Below, piece after piece: positions 1 through 64,000 of a stretch of DNA of 64,000 bases; the first letter of the stretch is position 1; each line of letters opens with the position of its first letter. The DNA is from Anthoceros angustus (Eukaryota > Plantae > Anthocerotophyta). The translations under genes and the position numbers were made by a program. The stretch spans positions 260,369 to 324,368 of the forward strand of contig MU008178.1 of the NCBI GenBank assembly GCA_010909165.1. The letters run 5' to 3'. Under the pieces are notes generated by a model that saw only the letters and a list, made by a program, of their open reading frames with translations, had not been told where the DNA came from and searched no databases.

Positions 1-1559
1 CATATGTGGGTGAGAAAGTTTTAAATGAGTGTCTGTCAAAACAAATATGACTAGTGGCTCCAGAATCTAAAAACCAAGTTTCTACTTGAGAATGGACAGA
101 TGAAAGACAAACAGCTAAGATTGTGGGTGACTTAGCTTTTGTTGTTGTGACATTTGATTCAGGGAGACTTGTATCTCGTCAAGGCTCACCGGCCTTTTTC
201 TTCCGGCAATCCTTCTCAATATGGCCGGGTATCTTGCACCAATAGAAAATGTATCTGCTACATTTTTCCAGGAAGTGCGGCTGGGGCGCTCCATATGCTT
301 CCTTTTTTGCTATTTTGCCTGGTTGAAGGCAAGTGGGATGTATTCCCCTCTTCTATTTTTTTTTAGAGAAGCATAGCTACCCCATGAGGATTAACTACAT
401 GGGGTATGAGCAGAATCAAGGCTCTAATACCATAAAGAAGTTGGTAGCCTAGGATCGCATGTGCAAAGATCGTGCAAGAGGTAAGCAAGAGGGACAAGAG
501 CAAGTTGGAATCGAAAGATGATACAAATTACACACAAAGAAAGGGTCTTATACAAAAACGGTTATTGACGGTTATTAATTAACGAATAATAAAACTAAGC
601 CTAATTTAATTGTAACTGAAATCACCATTATGTTTTAACACATATCTATTCCAAAATAAGCTATATTCCATTATTTAGGCCACCTTAAAATATGCGGGAG
701 AGATTATTCTTCTGGTGTATTCCATCGATTGATAATAATATATATATTTATGCAGCTCATTGTAGCCTTTCGATCAATGCTTTGACAATTTCTTCCTTTC
801 ATCCACAAGTCGAATTCGGTGGGAGTCTAATGCGGCTCGGTAAACATATGCAACAAGCCGTGCAAAGACCATTTAGTGCAAGTATTGGATTGATTTGATC
901 AACCGTACTGGGTGCCGGCATTCCGCCGTCACGCTGGCATCCCCCATAGAGGTGGGCGCCGGCATGCCAGCGCCCTACTACATGTGGCACTACTTTTGCT
1001 GATGGCCAGCTGGGCGTGCACCAGTCCCGTGTCGTTGCAATATGGGGTCCGTTCCCAAGAGAATAACTTGTTCCGTTTGCGCACGTTTTCCTACTCGACA
1101 CCCTCCGTCGTCGAGGGACGATCGCTTTCCCGCAGTCACCCGCCCCTACGCGTCAACCCACATAGACTGTGGTTAATCTACCCTTCACTTACGGCACACT
1201 ACTTACTCACCGTACAGGCCCGGGATGGCCAAGCGTTTAAGGACCCGTTCTCGTTCGGAATCTTCCTCTCTTCACTTACCGCCCTCACTTCGTTTTCCCT
1301 ATCACTCTCGTTCGCACCCAAGGTGCCTAGTTGAAGTTCACGGTCGGGTGTATGTAGGTTACAGACCTCTGCGTCGCATCCACCAGGTCGTCGCGTCCGG
1401 GCTCTACACGCCCTTCTTGGAGTCCGGCTAATCGCGCCCGCTCCGGTCCGCCGGCCGCTGAACCTCTGCCCTGGAGGAGCAGGGGTCCTGAGTCCTCCGC
1501 ACCCGCACTCACCACCACGCATTTAGGGTCCGTCACCAGGACCTGGATCAGTCTCTCCG

Positions 1560-2014
1560 GAGTAGTCTACCCGCTCAGTGACTCGGGACTCGTGTTAGCA
1601 ATAGACACACAAGGGCCTGCAAATGTAACGCGCCATCAACCCCAAAAGAAAGATCCCTTTACTTTAATGGCAATCGCCCTCTTATACTACGTCATGAGGG
1701 AGCGCCTTTATTACCCCCCTAATTCAAGCTAATGGCCAGCTCACTATGCCCAAGCAGGTGGCTCTCCACTTCCCATATTTTCCTACCTATGTCTACGGCG
1801 GTGGGGCTGTGGTTGACTACGATTCCCCCCCGACGCTGGCAGCCCAATCCCCAGCTCTGGCACCTGCGGAGCACCCAATCGGATAATCCGTGACCCCCGG
1901 AGACCCGTGGAGGCTCGTCCCCTACCCTAATTCAGCCGTGCGCTGGAGGTGGGCCGACAATTCACTACCACTAGATCGTCCTCCTCCGAGTAGTCTACCC
2001 GCCGGTGACTCGGG
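1560..2014. repeat. Dispersed ~27-bp motif GAGTAGTCTACCCGC..GTGACTCGGG, two copies (1560-1587, 1988-2014), in a CT-rich, probably retroelement-derived region
   Basis: Direct comparison of the two stretches. The surrounding ORFs are low-complexity Ser/Pro-rich with no recognisable domain. Confidence 0.4.
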
Positions 2015-2789
2015 TCCTCTGGTGGGATCACATCCTTGGTCCGGAGCCCGTTCTTCCTGGGCTGGTCGAGGCTGACTCTCGACCATCCTTACCTCCACTC
2101 CCAAGGTCCGAACTACTGGGTTCGTTCCCTCCTCCGGAGTCCAGACCTTGGGGTTCGTCCTCTCCTCGTGAGTCCGGCCTGCTGGACTCGGGTCCTCTAC
2201 CGGTCTCCGGACGTCAAGTCCGGAGTTTCTCCCAAGGGTCTGGCTTCCAAGCCCGGACCGACTCTCCCTTCATCCCCCTGTCTCATCTCTTCCGACGCTA
2301 TGTCCCCTACCCGTTCCTCCGGGGCTCCCCTTCCTGCGTCCTCCTCCGGAGCTCTCTCTCCCCCTTCCAGTGTTGGGTGCGGCGGACCTACCTCTAGTCT
2401 TGTTGCTTCTGCCGCTCCACCCTCCTCTGGCCGACGTTCCTCCTTTGGCCCTCCCCGCTACTGCTCTCGTCAACGAATAGGGCTCCCAGATTCCCTGTAG
2501 CTGCGCTCTCCCCTAGGCCCTCGTCTCTCCAGGCCCCCTTCGACTCCTCTGGTGGTCCTTCAATCTCGGCGGCATGGTATACTGCTCCTACTGCCTTCAC
2601 GAGCTCCGCGTGATAATACGCAAAATCGGAGTCGACGTGTTGGATGGCCTTCTCCACATGAGCACGGAGCACTCGATACTCCCGCCGCCAGAGATTCTCC
2701 AGTAGCTGGGCATGCCTGGTTGCTTGCTGCGCCATTCCCATTGCGAGGTCGTCCAAAGCTTGAGCACTTCCTACATGTCAATCACAGAT

Positions 2790-3247
2790 GGGAACTCTAC
2801 CAACAGTTCTGGAAGATCCAACAACAAGGCTCAGTATAAGACTAATGTGACAAATTTCTAGAGTTAACCTTGGACATGCCACGTTTGGATCAGTCCAGGA
2901 AGATTCAACAACAAAGCTCAGTATAACACTACGGTGACAAATTTCTAGAATTAACCTTGAACATGGCACGTTTGGATGAAGAACAGCAGATCGAAAAATT
3001 CATCCACTTGTACGTGGATGCTATAAAAGCTGCCATCAACTATGGAAGTAACAAATACAAGTACCTCAACTCGGCGAACCAAGCAGCCAACACAGTGGAG
3101 AAGAAATCGGTGTTCAAGATCATGTCCGAAGATGAGAAGAAGAAGTACCACAAAACGAGGATGTGCTTCACCTGCACATCAACTGAGCATGGGTCACCGA
3201 ACATGCCCATATTGACAGGACTTCATCAAATGGCTAACCATGTGTAA
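2790..3247 (+). mobile_element. Degenerate LTR-retrotransposon (Ty3/gypsy-like) Gag remnant with eroded zinc knuckle
   Basis: WKIQQQGSV...KFLEL resembles the retrotransposon Gag Q-x-GSV-x-x-Y-x-x-x-F signature. CFTCTSTEHGSPNM is a CX2CX4HX4C knuckle with the last Cys lost. In-frame stops are present. Confidence 0.55.
2811..2977 (+). repeat. 87-bp-period tandem duplication inside the Gag remnant
   Basis: GGAAGATCCAACAACAAGGCTCAGTATAA...CACGTTTGGAT at 2811-2890 recurs with few substitutions at 2898-2977. Confidence 0.85.
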
Positions 3248-3402
3248 GAGACTTGGGAAGTCAAGCACGAACTACTCTTGAATCATACTTGATTAATGAT
3301 AATTATGAATACCTCAAAATTCTGATTAAATACTATTATCTGAAACGACACTTAAGTAACCCTAAATAAACTAGTGAGCTTGTGGGCTAGAGATGCTATC
3401 TT

Positions 3403-5170
3403 AACACTCCCACTCAGCTTTAGGCCCATAATGATTTGCTTCTAAGAAAACAACTATCATTAAGTAATAGCTTGACAATTGGATCTGGACTAAAAGGCTT
3501 CATCCTCTCTTGCTACTTGGGTAGCTCGCACTCAAACTAGGGAAGCTATTACTTTGTCGTAGATTTGGCTTCTGAAGCTAATGTAATAATGACACGCCCA
3601 TCAATTACTCCAAGTTCTTCCCTATTTTTGTTATGCTTGTAGGTTGGAAGGGATTTAGTGAATATATCTGTAGTGTTATCCTTGGTATTCACATAAGTAA
3701 CTATCACCTGATCCCTTGCGATAATATTTCGGATATAATGGTGATAAAGCTCAATATGTTTCGATGGCTCTAATCATAATGTTGGAAGTACGGGTAAGTG
3801 CACGCTTTGATGGTCAAAAACGTGCTAGTAGCATGAAATTTAGGACTAAAGTTATTGCGGACATGTTGTCACAATTGAGCAAGGTAGGCTGAAGTTGAGG
3901 GCACTTAATATCATGAAGAAGGGAGCGCTCCCATTTAGCCTTCTTATCTGCTTCGGTAAGAGCCTTATACTCGGCCCCCGTGGAACTCAAAGCTAGGCTT
4001 GTCTACTTCTTACAATGCCAACTTATGGAAGCTCCAGTTAAAAGAAAACAGCTAAGTGAAGATGCTCTTGCGATCATCCACTTTAGAGGCCCAATCAGCA
4101 TATATGAAACCAATAAGCTCAAACTCTTGTCTACATGTAGAGGTATAGCAAATGCCATGTGTGGAGGTTCCTTTTAGATACTGTAAGATCCTCTTAATGG
4201 CTACCTAGTGTATACACTGCATGGATTATGCAGGTATTGAGTAGCAGAATTAACTAAATACATAATGTCCGGCCGAATCCAGTTTGCAAGGTATAGAAGA
4301 CAACCCAAACAAGCGCCATACGGAATAGTGAGCATATCCTCACGCTTGGCATCACTTTGTGGGCAATCCTGTAAAGAGAGTTTCATACCTACGACCCCTG
4401 GAGTCGAAACAGGGCGAGCCAGTTCCAAATGAAATCAAGCTAAGGTTTCGCGCATATACTTTTGTTGATGCATAAAAAAATTGGCCGTTACGGCGATCCC
4501 GAAGGACCTTATGCCAAGACACCAGCGAAAAATCTCTTTATCCTTCATCTCAAATTATGATGCTCTTAACATATCCTTAACCGAGTTAATTAACTGCATA
4601 CTAATACTAAATATACAAACATCATCAACATGTAAGGCTAAAATAATAAAATGTGATCCGTCAACTAAATAGGAACATTACTATCAGCATGGCTTCGAGT
4701 AAAGCCAAGGAATTTCAAGCGGCCATCACATTGAAAATACCAAAGGTGAGCATTTTGTTTCAACCCAGAAGGGCCCCTTAGCAACTTACAAAGAAGCTCT
4801 GAGTCGAGATCTTCAAAGCCTTCAGGTTGCCACATATAAATCTATTCTTTGAGTTGTCCATATAGAAAGGCTGTGCATGCATCCATTTGGTGTACTTTCA
4901 AGTCTAACTCAGCTGCTAGGACTAAGATTGTGCCTTGACTACCGGGGAAAAGGTTTCTTGATAATCGACACCAGCAACTTGGTTTTATCCTTTAGCAACT
5001 AAGTCCTCTCGATAGAACCATTGGCATTCAACTTAGTCTTAAAAACCCACTTGCACAAAATTGCCTTTCGTCCAGGTGGAAGAGGAACTAGGTCCCAAGT
5101 GTGGTTCTTAATTAGAGAGTTGTATTCGGACTCGATAGCCGCCTTCCAACCTGCACCATTTGGCTCATTC
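3403..5170 (-). mobile_element. Ty1/copia retrotransposon remnant (RT, RNase H, polypurine tract and 3' LTR start)
   Basis: Minus strand reads WKAAIESEYNSLIKNHTWDLVPLPPGRKAILCKWVFK (RT start, ~5040-5150), PYGACLGCLLYLANWIRPDIMY (4201-4428) and DNTTDIFTKS (RNase H end, ~3655-3690). A purine tract GAGTGGGAG is followed by TGTTAAG at ~3406. Many stops and frameshifts. Confidence 0.8.
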
Positions 5171-5635
5171 AAGGCCTCGTTATAGGTTGCTGGTTCTCCA
5201 TCTAAGGTTAATAAAGCATGCGCAATTAAAGTGGAGATATCAGGAATATCTGTATTGTCCTCAATATTTGTTACAATATTTTCTTCAAATTCCTCTTCCT
5301 GTTCAGATACTCAATCATCTGAATGCCTTGAAACATCTGGGCCGGCCCATCCTCTTCATCTGAAGGCCTATTTGGACAAGAAGACAATGAGTTTGACTCA
5401 TTATCTTTTTCATATTCCACAAATGCCAGCTCTCCCTATGCAAAAGGTTCAAGTCCTTGGCGAGTACTCCTGTATGACATTTCTCGACTGTAAATTTTGA
5501 TAGATTGTGTTATCGCTTCGCACAAGACCCTGTACACAGCTCTCCCAACCTGAACATAGAAATTCCAACATCACCATTCCTTAGCACAAGACATGAATGT
5601 TTCCGACTTACGTTTTAAAGGCACAAGCAAAGACA

Positions 5636-6260
5636 TCACATGTTATCGCAAATGACAATTATAGTCTGTGCACGCATCGCCTCACGGAATTTCAGAAATA
5701 AGCCCCTGGGCTCGCACTTCCAGGCATTGTAGTTAGATACACTCAGTGCAAATACACTGTACTCGTCTGTTGTCAGAAGAAGAGAGTCAAATTCATAGGG
5801 CCTTCCTGTGCAGAGTACCTGCAACTCTGGTTCCTCGTGCTCCAAGGCAAGTGGTGCCCACACAACCCAACCAGCCCTCGCTCTTTGGTTCAGCAGAGCT
5901 CCCGCGTGTCTATACATCCACAACTTTAGCATTGGAGTCCACACAACGTTCTCTGCGTCTGGCTCCCTAGCTAGCCTGAGTGAAAAACTTTTCCTTCTCA
6001 AGCACAACTGTCTCTTCAACCTGATTAGTATGGCGCCGGATCATCACAGACTCCTCATATGAATAAGGCGAGGGGATTGGGTTCCCAGCACATACTGCCT
6101 TCGACCTTGGGGATTTAGGAACACCCGACTTCTCTCCGCTAAAAAACAAGAGCCTTGCTGGTGCTCGCCTTTGCAGACCCAATAGATGCAGACTTCCCAG
6201 AAACTTGCGCTCCCCCCTAAAACAGTATGGATTGTGGGGATGGGATTGCCTCCCGAACAT
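5636..6260 (-). mobile_element. Degenerate RT-connection/RNase H-like remnant (Ty3/gypsy- or DIRS-type)
   Basis: RKFLGSL; LLLTTD; NY..W.CE...LKFREAMRAQTIIVICDN loosely matches the retroelement RNase H pattern TD...NY...E...KFR...V.TD. Heavily eroded. Confidence 0.4.
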
Positions 6261-7810
6261 GCCGAAATTGGTGCATCTTGTTGTGCGGCCTCACCCACGG
6301 GCAGATTGTCAACCTTCTTAGGTTTTGCCTTCCACTGCTTTTTGGGATTCTCCACATGATCTGGAGCCACCAGGGGGCCTTTGGACAAGTCCTTCTTGCT
6401 GCGTCACCCGCTAGCCATGTTGCTGGTGACAAGAGAGAGCAGAACACGAAAATTAGAGACAAGCGATGCAAGAAGGAATGAACCACAGGCCAGAAAACAT
6501 CAACCTCGAGAGGACACCAACCTTGGCCTAGACGATTTCTCCAATTCCTCCGGTGGTGGCCGCTTCACTCGTTGCGAGCGAGCCTGATTGTGTCACGACC
6601 GACAACCAACTCGAGCACCTATAGTCCTTGCGCCCACAATCCATCAGCGTCGCACAGCACAGAACCCGCTCTTTGGAATATCTGAATTACGCTCACTCCA
6701 TCATAGAAGAGGGGTGCGGATAGCTGTTCCAGTTGCGGATTACCCTAATACTATCGATAGGCATATCCCTAAAAGGACATGCAAAATTGGATCTACTGTT
6801 GGTCATCCTTCTTTATGGGAGATCGGTATTTGTCTAACTTCTCAAGCCAATCGGAAGTGCTTGACGTCCTTGTCATTTCCATTAAACGTAGATGTCCCTT
6901 GGTCTCAACATGTGTTCTTCTCCCTGATGCTTAGCTTGCTCAAGATAGGCCTTTCCTCGTTGAGCTTCCCAGTGTCATAGCGGAGGAGCTGAAGACACCA
7001 TACCAAGGCTCTAATATCTTTGTTGTTACCTTCTCCAGGTCTAGGCAACAAATTGACAACCAACTTCTTAAGGTACTCGTCCTCCACGCTTTTTCTTGGG
7101 TCACCCGGTTCGGCGGAGGTCTTAAGATTCACTGACAGTTTGATGTTTCTGCAATTGTTGGCTTTGTGCAACCTGGATTCGGCTGGGGTGGGCGTCGGGT
7201 ATCCTTGACCAACGGCGTACGCCGTGGGAAGTCTGCTGCGACTAGCCAGGGTGTTTGGGAGGGGTCGATCGGGCCTGGCTGTTTGAGTGCCTGGAGGTTG
7301 CCATCCAGCTGTTGCTCTAGCCGAGCCTGACCTTCCTCCCACTGAGCTTCCACCCTGCCAAGGGAGTGAGTAGCTCTGATATGAAAGGCAACGTGCTGGA
7401 GATTGCTGGGTTTAGCAACGTGTAGCTTGGTCTCGAATGGTCTTTTTCGATTTTTGTGTCTCGTGTACAAGAAGGGTCTTGGCCTGGGTCGGGCCAAGAA
7501 TCGGGGTGTAACCAAATACGGCTACAAGTTCGAACCTCTAACTACAGCCTAAGTGTGGTTTTCTATTTGCCTAAACTAGGTTTATGTTCTTATTACGGTC
7601 TGGTATTTACATTGATTACTGGCTTGCTATTTGCTCACCGTTTTGTCGAACGGGACGTATAGACTCCCTAGGGCTGGCAATGAGACGACGTGAGCAGGCC
7701 TGTGCTTGCGGCCGTCACCTCGATTCCGCTAGTTCCGATCAAGCTGTGATGGCGTTGCATGAAGTCCGAGTCGGAAACCGGTATCAGGTAGAGCCTGGGT
7801 AATGTGTGTC

Positions 7811-8018
7811 CAAATGGCTTAGGCCAAATGGAAACACATTTATAAGAACGTCATGATTAAGCATCATGCGCTTAGTACTTAGATGGGGTGCTTAAAGGGA
7901 GTGGATGCCCTTAGTGCAAGTAGCTTAGGCACACATGGTACAAGTTGTTAAGTACCAAGTCCCATGGCAGAAATCCGTCCTTAGTGGACTTCAATAAAAT
8001 TCTTCAACTTCTTCTTCC
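7811..8018 (+). repeat. Left arm of a ~210-240 bp inverted repeat (partner at 17729-17965)
   Basis: Reverse complement reads GGACTTGGTACTTAACAACTTGTACCATG..CTAAGCTACTTGCACTAAGGGCATCCACTCCCTTTAAGCACCCCATCTAAG..GCCTAAGCCATTTG, matching 17729-17965. Confidence 0.9.
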
Positions 8019-8399
8019 CATCCACTTGGAACGGGCCCATTATAAAAACATTGCGGAATTTCCATATCGCTTCCGGTGGCCTCAAACACGGGTACCTATC
8101 CATGTAAACGAGACCCGTTAAAAACCTAGGAGAAACACAACTTTCTCAATTAAGGAACTTAAGACTTTTGTCCATTTCATCCCCGTCAGCGAAAAAGGTT
8201 CAGGGTTCGGGTTTATGGGAACCCGGGCTTATTAAACTGGAAACCTAGAACGGGTGCCGGTGGAGACGCGTGGACTATTATAAGCTTCGGTTCTCTTTTC
8301 CTCTCCTTCCTCTTCTGCCCCATTTCGTGCGCGATGGGAGTGTTGTATGTTGGGGCGAGCAGGGGGCTGGGGGCCAGAAGAAGCATGGAGTAGAGGAGG

Positions 8400-8664
8400 A
8401 AGTGCTTGGGGCAAAGTTTAGCGCAACAGGCAGAATAAGCACCAGGGATTGGCAAGAGGAGGAGGAGGAGGAAGAGGAACTGGAAGAGCAGGAAGAAGAG
8501 CAGCACCGAGGAGGAGGAGGAGGAGGAGGAGGGGAAGGGAGAGGGAGAGGAGGAACAGGAAGAGGCAGGAGGAGGAGGAGGAGGAAGGGAGAGGAGAGGA
8601 GGAACAGGAAGAGGCAGGAGGAGGAGGAGGAGGAAGAGGGAGAGCAGGAAGAAGGGCAGGAGCC
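8400..8664 (+). repeat. Purine-rich (GAG/GGA)n low-complexity leader with an internal duplicated unit, upstream of the ALIX start
   Basis: Near-pure A/G tract. GAGAGGAGGAACAGGAAGAGGCAGGAGGAGGAGGAGGAGGAAG occurs twice in tandem. Confidence 0.8.
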
Positions 8665-11600
8665 ATGGCGGCAGCCAGCATCACCATCAACGTGATGCTG
8701 GCTATCCACGCGAAGCGCACCACGAGCGTGGACATGTACAAGCCGCTGCGGCAGTACATCGTGGCGCACTACTCGGAGCGGGATGCGCAGGATCTGGAGG
8801 AGGATCTGCAGCTGGTGCAGCAGATGCGCAGCGAGGTGGACAAGGCAGGGGACACTCTGGAGGCGAGGCGGGATCTGCTGCAACGATACTTCCGGGCGCT
8901 CACGGTGATGGAGTCGCGCTTCCCCATCTCCACGGAGCGGGAGCACGTGAACACGCTCGTCTTCACCTGGTACGACGCCTTCAAGCAGGGGAGGAAGGCT
9001 GCGCAGCACAACATCCACTTCGAGAAGGCCGCCATCGCCTTCAACCTGGGCGCGGTGCATTCGCAGCTGGCGCTGTCCGCGGACAGGACCTCGGCGGCCG
9101 GGCTGAAGCAGGCCTGCAACGCCTTCATGTCGGCGGCGGGAGCCTTCGCCTTCCTGCGGGATCACGTGTCCATGAAGGCGTCGGGCCCGGCGTCGACGCT
9201 GGACATCACGGTGGAGTGCGCGGGGATGCTGGAGCGGCTCATGCTGGCGCAGGCTCAGGAGTGCTTCTTCGAGAAGGTGCTGGCGGACAGCAAGCCGTCC
9301 TCGCTCTGCTCCAAGGTGGCCAAGCATGTGGGGCTGTACTACGAGGAGGCGTACGCGGCGCTGGTGCTGCCGCCCTTGAACCAGCATTTCGACAGGACCT
9401 GGGTGGCGCATGTGCAGCTCAAGGCGGCGCAGTTCCAGGCCGAGGCCTGCTACCGCGCGGCGCTGGATCTGCACGAGAAGGAGAACATTGCGGAGGAGAT
9501 TGCCAGGCTCAGGGCCGCTAGTGGGTTGTTGGCGGAGGCCCGGAAATCGGCCAAGGGGGTTGTCAATCCGCTGCTGGATGCTGTGGCCAAGCTCGAGGGC
9601 AATGTGAATCGGAAGCTGGAGGTGGCCGTGAAGGAGAATGACAGGGTTTACTTGCAGCGGGTGCCGAATCCGGATTCGCTTCCGCCGCTGCCGGCTGCGT
9701 CGCTGGTGAAATCCGCGTCCTTGGTTGAGGTTCTTGATGCCAGCAAGGAGAGGATGTTTGCGAGCCTGGTGCCGGATAGCAGCGCCAAGGCCTTGTCCAA
9801 GTACACGGAGATGGTGGATGATATCATCAGGGCGCAGGCTGAGAAGCTGCAGCAGGAGAGCGATATTACTAGGGTGAAGCTGAGGGAGATGGATTTGCCC
9901 GACTCGCTTCTTGCCCTAGAGGGCAGTGCGGGCCTGCCGGAGCAACTAAGGGAGGATGTGGAGGCTGTGCAGATTGATGGGTGCCCGGCGGGGTTGGAGA
10001 CGGAGCTGAAGCAGTTGAAGGATCTGAGGCGGGTGAATGAAGAGCTCCTGGCTCAGACCGAGGAGCTGCTGGAGAAGGAGGCCAGAGAGGACGCCCAGAT
10101 CCGGGCGCAGTTCGGTACTCGTTGGAACAGACCGCAGTCCAGCATCCTGACGAAGAATTTGCGGGATCGTGCCAACGGCTTCGCCGCTAACCTGAAGCAG
10201 GCGGGGGACAGCGACGCCAGGATTGAGCGCAGCATCAGGGACAATTATCCTGTCATGGCAATCCTGGATACCAGGCCGGTCAGTCCTTGTCCTGCCATCT
10301 CTCACTCGTTCATTTACTCACTCACTCACTCACTCAGGGGGCTCCAGCGTTGTGATTTAGTGTTCTGAATGGTTGGTTGTTTCTCCTTGATGGGCAGATT
10401 GAGGCAGCTTTACCCAGCTTGGGCAGACCAATCATGTCTCTCAACAGCGACGAGGACTCTATCGTTGGTTCTTTGCGTCAGCTACTGGTATGCAGCTAAT
10501 TCTTCTTTGCCTGAGCTATGTCCCGTTTCCTTCCCCTTTTTCTCCCCTAATTTCTGCTGGTTCTGGCCTCCAGGGAGAATTGGAGATGCTTGGTTCCCAG
10601 CGAGCAGGCATTGAGGACATGCTGAAGGAGATGAAAAGAAAGGTTGGTACCAACCCGATCTGCCCTGGCGGTTCATGATCATGTAGTTTGGTTGCCTGCA
10701 CGTTACAAGTACAGTCAAGTTCACCAAGTTCGTGCCATTGCTGCAGGACAACATTCTTCCGAAGCTGATGACAACCTCTGGCTCGTACGAGGATCTGTTC
10801 AAGAAGGAACTCGCCAAGTACGACCCCATTTGTTTAGAAGTGAAGAGGAATGTGGAATCCCAGGACAGACTTCTTCAGCAGATTAAGGTGAGAGCAGGAG
10901 TGGTGTCGCAGGAGGTGGTCTTGTTCAGCTTGTCATTCCCTTTGCAATCTGACCGTGACTGTGTGTCTCTACAGAGCACAAATCATGCGTTCGCATCGAC
11001 TTTCAACTTGGATGACTACAACGGTAAGGAGCACCTAGTCTTGGCAGCAATCTCGCGCGACCCATACGACGACATGTATCGAGTTCTGATGATGCATGCT
11101 TTGTGTTGCCTGCTTTGTTTACAGCTGCCAAAGAGCGGGTGCTGAAACAGATAACAGCTGCCGTCGCCAAGTATCGGGAGATCCGGGACAACATCAATGA
11201 AGGCCTCAAGTTTTACGTCACCCTTCAAGTGAGTCTGCCATTTCACTTATCCATGACCGAGTTATCTGCAACGAAGGCCTGCATGACTCGTTTTAATCGG
11301 TCTCGTGTATTGTATGCTCCAGGATGCCATCAACAACTTGAATCAGCAGTGCAGTGACTTCGTAATGACACGCAGCATTCAGTCGCGGGAACTGATCGAC
11401 GATCTGCAGCGCCAAGTGGCTGGACTATCCTTAGGCAGCAGTGGTGGCAGCGGTATCAAGAACCCGGATCCCAGGGACAGCAGCAGCGCATACCCAGCTG
11501 TAGGACATCCTCCTCAAAGACCAGCTCCAGGCGTGCCCCCTCAGCCTCCTCCCTACTTCCACCACCATCCCCAATCGTCTCCTCCTGACCAGTACCATCC

Positions 11601-11919
11601 TCCCGCTCCCGCTCCCGCTCCCTACCCACCTCATCAACAACAACAGCAGCCGCAAGGCCAGCAGCAGCAGCAGCAGCAGGGCCAGCAGCCGGGCGGCCAT
11701 AGCCCATATTACCCTTCTTCCCACCAAGGCTCCCACCAAAGCCAGAACAACCCTCCCGCTCCTTACTACAACCAGCAGCAGCAGCAACCTAGCTACGGCC
11801 AAGCTCCCTACTCGGGCTGGCAACCTCCTTATCAAAATGTTCCACCCTACTACTCCGGCCAGCCTCCTCCCCCTTACCCGCCTCCATCAGGCCCCCAAGG
11901 TGGCTACTACAAGCAATAA
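8665..11919 (+). CDS. ALIX: ALIX / BRO1-domain ESCRT-associated protein (BRO1 + V domain + Pro/Gln-rich tail), 7 exons
   Basis: ATG at 8665 (MAAASITINVMLAIHAK). BRO1 motifs FTWYDAF, FEKAA.AFNLGA, ENDRVYLQRVP. Exon 1 ends at 10278. GT-AG introns join IEAALPSLGRP, GELEMLGSQR, DNILPKLM, STNHAF, AKERV..GLKFYVTLQ and DAINNL...GGYYKQ*. Confidence 0.95.
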
Positions 11920-12260
11920 TGTATGTTTGTTTTCGTAGACAGATTATGGCTTGTGTAAGATCGCGGATTGTACAGACCATTTGTTGGAAGTGAAAAGAAT
12001 CGGTCTTTTGGGCCACAAATAATGCAGCAGCAACGTGCACGTTTCTTTGTCTCCCTTCCTTCCCCTCTCTCTCTCCCCGCGCCTCTCCTACGCCAGGCAT
12101 TCCATTCAATCAGACCGGTGGAGTGAAGTGAAGTGGAGATTCCGTGCAGCTTCTGTTTGTTCAATCAATGAGCCTTCGGCAGCCTCATTGCCTGCAGCGT
12201 CCAGACCGAAGCTTGAATCGCGAATTGTGAAGCAGGGATTCGCAGCTTGAGAGGGTAGCG

Positions 12261-14291
12261 ATGGCAGCGGTAGCCGGAGCCGCGGGCAAGTGCTGCTGCT
12301 CCTCCTCCTCCAGCCCCGCTTCCCGGCTGCAAGTTCAGCACAATCCCACGGCTCGGCTGCAGCTGCGATCGCCGTGGCTGGGCCTGTCTTGCGGAAGCAT
12401 TTCGAGGCAAGAGCGGAAGCAGCAGCAACAGCAGCAGCATCGGATGCTTTTGCCTGTGGCAGCAAGCTCCGCTCAGATTCTCGACTCGCCGGCCCCGGCG
12501 TCGCAGCAGGAGGACCTGCAAATTGTGAACGTGGATCTAGGAGACCGCAGCTATCCTATTTACATCGGGGCAGGTTTGCTGGACCAGCCGCACCTCCTGC
12601 AGAGGTATGTGGAAGCTGCAGCAGCCTTGGAAGCTCTTTCTTTCTGCCTTGCTCCCTTGCTTCCCGGTTTTGTCTCGCTTTTCTTATTCCTTGCTTTGCC
12701 GCAGGCACGTCAAAGGCAAGAATGTGTTGATCGTCACCAACTCCACGGTTGCTCCCTTGTACCTGGACAAGGTAGTAGCCGCCCTCAAGAGTGGCGGCTT
12801 TGACGTCAATGTGGAAACGGTGGTGTTGCCGGATGGCGAGCAGTACAAGGATCTGGTTCGTGCTTTGACCTACTCTTTGTGGCTCATCCAATCCCTTCCT
12901 CCATCCACATTGCTTATTGCTTTATTACACAATTGTGGCGCAGGAGAACCTCATGAAAGTTTATGACAAGGCAATTGAGACCAGAATGGATCGGAAATGC
13001 ACCTTCGTTGCCCTGGGTGGAGGAGTAATTGGAGACATGTGTGGCTACGCAGCAGCTTCCTACGTTCGTGGCGTGAACTTCATCCAGATTCCGACTACCG
13101 TCATGGCCCAGGTTTCTGACTCTTTCTCATCCGCCCTGGCCTGCATTATGTGAGGCTGCCTGCTGGCTCACTGTCAATTTGCTCCCTGTTGGGGACGCAG
13201 GTGGATTCATCCGTGGGTGGGAAGACCGGTGTGAACCATCCCGGTGGCAAGAACATGATCGGTGCCTTCTACCAGCCCCAGTGCGTGCTGGTAGACACCA
13301 AGACACTGGACACCTTACCAACCCGGGAGCTTGCGTCCGGGATAGCCGAGATCATCAAGTACGGTCTCATCCGGGATGCAGCCTTCTTCGAGTGGCAGGA
13401 GAAAAACATGGAGGCCTTACTCGCCCGGTATGTACCCATACACTTCCACTCCACATGTTATGCCAACAGCACCTGAAGGCACTACTCCCGTGACAAGATA
13501 CAATTGCTGGCTTTGCACGCAGAGATCCGAGTGCTTGGGCTTACGCCATCAAGAAGTCGTGCGAGAACAAGGCCGAGGTTGTGTCATTGGACGAGAGGGA
13601 AGGAGGCCTTCGCGCAACTCTCAACCTGGGCCATACTTTCGGACATGTAATGGAAGCCCCACTCAAACCCTTGCTGCTACTTGCTTTGCGTGCTGTTTCA
13701 GCGCCAATAGTGAGTCACCATCTCTTGCGTGGTGTGCAGGCCATCGAGACCGGGCTGGGCTACGGAGAGTGGCTTCATGGCGAGGCTGTGGCTGCAGGCA
13801 TGGTCGGTAACCTAACCCCTGCCACATTCCCTCCCTCTTGTCGTCCTGCTGTGGGAAGTGAAAACAGAGTAGAGTCTTAGCGGAAACGTATACTGCCCGC
13901 TTGCATTCCAGGTCATGGCTGCCGACATGTCCTACCGGCTGGGGTGGATAGAAGAGTCGCTGTTGAAGCGAGCTGTGAAGCTCACCGAGCGAGCCCAGCT
14001 TCCCACCGCTCCCCCGAAGGGCCTCACCGTCCAGACGTTCAAAACCATCATGGCGGTAAGCATACGAAGCTCAAGCGCCCTTCCTGGAAGCACGGAAACG
14101 CCACGCTCTTGCTCATTCGGATCCCCGGTGCTAATGTGAGTGTGCAGGTGGACAAGAAGGTGGAGAACGGGCTGCTCAAGCTCATCCTCCTCAAGGGAGG
14201 CTTGGGAGACTGTGTGGTGACTGGCGACTTCGATCCCGCGACGCTGGACCAGACCTTGTCCGCTTTCTGTCCTAGTAAAGACTCAAGTTAG
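12261..14291 (+). CDS. DHQS: 3-dehydroquinate synthase, plastid-targeted (AroB family), 8 exons
   Basis: Ser/Ala-rich transit peptide, then [66 protein letters not shown]. All introns GT-AG and in phase. Confidence 0.97.
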
Positions 14292-14407
14292 CCGAGTCCC
14301 AAATTCTTTTATCCGTACCTTTAACCCTAATAGGGCACTCGACGCGCCGGAACCAGCTCGCGTATTTGCCCCGTTTTTGTGCCTGCCGATTCCGGTTCGT
14401 GTCAGCT

Positions 14408-15425
14408 ATGGCGGAGGGAGTCAGAGTGGGAGCGGGCTTGCCGGGCCCATGCTGGATGGAGTTCCCCTTCTTCCCCGGCCCGGCGCGCGCGCTGCTGGAG
14501 GAGGTGGCGACACGCATCGAGCGGGAGCTCAAGGAGCTTCTGTTGGACAGCAAGACGCCGGAAGACGTGGCCTTCTTCCAGTCTCCTTCCGGGAACGCGC
14601 AGGGCTCCGTGCTGTTACGCACCAGTTTGGACAAATCGCAGGCAGGCTAGCCCGAATTGCTGCCATGAGCGTATTGCATTCGAATCGGATCCGATTCAGT
14701 CCCGAGAAGTGTCTACATTGCATTGCACATCCGAATGAGTCGGAAGAATCAGAAGTGATCCTGAAGAAGCGATTCAGACGAAGTTTTGTTCACATTGCGT
14801 TGCGTGTTTGCAGGTGAGCCTGGTGGTTGGATCGTGGCTGCACTGCGTGCTGGCGGGGGGGACGCTGGACATGGCGACGCTGAGCGTGATGCTAGGGCCG
14901 GAGACGGACGCGCCGCACCTGCTGCTGGAGCTAATCGTGAGCGGGAGCAGCAGCGTGGTGCTGCTGCTGGACCTGCTGCCGCGCAAGGACGTGGTGATGG
15001 AGCCTCACTACCTGGATCGCTTCTACGCGGACACAGAGCTGGAGAAGGTGCGGCAGGACATGGACAAGCATCCCGCCGCGCACCCCTATGTCTCCGCCTC
15101 CCTCTTCTCGCGCAGCGTGGTGTCCGCCACGGCGCTCCTGTTCAAGTTCCCGGACCTGCAGCCGGACCCCGCATCCCCCTCCATCCACACCGTCTTCCGG
15201 GAGGTGGTGCAACCGGCGGTGCGCCGGGTCTTCCTCGTCTGGCTGCACGCATACCGATATCGCGGCAAGGAGGTTCGGGACGAGCAGGAGCGCCTGGCGC
15301 TGGCTACGCGCGACGCGCACATTAAGACCAAGGTCCTCGAGGCGGATTTGAGCTCCAATCTACCACGCCTCTTCGGCCAGCGCATCACTAACAAAGTGCT
15401 GGAGGCGTACAGTAGAGGAGAATGA
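14408..15425 (+). CDS. RCCR: Red chlorophyll catabolite reductase (ACD2-like, ferredoxin-dependent bilin reductase family), 2 exons
   Basis: MEFPF, TPEDV..F..P.G.AQGS, VGSWLHC, APHLLLELI, LLLDLLPRKD.V..P.YL..FY..T.LE, PYVS.SLF.RS.VS.TA match the RCCR pattern. Intron at 14642-14813. Confidence 0.88.
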
Positions 15426-15791
15426 ATCTTTACGCTACCTACTGCTGATAGAATCACTACCTTAGTTCAGTATTTTATTCCATTGCGGGTATACATGCAA
15501 AACAATCTTCTCCCATACCTCACGTCTCATCTTATTCCATTGCGGGTTCCTATACATGTAAACTACAATTTTGTGTTTCATCGTCATAAAGGTTCCTACT
15601 CTTTGCACTGACCCTAGTGCAGCCGCAAACTTTACAAGAACCTGGAGGACAAACTGCTACAACGCCACCACGAAATTGCTACCACAAGATGCCCCGAAGC
15701 TCTAATGCTCCAGAACGAAGACAACAAAAAACAACCATATGTACAAGCACCTGGATATACGAATTAGTCGTAGTGCACCCAAAGCTTCTCA

Positions 15792-17095
15792 CTAAGAAGC
15801 TCTCGCCCTCTTGGCTGTCACAATCGTCAGCACCATGATCGCCAGCACCACGCAAGACTTGACAGTTCTGTCCAAAACATCCCCGTCCTTCTCAGCGAAG
15901 ACTTTGGTGTCAGCAAACTCAAACAACGAATGCAGGATATCCATAACTCCCTCCATGAGATGGGATAAATATTTCTTGGTACGTTCCAAGATTCCAGTGA
16001 AACTGAGGGAACTGTCTTCTCCTGCCCCGCCTTCCTGACGCTTCCCTGGACAGCCTTCCTGATACTTCCCTGACCCGCCTTGCTCACTTTCTTCGTCTGG
16101 CATGCTGCTGCCAGATTCACTGGTGGGGGGATCTGAGGTACAAAGAAGAATCAAAATTTCGCAGCATGAAAAATCCAGAGTCTCACGGAGCAAAACCACG
16201 TCTTCGTACCATGCAAGTTGCGCCGGAACTTCTGCACCTCGTCGTTTCTCCAAACAGCCTCCCATACTGCCTTGTCCATCGCAAGCGACCTCACAATGTT
16301 CTGATGATTAAAAACATGAAACAAGGCATGGTCAATAGAGGCCGTCATGCAAATGGCATTGGGACGTGCTTGTGATGACAGAACAGAGCACCACTGACCT
16401 GCACACCACCGTTGTGCTGAAACAACTGCAGAGCCTCAGCCACCGAGGAAGACCGCCCGCGAGTGCCGTATATCGTCGGGGGCTCCATCCAGGGCACCAC
16501 ACCCTGCTGCTCCCCTTCCTGCGGCTGCGCGTCCTCCCCGGATGCCGCTCTCTCCTCCAAAGCACTGACATCCGGCACAGGGGGAGAAGGCGGGGTCGCC
16601 AAAAAACCTCTACATGCCAAACACACACACATCAGACCTAAACCATTCCCGCAGCAAGCAACACGAAAACGGAAGCAGGAAAAGACAAGAACACCAGTTC
16701 CGGCAAGAGAATTACAAGCGGATGGCATTGTGCAGATCACGTGACGCCTCATCCACCTCCTGCGCCGTGGGACCCAGGCCGAGCACCAGGTGCGGGCTGC
16801 GCCCCTGCTCATCCAGAAACTCCCAATCATCCACCTCCCAGCCCGGCGGCACCGAGGCGTGAAGCTGGCTGGTCGCGAGCGCCTGAGACGACTGAGGGCC
16901 CTCAATCTTGCAGACGCAGGGCGGGAGCGGGGCGGCCGTGCTCCCCGTGGACGCCGTCGTCGCCCGAGCTTGTACCGCGGTACACATGTTGCATATTGCC
17001 GTGGCTGCGGCAGAAGAGGAAGAAGAAGCGGCGTTCACGCCTGCCACCACTGCGGCTCGACCTACCCCGCGCACGACCATGGACCCCCCGCCCAT
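15792..17095 (-). CDS. Plant-specific conserved protein (UCP012943-like) with C-terminal hydrophobic anchor, 4 exons
   Basis: MGGGSMVVRG start at 17095; DDWEF, PTAQEVDEASRDLHNA, VQ|NIVRSLAMDKAVWEAVWRNDEVQKF; C-terminal VVLAIMVLTIVTAKR. Family assignment is from memory of the motif pattern, not from a search. Confidence 0.7.
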
Positions 17096-17728
17096 GCTTC
17101 CTCCTTCCTCTCTCCCCAGCCGCAACCAGGACCCCGCCCTTCTCTCCCGCACACGCACACACACACACACAGCCCCTTCTAAACCACCACCCCTCTGCGT
17201 GCCCTCTTCTCCTCAGCCACCTCAAAATGAACTCATGAGCCAAAGGGCCGCCGCATATAGTAAACCAGCAAAACACGCAGTAAATAGGTACATTGTATGT
17301 CACCCCTATCTTGCGCTGCCACAATAATTCCTTGTTGTACCAGGCAGTCTGGTAAATCACATTCGGCCGAAAACAAAAATATCTCTTCACCTCTTGTCGA
17401 CATAAGGTATACCATATCGAGTAGCGCTTCACGCGAAACCGGAGGATATCGAACATTCATCGAACACAGATAAACATACCAAAATGTCATCTCCTTTCCA
17501 AGAATGTCCTCCATCCCTCTTCCAAGGGTGGCCTCCAATCTTCCTTTCATGTAAAGAGTACGATTTAAGAGACAGGAGGTCTAGCCATTTACGTCCTCGG
17601 CTTTGATCGACCACTTTCTCCTTTCAAGTTCTAACTCTAGGTTCCCATAGCCCCTTGTCGTTCCCAGGCAAACTCAATACCTAGCAGTGCGGAGGAAGTG
17701 ACTCTCCACAGCTCCCCAGTCCAAATGA

Positions 17729-17965
17729 GGAAGAAGAAGAAGAAGAATTTTATTGAAGTCCCCTATGGACAGATTTCGGTCATGGGACTTGGTACTTAAC
17801 AACTTATACCATGGTGTGTCTAAGCTACTTGCACCAAGGGCATCCACTCCCTTTAGGCACCCTATCTAAATCCCTTTAGGCACCCTATCTAAGTACCGAT
17901 CTAAGCGTAGGATGTTTAATCACAACATTCTTATAAATATGTGTCCAAACTGCCTAAGCCATTTG
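17729..17965 (-). repeat. Right arm of the inverted repeat (partner at 7811-8018), with a 23-bp internal duplication
   Basis: Matches the reverse complement of 7811-8018. TCCCTTTAGGCACCCTATCTAA is duplicated at ~17848-17891. Confidence 0.9.
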
Positions 17966-19224
17966 AAAGGGTATAAAAAATATTATAGTGTTAAAGATGG
18001 TCTAGGTACCTTAGAATCCCCTAAAATATAGAGTTATTTTACTTATAATATTTATTTATAAGATGAATTAAGTTTGGAGATCTAAAATTTTTCTTAAGTT
18101 AGGGTCGTACGTAGACAAAACATTTGATCATGAAAAACGAATGCAAAGACATAGGATGACGTTCACGATGGCAAGTTAGCAAAGTTAGCTACTTGCATTT
18201 TAGTAAGTGAGTGGATGGGGTGTTGTTACTATGTGGTGGTTTGGAGGCTGCTTAGTGCGGGGATGAAGCGCGAAGTCTAGGCTAGGGACATTCAGTCGTG
18301 TTTCCTGATGGCCAGCCGTGATGATCGAGTCTGGATCACTGCCACTGCTTTCTTGGTTGGTGACACGGAGAGAGACGGAGAGAGAGGAAGGGAAGGGAAG
18401 GGAAGGGAAAGGAAAGAATTTCCTGCTTCAAATTGGGAGCTGGAATGGTGACTCACGGTATAGTCGGGAGCTACGAGGCACCGACTTTAGTAATGTCCGT
18501 AGAAGCAACGCTAGTTATGTAGATCGGCAGCAGCAGGATGCGTGGAGTGGAGGCCATATCCATGGCCAGGGTAAGGTGGAGGAGTGTATACACTACAAGG
18601 ACGGAGCCTCAGACACATGTGTGGAGAAAGAACGACGGTGACTAGCCTCGGGAAGCAGAGCTGGTGCAAATTGCGACTCCCGGCAGTAGGGTTCAAGCCA
18701 GTCGGTCGCGGGGCCGGCGAGTGCAGGGCCGCCGGACTTAGATCCCATGAGGTCCCGCAGACCTCCACCTTGTTCTCACGTCCCCCCAGCCGCCCAGCCT
18801 CCGGCCGTGCCCGCATCAGATGTGCCTACAGCTTGCTCTGGCCCCTGCCCCTGTTCCAGCTCCTGCTTGCTTGCACCCCGCCGTGTCCAAGCTGGGAATC
18901 TGGAAGTCATCCACATCCCAGCCGCCGATCGTCGTTATCCGCGGGCAGTCTCGAGGAGGGATCCATGGCGGCGGCTCCGCAAGTCGAGCGGCAGCCGGAG
19001 CAAGTCGAGCGGCAGGCAGACTTGGATGGATCATCCCCCTCCTGGTACGTCCGTGTGAAACCAAGTGAAGCCCGCCCTATCCGACCACGACGTCGTGTGT
19101 TTCCCGGCTATGTATAAACGGGAAAATCAAAAAGCTGTTTCGCTTGTGAGGCCTTTCTCACAAGCGGAGACACTCCTCAAGGGCATAAATGTAGGAATGT
19201 AGGACACTACATATCTACAGTAGG

Positions 19225-19246
19225 TACGTATACGTAGGTATATAAA
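19225..19246 (+). promoter_or_regulatory. Perfect 12-bp palindrome TACGTATACGTA (two ACGT cores) next to TATATAAA, ~215 bp upstream of the DHU1-like ATG
   Basis: Seen directly. Promoter function is inferred from position only. Confidence 0.4.
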
Positions 19247-19458
19247 ATTGTATGTTCATTTTCGTGGATGAGGAAAAGAGCCCTTTCTGAGAGACCCAAA
19301 GGCTGAAACCGGCAGACGAGAGCAGCCGCAAACGATCCTTCCTCCGCCTCCTGCAGGACAATGCCGGAGTCTGCCAGGTCCAGCTCCAGGCCTTCCGCCT
19401 GACCGCGTCCGCTTTATCGCCCGACCGTTCCAGAGCGGACCCCGCGCCGGTCGTGCAC

Positions 19459-22400
19459 ATGGACGGGGACCTGGACATGGAGATGGAGATGAGCACCGCC
19501 TCCTCGACTCTGCCTGCCCGGTGCGTTGCGTTCTTCTTTTTTTTTTTTAAATTTTAATTCCCCTCTTTGTTCATCTCTTCTTCTGCTCTTCCGGCCGGTT
19601 GCAAGGGCAAGGAGGGCGGGTGTAATGAGATTGTCATCTGTCTTGGATTGCAGGTACGCACACGCGTGCGAGCGGCATGGTGTGCTTCCGCACCATTCCA
19701 TTTGTCTTGCCATTGCAAAGGTGAGCGCTTTTTCTGCAGCATTGGGAAGCTGGAGAGGTGGAATTCTTTCTGGGACTGCTCACAGCCTTTCTTTGCATGC
19801 TGTATGTTCAGATGAGGTTGCATCCCAGCGCATCGGAATTGGAGTTGGTGGTGGACCAACTGGTGGATGAGGATGTAGCCCCTATTGTAGATCTTCTGGC
19901 CGCTGCAGCAGGGAGTGAGGAGCTTACAGCCGTCGATGTCTCCCATAACACCGCAGCGTCCTGCCTGGACGGGATTGTGTTCATGCACCTGCTGCGTGCT
20001 GCTGGCTCCAAGCTTAGGACTGTGGGGCTCAGGAACAGCGCTTTTAGTCGGGAAGCGCTCAGGTTGGCTCGCCATCAGCTGCTGGCACCACCCGCATCCT
20101 CCTCTTCTGCTTCTCGTCATGGCCCATGCTAATAACTCGATGCTGTTCCTGATTTAGGGATCTTTTTCAAGGAGGGATCTTGTCTACGAGTCTGGATATG
20201 AGTGTCTCCCGAGTACGGAACATGGATATGACGGGCAATTTTCCACTGCTGCATACCTTGACGTTGGACTACACCTTCCCGATCACGCACTTGCCAGAGG
20301 GATGCTTTAAGGGAATGCCACATCTCGCCAGGCTTTCCATGTGTGGTACAGACATAGCCAATCTGTGGACGACGTGTGCTGCCCTCGTCAAACTCCCCCG
20401 CCTCGTGGAGCTGCGCTTCCAGAAGAAGTGTCTCTGCTGTCAAGGGACTGGCCAGTGTAGGAGTCAAGCCAAGATCAGGCACCACATGGATTGGCTTCCT
20501 ACCTTGGACGACTTGGGTTTCTTCGAAGTGCAGTCGTCCCGGTTTCCCACAACTGAGGATGAAGAGTCTATAAGTATGTTCTCCGACGACGATTCTGCTA
20601 CGCAGGCTAGGCAGGCTCGTACAGAGAGTGGGAACACCTCAACTGCTCCCGCAGATGACTCAGCTCTCATGGATATTGGATCTGGAGAGCAAGAAAGCTC
20701 TGAGGACCTTTTGGAACCTGACCTTGATGAACTGTCGGGGACTATGAGCGCCAGTAGTCATGCATCCACAGAGCCTTCAGATGATATTGACAGAATGGAT
20801 TTTGGAAGAAGTGAAGGAGTTGGTAGCTCAGGGGACGAGGGAGAAGAGCCTGCTATGCCATCAAGGGGAGGCACTTCATTTGGACTGCGGGTTATCCACA
20901 CCTCACCCATCTGTTTTCAGAAACACTACAGGGAATTCATGGTGGCAAATCTGAAGGGCCTCAAAGTCCTCGATAACGTGTGCATCTATGAGAAGGAGAG
21001 GGATCTTGCTCAACAGGTTTGCACCGATCGATTTGAAAGAATGGCCAACAACAGGAGGGAAGATGAGAATGTGTTTGAGATACTGAGGCATCGTGAGATG
21101 GGTAGCGGAGCAACTCTACGCAGATCAGGTGCAGTCCGCAGGACTCGCAGTAGTGCTGGATTCTCCAGATCCCTCTGTGCTGCAAAAGTGGCATCATGTT
21201 CTTGGCCATCCACCACTCCTATATGTCGGTTTAAAAAGTCAAATTTCGATATTAACAGAAGGTGCAGAGCACGTCAATTTGAGTATCATCCCACAGAACC
21301 ATCGTATATGGTGTTTGGCACGCTTCATGGAGAGGTCGTGGTGGTGAATCATGAAAGTGACAAAGTGGTGGGCTATGTACCATCCATCGGTGTGTCGCAC
21401 AGCATATTGGGACTTTGCTGGCTAAACAAAGACCCCAGCAAGGTGAAATTTCTACTACCCTCAAATTCGTTCTACTTACTGTGATAAGTGTAATAGTTTG
21501 CCCTTACTTGTGGTTTGTTTCGCTGTGCAGCTCATTGCCGGCTCAGACAATGGCTCACTACGATTGTATGACGTGAACCACATGCATCGAACAATTGTAC
21601 TGCCTGGACGGAGTGACAGCAGACTGAGCACCCGGGGTTCAAGCAGTTTCTGGTCAGCACATGCTGGCATGACCTCTCGCACCCGTCGCAGTCCGACAAT
21701 ATACACATATGATGACTTTGAGCAGTTAACGTCAGTGCATATTAATTGCACAGATGACTACTTCCTTGCTAGTGGGTATTCAAAGCATGTCGGCCTGTAT
21801 GATCTCCGAACAGGGAAGCGGCTGCAGATCTTTTCAGATCTGCATCAGGAGCACATAAATGTAGTGAAGTTTGCTCATCACTCGCCTCATCTATTTGCCA
21901 CCTCTTCTTTCGACAGAGACATCAAAATGTGGGACATAAGGCAGAAGGCAGTTAAGCCGATCTACACAGTTCAAAGTGCCAAAGGAAATGTAATGGTGTG
22001 CTTCTCTCAAGACGACCACTACCTTTTGTCATCAGCTGTTGACAATGAGGTACAGTGTAGCTGAATTGAGCTTCAAGTGAGTCAGTACCATTCTCTCAAA
22101 ATTTAATCAAGAACTTCAAAGTTTCTGAACGTATCATCTGAAATTTGATTGGTTGCAGGTACGGCAGCATCTGTCTGTGGATGGCAGATTGCATATGATG
22201 TTTGACATCGCTCCCACTGGTAGCAGTCAGAATTACACACGCTCTTACTATATGAATGGAAGGGATTACATAATCACAGGAAGTTGTGAGGAGAATGTTG
22301 TTCGCATTTGCTGTGCACAGACAGGGAGGCGTCTTCGGGATGTGGCGTTGGAGGTATGTTACTTTGGTGGTGGATGTACCAGGTCAACAAAGCATATGTA

Positions 22401-22821
22401 GTTTGCGACAATCTAACACAGGCATGTGCTATGTTGCAGGGTCGTGGTCTGAAAAATTCCCTTTACGTGCAGTCATTGAGAGGAGACCCTTTTAAGGTGA
22501 TTGTACGTTTTCCGTGCCCTTTTGTGATCACATTATGCAGGCTCTACCCGGTTGTTTGATAAGTCGTTTTTGTGCAGGCTTTCCATTTCTGTGTGTTGGT
22601 TGCTTACAACCTTCCTCATTCTCGATCTGAGATAGTGAAGGTGAGTGGACTAATACCCTTTGCGATCTGCTACTGCTGGTCCACTCCTACTGCGTTGGTA
22701 ATGTTGTGACTAAACAATTTGACTGGAATTGCCTTAGGTCAACCTTCTGTCCAGTGAAGGGCACAAAAGGGGTGGCCAAGCAGAACCGCAGTACACATCT
22801 CTTGCGAGCATGGGAGCTTGA
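19459..22821 (+). CDS. DHU1: LRR + WD40 (DWD-type) protein resembling Arabidopsis DHU1 (DWD hypersensitive to UV-B 1)
   Basis: RYAHACERHGVLP; LRR segment LHTLTLD..LPEGCF.GMP.L..LSMC; CFQKHYREFMVANL..LKVLDN; RARQFEYHP.EPS.MVFGTL.GEVVVVNHE; LIAGSDNGSL; SFDRD.KMWD.R; YTRSYYMNGRDYII.GSCEE; SLRGDPF; stop TGA at 22819-22821. Consistent GT-AG exon chain. Confidence 0.85.
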
Positions 22822-23422
22822 TTCATTTGGAGCCTGAAGTTTATTTGGCCATATTTACTTCAGCCTGTTTTGAACTTTGTGAAATAGTCCATCCTTAGTT
22901 CTTTGGTCCCCGCCTCGCTGTCCCGGCCTTGACATTCAAGAATGTGATTGATTCTGCTGTCAAGCCCCAGACTGCGTTGACATAACTCGGTGCATCACAC
23001 TCATTTTCCCTGGAGTCTCTTGGAATCTGCTGGAAGGGTTCGGCGGGTGGGGAGGTTTGTGATGGGTTGTTGTTAGACATTCAAACCTATCCTTAACATC
23101 TTTTCCCATGAATTGCGTGGGAGTGACTTGGACCGACTAGGTGCTGAAGTCCGTCCGGATTTAATGCGGAGGTACGTTGTGTGGACTCCAGAGCACGTTC
23201 GTGGGCTCCAACGCACGGCATTGGGCCTTGTGTGGGCTAAGCCGGGTGGGGTATAGAGGAGTTTCTTCAAAATCAGAAATTTGCTGGATGACATGTGGAC
23301 AAGGATTGTTACGACGGTAGAATCACAATCCCATCATCCTATATCGGTTCTGCATTAACGAAAATTTTTAAAAAGACATTGCTACAATATAAAAGATAGA
23401 CAAAGATTCAAGGGTTTCTCTC

Positions 23423-23908
23423 TCATAGCACTTCTTCCATAAATGCATCCGTATCTTCACTAGCTTCATAAGAGGAAGATTTGAGCCTAAGTATCTGAAC
23501 CACTCGCCCACCAAAAAAAAAATAGATACCAGGAAGAATATTGTTTACAGCAGTCGGAAAATAGAATGATTTTCCATTCCAATTGTCCTCATAAGTTGAA
23601 TGGATTACTATTCTATCAAGGAAATTTGGAATCAGCATGTTATTCTTGTCATCCTTCATCAAATACATCAAGCTGTTTTGATAGGCCGGTACACTCCTGT
23701 CACCAACCTGTGCTGGACCATGAACATCTGTCCCTAGTCTCCCATTTCCCAACATGACTTGCGAATATTTACTTGTCATACCAAGGTTGCCTCCCCATTC
23801 CAGGTGATTAAATAGTTCAAGAGAAAGAAAGCCATCAAATATTGACGTTGGCCAATAACCAACTGCTTGTCCATTAATAAACAACCATAAATTAGCCGTG
23901 TTTGAATC
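23423..23908 (-). pseudogene. Terminal exon of a neprosin-family gene, convergent with DHU1 and cut off from its own upstream exons
   Basis: Open frame DSNTANLWLFINGQAVGYWPTSIF..EWGGNLG..MLGNG..FFFGG..EEVL*, matching neprosin D...GNWWL..VGYWP..WGG..MGSG..FYGG. Upstream sequence switches to inverted DHU1 at ~23959. Confidence 0.85.
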
Positions 23909-23958
23909 CTGGATCACATTGTCCAAACTAAGAATGAGTATGGAGAGCCAAAAAGTCC

Positions 23959-24645
23959 AGATCGCAAAGGGTATCACTCCACTCACCTTCACTATCTCAG
24001 GTCGAGAACGAGGAAGGTTGTAAGCAACCAACACACATAAATGGAAAGCCTGCACAGAAACAACTTATCATACAACTAGGTAGAGCCCGTATAATGTGAT
24101 GACAAAAGGGCACAATCACCTTGAAAGGGTCTCCTCTCAATGTCTGCATTTAAAGGGAATTTTTCATACCACGACCTTACAACATAGCACATGCCTGCGT
24201 TAGATTGTTGCAAACTACCTAGTTGTATGATAGTATCATACAACTAGGTAGAGCCCGTATAATGTGATGACAAATGGGCACAATCACCTTAAAAGGGTCT
24301 CCTCTCAATGACCGCACGTAAAGGGAATTTTTCATACCACGACCTTGCAACATAGCGCATGCCTGCGTTAGATTGTTGCAAACTACATATGCTTTGTTGA
24401 CCTGGTAAATCCACCATCAAAGTAACATACCTCCAACGCCACATCCCAAAGACGCCTCCCTGTGTGTGCACAAAGAAATCGTCGACATTCTCCTCACAAC
24501 TTCATGTGATTATGTAATGCCTTCCATTCATATAGTAAGAGCGTAATGATCGCTACTGGGAGCCATGTCAAACATCATATGCAATATGCCATCCACAAAA
24601 GATGTTGCCGACGTGCAACCAATCAAATTTCGGATGATACGTTTA
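23959..24645 (-). pseudogene. Inverted copy of DHU1-like 3' exons with an internal ~170-bp duplication
   Basis: Reverse complement matches 22123-22690 (QHL..DG.LHMMFD, ITGSCEEN, GRG.KNSL, AFH.CVLVAYNLP). 24065-24218 is repeated at 24234-24390. Confidence 0.9.
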
Positions 24646-25715
24646 GATTTCTTCGCACATCTTCTCTCCAACCACCTCATCCGCAAGGACCTCAAATTAA
24701 GATACCTTCGTCTCACTTGGTCCCCATTTCAAAAGGAGGAGTTTTGTGTCAATCCTCCTTTTGGTTTCTAAACTTGTGCCCGCTATCAACTTAGTTCTCT
24801 TCTTTCCTTCAAACTCCGTAAACTCAATTTAGTTAATTGTTAGCTCGCATCACCTCGGGATTGAGACGATGCATGAAAGGCGTTCTTAGGCGGCGATTCG
24901 TGTACGAGGCTAGGGCTCTCTCTACCAAGATGGCTGTTAATCGATATTAGCTAGATAGTTCTATAATGAGGGAGAAAGATTTAGGCAAATGTTTACGATG
25001 TGAGACGATTCCTATCACGGAGTCTTTTTAGATAGACTTGACCATCCGGCTATAATCTATCGGGTTGGATAATCGAAATGAGCAACTTTTGTGTCTAGTT
25101 TGTCGTTTGCAAATAGGTTACAACTTTTCACATCCCGTGAAAGATGGCTTGATTACGATCGTGGTGCAAGTATGCGCGGACATGGTCATAGATACCACCA
25201 AACCTAATTGAAGAGATCACAAGATCTCAACGCAAATGGAGATCAATGTCATGAGTTTTCACCTTCGACCGCCGCCTTTGCCTCAGCTCGAGTGGATCAT
25301 GCTACCGCTAATTGTATTTTTGATCCAACTTTGGAACTCCACAATAGAGAACCTTGGGAAAGATGATTAATCAGAACAAAGGTGCCGGAACAATTTGGGG
25401 TACATCAATATAGTTAGTTGTGATGGACTTGGATCATGTGATTGATAACCCTCATCCAATGATTTTTTTTGTGTTTTAATATTATTTTAACATTATCGCT
25501 CCCAATTCCAAACCCAATCGCCAAAGAAAAAAGAAGATGGTCTTTTATGCCTGAAACATATTGTACTCAATATTTAATTAAATATTAAATATATTTATTA
25601 TCGAGAGTTTGGAATGGAGAAGGCTATATATATGTAGACTTGGGTCTTAAGTCCTCATCCTTTTCGGTCAGGATAAGGTATATGATTATTTGTGATAGAA
25701 AATAGAATTGTCACC

Positions 25716-27627
25716 ATGTTTGTTTGGTTACTTGTATGCTTGTTTAATGTGTCCATATTGTATCACAATGGAGTTGTGATGGCAAACATATTGAGTCTAC
25801 CCCTTGGATGATGCCAACTTCCTCTTAACCAATTTTCAAAGGCCATTCCTCGAATCGCATAATGTATTCCACTTGTTCTACTTTATATTTGTTTGATCCA
25901 ATAGTCTGCTCATCAATGTGCATGTGATTATACAAACGATATTTCTTTTGTTTTCAATGGAGTGATTATGCATGTGACGAACGATAATTCTTTGGTGAGT
26001 GTCCTGCACTTTCGGATGGTACAATCGTAGATTGCGTGAAGATAGAAGATCAATTAACGTTACAACATCCACTTTTGAAGGACATGTTATACAAGTATGT
26101 ATTTATATTCAAGTTACAAGTCATTCTTGTAATCAACAATATCTAGAACATTCAAGTATGGATATTAATATAGTTTTGTTTTGCGAAACCACCGGTTTCA
26201 CTAAGACATAATTATGTGGAGTCCACGAATGTCAAACGTGTAATCCAAATTTATGAACAAGAAGTGGGTTCATGTCCAAAAGGTACCATTCCAATTCAAA
26301 GGTTCACTTACGAGCAAATGAATAGAAGTATAGAAGTGAAGAGGAGAGTCGACATAAGTCGCGAGGTGAAGAGGAGAGTCGACAATGGACGGAGGTCTCT
26401 CCTCATGTTGAAGATGATGGCTTTTTATTTTGAGGTATACTATTCATGGTCCACATTCCATTTTGTTTACACTTAAGGGTATTTGCACGATACTAATGAG
26501 GATAAATTTGCACGGTGATACTAAATATGAATTGACTCGTATGTTTATGTGAGATACAGGCCGTATACTGTACAACAACAAGACTACTTTTATGGAGTGC
26601 GGTGATTAGCATTTGGGATCCGGGAGAGAGAGGTCCAAATGATTTCTCAAGCTCATATATTCGTCTTGAAAGCCGTGGAGACTATGGCGAATATAATGGT
26701 GTTGATATTGGATGGCATGTAAGTCAAAAGGGTATAGTATTTGTTTGTTTTTATAAGCGCAAATGATACATGTACTTATTTTTCTCGCTTGTTGCAATTG
26801 CAGAAATTTCCATTTTGTATTCAAATGACCCTCTACCTCGTTTGTACATTGGATATAAGGTTAGTTCATACACTCATGTGCGTTCCTATATTTAATTATA
26901 TTATTTTGAAAATCAGTTGGGTTCCAAACAACAATCCTTTCATCTTATGTGCGTCCATGTACAACGGGTGTTTTAACTTGTTTTGCGGTTTGTGCAAACT
27001 AATCCGCATTTGTGTTCGTGGTGCTTTCCTCACGATTATGAGGGGACAACTATAAATGCTCGGATAAGCAAAGTAAGTATAACAATCTTTTATCAACAAT
27101 TAGACAACAAAATGGACTTATTGACTCTCCATACTCATTCTTAGTTTGGACAATGTGATCCAGGATTCAAACACGGCTGATTTATGGTTGTTTATTAATG
27201 GACAAGCGGTTGGTTATCGACATCAATATTTGATGGCTTTCTTTCTCTTGAACTATTTAATCACCGGAATGGGAGGCAACCTTGGTATGACAAGTAAATA
27301 TTCGCAAGTCATGTTGGGAAATGGGAGACTAGGGACGATGCTCATGGTCCAAAGAGAGACAGGAGTGTACCGCCTATCAAAAACGGCTTGATGTATTTGA
27401 TGAAGGATGACAAGAATAACATGCGATTCCAAATTTCCTTGATAGAATAGTAATCCATTCAACTTATGAAGACAATTGGAATGGAAAATCATTCTATGTT
27501 CCAGTAGAACAATATTCTTCCGGTATCCGGTTTTTTGGTGGGCGAGTGGTTCGGATACCTTAGTCTCAAATCTTCCTCTTATGAAGCTAGTGAAGATACG
27601 GATGCATTTATGGAAGAAGTGCTATGA
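25716..27627 (+). CDS. Neprosin-like gene copy 1 (signal peptide + activation peptide + neprosin domain); frame broken as assembled
   Basis: MFVWLLVCLFNVSILY; SDGTIVDCVKIEDQLTLQHPLFEGHVIQ; CPKGTIPIQR; AVISIWDPVV..SQAHI..NGVDIGWH; PRLYIGY; GCFNLFC.GFVQTN; VGYWP; WGGN. Indels may be assembly errors. Confidence 0.75.
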
Positions 27628-28205
27628 GAGAAACCCTTGAACCTTTGTCTATCTTTTATATTGTAGCAATGTCTTTTAAAATTTTTCGTTAACGCAGAAC
27701 CGATATAGGATCGGGGATTGTGATTCTAACGTCAGAACAATCCTTGTCCACATGTCATCCAGCAAATTTCTGATTTTGAAGAAACTCCTCTATACCCCAC
27801 CGGCTTAGCCCACGAAGGCCCAATGCGCGTTGGAGCCACCAAGTGGTAAGACAAACAATCCACACAACGCCTCCGCATTAAATCGACGGACTTCAACACC
27901 TAGTTGGTCCAAGTCACTCCCACGCAATTTATGGGAAAGCGGTGTTAAGGATAGTTTTGAATGTCTAACAACAACCCATCACAAACCTCCCCACCAGAAC
28001 CCTTGCAGCAGATTTCAAGAGACTCCGGGGAAAATGAGTGTGATGCACCGAGTTATGTCAACAGCATGGGGCTTGACAGATAATCAATCACGTTCTTGAA
28101 TGTCAAGGCGGACGGGAGGGACCAAAGAACTAAGGATGGACTATTTCACAAAGTTCAAAAAGCGTTGAAGTAAATATGGCGAAATAAACTTGGGCTCCAA
28201 ATGAA

Positions 28206-28868
28206 TCAAGGTCCCATGCTCGCAAGAGATGTATCTGGTTACCTTGGCCACCCTTTGTGCCCTTCACTAGATAGAAGGTTGACCTAAAGCAATTCTAGTC
28301 AAATTGTTTAGTCACAAGCACGACGCAGAGGAGTGGACCAGCGAGCAGATCGCAAAGGGTATCGGCCACTCACCTTCACTATCTCGGTCGAGAATGAGGA
28401 AGGTTGTAGGCAACCAACACACGAAATGGAAAGCTCGCATAAAAAGCGACTTATCATACAACTAGGTAGAGCCCGTATAATGTGATGACAAATGGGCACA
28501 ATCACCTTAAAAGGGTCTCCTCTCAATGACCGCACGTAAAGGGAATTTTTCATACCACGACCTTGCAACATAGCACATGCATAAGTTAGATTGTTGCAAA
28601 CTACATATGCTTTGTTGACTGGTAAATCCACCATCAAAGTAACATACCTCCAACGCCACATCCCAAAGACGCCTCCTGTGTGCATGTAAAAATACGTCGA
28701 CATTCTCCTCACAACTTCATGTGATTATGTAATGCCTTCCATTCATATAGTAAGAGCGTGTAATTATCGCTACGTGGGAGCCATGTCAAACATCATATGC
28801 AATATGCCATCCACAAAGCAGATGTTGCCGTCGCGTGCAACCAATCAAATTCGGATGATATGTTTAGA
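28206..28868 (-). pseudogene. Antisense DHU1-like 3' fragment, unit 1
   Basis: Reverse complement matches 22123-22821. Confidence 0.85.
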
Positions 28869-29936
28869 TTTCTTAGCATCTTCTCTCCAACCACCTCATC
28901 AAGGACCTCAAATTAAGATACCTTCGTCTCACTTGGTCCCCATTTCAAAAGGAGGAGTTTTGTGTCAATCCTCCTTTTGGTTTCTCGCCCAGCCCGCTAT
29001 CAACTTAGTTCTCTTCTTTCCTTCAAACTCCGTAAACTCAATTTAGTTAATTGTTAGCTCGCATCACCTCGTGATTGAGGCGGATGCGGCATGAAAGGCG
29101 TTCTTAGGCAGCCTGATTCGTGTACGAGGCGGCTAGGGCCTGTCTCTTACCAAGATGGTCATAATCGGATATTAGCTAGATAGTTCTATAATGAGGAGAA
29201 AGATTTAGGCAAATGTTTGCGATGTGAGACGATTCCTATCACGAGTCTTTTAGATAGACTTGACCGATCCGCTATAATCTATCGAGGTTGGATAATCGAA
29301 ATGAGCAACTTTTGTGTCTAGTTTGTCGTTTTGCAAATAGGTTACAACTTTTCACATCCCGTGAAAGATGGCTTGATTACGATCGTGGTGCAAGTATGCA
29401 AGGCAGACATGGTCATAGATACCACCAAACCTAATTGAAGAGATCACAAGATCTCAACGCAAATGGAGATCAATGTCATGAGTTTTCACCTTCGTCATCG
29501 ACTTTGCCTCCGGTTGAGTGGATCATGCTACCGCTAATTGTATTTTTGATCCAACTTTGGAACTCCCAATAGAGAACCTTGGGAAAGATGATTAATCAGA
29601 ACAAAGGTGCGGAACAATTTGGGGTACATCAATATAGTTAGTTGTGATGGACTTGGATCATGTGATTGATAACCCTCATCCAATGATTTTTTTGTGTTTT
29701 AATATTATTTTAACATTATCGCTCCCAATTCCAAACCCACGGCCAAAGAAAAAAGAAGATGGTCTTTTATGCAAACATATTGTACTCAATATTTAATTAA
29801 ATATTAAATATATTTATTATCGAGAGTTTGGAATGGAGAAGGCTATATATATGTAGACTTGGTCTTAAGTCCTCATCCTTTTCCAGTCTTGGGATAAGGT
29901 ATATGATTATTTGTGATAGAAAATAGAATTGTCACC

Positions 29937-31861
29937 ATGTTTGTTTGGTTACTTGTATGCTTGTTTAATGTGTCCATATTGTATCACAATGGAGTTGTGA
30001 TGGCAAACATATTGAGTCTACCCCTTGGATGATGCCAACTTCCTCTTAACCAATTTTCAAAGGCCATTCCTCGAATCGCATAATGTATTCCACTTGTTCT
30101 ACTTTATATTTGTTTGATCCAATAGTCTGCTCATCAATGTGCATGTGATTATACAAACGATATTTCTTTTGTTTTCAATGGAGTGATTATGCATGTGGAC
30201 GAACGATAATTCTTTGGTGAGTGTCCTGCGACTTTCGGATGGTACAATCAGATTGCGTGAAGATAGAAGATCAATTAACGTTACAACATCCACTTTTTGA
30301 AGGACATGTTATACAAGTATGTATTTATATTCAAGTTACAAGTCATTCTTGTAATCAACAATATCTAGAACATTCAAGTATGGATATTAATATAGTTTTG
30401 TTTTGCGAAACCACCGTTTCACTAAGACATAATTATGTGGAGTCCACGAATGTCAAGCGTGCAATCCAAATTTATGAACAAGAAGTGGGTTCATGTCCAA
30501 AAGGTACCATTCCAATTCAAAGGTTCACTTACGAGCAAATGAATAGAAGTATAGAAGTGAAGAGGAGAGTCGACATAAGTCGCGAGGTGAAGAGGAGAGT
30601 CGACAATGGACGGAGGTCTCTCCTCATGTTGAAGATGATGGCTTTTTATTTGAGGTATACTATTCATGGTCCACATTCCATTTTGTTTACACTTAAGGGT
30701 ATTTGCACCGATACTAATGAGGATAAATTTGCACGGTGATACTAAATATGAATTGACTCGTATGTTTATGTGAGATACAGGCCGTATACTCTACAACAAC
30801 AAGACTACTTTTATGGAGTGGTGCGGTGATTAGCATTTGGGATCCAGTTGTGAGAGAGGTCCAAATGATTTCTCAAGCTCATATATTCGTCTTGAAAGCC
30901 GGGGAGACTATGGCGAATATAATGGTGTTGATATTGGATGGCATGTAAGTCAAAAGGGTATAGTATTTGTTTGTTTTTATAAGCGCAAATGATACATGTA
31001 CTTATTTTTCTCGCTTGTTGCAATTGCAGAAATTTCCATTTTGTATTCAAATGACCCTCTACCTCGTTTGTACATTGGATATAAGGTTAGTTCATACACT
31101 CATGTGCGTTCCTATATTTAATTATATTATTTTGAAAATCAGTTGGGTTCCAAACAACAATCCTTTCATCTTATGTGCGTCCATGTACAACGGTGTTTTA
31201 ACTTGTTTTTGCTGGGTTTGTGCAAACTAATCCGCATTTGTGTTCGGTGGTGCTTTCCTCATCGATTATGAGGGACAACTATAAATGCTCGGATAAGCAA
31301 AGTAAGTATAACAATCTTTTATCAACAATTAGACAACAAAATGGACTTATTGACTCTCCATACTCATTCTTAGTTTGGACAATGTGATCCAGATTCAAAC
31401 ACGGCTGATTTATGGTTGTTTATTAATGGACAAGCGGTTGGTTATTGGCCGACATCAATATTTGATGGCTTTCTTTCTCTTGAACTATTTAATCACCGGA
31501 ATGGGAGGCAACCTTGGTATGACAAGTAAATATTCAAGTCATGTTAGGAAAATGGGAGACTAGGGATGATGCTCATGGTCCAAAGACAGTTGGTGATGGA
31601 GTGTACCGCCTATCAAAACGGCTTGATGTATTTGATGAAGGATGACAAGAATAACATCTGATTCCAAATTTCCTTGATAGAATAGTAATCCATTCAACTT
31701 ATGAAGACAATTGGAATGGAAAATCATTCTATGTTCACCGTAACAATATTCTTCCGTATCCGGTTTTTTTGGTGGGCGAGTGGTTCGGATACCTTAGTCT
31801 CAAATCTTCCTCTTATGAAGCTAGTGAAGATACGGATGCATTTATGGAAGAAGTGCTATGA
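29937..31861 (+). CDS. Neprosin-like gene copy 2
   Basis: Same exon motifs as copy 1; indels at hotspots. Confidence 0.75.
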
Positions 31862-32431
31862 GAGAGAAACCCTTGAACCTTTGTCTATCTTTTATATTGT
31901 AGCAATGTCTTTTAAAATTTTTCGTTAACGCAGAACCGATATAGGATCGGGATTGTGATTCTAACGTCGTAACAATCCTTGTCCACATGTCATCCAGCAA
32001 ATTTCTGATTTTGAAGAAACTCCTCTATACCCCACCGCTTAGCCCACGCAAGGCCCAATGCGTGCGTTGGAGCCCAGTATGGTAAGACAAACAATCCACA
32101 CAACGCATTCGCATTAAATCCGAGCGGACTTCAACACCTAGTTGGTCCAAGTCACTCCCACGCAATTTATGGGAAGCGGTGTTAAGGATAGTTTTGAATG
32201 TCTAACAACAACCCATCACAAACCTCCCACCCGAACCCTTGCGCAGATTTCAAGAGACTCAGGAAAATGAGTGTGATGCAGAGTTATGTCAACGCATGGG
32301 CTTGACAGAATCAATCACGTTCTTGAATGTCAAGGCGGACTGAGGGACCAAAGAACTAAGGATGGACTATTTCACAAAGTTCAAAAAGCGTTGAAGTAAA
32401 TATGGCGAAATAAACTTGGGCTCCAAATGAA

Positions 32432-33075
32432 TCAAGGTCCCCATGCTCGCAAGAGATGTCTATGATTGCTTGGCCACCCTTTGTGCCCTTCACTAGATAG
32501 AAGGTTGACCTAAAGCAATTCTAGTCAAATTGTTTAGTCACAAGACGCAGTGGACCAGCGATGGAGATCGCAAAGGGTATCGGGCCACTCACCTTCACTA
32601 TCTCGGTCGAGAATGAGGAAGGTTGTAGGCAACCAACACAGAAATGGAAAGCTGCAAAAAGCGACTTATCATACAACTAGGTAGAGCCGTATAATGTGAT
32701 GACAAATGGGCACAATCACCTTAAAAGGGTCTCCTCTCAATGACCGCACGTAAAGGGAATTTTTCATACCACGACCTTGCAACATAGCACATGCCTGCGT
32801 TAGATTGTTGCAAACTACATATCTTTGTTGACTGGTAAATCCACCATCAAAGTAACATACCTCAACGCCACATCCCAAAGACGCCTCCTGTGTGCACAGT
32901 AAAATACGTCGACATTCTCCTCACAACTTCATGTGATTATGTAATGCCTTCCATTCATATAGTAAGGCGTGTGTAATTGATCGTACGGGAGCCATGTCAA
33001 ACATCATATGCAATATGCCATCCATAAACAGATGTTGCCGCACGTGCAACCAATCAAATTCGGATGATACGTTTA
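32432..33075 (-). pseudogene. Antisense DHU1-like 3' fragment, unit 2
   Basis: Reverse complement matches the DHU1 3' end. Confidence 0.85.
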
Positions 33076-34146
33076 GATTTCTTCGCACATCTTCTCTCCA
33101 ACCACCTCATCCGCAAGGACCTCAAATTAAGATACCTTCGTCTCACTTGGTCCCCATTTCAAAAGGAGGAGTTTTGTGTCAATCCTCCTTTTGGTTTCTC
33201 ACCAGTGCCCTATCAACTTAGTTCTCTTCTTTCCTTCAAACTCAGAACTCAATTTAGTTAATTGTTAGCTCGCATCACCTCGGGATTGAGGCGGGTGCGG
33301 CATGAAAGGCGTTCTTAGACGACGATTCGGTGTCGAGGCGGCTAGGGCTCATCTCTTACCAAGATGGTGTTAATCGGCGATATTAGCTAGATAGTTCTAT
33401 AATGAGGAGAAAGATTTAGGCAAATGTTTCGATGTGAGGCGATTCCTATCACGAGTCTTTTAGATAGACTTGACCATCCGGCTATAATCTATCGGGTTGG
33501 ATAATCGAAATGAGCAACTTTTGTGTCTAGTTTGTCGTTTTGCAAATAGGTTACAACTTTTCACATCCCGTGAAAGATGGCTTGATTACGTGGTGCAAGT
33601 ATGCGCAGTATGGTCATAGATACCACCAAACCTAATTGAAGAGATCACAAGATCTCAACGCAAATGGAGATCAATGTCATGAGTTTTCACCTTCGTCTTG
33701 TGACTTTGCCTCCGGTTTGAGTGGATCATGCTACCGCTAATTGTATTTTTGATCCAACTTTGGAACTCCACAATAGAGAACCTTGGGAAAGATGATTAAC
33801 TGTAACAAAGGTGCGGAACAATTTGGGGTACATCAATATAGTTAGTTGTGATGGACTTGGATCATGTGATTGATAACCCTCATCCAATGATTTTTTTTGT
33901 GTTTTAATATTATTTTAACATTATCGCTCCCAATTCCAAACCCAATTCGCCAAAGAAAAAAGAAGATGGTCTTTTATGCCTGAAACATATTGTACTCAAT
34001 ATTTAATTAAATATTAAATATATTTATTATCGAGAGTTTGGAATGGAGAAGGCTATATATATGTAGACTTGCGGTCTTAAGTCCTCATCCTTTTCGGCTG
34101 GGGATAAGGTATATGATTATTTGTGATAGAAAATAGAATTGTCACC

Positions 34147-36066
34147 ATGTTTGTTTGGTTACTTGTATGCTTGTTTAATGTGTCCATATTGTATCACAAT
34201 GGAGTTGTGATGGCAAACATATTGGAGTCTACCCCTTGGATGATGCCAACTTCCTCTTAACCAATTTTCAAAGGCCATTCCTCGAATCGCATAATGTATT
34301 CCACTTGTTCTACTTTATATTTGTTTGATCCAATAGTACATTCATCAATGTGCATGTGATTATACAAACGATATTTCTTTTGTTTTCAATGGAGTGATTA
34401 TGCATGTGGACGAACGATAATTCTTTGGTGAGTGTCCTGCGACTTTCGGATGGTACAATCGTAGATTGCGTGAAGATAGAAGATCAATTAACGTTACAAC
34501 ATCCACTTTTGAAGGACATGTTATACAAGTATGTATTTATATTCAAGTTACAAGTCATTCTTGTAATCAACAATATCTAGAACATTCAAGTATGGATATT
34601 AATATAGTTTTGTTTTGCGAAACCACCGGTTTCACTAAGACATAATTATGTGGAGTCCACGAATGTCAAACGTGCAATCCAAATTTATGAACAAGAAGTG
34701 GGTTCATGTCCAAAAGGTACCATTCCAATTCAAAGGTTCACTTACGAGCAAATGAATAGAAGTATAGAAGTGAAGAGGAGAGTCGACATAAGTCGCGAGG
34801 TGAAGAGGAGAGTCGACAATGGACGGAGGTCTCTCCTCATGTTGAAGATGATGGCTTTTATTTTGAGGTATACTATTCATGGTCCACATTCCATTTTGTT
34901 TACACTTAAGGGTATTTGCACCGATACTAATGAGGATAAATTTGCAGTGATACTAAATATGAATTGACTCGTATGTTTATGTGAGATACAGGCCGTATAC
35001 TCTACAACAACAAGACTACTTTTATGGGTAGTGTGATTAGCATTTGGGATCAGTTGAGAGAGGTCCAAATGATTTCTCAAGCTCATATATTCGTCTTGAA
35101 AGCTGTGGAGACTATGGCGAATATAATGGTGTTGATATTGGATGGCATGTAAGTCAAAAGGGTATAGTATTTGTTTGTTTTTATAAGCGCAAATGATACA
35201 TGTACTTATTTTTCTCGCTTGTTGCAATTGCAGAAATTTCCATTTTGTATTCAAATGACCCTCTACCTCGTTTGTACATTGGATATAAGGTTAGTTCATA
35301 CACTCATGCGTTCCTATATTTAATTATATTATTTTGAAAATCAGTTGGGTTCCAAACAACAATCCTTTCATCTTATGTGCGTCCATGTACAACGGGTGTT
35401 TTAACTTGTTTTGCGCTGGGTTTGTGCAAACTAATCCGGCATTTGTGTTCGGTGGTGCTTTCCTCACGATTATGAGGGACAACTATAAATGCTCGATAAG
35501 CAAAGTAAGTATAACAATCTTTTATCAACAATTAGACAACAAAATGGACTTATTGACTCTCCATACTCATTCTTAGTTTGGACAATGTGATCCGGATTCA
35601 AACACGGCTGATTTATGGTTGTTTATTAATGGACAAGCGGTTGGTTATTGGCCGACATCAATATTTGATGGCTTTCTTTCTCTTGAACTATTTAATCACC
35701 GGAATGGGAGGCAACCTTGGTATGACAAGTAAATATTCGCAAGTCATGTTGGGAAATGGGAGACTAGGATGATGCTCATGGTCCAAGAGGTTGGTGACGT
35801 GGAGTGTACCGCCTATCAAAAGCGGCTGATGTATTTGATGAAGGATGACAAGAATAACATCGATTCCAAATTTCCTTGATAGAATAGTAATCCATTCAAC
35901 TTATGAAGACAATTGGAATGGAAAATCATTCTATGTTCACGTAAACAATATTCTTCACAGTATCCGGTTTTTTTTGGTGGGCGAGTGGTTCAGATACCTT
36001 AGTCTCAAATCTTCCTCTTATGAAGCTAGTGAAGATACGGATGCATTTATGGAAGAAGTGCTATGA
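34147..36066 (+). CDS. Neprosin-like gene copy 3
   Basis: Same exon motifs as copy 1. Confidence 0.75.
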
Positions 36067-36649
36067 GAGAGAAACCCTTGAACCTTTGTCTATCTTTTAT
36101 ATTGTAGCAATGTCTTTTAAAATTTTTCGTTAACGCAGAACCGATATAGGATCGGGGATTGTGATTCTAACGTCGTAACAATCCTTGTCCACATGTCATC
36201 CAGCAAATTTCTGATTTTGAAGAAACTCCTCTATACCCCACCGGCTTAGCCCACGCAAGGCCCAATGCCGCGCGTTGGAGCCACAGTGGTAAGACAAACA
36301 ATCCACACAACGCCTCCGCATTAAATCCGAGCGGACTTCAACACCTAGTTGGTCCAAGTCACTCCCACGCAATTTATGGGAAGCGGTGTTAAGGATAGTT
36401 TTGAATGTCTAACAACAACCCATCACAAACCTCCCCACCCGCCGAACCCTTGCAGCAGATTTCAAGAGACTCGGGAAAATGAGTGTGATGCAGAGTTATG
36501 TCAGCGCGATGCAGGGCTTGACAGAGAATCAATCACGTTCTTGAATGTCAAGGCCGGGACGGCGGGACCAAAGAACTAAGGATGGACTATTTCACAAAGT
36601 TCAAAAACGTTGAAGTAAATATGGCGAAATAAACTTGGGCTCCAAATGA

Positions 36650-37307
36650 ATCAAGGTCCCATGCTCGCAAGAGATGTGTATCACTCGCTTGGCCACCCTT
36701 TTGTGCCCTTCACTAGATAGAAGGTTGACCTAAAGCAATTCTAGTCAAATTGTTTAGTCACAACGTTCCGACGCAGAGGAGTGGACCAGCGATGTGATCG
36801 CAAAGGGTATCGTGCCACTCACCTTCACTATCTCGGTCGAGAATGAGGAAGGTTGTAGGCAACCAACACACGAAATGGAAAGCTGCACAAAAGCGACTTA
36901 TCATACAACTAGGTAGAGCCCGTATAATGTGATGACAAATGGGCACAATCACCTTAAAAGGGTCTCCTCTCAATGACCGCACGTAAAGGGAATTTTTCAT
37001 ACCACGACCTTGCAACATAGCACATGCTGCGTTAGATTGTTGCAAACTACATATCTTTGTTGACTGGTAAATCCACCATCAAAGTAACATACCTCAACGC
37101 CACATCCCAAAGACGCCTCCCTGTGTGTGCAGAAATACGTCGACATTCTCCTCACAACTTCATGTGATTATGTAATGCCTTCCATTCATATAGTAAGGCG
37201 TGTGTAATTATTACGATGGGAGCCATGTCAAACATCATATGCAATATGCCATCCACAAGCAGATGTTGCCGTCGTGCAACCAATCAAATTCGGATGATAC
37301 GTTTAGA
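36650..37307 (-). pseudogene. Antisense DHU1-like 3' fragment, unit 3
   Basis: Reverse complement matches the DHU1 3' end. Confidence 0.85.
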
Positions 37308-38383
37308 TTTCTTCGCACATCTTCTCTCCAACCACCTCATCCGCAAGGACCTCAAATTAAGATACCTTCGTCTCACTTGGTCCCCATTTCAAAAGGAGGA
37401 GTTTTGTGTCAATCCTCCTTTTGGTTTCTCACCAGCCCGCTATCAACTTAGTTCTCTTCTTTCCTTCAAACTCCGTAAACTCAATTTAGTTAATTGTTAG
37501 CTCGCATCACCTCGGGATTGAGACGGGTGCGGCATGAAAGGCGTTCTTAGGCGCCGATTCGGTGTCTGGCGGCTAGGGCTCATCTCTTACCAAGATGGCT
37601 GTTAATCGGCGATATTAGCTAGATAGTTCTATAATGAGGAGAAAGATTTAGGCAAATGTTTCGATGTGAGGCGATTCCTATCACGAGTCTTTTAGATAGA
37701 CTTGACGATCCCGGCTATAATCTATCGGGTTGGATAATCGAAATGAGCAACTTTTTGTGTCTAGTTTGTCGTTTTGCAAATAGGTTACAACTTTTCACAT
37801 CCTGAAAGATGGCTTGATTACGATCGTGGTGCAAGTATGCAGGCAGACATGGTCATAGATACCACCAAACCTAATTGAAGAGATCACAAGATCTCAACGC
37901 AAATGGAGATCAATGTCATGAGTTTTCACCTTCGTCGCTTTGCCTCAGTTTGAGTGGATCATGCTACCGCTAATTGTATTTTTGATCCAACTTTGGAACT
38001 CCCACAATAGAGAACCTTGGGAAAGATGATTAATCAGTAACAAAGGTCGGAACAATTTGGGGTACATCAATATAGTTAGTTGTGATGGACTTGGATCATG
38101 TGATTGATAACCCTCATCCAATGATTTTTTTGTGTTTTTAATATTATTTTAACATTATCGCTCCCAATTCCAAACCCAATTCGCCAAAGAAAAAAGAAGA
38201 TGGTCTTTTATGCTGAAACATATTGTACTCAATATTTAATTAAATATTAAATATATTTATTATCGAGAGTTTGGAATGGAGAAGGCTATATATATGTAGA
38301 CTTGCAGGTCTTAAGTCCTCATCCTTTTCAGTCTTTGGGGATAAGGTATATGATTATTTGTGATAGAAAATAGAATTGTCACC

Positions 38384-40304
38384 ATGTTTGTTTGGTTACT
38401 TGTATGCTTGTTTAATGTGTCCATATTGTATCACAATGGAGTTGTGATGGCAAACATATTGAGTCTACCCCTTGGATGATGCCAACTTCCTCTTAACCAA
38501 TTTTCAAAAGGCCATTCCTCGAATCGCATAATGTATTCCACTTGTTCTACTTTATATTTGTTTGATCCAATAGTACATTCATCAATGTGCATGTGATTAT
38601 ACAAACGATATTTCTTTTGTTTTCAATGGAGTGATTATGCATGTGAATGACGATAATTCTTTGGTGAGTGTCCTGCGACTTTCGGATGGTACAATCGTAG
38701 ATTGCGTGAAGATAGAAGATCAATTAACGTTACAACATCCACTTTTTGAAGGACATGTTATACAAGTATGTATTTATATTCAAGTTACAAGTCATTCTTG
38801 TAATCAACAATATCTAGAACATTCAAGTATGGATATTAATATAGTTTTGTTTTTGCGAAACCACCGGTTTCACTAAGACATAATTATGTGGAGTCCACGA
38901 ATGTCAAACGTGCAATCCAAATTTATGAACAAGAAGTGGGTTCATGTCCAAAAGGTACCATTCCAATTCAAAGGTTCACTTACGAGCAAATGAATAGAAG
39001 TATAGAAGTGAAGAGGAGAGTCGACATAAGTCGCGAGGTGAAGAGGAGAGTCGACAATGGACGGAGGTCTCTCCTCATGTTGAAGATGATGGCTTTTTAT
39101 TTGAGGTATACTATTCATGGTCCACATTCCATTTTGTTTACACTTAAGGGTATTTGCACGATACTAATGAGGATAAATTTGCAGTGATACTAAATATGAA
39201 TTGACTCGTATGTTTATGTGAGATACAGATAATTGTACAACAACAAGACTACTTTTATGGAGCTGCGGTGATTAGCATTTGGGATCAGTTGTGAGAGAGG
39301 TCCAAATGATTTCTCAAGCTCATATATTCGTCTTGAAAGCCGGAGACTATGGCGAATATAATGGTGTTGATATTGGATGGCATGTAAGTCAAAAGGGTAT
39401 AGTATTTGTTTGTTTTTATAAGCGCAAATGATACATGTACTTATTTTTCTCGCTTGTTGCAATTGCAGAAATTTCCATTTTGTATTCAAATGACCCTCTA
39501 CCTCGTTTGTACATTGGATATAAGGTTAGTTCATACACTCATATGCGTTCCTATATTTAATTATATTATTTTTGAAAATCAGTTGGGTTCCAAACAACAA
39601 TCCTTTCATCTTATGTGGTCCATGTACAACGGTGTTTTAACTTGTTTTCTGGGTTTGTGCAAACTAATCCGCATTTGTGTTCGTGGTGCTTTCCTCACCG
39701 ATTATGAGGGACAACTATAAATGCTCGATAAGCAAAGTAAGTATAACAATCTTTTATCAACAATTAGACAACAAAATGGACTTATTGACTCTCCATACTC
39801 ATTCTTAGTTTGGACAATGTGATCCGGATTCAAACACGGCTGATTTATGGTTGTTTATTAATGGACAAGCGGTTGGTTATTGGCCGACATCAATATTTGA
39901 TGGCTTTCTTTCTCTTGAACTATTTAATCACCGGAATGGGAGGCAACCTTGGTATGACAAGTAAATATTCGCAAGTCATGTTGGGAAATGGGAGACTAGG
40001 GACTGATGTTCATGGTCCAGCACAGGTTGGTGACAGGAGTGTACCGGCCTATCAAAACAGCTTGATGTATTTGATGAAGGATGACAAGAATAACATGCTG
40101 ATTCCAAATTTCCTTGATAGAATAGTAATCCATTCAACTTATGAGGACAATTGGAATGGAAAATCATTCTATGTTCAGTAAACAATATTCTTCACAGTAT
40201 CCGGTTTTTTTTGGTGGGCGAGTGGTTCGAGATACCTTAGTCTCAAATCTTCCTCTTATGAAGCTAGTGAAGATACGGATGCATTTATGGAAGAAGTGCT
40301 ATGA
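38384..40304 (+). CDS. Neprosin-like gene copy 4
   Basis: Same motifs. The stretch GNGRLGTDVHGPAQVGDRSVPAYQNSLMYLMKDDKNNMLIPNFLDR is identical to the clean exon at 23423-23908. Confidence 0.78.
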
Positions 40305-40872
40305 GAGAGAAACCCTTGAACCTTTGTCTATCTTTTATATTGTAGCAATGTCTTTTAAAATTTTTCGTTAACGCAACCGATATAGGATCGGGGATTGTGA
40401 TTCTAACGTCGTAACAATCCTTGTCCACATGTCATCCAGCAAATTTCTGATTTTGAAGAAACTCCTCTATACCCCACCGGCTTAGCCACGCAAGGCCCAA
40501 TGTGCGTTGGAGCCACCAGTGGTAAGACAAACAATCCACACAACCTCCGCATTAAATCGACGGACTTCAACACCTAGTTGGTCCAAGTCACTCCCACGCA
40601 ATTTATGGGAAACTGTTAAGGATAGTTTTGAATGTCTAACAACAACCCATCACAAACCTCCCCACCAGAACCCTTGCAGCAGATTTCAAGAGACTCGGGA
40701 AAATGAGTGTGATGCACGAGTTATGTCAACGCGATGCGGGCTTGACAGAGAATCAATCACGTTCTTGAATGTCAAGGCCGGACAACGGGACCAAAGAACT
40801 AAGGATGGACTATTTCACAAAGTTCAAAAAGCGTTGAAGTAAATATGGCGAAATAAACTTGGGCTCCAAATG

Positions 40873-41537
40873 AATCAAGGTCCCATGCTCGCAAGAGATG
40901 TATCGCGGATTACCTTGGCCACCCCTTTTGTGCCCTTCACTAGATAGAAGGTTGACCTAAAGCAATTCTAGTCAAATTGTTTAGTCACAACGTTAAGAGC
41001 AGTAGGAGTGGACCAGCGAGTGCATCGTAGCGGGTATCGGGCCACTCACCTTCACTATCTCGGTCGAGAATGAGGAAGGTTGTAGGCAACCAACACACGA
41101 AATGGAAAGCCGCAAAAAGCGACTTATCATACAACTAGGTAGAGCAGTATAATGTGATGACAAATGGGCACAATCACCTTAAAAGGTCTCCTCTCAATGA
41201 CCGCACGTAAAGGGAATTTTTCATACCACGACCTTGCAACATAGCACATGCTGCGTTAGATTGTTGCAAACTACATATGCTTTGTTGACTGGTAAATCCA
41301 CCATCAAAGTAACATACCTCCAACGCCACATCCCAAAGACGCCTCCTGTGTGTGCACAGCAAATACGCATTTGACATTCTCCTCACAACTTCATGTGATT
41401 ATGTAATGCCTTCCATTCATATAGTAAGAGCGTGGATCGTACGTGGGAGCCATGTCAAACATCATATGCAATATGCCATCCACAACAGATGTTGCCGACG
41501 TCGTGCAACCAATCAAATTCGGATGATACGTTTAGAT
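40873..41537 (-). pseudogene. Antisense DHU1-like 3' fragment, unit 4
   Basis: Reverse complement matches the DHU1 3' end. Confidence 0.85.
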
Positions 41538-42593
41538 TTCTTGCACATCTTCTCTCCAACCACCTCATCCGCAAGGACCTCAAATTAAGATACCTTCGTC
41601 TCACTTGGTCCCCATTTCAAAAGGAGGAGTTTTGTGTCAATCCTCCTTTTGGTTTCTCACCAGCCCGCTATCAACTTAGTTCTCTTCTTTCCTTCAAACT
41701 CAAACTCAATTTAGTTAATTGTTAGCTCGCATCACCTCGTGGATTGAGGCGGGTGCGGCATGAAAGGCGTTCTTAGACAGCCGATTCGGTGTAGGCGGCT
41801 AGGGCTCTGTCTCTTACCAAGATGGCGTTAATCCAGATATTAGCTAGATAGTTCTATAATGAGGAGAAAGATTTAGGCAAATGTTTACGATGTGACGATT
41901 CCTATCACGAGTCTTTTAGATAGACTTGACCAGTCCGGCTATAATCTATCGAGTTGGATAATCGAAATGAGCAACTTTTTGTGTCTAGTTTGTCGTTTGC
42001 AAATAGGTTACAACTTTTCACATCCCGTGAAAGATGGCTTGATTACGTGGTGCAAGTATGCAGATATGGTCATAGATACCACCAAACCTAATTGAAGAGA
42101 TCACAAGATCTCAACGCAAATGGAGATCAATGTCATGAGTTTTCACCTTCGTCGACTTTGCCTCGGTTTGAGTGGATCATGCTACCGCTAATTGTATTTT
42201 TGATCCAACTTTGGAACTCCCACAATAGAGAACCTTGGGAAAGATGATTAATCTGTAACAAAGGTGCGGAACAATTTGGGGTACATCAATATAGTTAGTT
42301 GTGATGGACTTGGATCATGTGATTGATAACCCTCATCCAATGATTTTTTTGTGTTTTTAATATTATTTTAACATTATCGCTCCCAATTCCAAACCCACTC
42401 GCCAAAGAAAAAGAAGATGGTCTTTTATGCAACATATTGTACTCAATATTTAATTAAATATTAAATATATTTATTATCGAGAGTTTGGAATGGAGAAGGC
42501 TATATATATGTAGACTTGGGTCTTAAGTCCTCATCCTTTTCGATCTGGGGATAAGGTATATGATTATTTGTGATAGAAAATAGAATTGTCACC

Positions 42594-44513
42594 ATGTTTG
42601 TTTGGTTACTTGTATGCTTGTTTAATGTGTCCATATTGTATCACAATGGAGTTGTGATGGCAAACATATTGAGTCTACCCCTTGGATGATGCCAACTTCC
42701 TCTTAACCAATTTTCAAAGGCCATTCCTCGAATCGCATAATGTATTCCACTTGTTCTACTTTATATTTGTTTGATCCAATAATTCATCAATGTGCATGTG
42801 ATTATACAAACGATATTTCTTTTGTTTTCAATGGAGTGATTATGCATGTGGACGAACGATAATTCTTTGGTGAGTGTCCTGCAGCTTTCGGATGGTACAA
42901 TCGTAGATTGCATGAAGATAGAAGATCAATTAACGTTACAACATCCACTTTTTGAAGGACATGTTATACAAGTATGTATTTATATTCAAGTTACAAGTCA
43001 TTCTTGTAATCAACAATATCTAGAACATTCAAGTATGGATATTAATATAGTTTTGTTTTTGCAGAAACCACCGGTTTCACTAAGACATAATTATGTGGAG
43101 TCCACGAATGTCAAACGTGCAATCCAAATTTATGAACAAGAAGTGGGTTCATGTCCAAAAGGTACCATTCCAATTCAAAGGTTCACTTACGAGCAAATGA
43201 ATAGAAGTATAGAAGTGAAGAGGAGAGTCGACATAAGTCGCGAGGTGAAGAGGAGAGTCGACAATGGACGGAGGTCTCTCCTCATGTTGAAGATGATGGC
43301 TTTTATTTGAGGTATACTATTCATGGTCCACATTCCATTTTGTTTACACTTAAGGGTATTTGCACCGATACTAATGAGGATAAATTTGCAGTGATACTAA
43401 ATATGAATTGACTCGTATGTTTATGTGAGATACAGCCGTATCTGCATAACAACAAGACTACTTTTATGGAGTGGTGCGGTGATTAGCATTTGGGATCCAG
43501 TTGTGAGAGAGGTCCAATGATTTCTCAAGCTCATATATTCGTCTTGAAAGCCGTGGAGACTATGGCGAATATAATGGTGTTGATATTGGATGGCATGTAA
43601 GTCAAAAGGGTATAGTATTTGTTTGTTTTTATAAGCGCAAATGATACATGTACTTATTTTTCTCGCTTGTTGCAATTGCAGAAATTTCCATTTTGTATTC
43701 AAATGACCCTCTACCTCGTTTGTACATTGGATATAAGGTTAGTTCATACACTCATGTGCGTTCCTATATTTAATTATATTATTTTGAAAATCATTGGGTT
43801 CCAAACAACAATCCTTTCATCTTATGTGTCCCATGTACAACGGTGTTTTAACTTGTTTTGCGCTGGGTTTGTGCAAACTAATCCGCATTTGTGTTCGGTG
43901 GTGCTTTCCTCACCGATTATGAGGGGACAACTATAAATGCTCGATAAGCAAAGTAAGTATAACAATCTTTTATCAACAATTAGACAACAAAATGGACTTA
44001 TTGACTCTCCATACTCATTCTTAGTTTGGACAATGTGATCCGAGGATTCAAACACGGCTGATTTATGGTTGTTTATTAATGGACAAGCGGTTGGTTATTG
44101 GCCGACATCAATATTTGATGGCTTTCTTTCTCTTGAACTATTTAATCACGGAATGGGAGGCAACCTTGGTATGACAAGTAAATATTCGCAAGTCATGTTG
44201 GGAAATGGGAGACTAGGGATGATGCTCATGGTCCAAAGAGTTGGTGACAGAGTGTACCGCCTATCAAAACGGCTTGATGTATTTGATGAAGGATGACAAG
44301 AATAACATCGATTCCAAATTTCCTTGATAGAATAGTAATCCATTCAACTTATGAAGACAATTGGAATGGAAAATCATTCTATGTTCCGACAGTAAACAAT
44401 ATTCTTCACAGTATCCGGTTTTTTGGTGGGCGAGTGGTTTATACCTTAGTCTCAAATCTTCCTCTTATGAAGCTAGTGAAGATACGGATGCATTTATGGA
44501 AGAAGTGCTATGA
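42594..44513 (+). CDS. Neprosin-like gene copy 5
   Basis: Same motifs. The only copy showing canonical TGCAG acceptors before both exon 2 (~42880) and exon 3 (~43062). Confidence 0.78.
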
Positions 44514-45144
44514 GAGAGAAACCCTTGAACCTTTGTCTATCTTTTATATTGTAGCAATGTCTTTTAAAATTTTTCGTTAACGCAGAACCGATATAGGATC
44601 GGGATTGTGATTCTAACGTCGTAACAATCCTTGTCCACATGTCATCCAGCAAATTTCTGATTTTGAAGAAACTCCTCTATACCCCACCGGCTTAGCCCAC
44701 GCAAGGCCCAATGCGTGCGTTGGAGCCAGTGGTAAGACAAACAATCCACACAACGCGTACCTCCGCATTAAATCCGAAGCGGACTTCAACACCTAGTTGG
44801 TCCAAGTCACTCCCACGCAATTTATGGGAAGCGGTGTTAAGGATAGTTTTGAATGTCTAACAACAACCCATCACAAACCTCCCACCAACCCTTGCAGCAG
44901 ATTTCAAGAGACTCGGGGAAAATGAGTGTGATGCACCGAGTTATGTCAACGCGATGGCTTGACATGAGAATCAATCACGTTCTTGAATGTCAAGGCCGGA
45001 GGGACCAAAGAACTAAGGATGGACTATTTCACAAAGTTCAAAAACGTTGAAGTAAATATGGCGAAATAAACTTGGGCTCCAACGCACGGCATTGGGCCTT
45101 GTGTGGGCTAAGCCAGGTGGGGTATAGAGGAGTTTCTTCAAAAT

Positions 45145-45975
45145 CAGAAATTTCCATTTTGTATTCAAATGACCCTCTACCTCGTTTGTACATTGGATAT
45201 AAGGTTAGTTCATACACTCATGTGCGTTCCTATATTTAATTATATTATTTTGAAAATCAGTTGGGTTCCAAACAACAATCCTTTCATCTTATGTAGTCCA
45301 TGTACAACGGTGTTTTAACTTGTTTTGCGCTGGGTTTGTGCAAACTAATCCGCATTTGTGTTCGGTGGTGCTTTCCTCACGATTATGAGGGGACAACTAT
45401 AAATGCTCGGATAAGCAAAGTAAGTATAACAATCTTTTATCAACAATTAGACAACAAAATGGACTTATTGACTCTCCATACTCATTCTTAGTTTGGACAA
45501 TGTGATCCGTGATTCAAACACGGCTGATTTATGGTTGTTTATTAATGGACAAGCGGTTGGTTATTGGCCGACATCAATATTTGATGGCTTTCTTTCTCTT
45601 GAACTATTTAATCACCGGAATGGGAGGCAACCTTGGTATGACAAGTAAATATTAAAGTCATGTTGGGAAATGGGAGACTAGGGATGATGCTCATGGTCCA
45701 AAGACAGTTGGTGACAGGTGCGCCTATCAAAACGGCTTGATGTATTTGATGAAGGATGACAAGAATAACATGTCGATTCCAAATTTCCTTGATAGAATAG
45801 TAATCCATTCAACTTATGAAGACAATTGGAATGGAAAATCATTCTATGTTATCGTAACAATATTCTTCACAGTATCGGTTTTTTGGTGGGCGAGTGGTTC
45901 GATACCTTAGTCTCAAATCTTCCTCTTATGAAGCTAGTGAAGATAATGGATGCATTTATGGAAGAAGTGCTATGA
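45145..45975 (+). pseudogene. 5'-truncated neprosin-like copy (3' exons only)
   Basis: Starts at a CAGAAATTT junction with an inverted intergenic piece and runs to EEVL*. Confidence 0.8.
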
Positions 45976-46602
45976 GAGAGAAACCCTTGAACCTTTGTCT
46001 ATCTTTTATATTGTAGCAATGTCTTTTAAAATTTTTCAACGCAGAACCGATATAGGATCGATTGTGATTCTAACGTCGTAACAATCCTTGTCCACATGTC
46101 ATCCAGCAAATTTCTGATTTTGAAGAAACTCCTCTATACCCCACCGGCTTAGCCCACGCAAGGCCCAATGCGTGCGTTGGAGCCAGTGGTAAGACAAACA
46201 ATCCACACACAACCTCCGCATTAAATCCGAACGGACTTCAACACCTAGTTGGTCCAAGTCACTCCCACGCAATTTATGGAAACGGTGTTAAGGATAGTTT
46301 TGAATGTCTAACAACAACCCATCACAAACCTCCCCACCCGAACCCTTGCAGCAGATTTCAAGAGACTCAGAAAATGAGTGTGATGCACCGAGTTATGTCA
46401 GCGATGCAGGGGCAGCCGTAATCAATCACGTTCTTGAATGTCAAGGCCGGACAAATGAGGGACCAAAGAACTAAGGATGGACTATTTCACAAAGTTCAAA
46501 AAGCGTTGAAGTAAATATGGCGAAATAAACTTGGCTCCAAATGAATCAAGGTCCCATGCTCGCAAGATGTGTATCTGATTACGCTTGGCCACCCTTTGTG
46601 CC

Positions 46603-46935
46603 CTTCACTAGCTTCATAAGAGGAAGATTTGAGCCTAAGTATCAACCACTCGCCCACCAAAAAAATAGATACCGAAGAATATTGTTTACGCAATGGAAAA
46701 TAGAATGATTTTCCATTCCAATTGTCCTCATAAGTTGAATGGATTACTATTCTATCAAGGAAATTTGGAATCGATGTTATTCTTGTCATCCTTCATCAAA
46801 TACATCAAAATTTGCTTTGATAGGTACACTCCACCAAACCTGTGGACCATGAACATCCGTCCCTAGTCTCCCATTTCCCAACATGACTTAGTATTTACTT
46901 GTCATACCAAGGTTGCCTCCCCATTCCGGTGATTA
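46603..46935 (-). pseudogene. Inverted fragment of the neprosin last exon
   Basis: Same orientation as 23455-23810; bounded by CTTCACTAG and GGTGATTA junctions. Confidence 0.85.
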
Positions 46936-47960
46936 GCATTTGGGATCCAGTTGTGAGAGAGGTCCAAATGATTTCTCAAGCTCATATATTCGTCTTGAAA
47001 GCCGGAGACTATGGCGAATATAATGGTGTTGATATTGGATGGCATGTAAGTCAAAAGGGTATAGTATTTGTTTGTTTTTATAAGCGCAAATGATACATGT
47101 ACTTATTTTTCTCGCTTGTTGCAATTGCAGAAATTTCCATTTTGTATTCAAATGACCCTCTACCTCGTTTGTACATTGGATATAAGGTTAGTTCATACAC
47201 TCATGTGCGTTCCTATATTTAATTATATTATTTTGAAAATCAGTTGGGTTCCAAACAACAATCCTTTCATCTTATGATCCATGTACAACGGGTGTTTTAA
47301 CTTGTTTTGCTGGGTTTGTGCAAACTAATCCGCATTTGTGTTCGGTGGTGCTTTCCTCCTCGATTATGAGGGGACAACTATAAATGCTCGGATAAGCAAA
47401 GTAAGTATAACAATCTTTTATCAACAATTAGACAACAAAATGGACTTATTGACTCTCCATACTCATTCTTAGTTTGGACAATGTGATCCAGGATTCAAAC
47501 ACGGCTGATTTATGGTTGTTTATTAATGGACAAGCGGTTGGTGGCCGACATCAATATTTGATGGCTTTCTTTCTTGAACTATTTAATCACCGGAATGGGA
47601 GGCAACCTTGGTATGACAAGTAAATATTCAAGTCATGTTGGGAAATGGGAGACTAGGGATGCTCATGGTCCAAAGACAAGTTGGTGAGTGGAGTGTACCG
47701 CCTATCAAAAACGCGGCTTGATGTATTTGATGAAGGATGACAAGAATAACATCGATTCCAAATTTCCTTGATAGAATAGTAATCCATTCAACTTATGAAG
47801 ACAATTGGAATGGAAAATCATTCTATGTTATCATTGTAAACAATATTCTTCACAGTATCTGGTTTTTTGGTGGGCGAGTGGTTCGAGATACCTTAGTCTC
47901 AAATCTTCCTCTTATGAAGCTAGTGAAGATACGGATGCATTTATGGAAGAAGTGCTATGA
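46928..47960 (+). pseudogene. 5'-truncated neprosin-like copy starting at (A)VISIWDPVV
   Basis: ORF 46899-47093 shows the junction; downstream exons continue to EEVL*. Confidence 0.8.
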
Positions 47961-48519
47961 GAGAGAAACCCTTGAACCTTTGTCTATCTTTTATATTGTA
48001 GCAATGTCTTTTAAAATTTTTCGTTAACGAACCGATATAGGATCGATTGTGATTCTAACGTAACAATCCTTGTCCACATGTCATCCAGCAAATTTCTGAT
48101 TTTGAAGAAACTCCTCTATACCCCACCTTAGCCCACGCAAGGCCCAATGCCGTGCGTTGGAGGGTAAGACAAACAATCCACACAACGCATTACCTCCGCA
48201 TTAAACCGAACGGACTTCAACACCTAGTTGGTCCAAGTCACTCCCACGCAATTTATGGGAAGCGGTGTTAAGGATAGTTTTGAATGTCTAACAACAACCC
48301 ATCACAAACCTCCCCACCGAACCCTTGCGCAGATTTCAAGAGACTCGGGGAAAATGAGTGTGATGCACCGAGTTATGTCAACGCAGCTTGACAGTGAGAA
48401 TCAATCACGTTCTTGAATGTCAAGGGACTGAGGGGACCAAAGAACTAAGGATGGACTATTTCACAAAGTTCAAAAAGCGTTGAAGTAAATATGGCGAAAT
48501 AAACTTGGGCTCCAAATGA

Positions 48520-49853
48520 ATCAAGGTCCCATGCTCGCAAGAGATGTGTCTGTCGCTTGGCCACCCTTTGTGCCCTTCACTAGATAGAAGGTTGACCTAA
48601 AGCAATTCTAGTCAAATTGTTTAGTCACAACGTTACCGAAGAGGAGTGGACCAGCGAGCGATCGCAAAGGGTATCACTCACTCACCTTCACTATCTCGTG
48701 TCGAGAATGAGGAAGGTTGTAGGCAACCAACACACGAAATGGAAAGCGCGAAACAACTTATCATACAACTAGGTAGAGCCCGTATAATGTGATGACAAAT
48801 GGGCACAATCACCTTAAAAGGGTCTCCTCTCAATGCATTTAAAGGGAATTTTTCATACCACGACCTTGCAACATAGCACATGCTGCGTTAGATTGTTGCA
48901 AACTACCTAGTTGGTCCAAGTCACTCCCACGCAATTTATGGAAACGGTGTTAAGGATAGTTTTGAATGTCTAACAACAACCCATCACAAACCTCCCCACC
49001 CGAACCCTTGCAGCAGATTTCAAGAGACTCGGGGAAAATGAGTGTGATGCACCGAGTTATGTCAGCGATGCAGGGGCAGCCGTAATCAATCACGTTCTTG
49101 AATGTCAAGGCCGGACAAATGAGGGGACCAAAGAACTAAGGATGGACTATTTCACAAAGTTCAAAAAGCGTTGAAGTAAATATGGCGAAATAAACTTGGC
49201 TCCAAATGAATCAAGGTCCCATGCTCGCAAGAGATGTGTATCTGATTACGCTTGGCCACCCTTTGTGCCCTTCACTAGATAGAAGGTTGACCTAAAGCAA
49301 TTCTAGTCAAATTGTTTAGTCACAACGTTAAGCCGATAGGAGTGGACCAGCGATGAGATCGTAGTATCGTGCCTCACCTTCACTATCTCGTGTCGAGAAT
49401 GAGGAAGGTTGTAGGCAACCAACACACGAAATGGAAAGCACAAAAACGACTTATCATACAACTAGAGCCCGTATAATGTGATGACAAATGGGCACAATCA
49501 CCTTAAAAGGGTCTCCTCTCAATGACCGCACGTAAAGGGAATTTTTCATACCACGACCTTGCAACATAGCACATGCGTTAGATTGTTGCAAACTACATAT
49601 GCTTTGTTGACTGGTAAATCCACCATCAAAGTAACATACCTCCAACGCCACATCCCAAAGACGCCTCCCTGTGTGTGCACAAATCGTCGACATTCTCCTC
49701 ACAACTTCATGTGATTATGTAATGCCTTCCATTCATATATAGTAGGCGTGTGTAATTACTGACTGGGAGCCATGTCAAACATCATATGCAATATGCCATC
49801 CACAACAGATGTTGCCGTCGTGCAACCAATCAAATTCGATGATACGTTTAGAT
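48520..49853 (-). pseudogene. Antisense DHU1-like 3' fragments (partial 48520-48908, full 49209-49853) separated by a duplicated intergenic piece
   Basis: Reverse complement matches the DHU1 3' end; jump at CCTAGTTG 48906-48913. Confidence 0.8.
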
Positions 49854-50926
49854 TTCTTCGCACATCTTCTCTCCAACCACCTCATCCGCAAGGACCTCAA
49901 ATTAAGATACCTTCGTCTCACTTGGTCCCCATTTCAAAAGGAGGAGTTTTGTGTCAATCCTCCTTTTGGTTTCTCACCAGCCCGCTATCAACTTAGTTCT
50001 CTTCTTTCCTTCAAACTCGTAAACTCAATTTAGTTAATTGTTAGCTCGCATCACCTCGGGATTGAGGCGGGTGCGGCATGAAAGGCGTTCTTAGGCAGCC
50101 GATTCGGTGTCTGGCGGCTAGGGCTCTCTCTTACCAAGATGGGCATTAATCGTGGATATTAGCTAGATAGTTCTATAATGAGGGAGAAAGATTTAGGCAA
50201 ATGTTTCGATGTGAGACGATTCCTATCACGGAGTCTTTTAGATAGACTTGACCACGGCTATAATCTATCGAGTTGGATAATCGAAATGAGCAACTTTTTG
50301 TGTCTAGTTTGTCGTTTTGCAAATAGGTTACAACTTTTCACATCCCATGAAAGATGGCTTGATTACGATCGTGGTGCAAGTATGCGGTCACGGACATGGT
50401 CATAGATACCACCAAACCTAATTGAAGAGATCACAAGATCTCAACGCAAATGGAGATCAATGTCATGAGTTTTCACCTTCGTCGTGACTTTGCCTCCGGT
50501 TCAGTGGATCATGCTACCGCTAATTGTATTTTTGATCCAACTTTGGAACTCCCACAATAGAGAACCTTGGGAAAGATGATTAATCAGAACAAAGGTGCGG
50601 AACAATTTGGGGTACATCAATATAGTTAGTTGTGATGGACTTGGATCATGTGATTGATAACCCTCATCCAATGATTTTTTTGTGTTTTAATATTATTTTA
50701 ACATTATCGCTCCCAATTCCAAACCCACGGCCAAAGAAAAAGAAGATGGTCTTTTATGCAGAAACATATTGTACTCAATATTTAATTAAATATTAAATAT
50801 ATTTATTATCGAGAGTTTGGAATGGAGAAGGCTATATATATAGACTTAGGTCTTAAGTCCTCATCCTTTTCCGATCTTTGAGGATAAGGTATATGATTAT
50901 TTGTGATAGAAAATAGAATTGTCACC

Positions 50927-52847
50927 ATGTTTGTTTGGTTACTTGTATGCTTGTTTAATGTGTCCATATTGTATCACAATGGAGTTGTGATGGCAAACAT
51001 ATTGAGTCTACCCCTTGGATGATGCCAACTTCCTCTTAACCAATTTTCAAAGGCCATTCCTCGAATCGCATAATGTATTCCACTTGTTCTACTTTTATAT
51101 TTGTTTGATCCAATAGTCTGCTCATCAATGTGCATGTGATTATACAAACGATATTTCTTTTGTTTTCAATGGAGTGATTATGCATGTGGAATGACGATAA
51201 TTCTTTGGTGAGTGTCCTGCGACTTTCGGATGGTACAATCGTAGATTGCGTGAAGATAGAAGATCAATTAACGTTACAACATCCACTTTTGAAGGACATG
51301 TTATACAAGTATGTATTTATATTCAAGTTACAAGTCATTCTTGTAATCAACAATATCTAGAACATTCAAGTATGGATATTAATATAGTTTTGTTTTGCGA
51401 AACCACCGGTTTCACTAAGACATAATTATGTGGAGTCCACGAATGTCAAAGCGTGCAATCCAAATTTATGAACAAGAAGTGGGTTCATGTCCAAAAGGTA
51501 CCATTCCAATTCAAAGGTTCACTTACGAGCAAATGAATAGAAGTATAGAAGTGAAGAGGAGAGTCGACATAAGTCGCGAGGTGAAGAGGAGAGTCGACAA
51601 TGGACGGAGGTCTCTCCTCATGTTGAAGATGATGGCTTTTTATTTGAGGTATACTATTCATGGTCCACATTCCATTTTGTTTACACTTAAGGGTATTTGC
51701 ACCGATACTAATGAGGATAAATTTGCGGTGATACTAAATATGAATTGACTCGTATGTTTATGTGAGATACAGCCGTATACTCTGGCAACAACAAGACTAC
51801 TTTTATGGGTAGTGCGGTGATTAGCATTTGGGATCCAGTTGTGAGAGAGGTCCAAATGATTTCTCAAGCTCATATATTCGTCTTGAAAGCCGTGGAGACT
51901 ATAAATATAATGGTGTTGATATTGGATGGCATGTAAGTCAAAAGGGTATAGTATTTGTTTGTTTTTATAAGCGCAAATGATACATGTACTTATTTTTCTC
52001 GCTTGTTGCAATTGCAGAAATTTCCATTTTGTATTCAAATGACCCTCTACCTCGTTTGTACATTGGATATAAGGTTAGTTCATACACTCATGTGCGTTCC
52101 TATATTTAATTATATTATTTTGAAAATCAGTTGGGTTCCAAACAACAATCCTTTCATCTTATGTGAGTCCATGTACAACGGTGTTTTAACTTGTTTTGCG
52201 CTGGGTTTGTGCAAACTAATCCGGCATTTGTGTTCGTGGTGCTTTCCTCACCGATTATGAGGGACAACTATAAATGCTCGGATAAGCAAAGTAAGTATAA
52301 CAATCTTTTATCAACAATTAGACAACAAAATGGACTTATTGACTCTCCATACTCATTCTTAGTTTGGACAATGTGATCCGTGATTCAAACACGGCTGATT
52401 TATGGTTGTTTATTAATGGACAAGCGTTGGTTATTAGCCGACATCAATATTTGATGGCTTTCTTTCTCTTGAACTATTTAATCACACGGAATGGGAGGCA
52501 ACCTTGGTATGACAAGTAAATATTCGCAAGTCATGTTGGGAAATGGGAGACTAGGATGATGCTCATGGTCCAAAGACAGTTGGTGGAGTGTACCGCCTAT
52601 CAAAGCTTGATGTATTTGATGAAGGATGACAAGAATAACATGCTGATTCCAAATTTCCTTGATAGAATAGTAATCCATTCAACTTATGAAGACAATTGGA
52701 ATGGAAAATCATTCTATGTTCATCAGAACAATATTCTTCACAGTATCGGTTTTTTTGGTGGGCGAGTGGTTCGAGATACCTTAGTCTCAAATCTTCCTCT
52801 TATGAAGCTAGTGAAGATACGGATGCATTTATGGAAGAAGTGCTATG
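50927..52847 (+). CDS. Neprosin-like gene copy 6
   Basis: Same exon motifs as copy 1. Confidence 0.75.
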
Positions 52848-53424
52848 AGAGAGAAACCCTTGAACCTTTGTCTATCTTTTATATTGTAGCAATGTCTTTT
52901 AAAATTTTTCGTTAACGCAGAACCGATATAGGATCGAGATTGTGATTCTAACGTCGTAACAATCCTTGTCCACATGTCATCCAGCAAATTTCTGATTTTG
53001 AAGAAACTCCTCTATACCCCACCGGCTTAGCCCATGAGGCCCAATGCGGCGTTGGAGCCAAGTGGTAAGACAAACAATCCACACAACGCGTACCTCGCAT
53101 TAAATCGAGCGGACTTCAACACCTAGTTGGTCCAAGTCACTCCCACGCAATTTATGGGAAAGCGGTGTTAAGGATAGTTTTGAATGTCTAACAACAACCC
53201 ATCACAAACCTCCCACCACGAACCCTTGCAGCAGATTTCAAGAGACTCCGGGGAAAATGAGTGTGATGCACCGAGTTATGTCAGCGATGCGGGGCAACGG
53301 TAATCAATCACGTTCTTGAATGTCAAGGCGGGGCGAGGACCAAAGAACTAAGGATGGACTATTTCACAAAGTTCAAAAAGCGTTGAAGTAAATATGGCGA
53401 AATAAACTTGGGCTCCAAATGAAT

Positions 53425-54085
53425 CAAGGTCCCATGCTCGCAAGAGATGTGTATCATGATTGCTTGGCCACCCTTTTGTGCCCTTCACTAGATAGAAGGT
53501 TGACCTAAAGCAATTCTAGTCAAATTGTTTAGTCACAAGCGTTCGACGCAGAGAGGAGTGGACCAGCGATGGAGATCGCAAAGGGTATCGTGCCACTCAC
53601 CTTCACTATCTCGTGTCGAGAATGAGGAAGGTTGTAGGCAACCAACACCTGAAATGGAAAGCACGCACAAAACGACTTATCATACAACTAGGTAGAGCCC
53701 GTATAATGTGATGACAAATGGGCACAATCACCTTAAAAGGGTCTCCTCTCAATGACCGCACGTAAAGGGAATTTTTCATACCACGACCTTGCAACATAGC
53801 ACATGCCTGCGTTAGATTGTTGCAAACTACATATGCTTTGTTGACTGGTAAATCCACCATCAAAGTAACATACCTCCAACGCCACATCCCAAAGACGCCT
53901 CCCTGTGCACGAAAATCGTCACGACATTCTCCTCACAACTTCATGTGATTATGTAATGCCTTCCATTCATATAGTAAGGCGTGTGTAATTAATTATACTG
54001 GAGCCATGTCAAACATCATATGCAATATGCCATCCACAAGCAGATGTTGCCGTGCAACCAATCAAATTCGGATGATACGTTTAGA
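53425..54085 (-). pseudogene. Antisense DHU1-like 3' fragment
   Basis: Reverse complement matches the DHU1 3' end. Confidence 0.85.
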
Positions 54086-55167
54086 TTTCTTCGCACATCT
54101 TCTCTCCAACCACCTCATCCGCAAGGACCTCAAATTAAGATACCTTCGTCTCACTTGGTCCCCATTTCAAAAGGAGGAGTTTTGTGTCAATCCTCCTTTT
54201 GGTTTCTCGACTTGTGCCCGCTATCAACTTAGTTCTCTTCTTTCCTTCAAACTCCGTAAACTCAATTTAGTTAATTGTTAGCTCGCATCACCTCGGGATT
54301 GAGAGGATGCGGCATGAAAGGCGTTCTTAGGCAGCCTGATTCGGTGTCTGGCGGCTAGGGCTCTGTCTCTTACCAAGATGGGCTGTTAATCGGCGGATAT
54401 TAGCTAGATAGTTCTATAATGAGGAGAAAGATTTAGGCAAATGTTTCGATGTGACGATTCCTATCACGAGTCTTTTAGATAGACTTGACCATCCGGCTAT
54501 AATCTATCGTTGGATAATCGAAATGAGCAACTTTTTGTGTCTAGTTTGTCGTTTTGCAAATAGGTTACAACTTTTCACATCCCGAAAGATGGCTTGATTA
54601 CGATCGTGGTGCAAGTATGCAGCGAGACATGGTCATAGATACCACCAAACCTAATTGAAGAGATCACAAGATCTCAACGCAAATGGAGATCAATGTCATG
54701 AGTTTTCACCTTTAAATGATCGGCTTTGCCTCCAGTTTGAGTGGATCATGCTACCGCTAATTGTATTTTTGATCCAACTTTGGAACTCCACAATAGAGAA
54801 CCTTGGGAAAGATGATTAATCATAACAAAGGTGCGGAACAATTTGGGGTACATCAATATAGTTAGTTGTGATGGACTTGGATCATGTGATTGATAACCCT
54901 CATCCAATGATTTTTTTGTGTTTTTAATATTATTTTAACATTATCGCTCCCAATTCCAAACCCAATTCGCCAAAGAAAAAGAAGATGGTCTTTTATGCCT
55001 GAAACATATTGTACTCAATATTTAATTAAATATTAAATATATTTATTATCGAGAGTTTGGAATGGAGAAGGCTATATATATGTAGACTTGCGGTCTTAAG
55101 TCCTCATCCTTTTCCAGTCTGGGGATAAGGTATATGATTATTTGTGATAGAAAATAGAATTGTCACC

Positions 55168-57091
55168 ATGTTTGTTTGGTTACTTGTATGCTTGTTTAAT
55201 GTGTCCATATTGTATCACAATGGAGTTGTGATGGCAAACATATTGAGTCTACCCCTTGGATGATGCCAACTTCCTCTTAACCAATTTTCAAAGGCCATTC
55301 CTCGAATCGCATAATGTATTCCACTTGTTCTACTTTTATATTTGTTTGATCCAATAGTCATTCATCAATGTGCATGTGATTATACAAAGCGATATTTCTT
55401 TTGTTTTCAATGGAGTGATTATGCATGTGGACGAACGATAATTCTTTGGTGAGTGTCCTGCACTTTCGGATGGTACAATCGTAGATTGCGTGAAGATAGA
55501 AGATCAATTAACGTTACAACATCCACTTTTTGAAGGACATGTTATACAAGTATGTATTTATATTCAAGTTACAAGTCATTCTTGTAATCAACAATATCTA
55601 GAACATTCAAGTATGGATATTAATATAGTTTTGTTTTGCGAAACCACCGGTTTCACTAAGACATAATTATGTGGAGTCCACGAATGTCAAACGTGCAATC
55701 CAAATTTATGAACAAGAAGTGGGTTCATGTCCAAAAGGTACCATTCCAATTCAAAGGTTCACTTACGAGCAAATGAATAGAAGTATAGAAGTGAAGAGGA
55801 GAGTCGACATAAGTCGCGAGGTGAAGAGGAGAGTCGACAATGGACGGAGGTCTCTCCTCATGTTGAAGATGATGGCTTTTATTTTGAGGTATACTATTCA
55901 TGGTCCACATTCCATTTTGTTTACACTTAAGGGTATTTGCACGATACTAATGAGGATAAATTTGCACGGTGATACTAAATATGAATTGACTCGTATGTTT
56001 ATGTGAGATACAGCCGTATACTCGTACAACAACAAGACTACTTTTATGGAGTGTGCGGTGATTAGCATTTGGGATCCAGTTGAGAGAGGTCCAAATGATT
56101 TCTCAAGCTCATATATTCGTCTTGAAAGCCGAGGAGACTATGGCGAATATAATGGTGTTGATATTGGATGGCATGTAAGTCAAAAGGGTATAGTATTTGT
56201 TTGTTTTTATAAGCGCAAATGATACATGTACTTATTTTTCTCGCTTGTTGCAATTGCAGAAATTTCCATTTTGTATTCAAATGACCCTCTACCTCGTTTG
56301 TACATTGGATATAAGGTTAGTTCATACACTCATGCGTTCCTATATTTAATTATATTATTTTGAAAATCAGTTGGGTTCCAAACAACAATCCTTTCATCTT
56401 ATGTGCGTCCATGTACAACGGTGTTTTAACTTGTTTTCTGGGTTTGTGCAAACTAATCCGGCATTTGTGTTCGGTGGTGCTTTCCTCACGATTATGAGGG
56501 ACAACTATAAATGCTCGATAAGCAAAGTAAGTATAACAATCTTTTATCAACAATTAGACAACAAAATGGACTTATTGACTCTCCATACTCATTCTTAGTT
56601 TGGACAATGTGATCCAGGATTCAAACACGGCTGATTTATGGTTGTTTATTAATGGACAAGATTTGGTTGTTGGCCGACATCAATATTTGATGGCTTTCTT
56701 TCTCTTGAACTATTTAATCACCGGAATGGGAGGCAACCTTGGTATGACAAGTAAATATTCGCAAGTCATGTTGGGAAATGGGAGACTAGGATGACGGATG
56801 CTCATGGTCCAACAGTTGGTGACGAGTGTAAGCCTATCAAAAGCGGCTTGATGTATTTGATGAAGGATGACAAGAATAACATCGATTCCAAATTTCCTTG
56901 ATAGAATAGTAATCCATTCAACTTATGAAGACAATTGGAATGGAAAATCATTCTATGTTCCATTGCTAAACAATATTCTTCACAGTATCGGTTTTTTTTG
57001 GTGGGCGAGTGGTTCGAGATACCTTAGTCTCAAATCTTCCTCTTATGAAGCTAGTGAAGATACGGATGCATTTATGGAAGAAGTGCTATGA
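55168..57091 (+). CDS. Neprosin-like gene copy 7
   Basis: Same exon motifs as copy 1. Confidence 0.75.
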
Positions 57092-57159
57092 GAGAGAAAC
57101 CCTTGAACCTTTGTCTATCTTTTATATTGTAGCAATGTCTTTTAAAATTTTTCGTTAAC

Positions 57160-58284
57160 GCACCGATACTAATGAGGATAAACGGTGATACTAAATATGA
57201 ATTGACTCGTATGTTTATGTGAGATACTGGTACTGACAACAACAAGACTACTTTTATGGAGTGTGCGGTGATTAGCATTTGGGATCCAGTTGTGAGAGGT
57301 CCAAATGATTTCTCAAGCTCATATATTCGTCTTGAAAGCCAGACTATGGCGAATATAATGGTGTTGATATTGGATGGCATGTAAGTCAAAAGGGTATAGT
57401 ATTTGTTTGTTTTTATAAGCGCAAATGATACATGTACTTATTTTTGTTGCAATTGCAGAAATTTCCATTTTGTATTCAAATGACCCTCTACCTCGTTTGT
57501 ACATTGGATATAAGGTTAGTTCATACACTCATATGCGTTCCTATATTTAATTATATTATTTTGAAAATCAGTTGGGTTCCAAACAACAATCCTTTCATCT
57601 TATGTGCATCCATGTACACGGGTGTTTTAACTTGTTTTGCGCTGGGTTTGTGCAAACTAATCCGCATTTGTGTTCGTGGTGCTTTCCTCGATTATGAGGG
57701 ACAACTATAAATGCTCGGATAAGCAAAGTAAGTATAACAATCTTTTATCAACAATTAGACAACAAAATGGACTTATTGACTCTCCATACTCATTCTTAGT
57801 TTGGACAATGTGATCCGTGATTCAAACACGGCTGATTTATGGTTGTTTATTAATGGACAAATGATTGGTTATTGGCCGACATCAATATTTGATGGCTTTC
57901 TTTCTCTTGAACTATTTAATCACCGGAATGGGAGGCAACCTTGGTATGACAAGTAAATATTCAAGTCATGTTGGGAAATGGGAGACTAGGGACAGATGCT
58001 CATGGTCCGACAGGTTGGTGGAGTGTCTACCTATCAAAACGGCTTGATGTATTTGATGAAGGATGACAAGAATAACATCGATTCCAAATTTCCTTGATAG
58101 AATAGTAATCCATTCAACTTATGAAGACAATTGGAATGGAAAATCATTCTATGTTCCAACATAAACAATATTCTTCACAGTATCGGTTTTTTTTTGGTGG
58201 GCGAGTGGTTCGACACTTAGTCTCAAATCTTCCTCTTATGAAGCTAGTGAAGATACGGATGCATTTATGGAAGAAGTGCTATGA
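57160..58284 (+). pseudogene. 5'-truncated neprosin-like copy (~1.2-kb internal tandem duplication)
   Basis: The 3' flank TTAACGCA switches to CCGATACTAATGAGG, an internal position of the gene. Confidence 0.8.
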
Positions 58285-58854
58285 GAGAGAAACCCTTGAA
58301 CCTTTGTCTATCTTTTATATTGTAGCAATGTCTTTTAAAATTTTTAGTTAACGCACCGATATAGGATCGGGATTGTGATTCTAACGTCGTAACAATCCTT
58401 GTCCACATGTCATCCAGCAAATTTCTGATTTTGAAGAAACTCCTCTATACCCCACCGGCTTAGCCCACGCAAGGCCCAATGCGTGCGTTGGAGCCACAGT
58501 GGTAAGACAAACAATCCACACATACCTCCGCATTAAATCCGAACGGACTTCAACACCTAGTTGGTCCAAGTCACTCCCACGCAATTTATGGGAAGCGGTG
58601 TTAAGGATAGTTTTGAATGTCTAACAACAACCCATCACAAACCTCCCACCCAGAACCCTTGCAGATTTCAAGAGACTCGGGGAAAATGAGTGTGATGCAC
58701 CGAGTTATGTCAACGCGATCAGGGCTTGGCCAGAATCAATCACGTTCTTGAATGTCAAGTAGGACCGGGGACCAAAGAACTAAGGATGGACTATTTCACA
58801 AAGTTCAAAAGCGTTGAAGTAAATATGGCGAAATAAACTTGCTCCAAATGAATC

Positions 58855-59503
58855 AAGGTCCCATGCTACTTAAGAGATGTGTCTGATTCCTTGGCCACCC
58901 CTTTGTGCCCTTCACTAGATAGAAGGTTGACCTAAAGCAATTCTAGTCAAATTGTTTAGTCACAGCGTTACTGATGAGTGGACCAGCGATGGCGATCGCA
59001 AAGGTCGGGCCACTCACCTTCACTATCTCGGTCGAGAATGAGGAAGGTTGTAGGCAACCAACACACGAAATGGAAAGCTGCACAAAAGCGACTTATCATA
59101 CAACTAGGTAGAGCCCGTATAATGTGATGACAAATGGGCACAATCACCTTAAAAGGGTCTCCTCTCAATGACCGCACGTAAAGGGAATTTTTCATACCAC
59201 GACCTTGCAACATAGCACATGCTGCGTTAGATTGTTGCAAACTACATATGCTTTGTTGACTGGTAAATCCACCATCAAAGTAACATACCTCCAACGCCAC
59301 ATCCCAAAGACGCCTCCTGTGTGCACAAATAAATACGACATTCTCCTCACAACTTCATGTGATTATGTAATGCCTTCCATTCATATAGTAAGGCGTGTGT
59401 AATTAAAACGTACGGGAGCCATGTCAAACATCATATGCAATATGCCATCCACAACAGATGTTGCCGTCGTGCAACCAATCAAATTCGGATGATACGTTTA
59501 GAT
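58855..59503 (-). pseudogene. Antisense DHU1-like 3' fragment
   Basis: Reverse complement matches the DHU1 3' end. Confidence 0.85.
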
Positions 59504-60567
59504 TTCTTCGCACATCTTCTCTCCAACCACCTCATCCAAGGACCTCAAATTAAGATACCTTCGTCTCACTTGGTCCCCATTTCAAAAGGAGGAGTTTTGT
59601 GTCAATCCTCCTTTTGGTTTCTCGACAGCCGCTATCAACTTAGTTTCTTCTTTCCTTCAAACTCAGTAAACTCAATTTAGTTAATTGTTAGCTCGCATCA
59701 CCTCGGGATTGAGGCGGGTGCGGCATGAAAGGCGTTCTTAGGCAGCCGATTCGGTGTCTGGCGGCTAGGGCTCTCTTACCAAGATGGTCGTTAATCGGCG
59801 GATATTAGCTAGATAGTTCTATAATGAGGGAGAAAGATTTAGGCAAATGTTTCGATGTGAGACGATTCCTATCACGGTCTTTTAGATAGACTTGACCATC
59901 CGGCTATAATCTATCGTTGGATAATCGAAATGAGCAACTTTTGTGTCTAGTTTGTCGTTTTGCAAATAGGTTACAACTTTTCACATCATGAAAGATGGCT
60001 TGATTACGATCGTGGTGCAAGTATGCGTGCGAGACATGGTCATAGATACCACCAAACCTAATTGAAGAGATCACAAGATCTCAACGCAAATGGAGATCAA
60101 TGTCATGAGTTTTCACCTTGCCGATTTGCCTCCAGTTTGAGTGGATCATGCTACCGCTAATTGTATTTTTGATCCAACTTTGGAACTCCCACAATAGAGA
60201 ACCTTGGGAAGATGATTAATCAGAACAAAGGTGCGGAACAATTTGGGGTACATCAATATAGTTAGTTGTGATGGACTTGGATCATGTGATTGATAACCCT
60301 CATCCAATGATTTTTTTGTGTTTTAATATTATTTTAACATTATCGCTCCCAATTCCAAACCCAATTACGCCAAAGAAAAAAGAAGATGGTCTTTTATGCC
60401 AAACATATTGTACTCAATATTTAATTAAATATTAATATATTTATTATCGAGAGTTTGGAATGGAGAAGGCTATATATATGTAGACTTGCAGTCTTAAGTC
60501 CTCATCCTTTTCCAGTCTTTGGGGATAAGGTATATGATTATTTGTGATAGAAAATAGAATTGTCACC

Positions 60568-62477
60568 ATGTTTGTTTGGTTACTTGTATGCTTGTTTAAT
60601 GTGTCCATATTGTATCACAATGGAGTTGTGATGGCAAACATATTGGAGTCTACCCCTTGGATGATGCCAACTTCCTCTTAACCAATTTTCAAAGGCCATT
60701 CCTCGAATCGCATAATGTATTCCACTTGTTCTACTTTATATTTGTTTGATCCAATAGTCTGCTCATCAATGTGCATGTGATTATACAAACGATATTTCTT
60801 TTGTTTTCAATGGAGTGATTATGCATGTGGACGAACGATAATTCTTTGGTGAGTGTCCTGCGACTTCGGATGGTACAATCGTAGATTGCGTGAAGATAGA
60901 AGATCAATTAACGTTACAACATCCACTTTTGAAGGACATGTTATACAAGTATGTATTTATATTCAAGTTACAAGTCATTCTTGTAATCAACAATATCTAG
61001 AACATTCAAGTATGGATATTAATATAGTTTTGTTTTGCGAAACCACCGGTTTCACTAAGACATAATTATGTGGAGTCCACGAATGTCAAACGTGCAATCC
61101 AAATTTATGAACAAGAAGTGGGTTCATGTCCAAAAGGTACCATTCCAATTCAAAGGTTCACTTACGAGCAAATGAATAGAAGTATAGAAGTGAAGAGGAG
61201 AGTCGACATAAGTCGTGAAGAGGAGAGTCGACAATGGACGGAGGTCTCTCCTCATGTTGAAGATGATGGCTTTTTATTTTGAGGTATACTATTCATGGTC
61301 CACATTCCATTTTGTTTACACTTAAGGGTATTTGCACGATACTAATGAGGATAAATTTGCAGTGATACTAAATATGAATTGACTCGTATGTTTATGTGAG
61401 ATACAGAGTATACTCAACAACAAGACTACTTTTATGGAGTAGTGCGGTGATTAGCATTTGGGATCCAGTTGTGAGAGAGGTCCAAATGATTTCTCAAGCT
61501 CATATATTCGTCTTGAAAGCCGGAGACTATGGCGAATATAATGGTGTTGATATTGGATGGCATGTAAGTCAAAAGGGTATAGTATTTGTTTGTTTTTATA
61601 AGCGCAAATGATACATGTACTTATTTTTCTCGCTTGTTGCAATTGCAGAAATTTCCATTTTGTATTCAAATGACCCTCTACCTCGTTTGTACATTGGATA
61701 TAAGGTTAGTTCATACACTCATGTGCGTTCCTATATTTAATTATATTATTTTGAAAATCAGTTGGGTTCCAAACAACAATCCTTTCATCTTATGGGTCCA
61801 TGTACAATTGTTTTAACTTGTTTTGCGCTGGGTTTGTGCAAACTAATCCGGCATTTGTGTTCGGTGGTGCTTTCCTCACGATTATGAGGGACAACTATAA
61901 ATGCTCGGATAAGCAAAGTAAGTATAACAATCTTTTATCAACAATTAGACAACAAAATGGACTTATTGACTCTCCATACTCATTCTTAGTTTGGACAATG
62001 TGATCCGATTCAAACACGGCTGATTTATGGTTGTTTATTAATGGACAAGCGGTTGGTTATTGGCCGACATCAATATTTGATGGCTTTCTTTCTCTTGAAC
62101 TATTTAATCACGGAATGGGAGGCAACCTTGGTATGACAAGTAAATATTCGCAAGTCATGTTGGGAAATGGGAGACTAGGGATGATGCTCATGGTCCAAGA
62201 GGTTGGTGTGAGTGTCTGGCCTATCAAAAACGCTTGATGTATTTGATGAAGGATGACAAGAATAACATCGATTCCAAATTTCCTTGATAGAATAGTAATC
62301 CATTCAACTTATGAAGACAATTGGAATGGAAAATCATTCTATGTTCCGATCATAAACAATATTCTTCCCGTATCTGGTTTTTTTTGGTGGGCGAGTGGTT
62401 CGAGGATACCTTAGTCTCAAATCTTCCTCTTATGAAGCTAGTGAAGATACGGATGCATTTATGGAAGAAGTGCTATG
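60568..62477 (+). CDS. Neprosin-like gene copy 8
   Basis: Same exon motifs. A 5-nt deletion at ~61215 shifts exon 3 into the ...SRQWTEVSPHVEDDGFLF frame. Confidence 0.75.
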
Positions 62478-63055
62478 AGAGAGAAACCCTTGAACCTTTG
62501 TCTATCTTTTATATTGTAGCAATGTCTTTTAAAATTTTTTTTCGTTAACGAACCGATATAGGATCGGGGATTGTGATTCTAACGTCGTAACAATCCTTGT
62601 CCACATGTCATCCAGCAAATTTCTGATTTTGAAGAAACTCCTCTATACCCCACCCGGCTTAGCCGCAAGGCCCAATGCGTGCGTTGGAGCCACAGTGGTA
62701 AGACAAACAATCCACAACGTACCTCCGCATTAAATCCGAACGGACTTCAACACCTAGTTGGTCCAAGTCACTCCCACGCAATTTATGGGAAGCGGTGTTA
62801 AGGATAGTTTTGAATGTCTAACAACAACCCATCACAAACCTCCCACCGAACCCTTGCAGCAGATTTCAAGAGACTCCGGGAAAATGAGTGTGATGCACGA
62901 GTTATGTCAATGCAGGGCTTGACGGAGAATCAATCACGTTCTTGAATGTCAAGGCCGGAATGAGGCGGGACCAAAGAACTAAGGATGGACTATTTCACAA
63001 AGTTCAAAAAGCGTTGAAGTAAATATGGCGAAATAAACTTGGGCTCCAAATGAAT

Positions 63056-63705
63056 CAAGGTCCCCATGCTCGCAAGAGATGTGTCTTCGGTTCAGCAGCC
63101 ACCCTTTGTGCCCTTCACTAGATAGAAGGTTGACCTAAAGCAATTCTAGTCAAATTGTTTAGTCTGGCATTCAAGCCGATGGGAGTGGACCAGCGGTGAT
63201 GTGCAAAGGGTATCGTGCCACTCACCTTCACTATCTCGGTCGAGAATGAGGAAGGTTGTAGGCAACCAACACACGAAATGGAAAGCACAACGACTTATCA
63301 TACAACTAGGTAGAGCCCGTATAATGTGATGACAAATGGGCACAATCACCTTAAAAGGGTCTCCTCTCAATGACCGCACGTAAAGGGAATTTTTCATACC
63401 ACGACCTTGCAACATAGCACATGCTGCGTTAGATTGTTGCAAACTACATATCTTTGTTGACTGGTAAATCCACCATCAAAGTAACATACCTCCAACGCCA
63501 CATCCCAAAGACGCCTCGTGTGTGCACAGCAAATACGTCGACATTCTCCTCACAACTTCATGTGATTGTAATGCCTTCCATTCATATAGTAAGGCGTGTG
63601 TAATTACATTTATTAGGGAGCCATGTCAAACATCATATGCAATATGCCATCCACAAGCAGATGTTGCCGTCGTGCAACCAATCAAATTCGGATGATACGT
63701 TTAGA
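63056..63705 (-). pseudogene. Antisense DHU1-like 3' fragment (last visible unit)
   Basis: Reverse complement matches the DHU1 3' end. Confidence 0.85.
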
Positions 63706-64000
63706 TTTCTTACATCTTCTCTCCAACCACCTCATCCGCAAGGACCTCAAATTAAGATACCTTCGTCTCACTTGGTCCCCATTTCAAAAGGAGGAGTTTT
63801 GTGTCAATCCTCCTTTTGGTTTCTCGACTGTGCCGCTATCAACTTAGTTCTCTTCTTTCCTTCAAACTCCAGAACTCAATTTAGTTAATTGTTAGCTCGC
63901 ATCACCTCGGGATTGAGGCGGGTGCGGCATGAAAGGCGTTCTTAGACGGCCGATTGATTACTGGCGGCTAGGGCTCCTCTTACCAAGATGGGCTGTTAAT

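Follow-up and report, generated by a model that had tools for sequence, protein, structure and literature searches.

A tandem array of units carrying a neprosin-like gene was found in the bryophyte Anthoceros angustus, in a 64,000-nucleotide stretch of contig MU008178.1 (the window). The explanation we hold to be likely as a whole is that the array is young and nearly homogeneous, that the differences between its units are mostly noise at methylated sites, that it is probably silent and that neprosin-type activity of the encoded protein is unlikely.

Anatomy of the array and its source locus

The anatomy of the array and its junction were read directly, from self-BLAST and from a BLAST search of the window with a single unit. 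The units, of about 4,218 bp, lie head-to-tail on the + strand. The array begins at 24234 and runs on past the window end, giving a length of at least 40 kb that, like the inversion junction described below, is known from one assembly. It contains six complete 4.22-kb units, two truncated units in which the gene is complete, three large partial units and fragments:

24234-45082, + strand: sub-array A, complete units U1-U4 and truncated U5 (BLAST, unit alignment)
24234-28454, + strand: complete unit U1
28452-32669, + strand: complete unit U2
32667-36901, + strand: complete unit U3
36899-41127, + strand: complete unit U4
41125-45082, + strand: truncated unit U5, whole gene kept (unit positions 1-3975)
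45083-49451, + strand: rearranged zone between sub-arrays A and B, with partial, inverted and fold-back fragments (BLAST)
45145-46611, + strand: large partial unit (unit positions 2576-4045)
46603-46935, inverted: small fragment (unit positions 3039-3378)
46927-48753, + strand: large partial unit (unit positions 2373-4208)
48759-48906, + strand: small fragment, the second "1-153 plus fold-back" variant
48901-49454, + strand: small fragment (unit positions 3682-4218)
49452-64000, + strand: sub-array B, U6, truncated U7, a large partial unit, U8 and the start of U9 (self-BLAST, BLAST)
49452-53680, + strand: complete unit U6
53678-57162, + strand: truncated unit U7, whole gene kept (unit positions 1-3481)
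57160-59096, + strand: large partial unit (unit positions 2254-4218)
59094-63286, + strand: complete unit U8
from 63296 past the window end, + strand: ninth unit U9, start only (BLAST)

The original prediction of at least eight full and three partial copies of a 4.2-kb unit was matched by the counts in the window: the exon-1 start occurs in eight exact copies and the exon-7 core in 11 on the + strand. With head-to-tail units, a common junction and high identity, the locus is a tandem gene array, or macrosatellite.

Each unit combines a neprosin-like (DUF239) gene of seven exons, the roughly 1.07 kb that precede it, an intergenic spacer of about 0.6 kb and, in antisense, the final three DHU1 exons. 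In U3, the antisense DHU1 fragment (32667-33077, - strand, tblastn with DHU1 proteins) stops at the novel junction, 33077/33078; joined to the final ~260 bp of the unit before it, it makes up those three exons. DHU1 proteins matched the - strand of every unit in tblastn, and Pfam and tblastn thus bore out the predicted pairing of a neprosin-like gene with an antisense DHU1 fragment. All units share one junction, located in a DHU1 intron, at which GATACGTTTAGA is joined to TTTCTTCGCAC. The first half was found in nine units and once inverted at 22124-22135, compared to 0.18 matches expected by chance, and the second half directly follows it in six units. These matches and the DHU1 exon map agree with the claim of a single novel junction per unit within a DHU1 intron.

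Gene capture by a transposon (Helitron, Pack-MULE or LTR) was considered and rejected. A search of a unit for inverted or direct terminal repeats found none, the units abut directly, and the junction bases do not fit Helitron ends.

The locus from which the unit was copied lies directly before the array:

20153-22818, + strand: DHU1 (DWD hypersensitive to UV-B 1), mapped part (Pfam, tblastn, homologues)
22124-23959, - strand: homologue of part of the unit, in the opposite orientation to the array (BLAST; unit positions 417-47 and 4218-2891)
23423-23926, - strand: relic of the original neprosin-like gene, exon 7 only (Pfam, PDB alignment, gene model)
23959-24233, + strand: head-to-head junction and array start (BLAST coordinates, repeat period, sequence)

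DHU1 was mapped by tblastn with the hop (P0003) and fern (P0109) DHU1 proteins to five collinear, in-frame exons (20153-21445, 21519-22055, 22156-22353, 22434-22646 and 22738-22818), a map that leaves out the first ~50 codons, situated further upstream. The assignment is supported by Pfam DHU1_N (7.4e-25), WD40/beta-propeller matches and 178 homologues at 38-50% identity. A BRO1/ALIX gene, also in the window, shares 82% identity with liverwort proteins and 81% with Sphagnum, which fits a bryophyte host.

The source segment covers the last three DHU1 exons, about 600 bp between the convergent genes and neprosin-like exon 7. Its raw identity to the array is 88-90% by BLAST. The relic exon has 167 codons plus a stop and is open as assembled. 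It matches Pfam Neprosin (E 9.2e-10; 38.7 bits, cut-off 22; profile positions 92-213 of 214) and aligns to Nepenthes neprosin (7ZU8/7ZVB). The inversion break falls at 23959, about 20 bp into intron 6, and the remainder of the original gene was lost there. BLAST therefore upheld the predicted inversion of the array relative to a parental DHU1-neprosin pair, but the parental neprosin gene is not whole, as the source keeps only exon 7.

At the array start, unit positions 4114-4218 (23959-24068) are followed by an extra copy of positions 1-153 (24066-24218), and the region has a 168-bp period with 1.9 copies. The extra copy ends with 18 nt (24215-24232) in which the first bases of the unit fold back on themselves, a palindrome. 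Within the window, this fold-back variant, ACTACCTAGTTG, occurs only at 24214 and 48902.

Differences between units at CG and CHG sites

Raw unit-to-unit difference is 3-5% and is concentrated at CG/CHG. In pairwise comparisons, positions within 2 nt of CG/CHG show 10.3% substitutions and 9.3% gaps, compared to 0.22% and 0.5% at positions more than 5 nt away; these figures are somewhat circular, as the sites were partly defined from the noisy copies themselves. A test using only consensus-defined sites gives the same result: 42% of CG/CHG positions vary among six units, compared to 2.9% of positions more than 10 nt off. The 29% of columns adjoining CG or CWG hold 85% of the variable columns, with a transition to transversion ratio of 171:181. 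Each unit carries about 60 one- or two-base indels and about 75 substitutions. In the alignments, CCAGG, CCTGG, CCGG and GCTG motifs are scrambled between AT-rich stretches that are letter-identical, as had been predicted. Variants shared between units occur in every possible pattern, without tree structure. The footprint extends over the whole unit, including the upstream region.

According to PMC6591954, methylation motifs are a known main source of nanopore consensus errors. The site-specific error pattern, a direct observation, suggests that nanopore-type miscalls at methylated cytosines account for most of the apparent divergence and of the frame breaks. If so, the true units would be about 99.8% identical. 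From the same pattern we infer that the array is probably densely methylated at CG and CHG and is probably transcriptionally silent repeat DNA.

Not every break fits so simply. As assembled, no copy reads through, with 5-11 frame-breaking blocks per unit in exon 7 alone, and in a majority consensus of six units frameshifts relative to the relic persist. Exon 7 has at least two sites where almost every unit departs from the relic; at one CCTGG site in this exon, 2 of 8 units are off by a whole codon, and a block of +1 to +3 lies near the 3' end. Because the frameshifts survive in the consensus and these differences are nearly universal, part of the frame damage may be genuine, and the array may have started from a copy that was a pseudogene already.

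If all the differences were real, the units would be older, decayed pseudogenes whose methylated cytosines had mutated independently in each copy. The variation does cluster where 5-methylcytosine deamination acts, and some differences between relic and array are of the clean CG-to-CA or CG-to-TG type. However, deamination yields C-to-T transitions only, while the observed ratio is about 1, and at these motifs indels of 1-2 nt come close to substitutions in number. Each unit scrambles the motifs differently, the DNA between motifs is 99.8% identical, and the CpG observed/expected ratio in the array is 0.79-0.83, not depleted compared to 0.55 in the relic. Real decay as the general cause is hardly credible to us.

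One tract is not predicted by methylation noise. In U4, 168 nt (40005-40172, + strand) are letter-identical to relic positions 23561-23728 and lack the CG/CHG noise of the other units. This could be either a gene-conversion tract or a consensus patch. A patch from the reads of another locus, together with the plain noisiness of the assembly within the array, would suit an assembly artefact, in which a smaller repeat was over-expanded or mis-joined and the copy number, the rearranged zone and the junction at 23959 are unreal. The array, however, has internal structure, with several distinct breakpoints, of a kind that a simple assembler loop would not produce. The fold-back variant occurs at exactly two places 24.7 kb apart, the join to DHU1, a unique and well-read gene, is clean, and each unit has its own noise pattern. 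We regard the artefact as quite unlikely.

The locus is a clear example of how between-copy "divergence" and "pseudogenisation" in a long-read assembly can be the imprint of CG/CHG methylation. Estimates of repeat age, calls of pseudogenes and numbers of genes derived from this assembly will be wrong within such arrays.

Age and origin of the array

At sites more than 5 nt from CG/CHG, the array consensus differs from the source by 2.3%, compared to 0.22% between units. This agrees with the claim of very recent amplification or homogenisation. We conclude that the array is real and young and is a gene amplification of an ordinary kind. As the order of events, we propose that a 4.22-kb unit was copied from the meeting point of two convergent genes and that the first tandem duplication would have fused a DHU1 intron to the neprosin upstream region, giving rise to the one novel junction. 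Growth and homogenisation of the array may then have come about by unequal exchange or slippage during replication. An inversion or a fold-back would have set the array head-to-head with the source and reduced the original gene to exon 7.

A one-step origin would instead have the 4.2-kb segment excised as eccDNA, copied by a rolling circle and re-inserted as a concatemer beside its source. One identical junction in every unit and star-like relations between units at ~0.2% divergence fit this route. Tandem duplication with unequal exchange yields an identical junction too, however, and homogenisation yields near-identity, so the single junction, which both routes predict equally, is compatible with a circle but not specific to it. 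Tandem duplication also predicts the position of the array, right at its source, while a re-inserted circle could land anywhere, and the partial units and nested duplications show that exchange-type events happened. Although the sequence by itself does not separate the two routes, a circular origin seems unlikely, and we tentatively favor stepwise tandem duplication. The adjacent source copy reveals the birth of the array, with its breakpoints, the co-amplified gene pieces and the age contrast of 0.2% and 2.3%.

The neprosin-like protein and comparison with known systems

The gene was modeled in U4 by three-frame reading with GT/AG borders, Pfam and PDB searches, and it lies at equal phase in U1-U8:

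38384-40300, + strand: neprosin-like gene in U4, approximate 7-exon model
ATG at 38384, + strand: exon 1, hydrophobic, signal-like N-terminus
~38644-38765, + strand: exon 2
~38845-39104, + strand: exon 3
~39229-39383, + strand: exon 4, carries VDIGW
39469-39525, + strand: exon 5
~39582-39737, + strand: exon 6
~39809-40300, + strand: exon 7, carries WGGNL

All eight units have an exon 1 that begins MFVWLLVCLF. Domain content and the dyad residues were read directly. The Neprosin_AP pro-domain (PF14365) is present at 30221-30736 (E 1.3e-12; 48.7 bits, cut-off 39.2), with exon pieces matching profile positions 5-39 and 51-96, and the score of the relic exon 7 places the gene in the catalytic-type domain family PF03080. 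Exon 4 matches positions 2-31 of the Neprosin profile weakly (13.7 bits), and neprosin was its sole match in a PDB search (E 0.0036). In a library search with exon 7, all 10 matches examined among the 17 best belong to the neprosin family. Among 1.84 billion representative proteins, the best match shares 38% identity across exon 7 (E 6.8e-10).

In the PDB alignment, the position of E188 is occupied by Asp (VDIGW compared to TIEAGW) and that of E297 by Asn (EWGGNL compared to EWGGEI). Both codons are in noise-free sequence and identical across all copies. The catalytic pair of the active neprosin-type glutamic peptidases (MEROPS G3) is thus absent from this protein. Neprosin mutants E188Q and E297Q are inactive (PMC9343461). 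By its domains the protein belongs to the neprosin family, and from its residues, action as a neprosin-type glutamic peptidase appears unlikely.

The original prediction had suggested dosage selection for a secreted protein, with copies expressed and a higher dosage of the product selected. Every unit does retain the whole gene, ~1.07 kb of upstream DNA and the signal-like N-terminus. The exons are letter-identical in their AT-rich parts across all copies, and expressed tandem clusters of neprosin-like genes exist in Arabidopsis (PMC12806958). The implied methylation over the whole unit, upstream region included, and the replacement of the catalytic Glu pair by Asp and Asn argue against this, as does the lack of any copy open as assembled, so adaptive amplification is improbable and a probably silent array remains our preferred reading. 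A more speculative idea is that the locus catches the birth of a macrosatellite. Since the neprosin-like gene is convergent with antisense DHU1 exons in every unit, read-through transcription would make double-stranded RNA, and the resulting small RNAs might maintain methylation of the array and affect the intact DHU1 in trans. This is very unlikely; if true, small RNAs would link array copy number to the output of DHU1, which regulates the response to UV-B.

Tandem neprosin-like clusters are already known in Arabidopsis, which makes the biology of this locus modest. DUF239 cluster IV comprises eight genes in strict tandem over ~20 kb of chromosome 4 (PMC12806958). As in this cluster, the genes here are head-to-tail in one orientation, with seven exons and six introns. 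The cluster IV products are predicted to be secreted, and the N-terminus here is signal-like. In both, the catalytic pair is neither E/E nor Q/E; in the array it is D/N. However, the cluster IV copies are diverged paralogues individually expressed in seed, whereas the units here are ~99.8% identical at reliable sites. Also unlike cluster IV, they carry a foreign DHU1 piece and a methylation footprint, in a bryophyte host. Nepenthes neprosin (PDB 7ZU8/7ZVA/7ZVB; PMC9343461) shares the Neprosin_AP and catalytic-domain families, and the local motifs VGYWP, EWGG and xIGW align with it. It differs at both E188 and E297, and overall similarity is low.

Gene-bearing macrosatellites include human D4Z4/DUX4 and Marchantia male-chromosome repeats with a small RING gene. 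Like these, the array has kb-long, highly homogeneous head-to-tail units with one gene each and, probably, methylation. In contrast to them, it stands directly beside its source locus, and the origin of the unit and its junction can therefore be read.

Layout of the array and its surroundings

Aligning the window with itself, and one unit with the full window, revealed a head-to-tail array on the + strand that begins at 24234 and is still running at the window end. Its unit of about 4,218 bp carries a neprosin-like gene, its upstream DNA and the last three exons of DHU1, which tblastn found in every unit and antisense to the neprosin-like gene. Units that hold the whole gene are numbered U1 to U8.

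Units of the array (window coordinates)
24234-28454, +: U1, complete
28452-32669, +: U2, complete
32667-36901, +: U3, complete
36899-41127, +: U4, complete
41125-45082, +: U5, truncated near the 3' end, whole gene retained
45145-46611: first of three large partial units
46927-48753: second large partial unit
49452-53680, +: U6, complete
53678-57162, +: U7, truncated near the 3' end, whole gene retained
57160-59096: third large partial unit
59094-63286, +: U8, complete
63296 to beyond the window end: ninth unit (U9)

The exon 1 start has eight exact copies and the exon 7 core has eleven + strand copies in the window, which matches the eight full and three partial copies of the original prediction. 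The array has a G+C content of 40%, and the gene-containing DNA left of it one of about 55%. Tandem Repeats Finder, which is blind to a period as long as 4.2 kb, detected only the array start, with a 168-bp duplication. The array is real, young and tandem; what it repeats is a divergent neprosin-like gene together with an antisense DHU1 tail that was amplified along with it.

The array also contains short unit fragments. One of them, an inverted 333-bp piece between two of the partial units, corresponds to unit positions 3039-3378 within exon 7 and includes an inverted WGGNL-coding core at 46898. This fragment and the other features of the window are listed here.

Further features of the window
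2804-2977: tandem repeat of 87 bp in two copies (88% matches)
8449-10365, +: BRO1/ALIX gene, a single 639-codon open frame (BRO1 domain, E 1e-112), with a protein that shares 82% identity with proteins from three liverworts and 81% with Sphagnum
8509-8650: purine-rich 49-bp tandem repeat in the early part of the BRO1/ALIX gene, upstream of the BRO1 domain
14808-15422, +: exon of a red chlorophyll catabolite reductase gene (Pfam, E 2.2e-63)
46603-46935, -: inverted unit fragment

Differences between the units

BLAST puts the raw identity of the units to one another at about 95%; on substitutions alone it is about 97%. Set against the consensus, each unit carries some 75 substitutions and some 60 indels of one or two bases, with transitions about as frequent as transversions. 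Shared variants occur in every possible pattern among the units, without tree structure. The variation is clustered in certain regions of the unit, with nearly none in the AT-rich parts, and the alignments show short scrambled motifs (CCAGG, CCTGG, CCGG, GCTG and CG runs) separated by long letter-identical stretches. The AT-rich identity reported in the original prediction was borne out by the unit alignments: substitutions away from CG/CHG sites amount to 0.22%.

With sites defined on the consensus, 42% of positions at CG/CHG sites are variable among six units, as are 2.9% of those beyond 10 nt. In pairwise comparisons, substitutions reach 10.3% within 2 nt of CG/CHG, against that 0.22% beyond 5 nt, and gaps fall from 9.3% to 0.5% over the same distances, the remainder being mainly homopolymer length. 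Around CG alone, 25% of columns are variable, and around CWG alone 35%; the share is 1.7% in columns lying over 5 nt away from both. CHH cytosines away from CG/CHG sites did not show raised variability (3.7%). Columns next to CG or CWG make up 29% of all columns and 85% of the variable ones, with a Ts:Tv of 171:181.

Deamination of methylated cytosine would be expected to leave C-to-T transitions rather than indels and scrambles. Deamination also predicts CpG depletion, and the observed/expected CpG ratio of the array (0.79-0.83) is higher than the 0.55 of the relic, the surviving exon 7 of the original neprosin-like gene beside the array. Sites that are CAG or CTG in the relic are often CGG or C-G in array units. 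Some of the CG sites read in the array may be CWG that was miscalled.

The differences between units fit nanopore-type basecalling consensus errors at modified bases, a type of error already described (PMC6591954). The nanopore-only assembly of the liverwort Apopellia (PMC12885004) is the kind of data able to yield such an error pattern. On this reading, the true units would be about 99.8% identical, and the array would be densely methylated in both CG and CHG contexts. The array is probably silenced.

The source locus and the route of amplification

The original prediction of a novel junction in each unit was supported by its first half, GATACGTTTAGA, which is present in nine units, and by its second half, TTTCTTCGCAC, which follows directly in six. 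The first half also has one inverted copy with one mismatch at 22124-22135; 0.18 matches would be expected by chance. Position 22124 is the end of the homology between the unit and a source locus, 22124-23959, which lies beside the array in inverted orientation with 88-90% raw identity to the unit. The exons of the DHU1 gene at this locus were placed by tblastn with hop and fern DHU1 proteins.

Exons of the DHU1 gene (all in frame)
20153-21445: exon
21519-22055: exon
22156-22353: third-last exon
22434-22646: exon
22738-22818: exon

These exon positions put 22124 within the intron preceding the third-last exon. Pfam detected DHU1_N and WD40 at this gene, and its protein shares only 38-50% identity with those of seed plants and ferns. 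Protein searches with DHU1 and BRO1 put the genome among the bryophytes, with no near-identical protein in the databases covered.

According to the gene model, the other end of the source copy, 23959, corresponds to unit position 2891, about 20 bp inside intron 6. A parental DHU1-neprosin pair, inverted relative to the array, had been proposed; the inverted orientation holds, but exon 7 alone survives of the neprosin gene (23423-23926, minus strand, with an open frame in the assembly). At 23959, the inverted source joins unit position 4114 (+ orientation) head-to-head. Beyond this join lies an extra copy of unit positions 1-153, after which the unit's own first bases reappear as their reverse complement, forming an 18-nt fold-back. 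As read from one assembly, an inversion or fold-back would have destroyed the original neprosin-like gene. The fold-back variant, ACTACCTAGTTG, occurs in exactly two places, the array start (24214-24232) and the rearranged zone between the sub-arrays (48902-48913), which indicates that parts of the array were re-duplicated as larger blocks.

Measured at sites over 5 nt away from CG/CHG, the divergence between relic and array consensus is 2.3% (17/728), about ten times that between units at such sites. This makes the founding copy about ten times older than the array's latest amplification or homogenisation. U4 contains a 168-nt exact match (40005-40172) to the inverted relic (23561-23728), twice as long as the longest relic match of any other unit. 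This tract has relic-type bases at two reliable sites and is free of the CG/CHG noise that marks every other unit. Either gene conversion or a patch in the consensus may account for it.

The unit showed no transposon ends, and Rfam and tRNA scans found no RNA genes. Since one junction is common to all units, an initial tandem duplication followed by unequal exchange and a rolling-circle concatemer would fit the origin of the array equally well. As the route of amplification, exchange-type processes are favoured because the array lies exactly at its source and contains partial units and a nested duplication.

The neprosin-like gene and its relatives

Three-frame reading and GT/AG borders gave a model of seven exons for the U4 gene, from the ATG at 38384 to about 40300. 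The exons were queried singly rather than as a joined spliced protein. Exon 1 encodes a hydrophobic, signal-like start. Exons 2-3 correspond to the neprosin activation domain (whole match E 1.3e-12; pieces at profile positions 5-39 and 51-96) and exons 4-7 to the neprosin domain, with a weak match for exon 4 (profile positions 2-31). Relic exon 7 matches the neprosin domain with an E of 9.2e-10 (profile positions 92-213). Exon 3 contains a 30-bp in-frame direct duplication (30547-30605 and the corresponding place in other units), the two copies of which are 86% alike and repeat a VKRRVD-type peptide.

None of the units reads through in the assembly: exon 7 by itself is interrupted in each by 5-11 frame-breaking blocks relative to the relic, nearly all of them at CG/CWG motifs. 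Open exons were not recovered from the majority consensus of six units, and the frameshifts left in it mean that some of the miscalls are systematic or that some of the breaks are genuine. A CCTGG site and the region near the 3' end set nearly all units apart from the relic; these differences may likewise be systematic miscalls or real lesions.

The neprosin-like protein is very divergent. A word-index protein search with relic exon 7 gave no matches, and HMMER, run against 1.84 billion representatives, gave 17 weak matches at E <=0.001, the best of which was 38% identical. All 10 of the 17 matches scanned with Pfam belong to the neprosin family. A PDB search with a 51-residue piece of exon 4 missed neprosin, and a 59-residue piece from U7 found it.

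The catalytic pair of neprosin is E188 and E297, and replacing either with Gln (E188Q, E297Q) abolishes activity (PMC9343461). Aligned to the solved Nepenthes neprosin, the array protein has Asn opposite E297 (EWGGNL vs EWGGEI) and Asp opposite E188 (VDIGW vs TIEAGW; E 0.0036, with neprosin chains as the sole matches). Both codons lie in noise-free sequence and are identical in all copies. Since Asp and Asn replace E188 and E297, the array protein is neprosin-like but, judged by these residues, not a canonical glutamic peptidase. Among its nearest library relatives WGGE is usual, and N, Y, Q, K, C and D also occur at the last position. In Arabidopsis, three of the six DUF239 clusters have neither an E/E nor a Q/E pair (PMC12806958), and the array protein, with its Asp/Asn, likewise lacks both.

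Follow-up and report, generated by a model that had tools for sequence, protein, structure and literature searches.

We analyzed a 64,000-nucleotide stretch of the Anthoceros angustus genome (contig MU008178.1; here called the window and numbered from its first letter). The region around positions 25716 to 27627 belongs to copy 1 of a 4.2-kb tandem unit and forms its active-site part. Each unit carries a neprosin-family gene on the forward strand, followed by a copy of the 3' part of a WD40 (DHU1-like) gene on the reverse strand. The original of this WD40 piece lies at about 21500 to 23300 on the forward strand. The units are about 95% alike, with gaps making up about two-thirds of the differences. 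The array and its associated fragments are laid out as follows.

25000 to 64000, forward strand: tandem array with a unit of about 4.2 kb, eight full and three partial or rearranged units, reaching past the window end
Starts near 25000, 29224, 33434, 37666, 41891, 50211, 54450 and 59857, forward strand: the eight full units
45145, 46927 and 57160, forward strand: the three partial or rearranged units
27700 to 29200, reverse strand: unit spacer, holding the inverted 3' part of the neighboring WD40 (DHU1-like) gene
23426 to 23908 (within 23300 to 23959), reverse strand: m0, an inverted fragment consisting of the last exon alone, with a clean 161-codon frame
46603 to 46935, reverse strand: m7, a second inverted last-exon fragment, inside a rearranged part of the array

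The array is irregular at 45070 to 48906 and at 57160, where truncated units are joined head to tail; an 84-base inverted scrap at 45070 to 45153 lies in the same irregular zone as m7. Unit 4 (39938 to 40176) and m0 (23557 to 23795) are 99% identical in inverted orientation over 239 bases, and unit 4 has substitutions in common with m0 and m7 that are absent from the other units. This likeness reflects either gene conversion between the inverted fragment and the unit or misplacement of m0 reads on unit 4 during short-read polishing. Between 22124 and 25077, the 3' end of the WD40 gene gives way to the last neprosin exon in inverted orientation, after which comes unit sequence with an inverted copy of that 3' end, an arrangement from which read-through transcription could yield double-stranded RNA.

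The gene within the unit is a very divergent neprosin-family gene of seven exons, in which a signal-like first exon precedes a Neprosin_AP pro-domain and a Neprosin domain. We set the exon boundaries of copy 1 by comparison with the neprosin-like genes on two contigs, L001 and L002, which are described below. The exons and the codons of interest, all on the forward strand, are as follows.

25716 to 25757, forward strand: candidate first exon, an ATG and a hydrophobic stretch resembling a signal peptide; 3' end placed at a phase-fitting GT donor
26000 to 26094, forward strand: exon 1, opening part of the pro-domain (…SDGTIVDCVKIEDQ…), matching Neprosin_AP positions 5 to 32
26174 to 26433, forward strand: exon 2, the remaining pro-domain with C-P-K-G-T-I-P, matching Neprosin_AP positions 48 to 96
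26560 to 26718, forward strand: exon 3, encoding the first catalytic-domain strands, aligned to neprosin residues 153 to 191
26656 to 26664, forward strand: codons TAT-ATT-CGT at neprosin Q173-I174-W175, changing Q173 to Tyr and W175 to Arg
26704 to 26706, forward strand: GAT (Asp) where neprosin has catalytic Glu188, in 10 of 10 copies
26804 to 26859, forward strand: exon 4, 56 bases, identical across all copies; the frame of the relatives begins two bases past the canonical acceptor
26917 to 27072, forward strand: exon 5, the G-C-F-N-L-F-C-A-G-F-V-Q-T-N segment, aligning to neprosin residues 217 to 239
27164 to 27626, forward strand: last exon (exon 6), garbled at hot spots in the assembly
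27278 to 27280, forward strand: AAC (Asn) where neprosin has catalytic Glu297, in 13 of 13 copies, with the Glu293 position kept

Profile searches bore out the assignment to the neprosin family made in the initial annotation, with the two Pfam domains matched on separate exons. PF03080 (Neprosin) scored 39.5 bits on the last exon and 23.8 bits on exon 5 (cut-off, 22 bits). PF14365 (Neprosin activation peptide) matched exons 1 and 2, scanned in copy 4 (38670 to 38765 and 38846 to 39103), with E values of 1e-6 and 6e-7; each exon falls below the 39.2-bit cut-off because each is only part of the domain. These two matches agree with the annotated retention of the propeptide. The N terminus also appears signal-peptide-like, as annotated, since a Met and a hydrophobic stretch are present in all eight full copies, with a predicted splice join to exon 1. 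In the copy alignment, canonical splice sites are kept at every intron, and the exon phases fit throughout, exon 4 excepted.

We read the residue correspondences from exon-wise HMMER sequence alignments to solved neprosin (7zu8 and 7zvb). The numbering of chain 7zu8_A is the residue numbering of the neprosin paper, since F169, L171, Q173, W175, T186 and E188 all fall at the right places. In exon 3, V-D-I-G-W aligns to I187-E188-A-G-W, and in the last exon, E-W-G-G-N aligns to E293-W-G-G-E297. Because these alignments anchor both positions, we regard the changes of E188 to Asp and of E297 to Asn as real. The claim that every copy is substituted at both dyad positions thus holds, and the Glu188/Glu297 dyad of a neprosin-type (G3) glutamic peptidase is replaced by Asp/Asn in every copy. 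The codons are exact at the positions first reported. The 27-base stretch around GAT, which reads Y-N-G-V-D-I-G-W-H, occurs unchanged 10 times on the forward strand, and the context GG-AAC-CTT-GGT, with AAC at 27278 to 27280 in copy 1 and at 23786 to 23788 in m0, occurs 13 times (11 on the forward strand and 2 on the reverse strand). Both codons are invariant and lie in nonvarying stretches of the copy alignment. A read-derived contig from DNA run X1 matched the assembly letter for letter over 26626 to 26951, and a second one, over 27063 to 27521, had five mismatches that left AAC untouched. The annotation that all copies read WGGNLG stood for the Asn codon, found in all 13 copies, but an undisturbed TGG (Trp) before GG-N is present only in m0 and m7. 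The forward copies, 11 of 11, are two bases short just upstream of GG-N, so that in the assembly the Asn codon is out of frame with VGYWP; m0 is the only fragment with GG-N in frame from the upstream motifs, and its frame closes with a 27-residue tail. Since the dyad substitutions are common to all copies and to both inverted fragments, loss of the dyad predates the amplification. We infer that the active-site changes arose at that earlier stage, when the fold motifs, the splice sites and the reading frame of the gene were still intact.

The substitutions extend beyond the dyad. The neprosin paper reports that E188Q and E297Q mutants are inactive, that Q173 and W175 are essential, for the oxyanion, that T186 holds E188, and that E297 is the general base. 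The residues H134, Y136 and Y214 hold the dyad. Exon 3 contains two error hot spots, and the 50 bases between them fit either of two frames, each of which is self-consistent in two copies. The frame reading P-N-D-F-S-S-S-Y-I-R-L has neprosin as its top three PDB matches, collinear over residues 153 to 191 at a weak E value of 0.17. We rejected the second frame, which contains the motif SQ, because it matches nothing in the PDB, whereas the other matches neprosin at the right place. In the neprosin-aligning frame, Q173 is Tyr, W175 is Arg, T186 is Gly and L171 is Ser, so that the Gln173/Trp175 pair of the neprosin-type peptidases is absent; in exon 5, Y220 is Phe (alignment to residues 217 to 239). 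The loss of catalytic residues is therefore deeper than the initial annotation saw, with Q173 and W175 replaced as well. The annotated list of retained fold motifs stood for CP.GTIP, IW.P, GC.NL.C.GFVQ, VGYWP and FGG but not for SQ, which comes from the less supported frame and is S-Y-I-R in the neprosin-aligned one. H134, Y136 and Y214 correspond to error hot spots or to the junctions of exons 2/3 and 4/5, and comparison by eye with L001 and L002 suggests that the His of this set is lost. With the dyad, Q173, W175 and T186 all replaced, the predicted product could not be a peptidase by the neprosin mechanism and, if made, would be a nonpeptidase homologue of neprosin.

None of the assembled copies has all exons in frame. 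Exon 4 has a two-base offset in every copy when the strong donor (26718/26719) and the only acceptor are used, and this stretch, the same in every copy, contains no hot spots; of the frame problems, only the offset is not attributable to sequencing error. A weaker donor 15 bases downstream (26733/26734) would keep the frame and add a five-residue insertion. The other frame breaks all lie at CG or CWG hot spots, where base-calling error is possible. One unit has TAG for the Trp codon of V-G-Y-W-P (52429 to 52443), which stands beside a CCG site and may be an error rather than a real stop. Comparison of m0 with the array majority gave few changes, 4 synonymous and 8 nonsynonymous, and about half of the latter are hot-spot misalignments, leaving about 4 that are credible.

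In the copy alignment, 32% of columns within two bases of a CG and 39% of those near a CWG are variable, compared with 3.8% elsewhere; this is an eight- to ten-fold clustering across 25000 to 64000 and consists mostly of indels, with indels or gaps in 127 of the 203 variable columns. All copies agree over AT-rich stretches hundreds of bases long, and the single-copy m0, which lies next to an expressed gene, has 161 clean codons. Deamination of methylated cytosine gives transitions, not indels, and we ruled out real hypermutation at methylated cytosines because indels dominate rather than C-to-T changes. The pattern presumably reflects errors of long-read base calling at 5-methylcytosine, left uncorrected in repeats that were beyond the reach of short-read polishing. 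The copy differences thus look technical, a long-read signature of dense cytosine methylation, and because the hot spots look like base-calling error, most of the frame breaks should not be taken as real. Read from this error pattern, the units appear to be densely methylated at CG and CHG. Methylation at CG and CWG is typical of silenced repeats. In this assembly, clustering of differences at these sites may indirectly mark repeats as methylated and probably silenced, and repeat frame breaks at CG/CWG sites should not be read as mutations.

We compared the locus with contigs from a DNA run (X1) and an RNA run (X2) of the same sample. The X1 contigs on the gene have a word depth of 100 to 270, compared with about 6 to 49 on the flank, although word depth does not equal copy number, and they end at hot spots. 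Relative to copy 1, X1 restores the frame in exons 1 and 2 and is one base short in exon 3 (at 26676) at full depth, a result that would fit either the true sequence or errors in common with the long reads. We suspect that X1 shares the long-read errors because it has indels at CWG sites relative to the clean m0. We did not adopt X1 as the truth for the hot spots; it is not decisive there, having an unrecorded platform, breaks at the same hot spots and these CWG indels. In X2, a single 2.2-kb contig at depth 56 represents the DHU1-like gene and skips 238 bases with CT..AC ends, which correspond to GT..AG on the other strand. This contig cross-maps to the array copies at about 88 to 93% likeness. 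The same RNA sample had zero contigs and zero depth on 25073 to 27830 and next to none of the words of the neprosin-family gene. A moderately expressed neighbor was thus assembled, but the gene present in many copies was not. Because X2 is one sample and the family is often tissue specific, we describe this result as no expression rather than as silence. The proposal that the gene had been amplified to high dosage is not supported by these results, since X2 has no contig on the array although a spliced transcript of its neighbor is present, and since every assembled copy is frame-broken, at exon 4 in error-free sequence.

We searched the clean last exon exhaustively against 1.84 billion representative proteins with HMMER and obtained 17 matches at an E value of ≤0.001, the best at 38% identity; no D/N-type orthologue was present among these representatives. 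The nearest matches are exon-sized calls on contigs L001 and L002 of Logan sample SRR33208241. These contigs contain two neprosin-like genes (L001, 2594 to 4400; L002, 1455 to 3015), of which only the last exons had previously been called as proteins. BLASTP with 40-residue pieces against L001 gave no match. Among the more distant matches, the residue at position 297 is E in seven and N, Y, Q, K and D in one each; several of these matches are gene models that fuse tandem neighbors.

The reading we favor, though with confidence only a little better than even, is that a dead-enzyme paralogue of neprosin has been amplified into a methylated macrosatellite that is silent or only conditionally expressed. 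The unit would encode, or would once have encoded, a nonpeptidase neprosin homologue, a kind that makes up over half of PF03080. Unequal crossing-over is the probable route by which the array grew, acting on a unit that had also taken up an antisense piece of the neighboring gene. The CG and CWG sites of the array look densely methylated, and most likely it does not yield product at high dosage; its expression is probably absent or restricted to certain conditions, and its reading frame may already be broken at exon 4. Since the fold motifs, the splice sites and a long frame outlasted the change of six active-site positions, the gene probably passed through a period as a noncatalytic protein under selection before the amplification. 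Against the silent or decaying side of this reading, the first exon and splice sites are kept in all eight full copies and the 161-codon frame of m0 is intact, which fits a still-functional gene.

Retention of the Met and hydrophobic exon, the pro-domain, the fold motifs and the splice sites in all full copies also speaks for a working high-dosage battery for a secreted pseudo-peptidase. Such a protein would keep the fold and the cleft and bind peptides or a partner protease, as a decoy, trap or binding protein, and would be expressed in a tissue or condition outside the sampled one. The clean last-exon frame of m0 and the expression of dyad-less Arabidopsis relatives (PMC12806958) are in line with this possibility, as is the position of every frame break other than that of exon 4 at CG/CWG hot spots, where the breaks may be base-calling errors; the X1 contigs do restore the frame in exons 1 and 2. 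We nonetheless consider it distinctly less probable than the methylated macrosatellite, given that the array has no RNA contig while its neighbor is seen at depth 56, that the exon 4 offset lies in error-free sequence, and that each unit contains an antisense fragment of an expressed gene. The probable CG and CWG methylation, of the kind typical of silenced repeats, points the same way, and the lack of a D/N-type orthologue in the 1.84 billion representatives gives no sign of long-term conservation. The exon 4 offset, being common to all copies, would suit a plain pseudogene array that lost its function before amplification and whose active-site substitutions are neutral decay. The one-base shortfall in exon 3 of X1 at full depth, the TAG in one unit, the absence of RNA in X2 and a ratio of about 4 synonymous to 4 credible nonsynonymous changes between the array and m0, which is not clearly constrained, are further points in its favor. 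Yet the six active-site changes are accompanied by the survival of C-P-x-G-T-I-P, I-W-x-P, G-C-x-N-L-x-C-x-G-F-V-Q, V-G-Y-W-P, E-W-G-G, F-G-G and the 161-codon frame, a pattern of selective loss rather than general decay. Canonical splice sites are likewise kept at every intron, and we judge the pseudogene array unlikely.

An enzyme with new chemistry, in which Asp at position 188 and the kept Glu293 or another residue catalyze hydrolysis or another reaction in a rebuilt cleft, seems very improbable. An acidic residue does stay at 188, Glu293 is kept, and glutamic peptidase families do vary in their dyads, as with Q/E in the eqolisins. The position of the general base (297) is Asn, however, the oxyanion and assistant residues Q173 and W175 are both gone, and even conservative swaps (E188Q and E297Q in neprosin and Q107E in SCP-B) abolish activity. 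More speculatively, the locus could be a conditionally expressed battery, for example reproductive or stress specific, of twenty or more near-identical genes for a secreted noncatalytic neprosin whose Asp/Asn/Tyr/Arg cleft binds proline-rich peptides or traps a partner; this would be a lineage-specific system with no database orthologue, and we are doubtful of it. Returning to the dead-enzyme paralogue, if its protein is made, it would be a well-defined case among the large, unexplained group of neprosin-like proteins that are unable to be glutamic peptidases. The array gene with its six active-site changes and its close relatives with full sites would then be well matched for studying the role of the fold in the absence of catalysis.

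Compared with Nepenthes neprosin (a glutamic prolyl endopeptidase; PDB 7ZU8 and 7ZVA-C), the array gene has the same succession of a signal-like exon, a Neprosin_AP domain and a Neprosin domain, aligns collinearly over residues 153 to 191, 217 to 239 and 255 to 327, and is about 30 to 38% identical in the best-conserved exon. It keeps F169, I174, G190-W191, C-x-G-F-V-Q-T-N, V-G-Y-W-P and E293-W-G-G. It differs in having E188 as Asp, E297 as Asn, Q173 as Tyr, W175 as Arg, T186 as Gly and Y220 as Phe, in the 27-residue tail past F-G-G, and in the offset of exon 4. The genes on L001 and L002 have the same exon structure and boundaries as the array gene, the pro-domain motif I-V-D-C-V-K-I-E-D-Q-L-T and M-G-N-G-R-x-G after the dyad. 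Unlike the array gene, they keep S-Q-x-W, the Glu188 equivalent (I-E-I-G-W and A-E-V-G-W) and W-G-G-E, have exon 4 in phase, and are single genes on their contigs. Because these relatives keep all of the residues that are substituted in the array gene, the active-site loss is specific to the array paralogue.

The initial annotation knew of no described system like this one, a statement that the literature overturns. Both Glu residues are kept in only 184 of 427 (43%) representative PF03080 sequences (Ting et al., bioRxiv 10.1101/2022.02.22.481544), which makes dyad-less members the majority of the family. In Arabidopsis, clusters I, II and IV of the DUF239 family are without E/E or Q/E dyads; eight cluster IV genes lie in strict tandem within 20 kb, have seven exons and are all predicted to be extracellular, and another mechanism or function was suggested for these genes (Verges et al. 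2022, PMC12806958). The Arabidopsis members of this family are mostly seed specific, and the dyad-less ones are expressed (PMC12806958). From these two data sets, the class of tandem, secreted, dyad-less neprosin-like genes has already been described; neprosin did not come up in a check of the published hornwort genome. The array resembles Arabidopsis cluster IV in being neprosin-like, without an E/E or Q/E dyad, in tandem in one orientation and in seven exons, whereas the dyad positions are mostly S/Q there and D/N here. Cluster IV copies are diverged paralogues; the array units are near-identical 4.2-kb repeats, more numerous, each with an antisense fragment of a neighboring gene. The new elements are the particular D/N and Y/R residue set, the contrast to close relatives with full sites, and the macrosatellite form with an antisense gene fragment in each unit.
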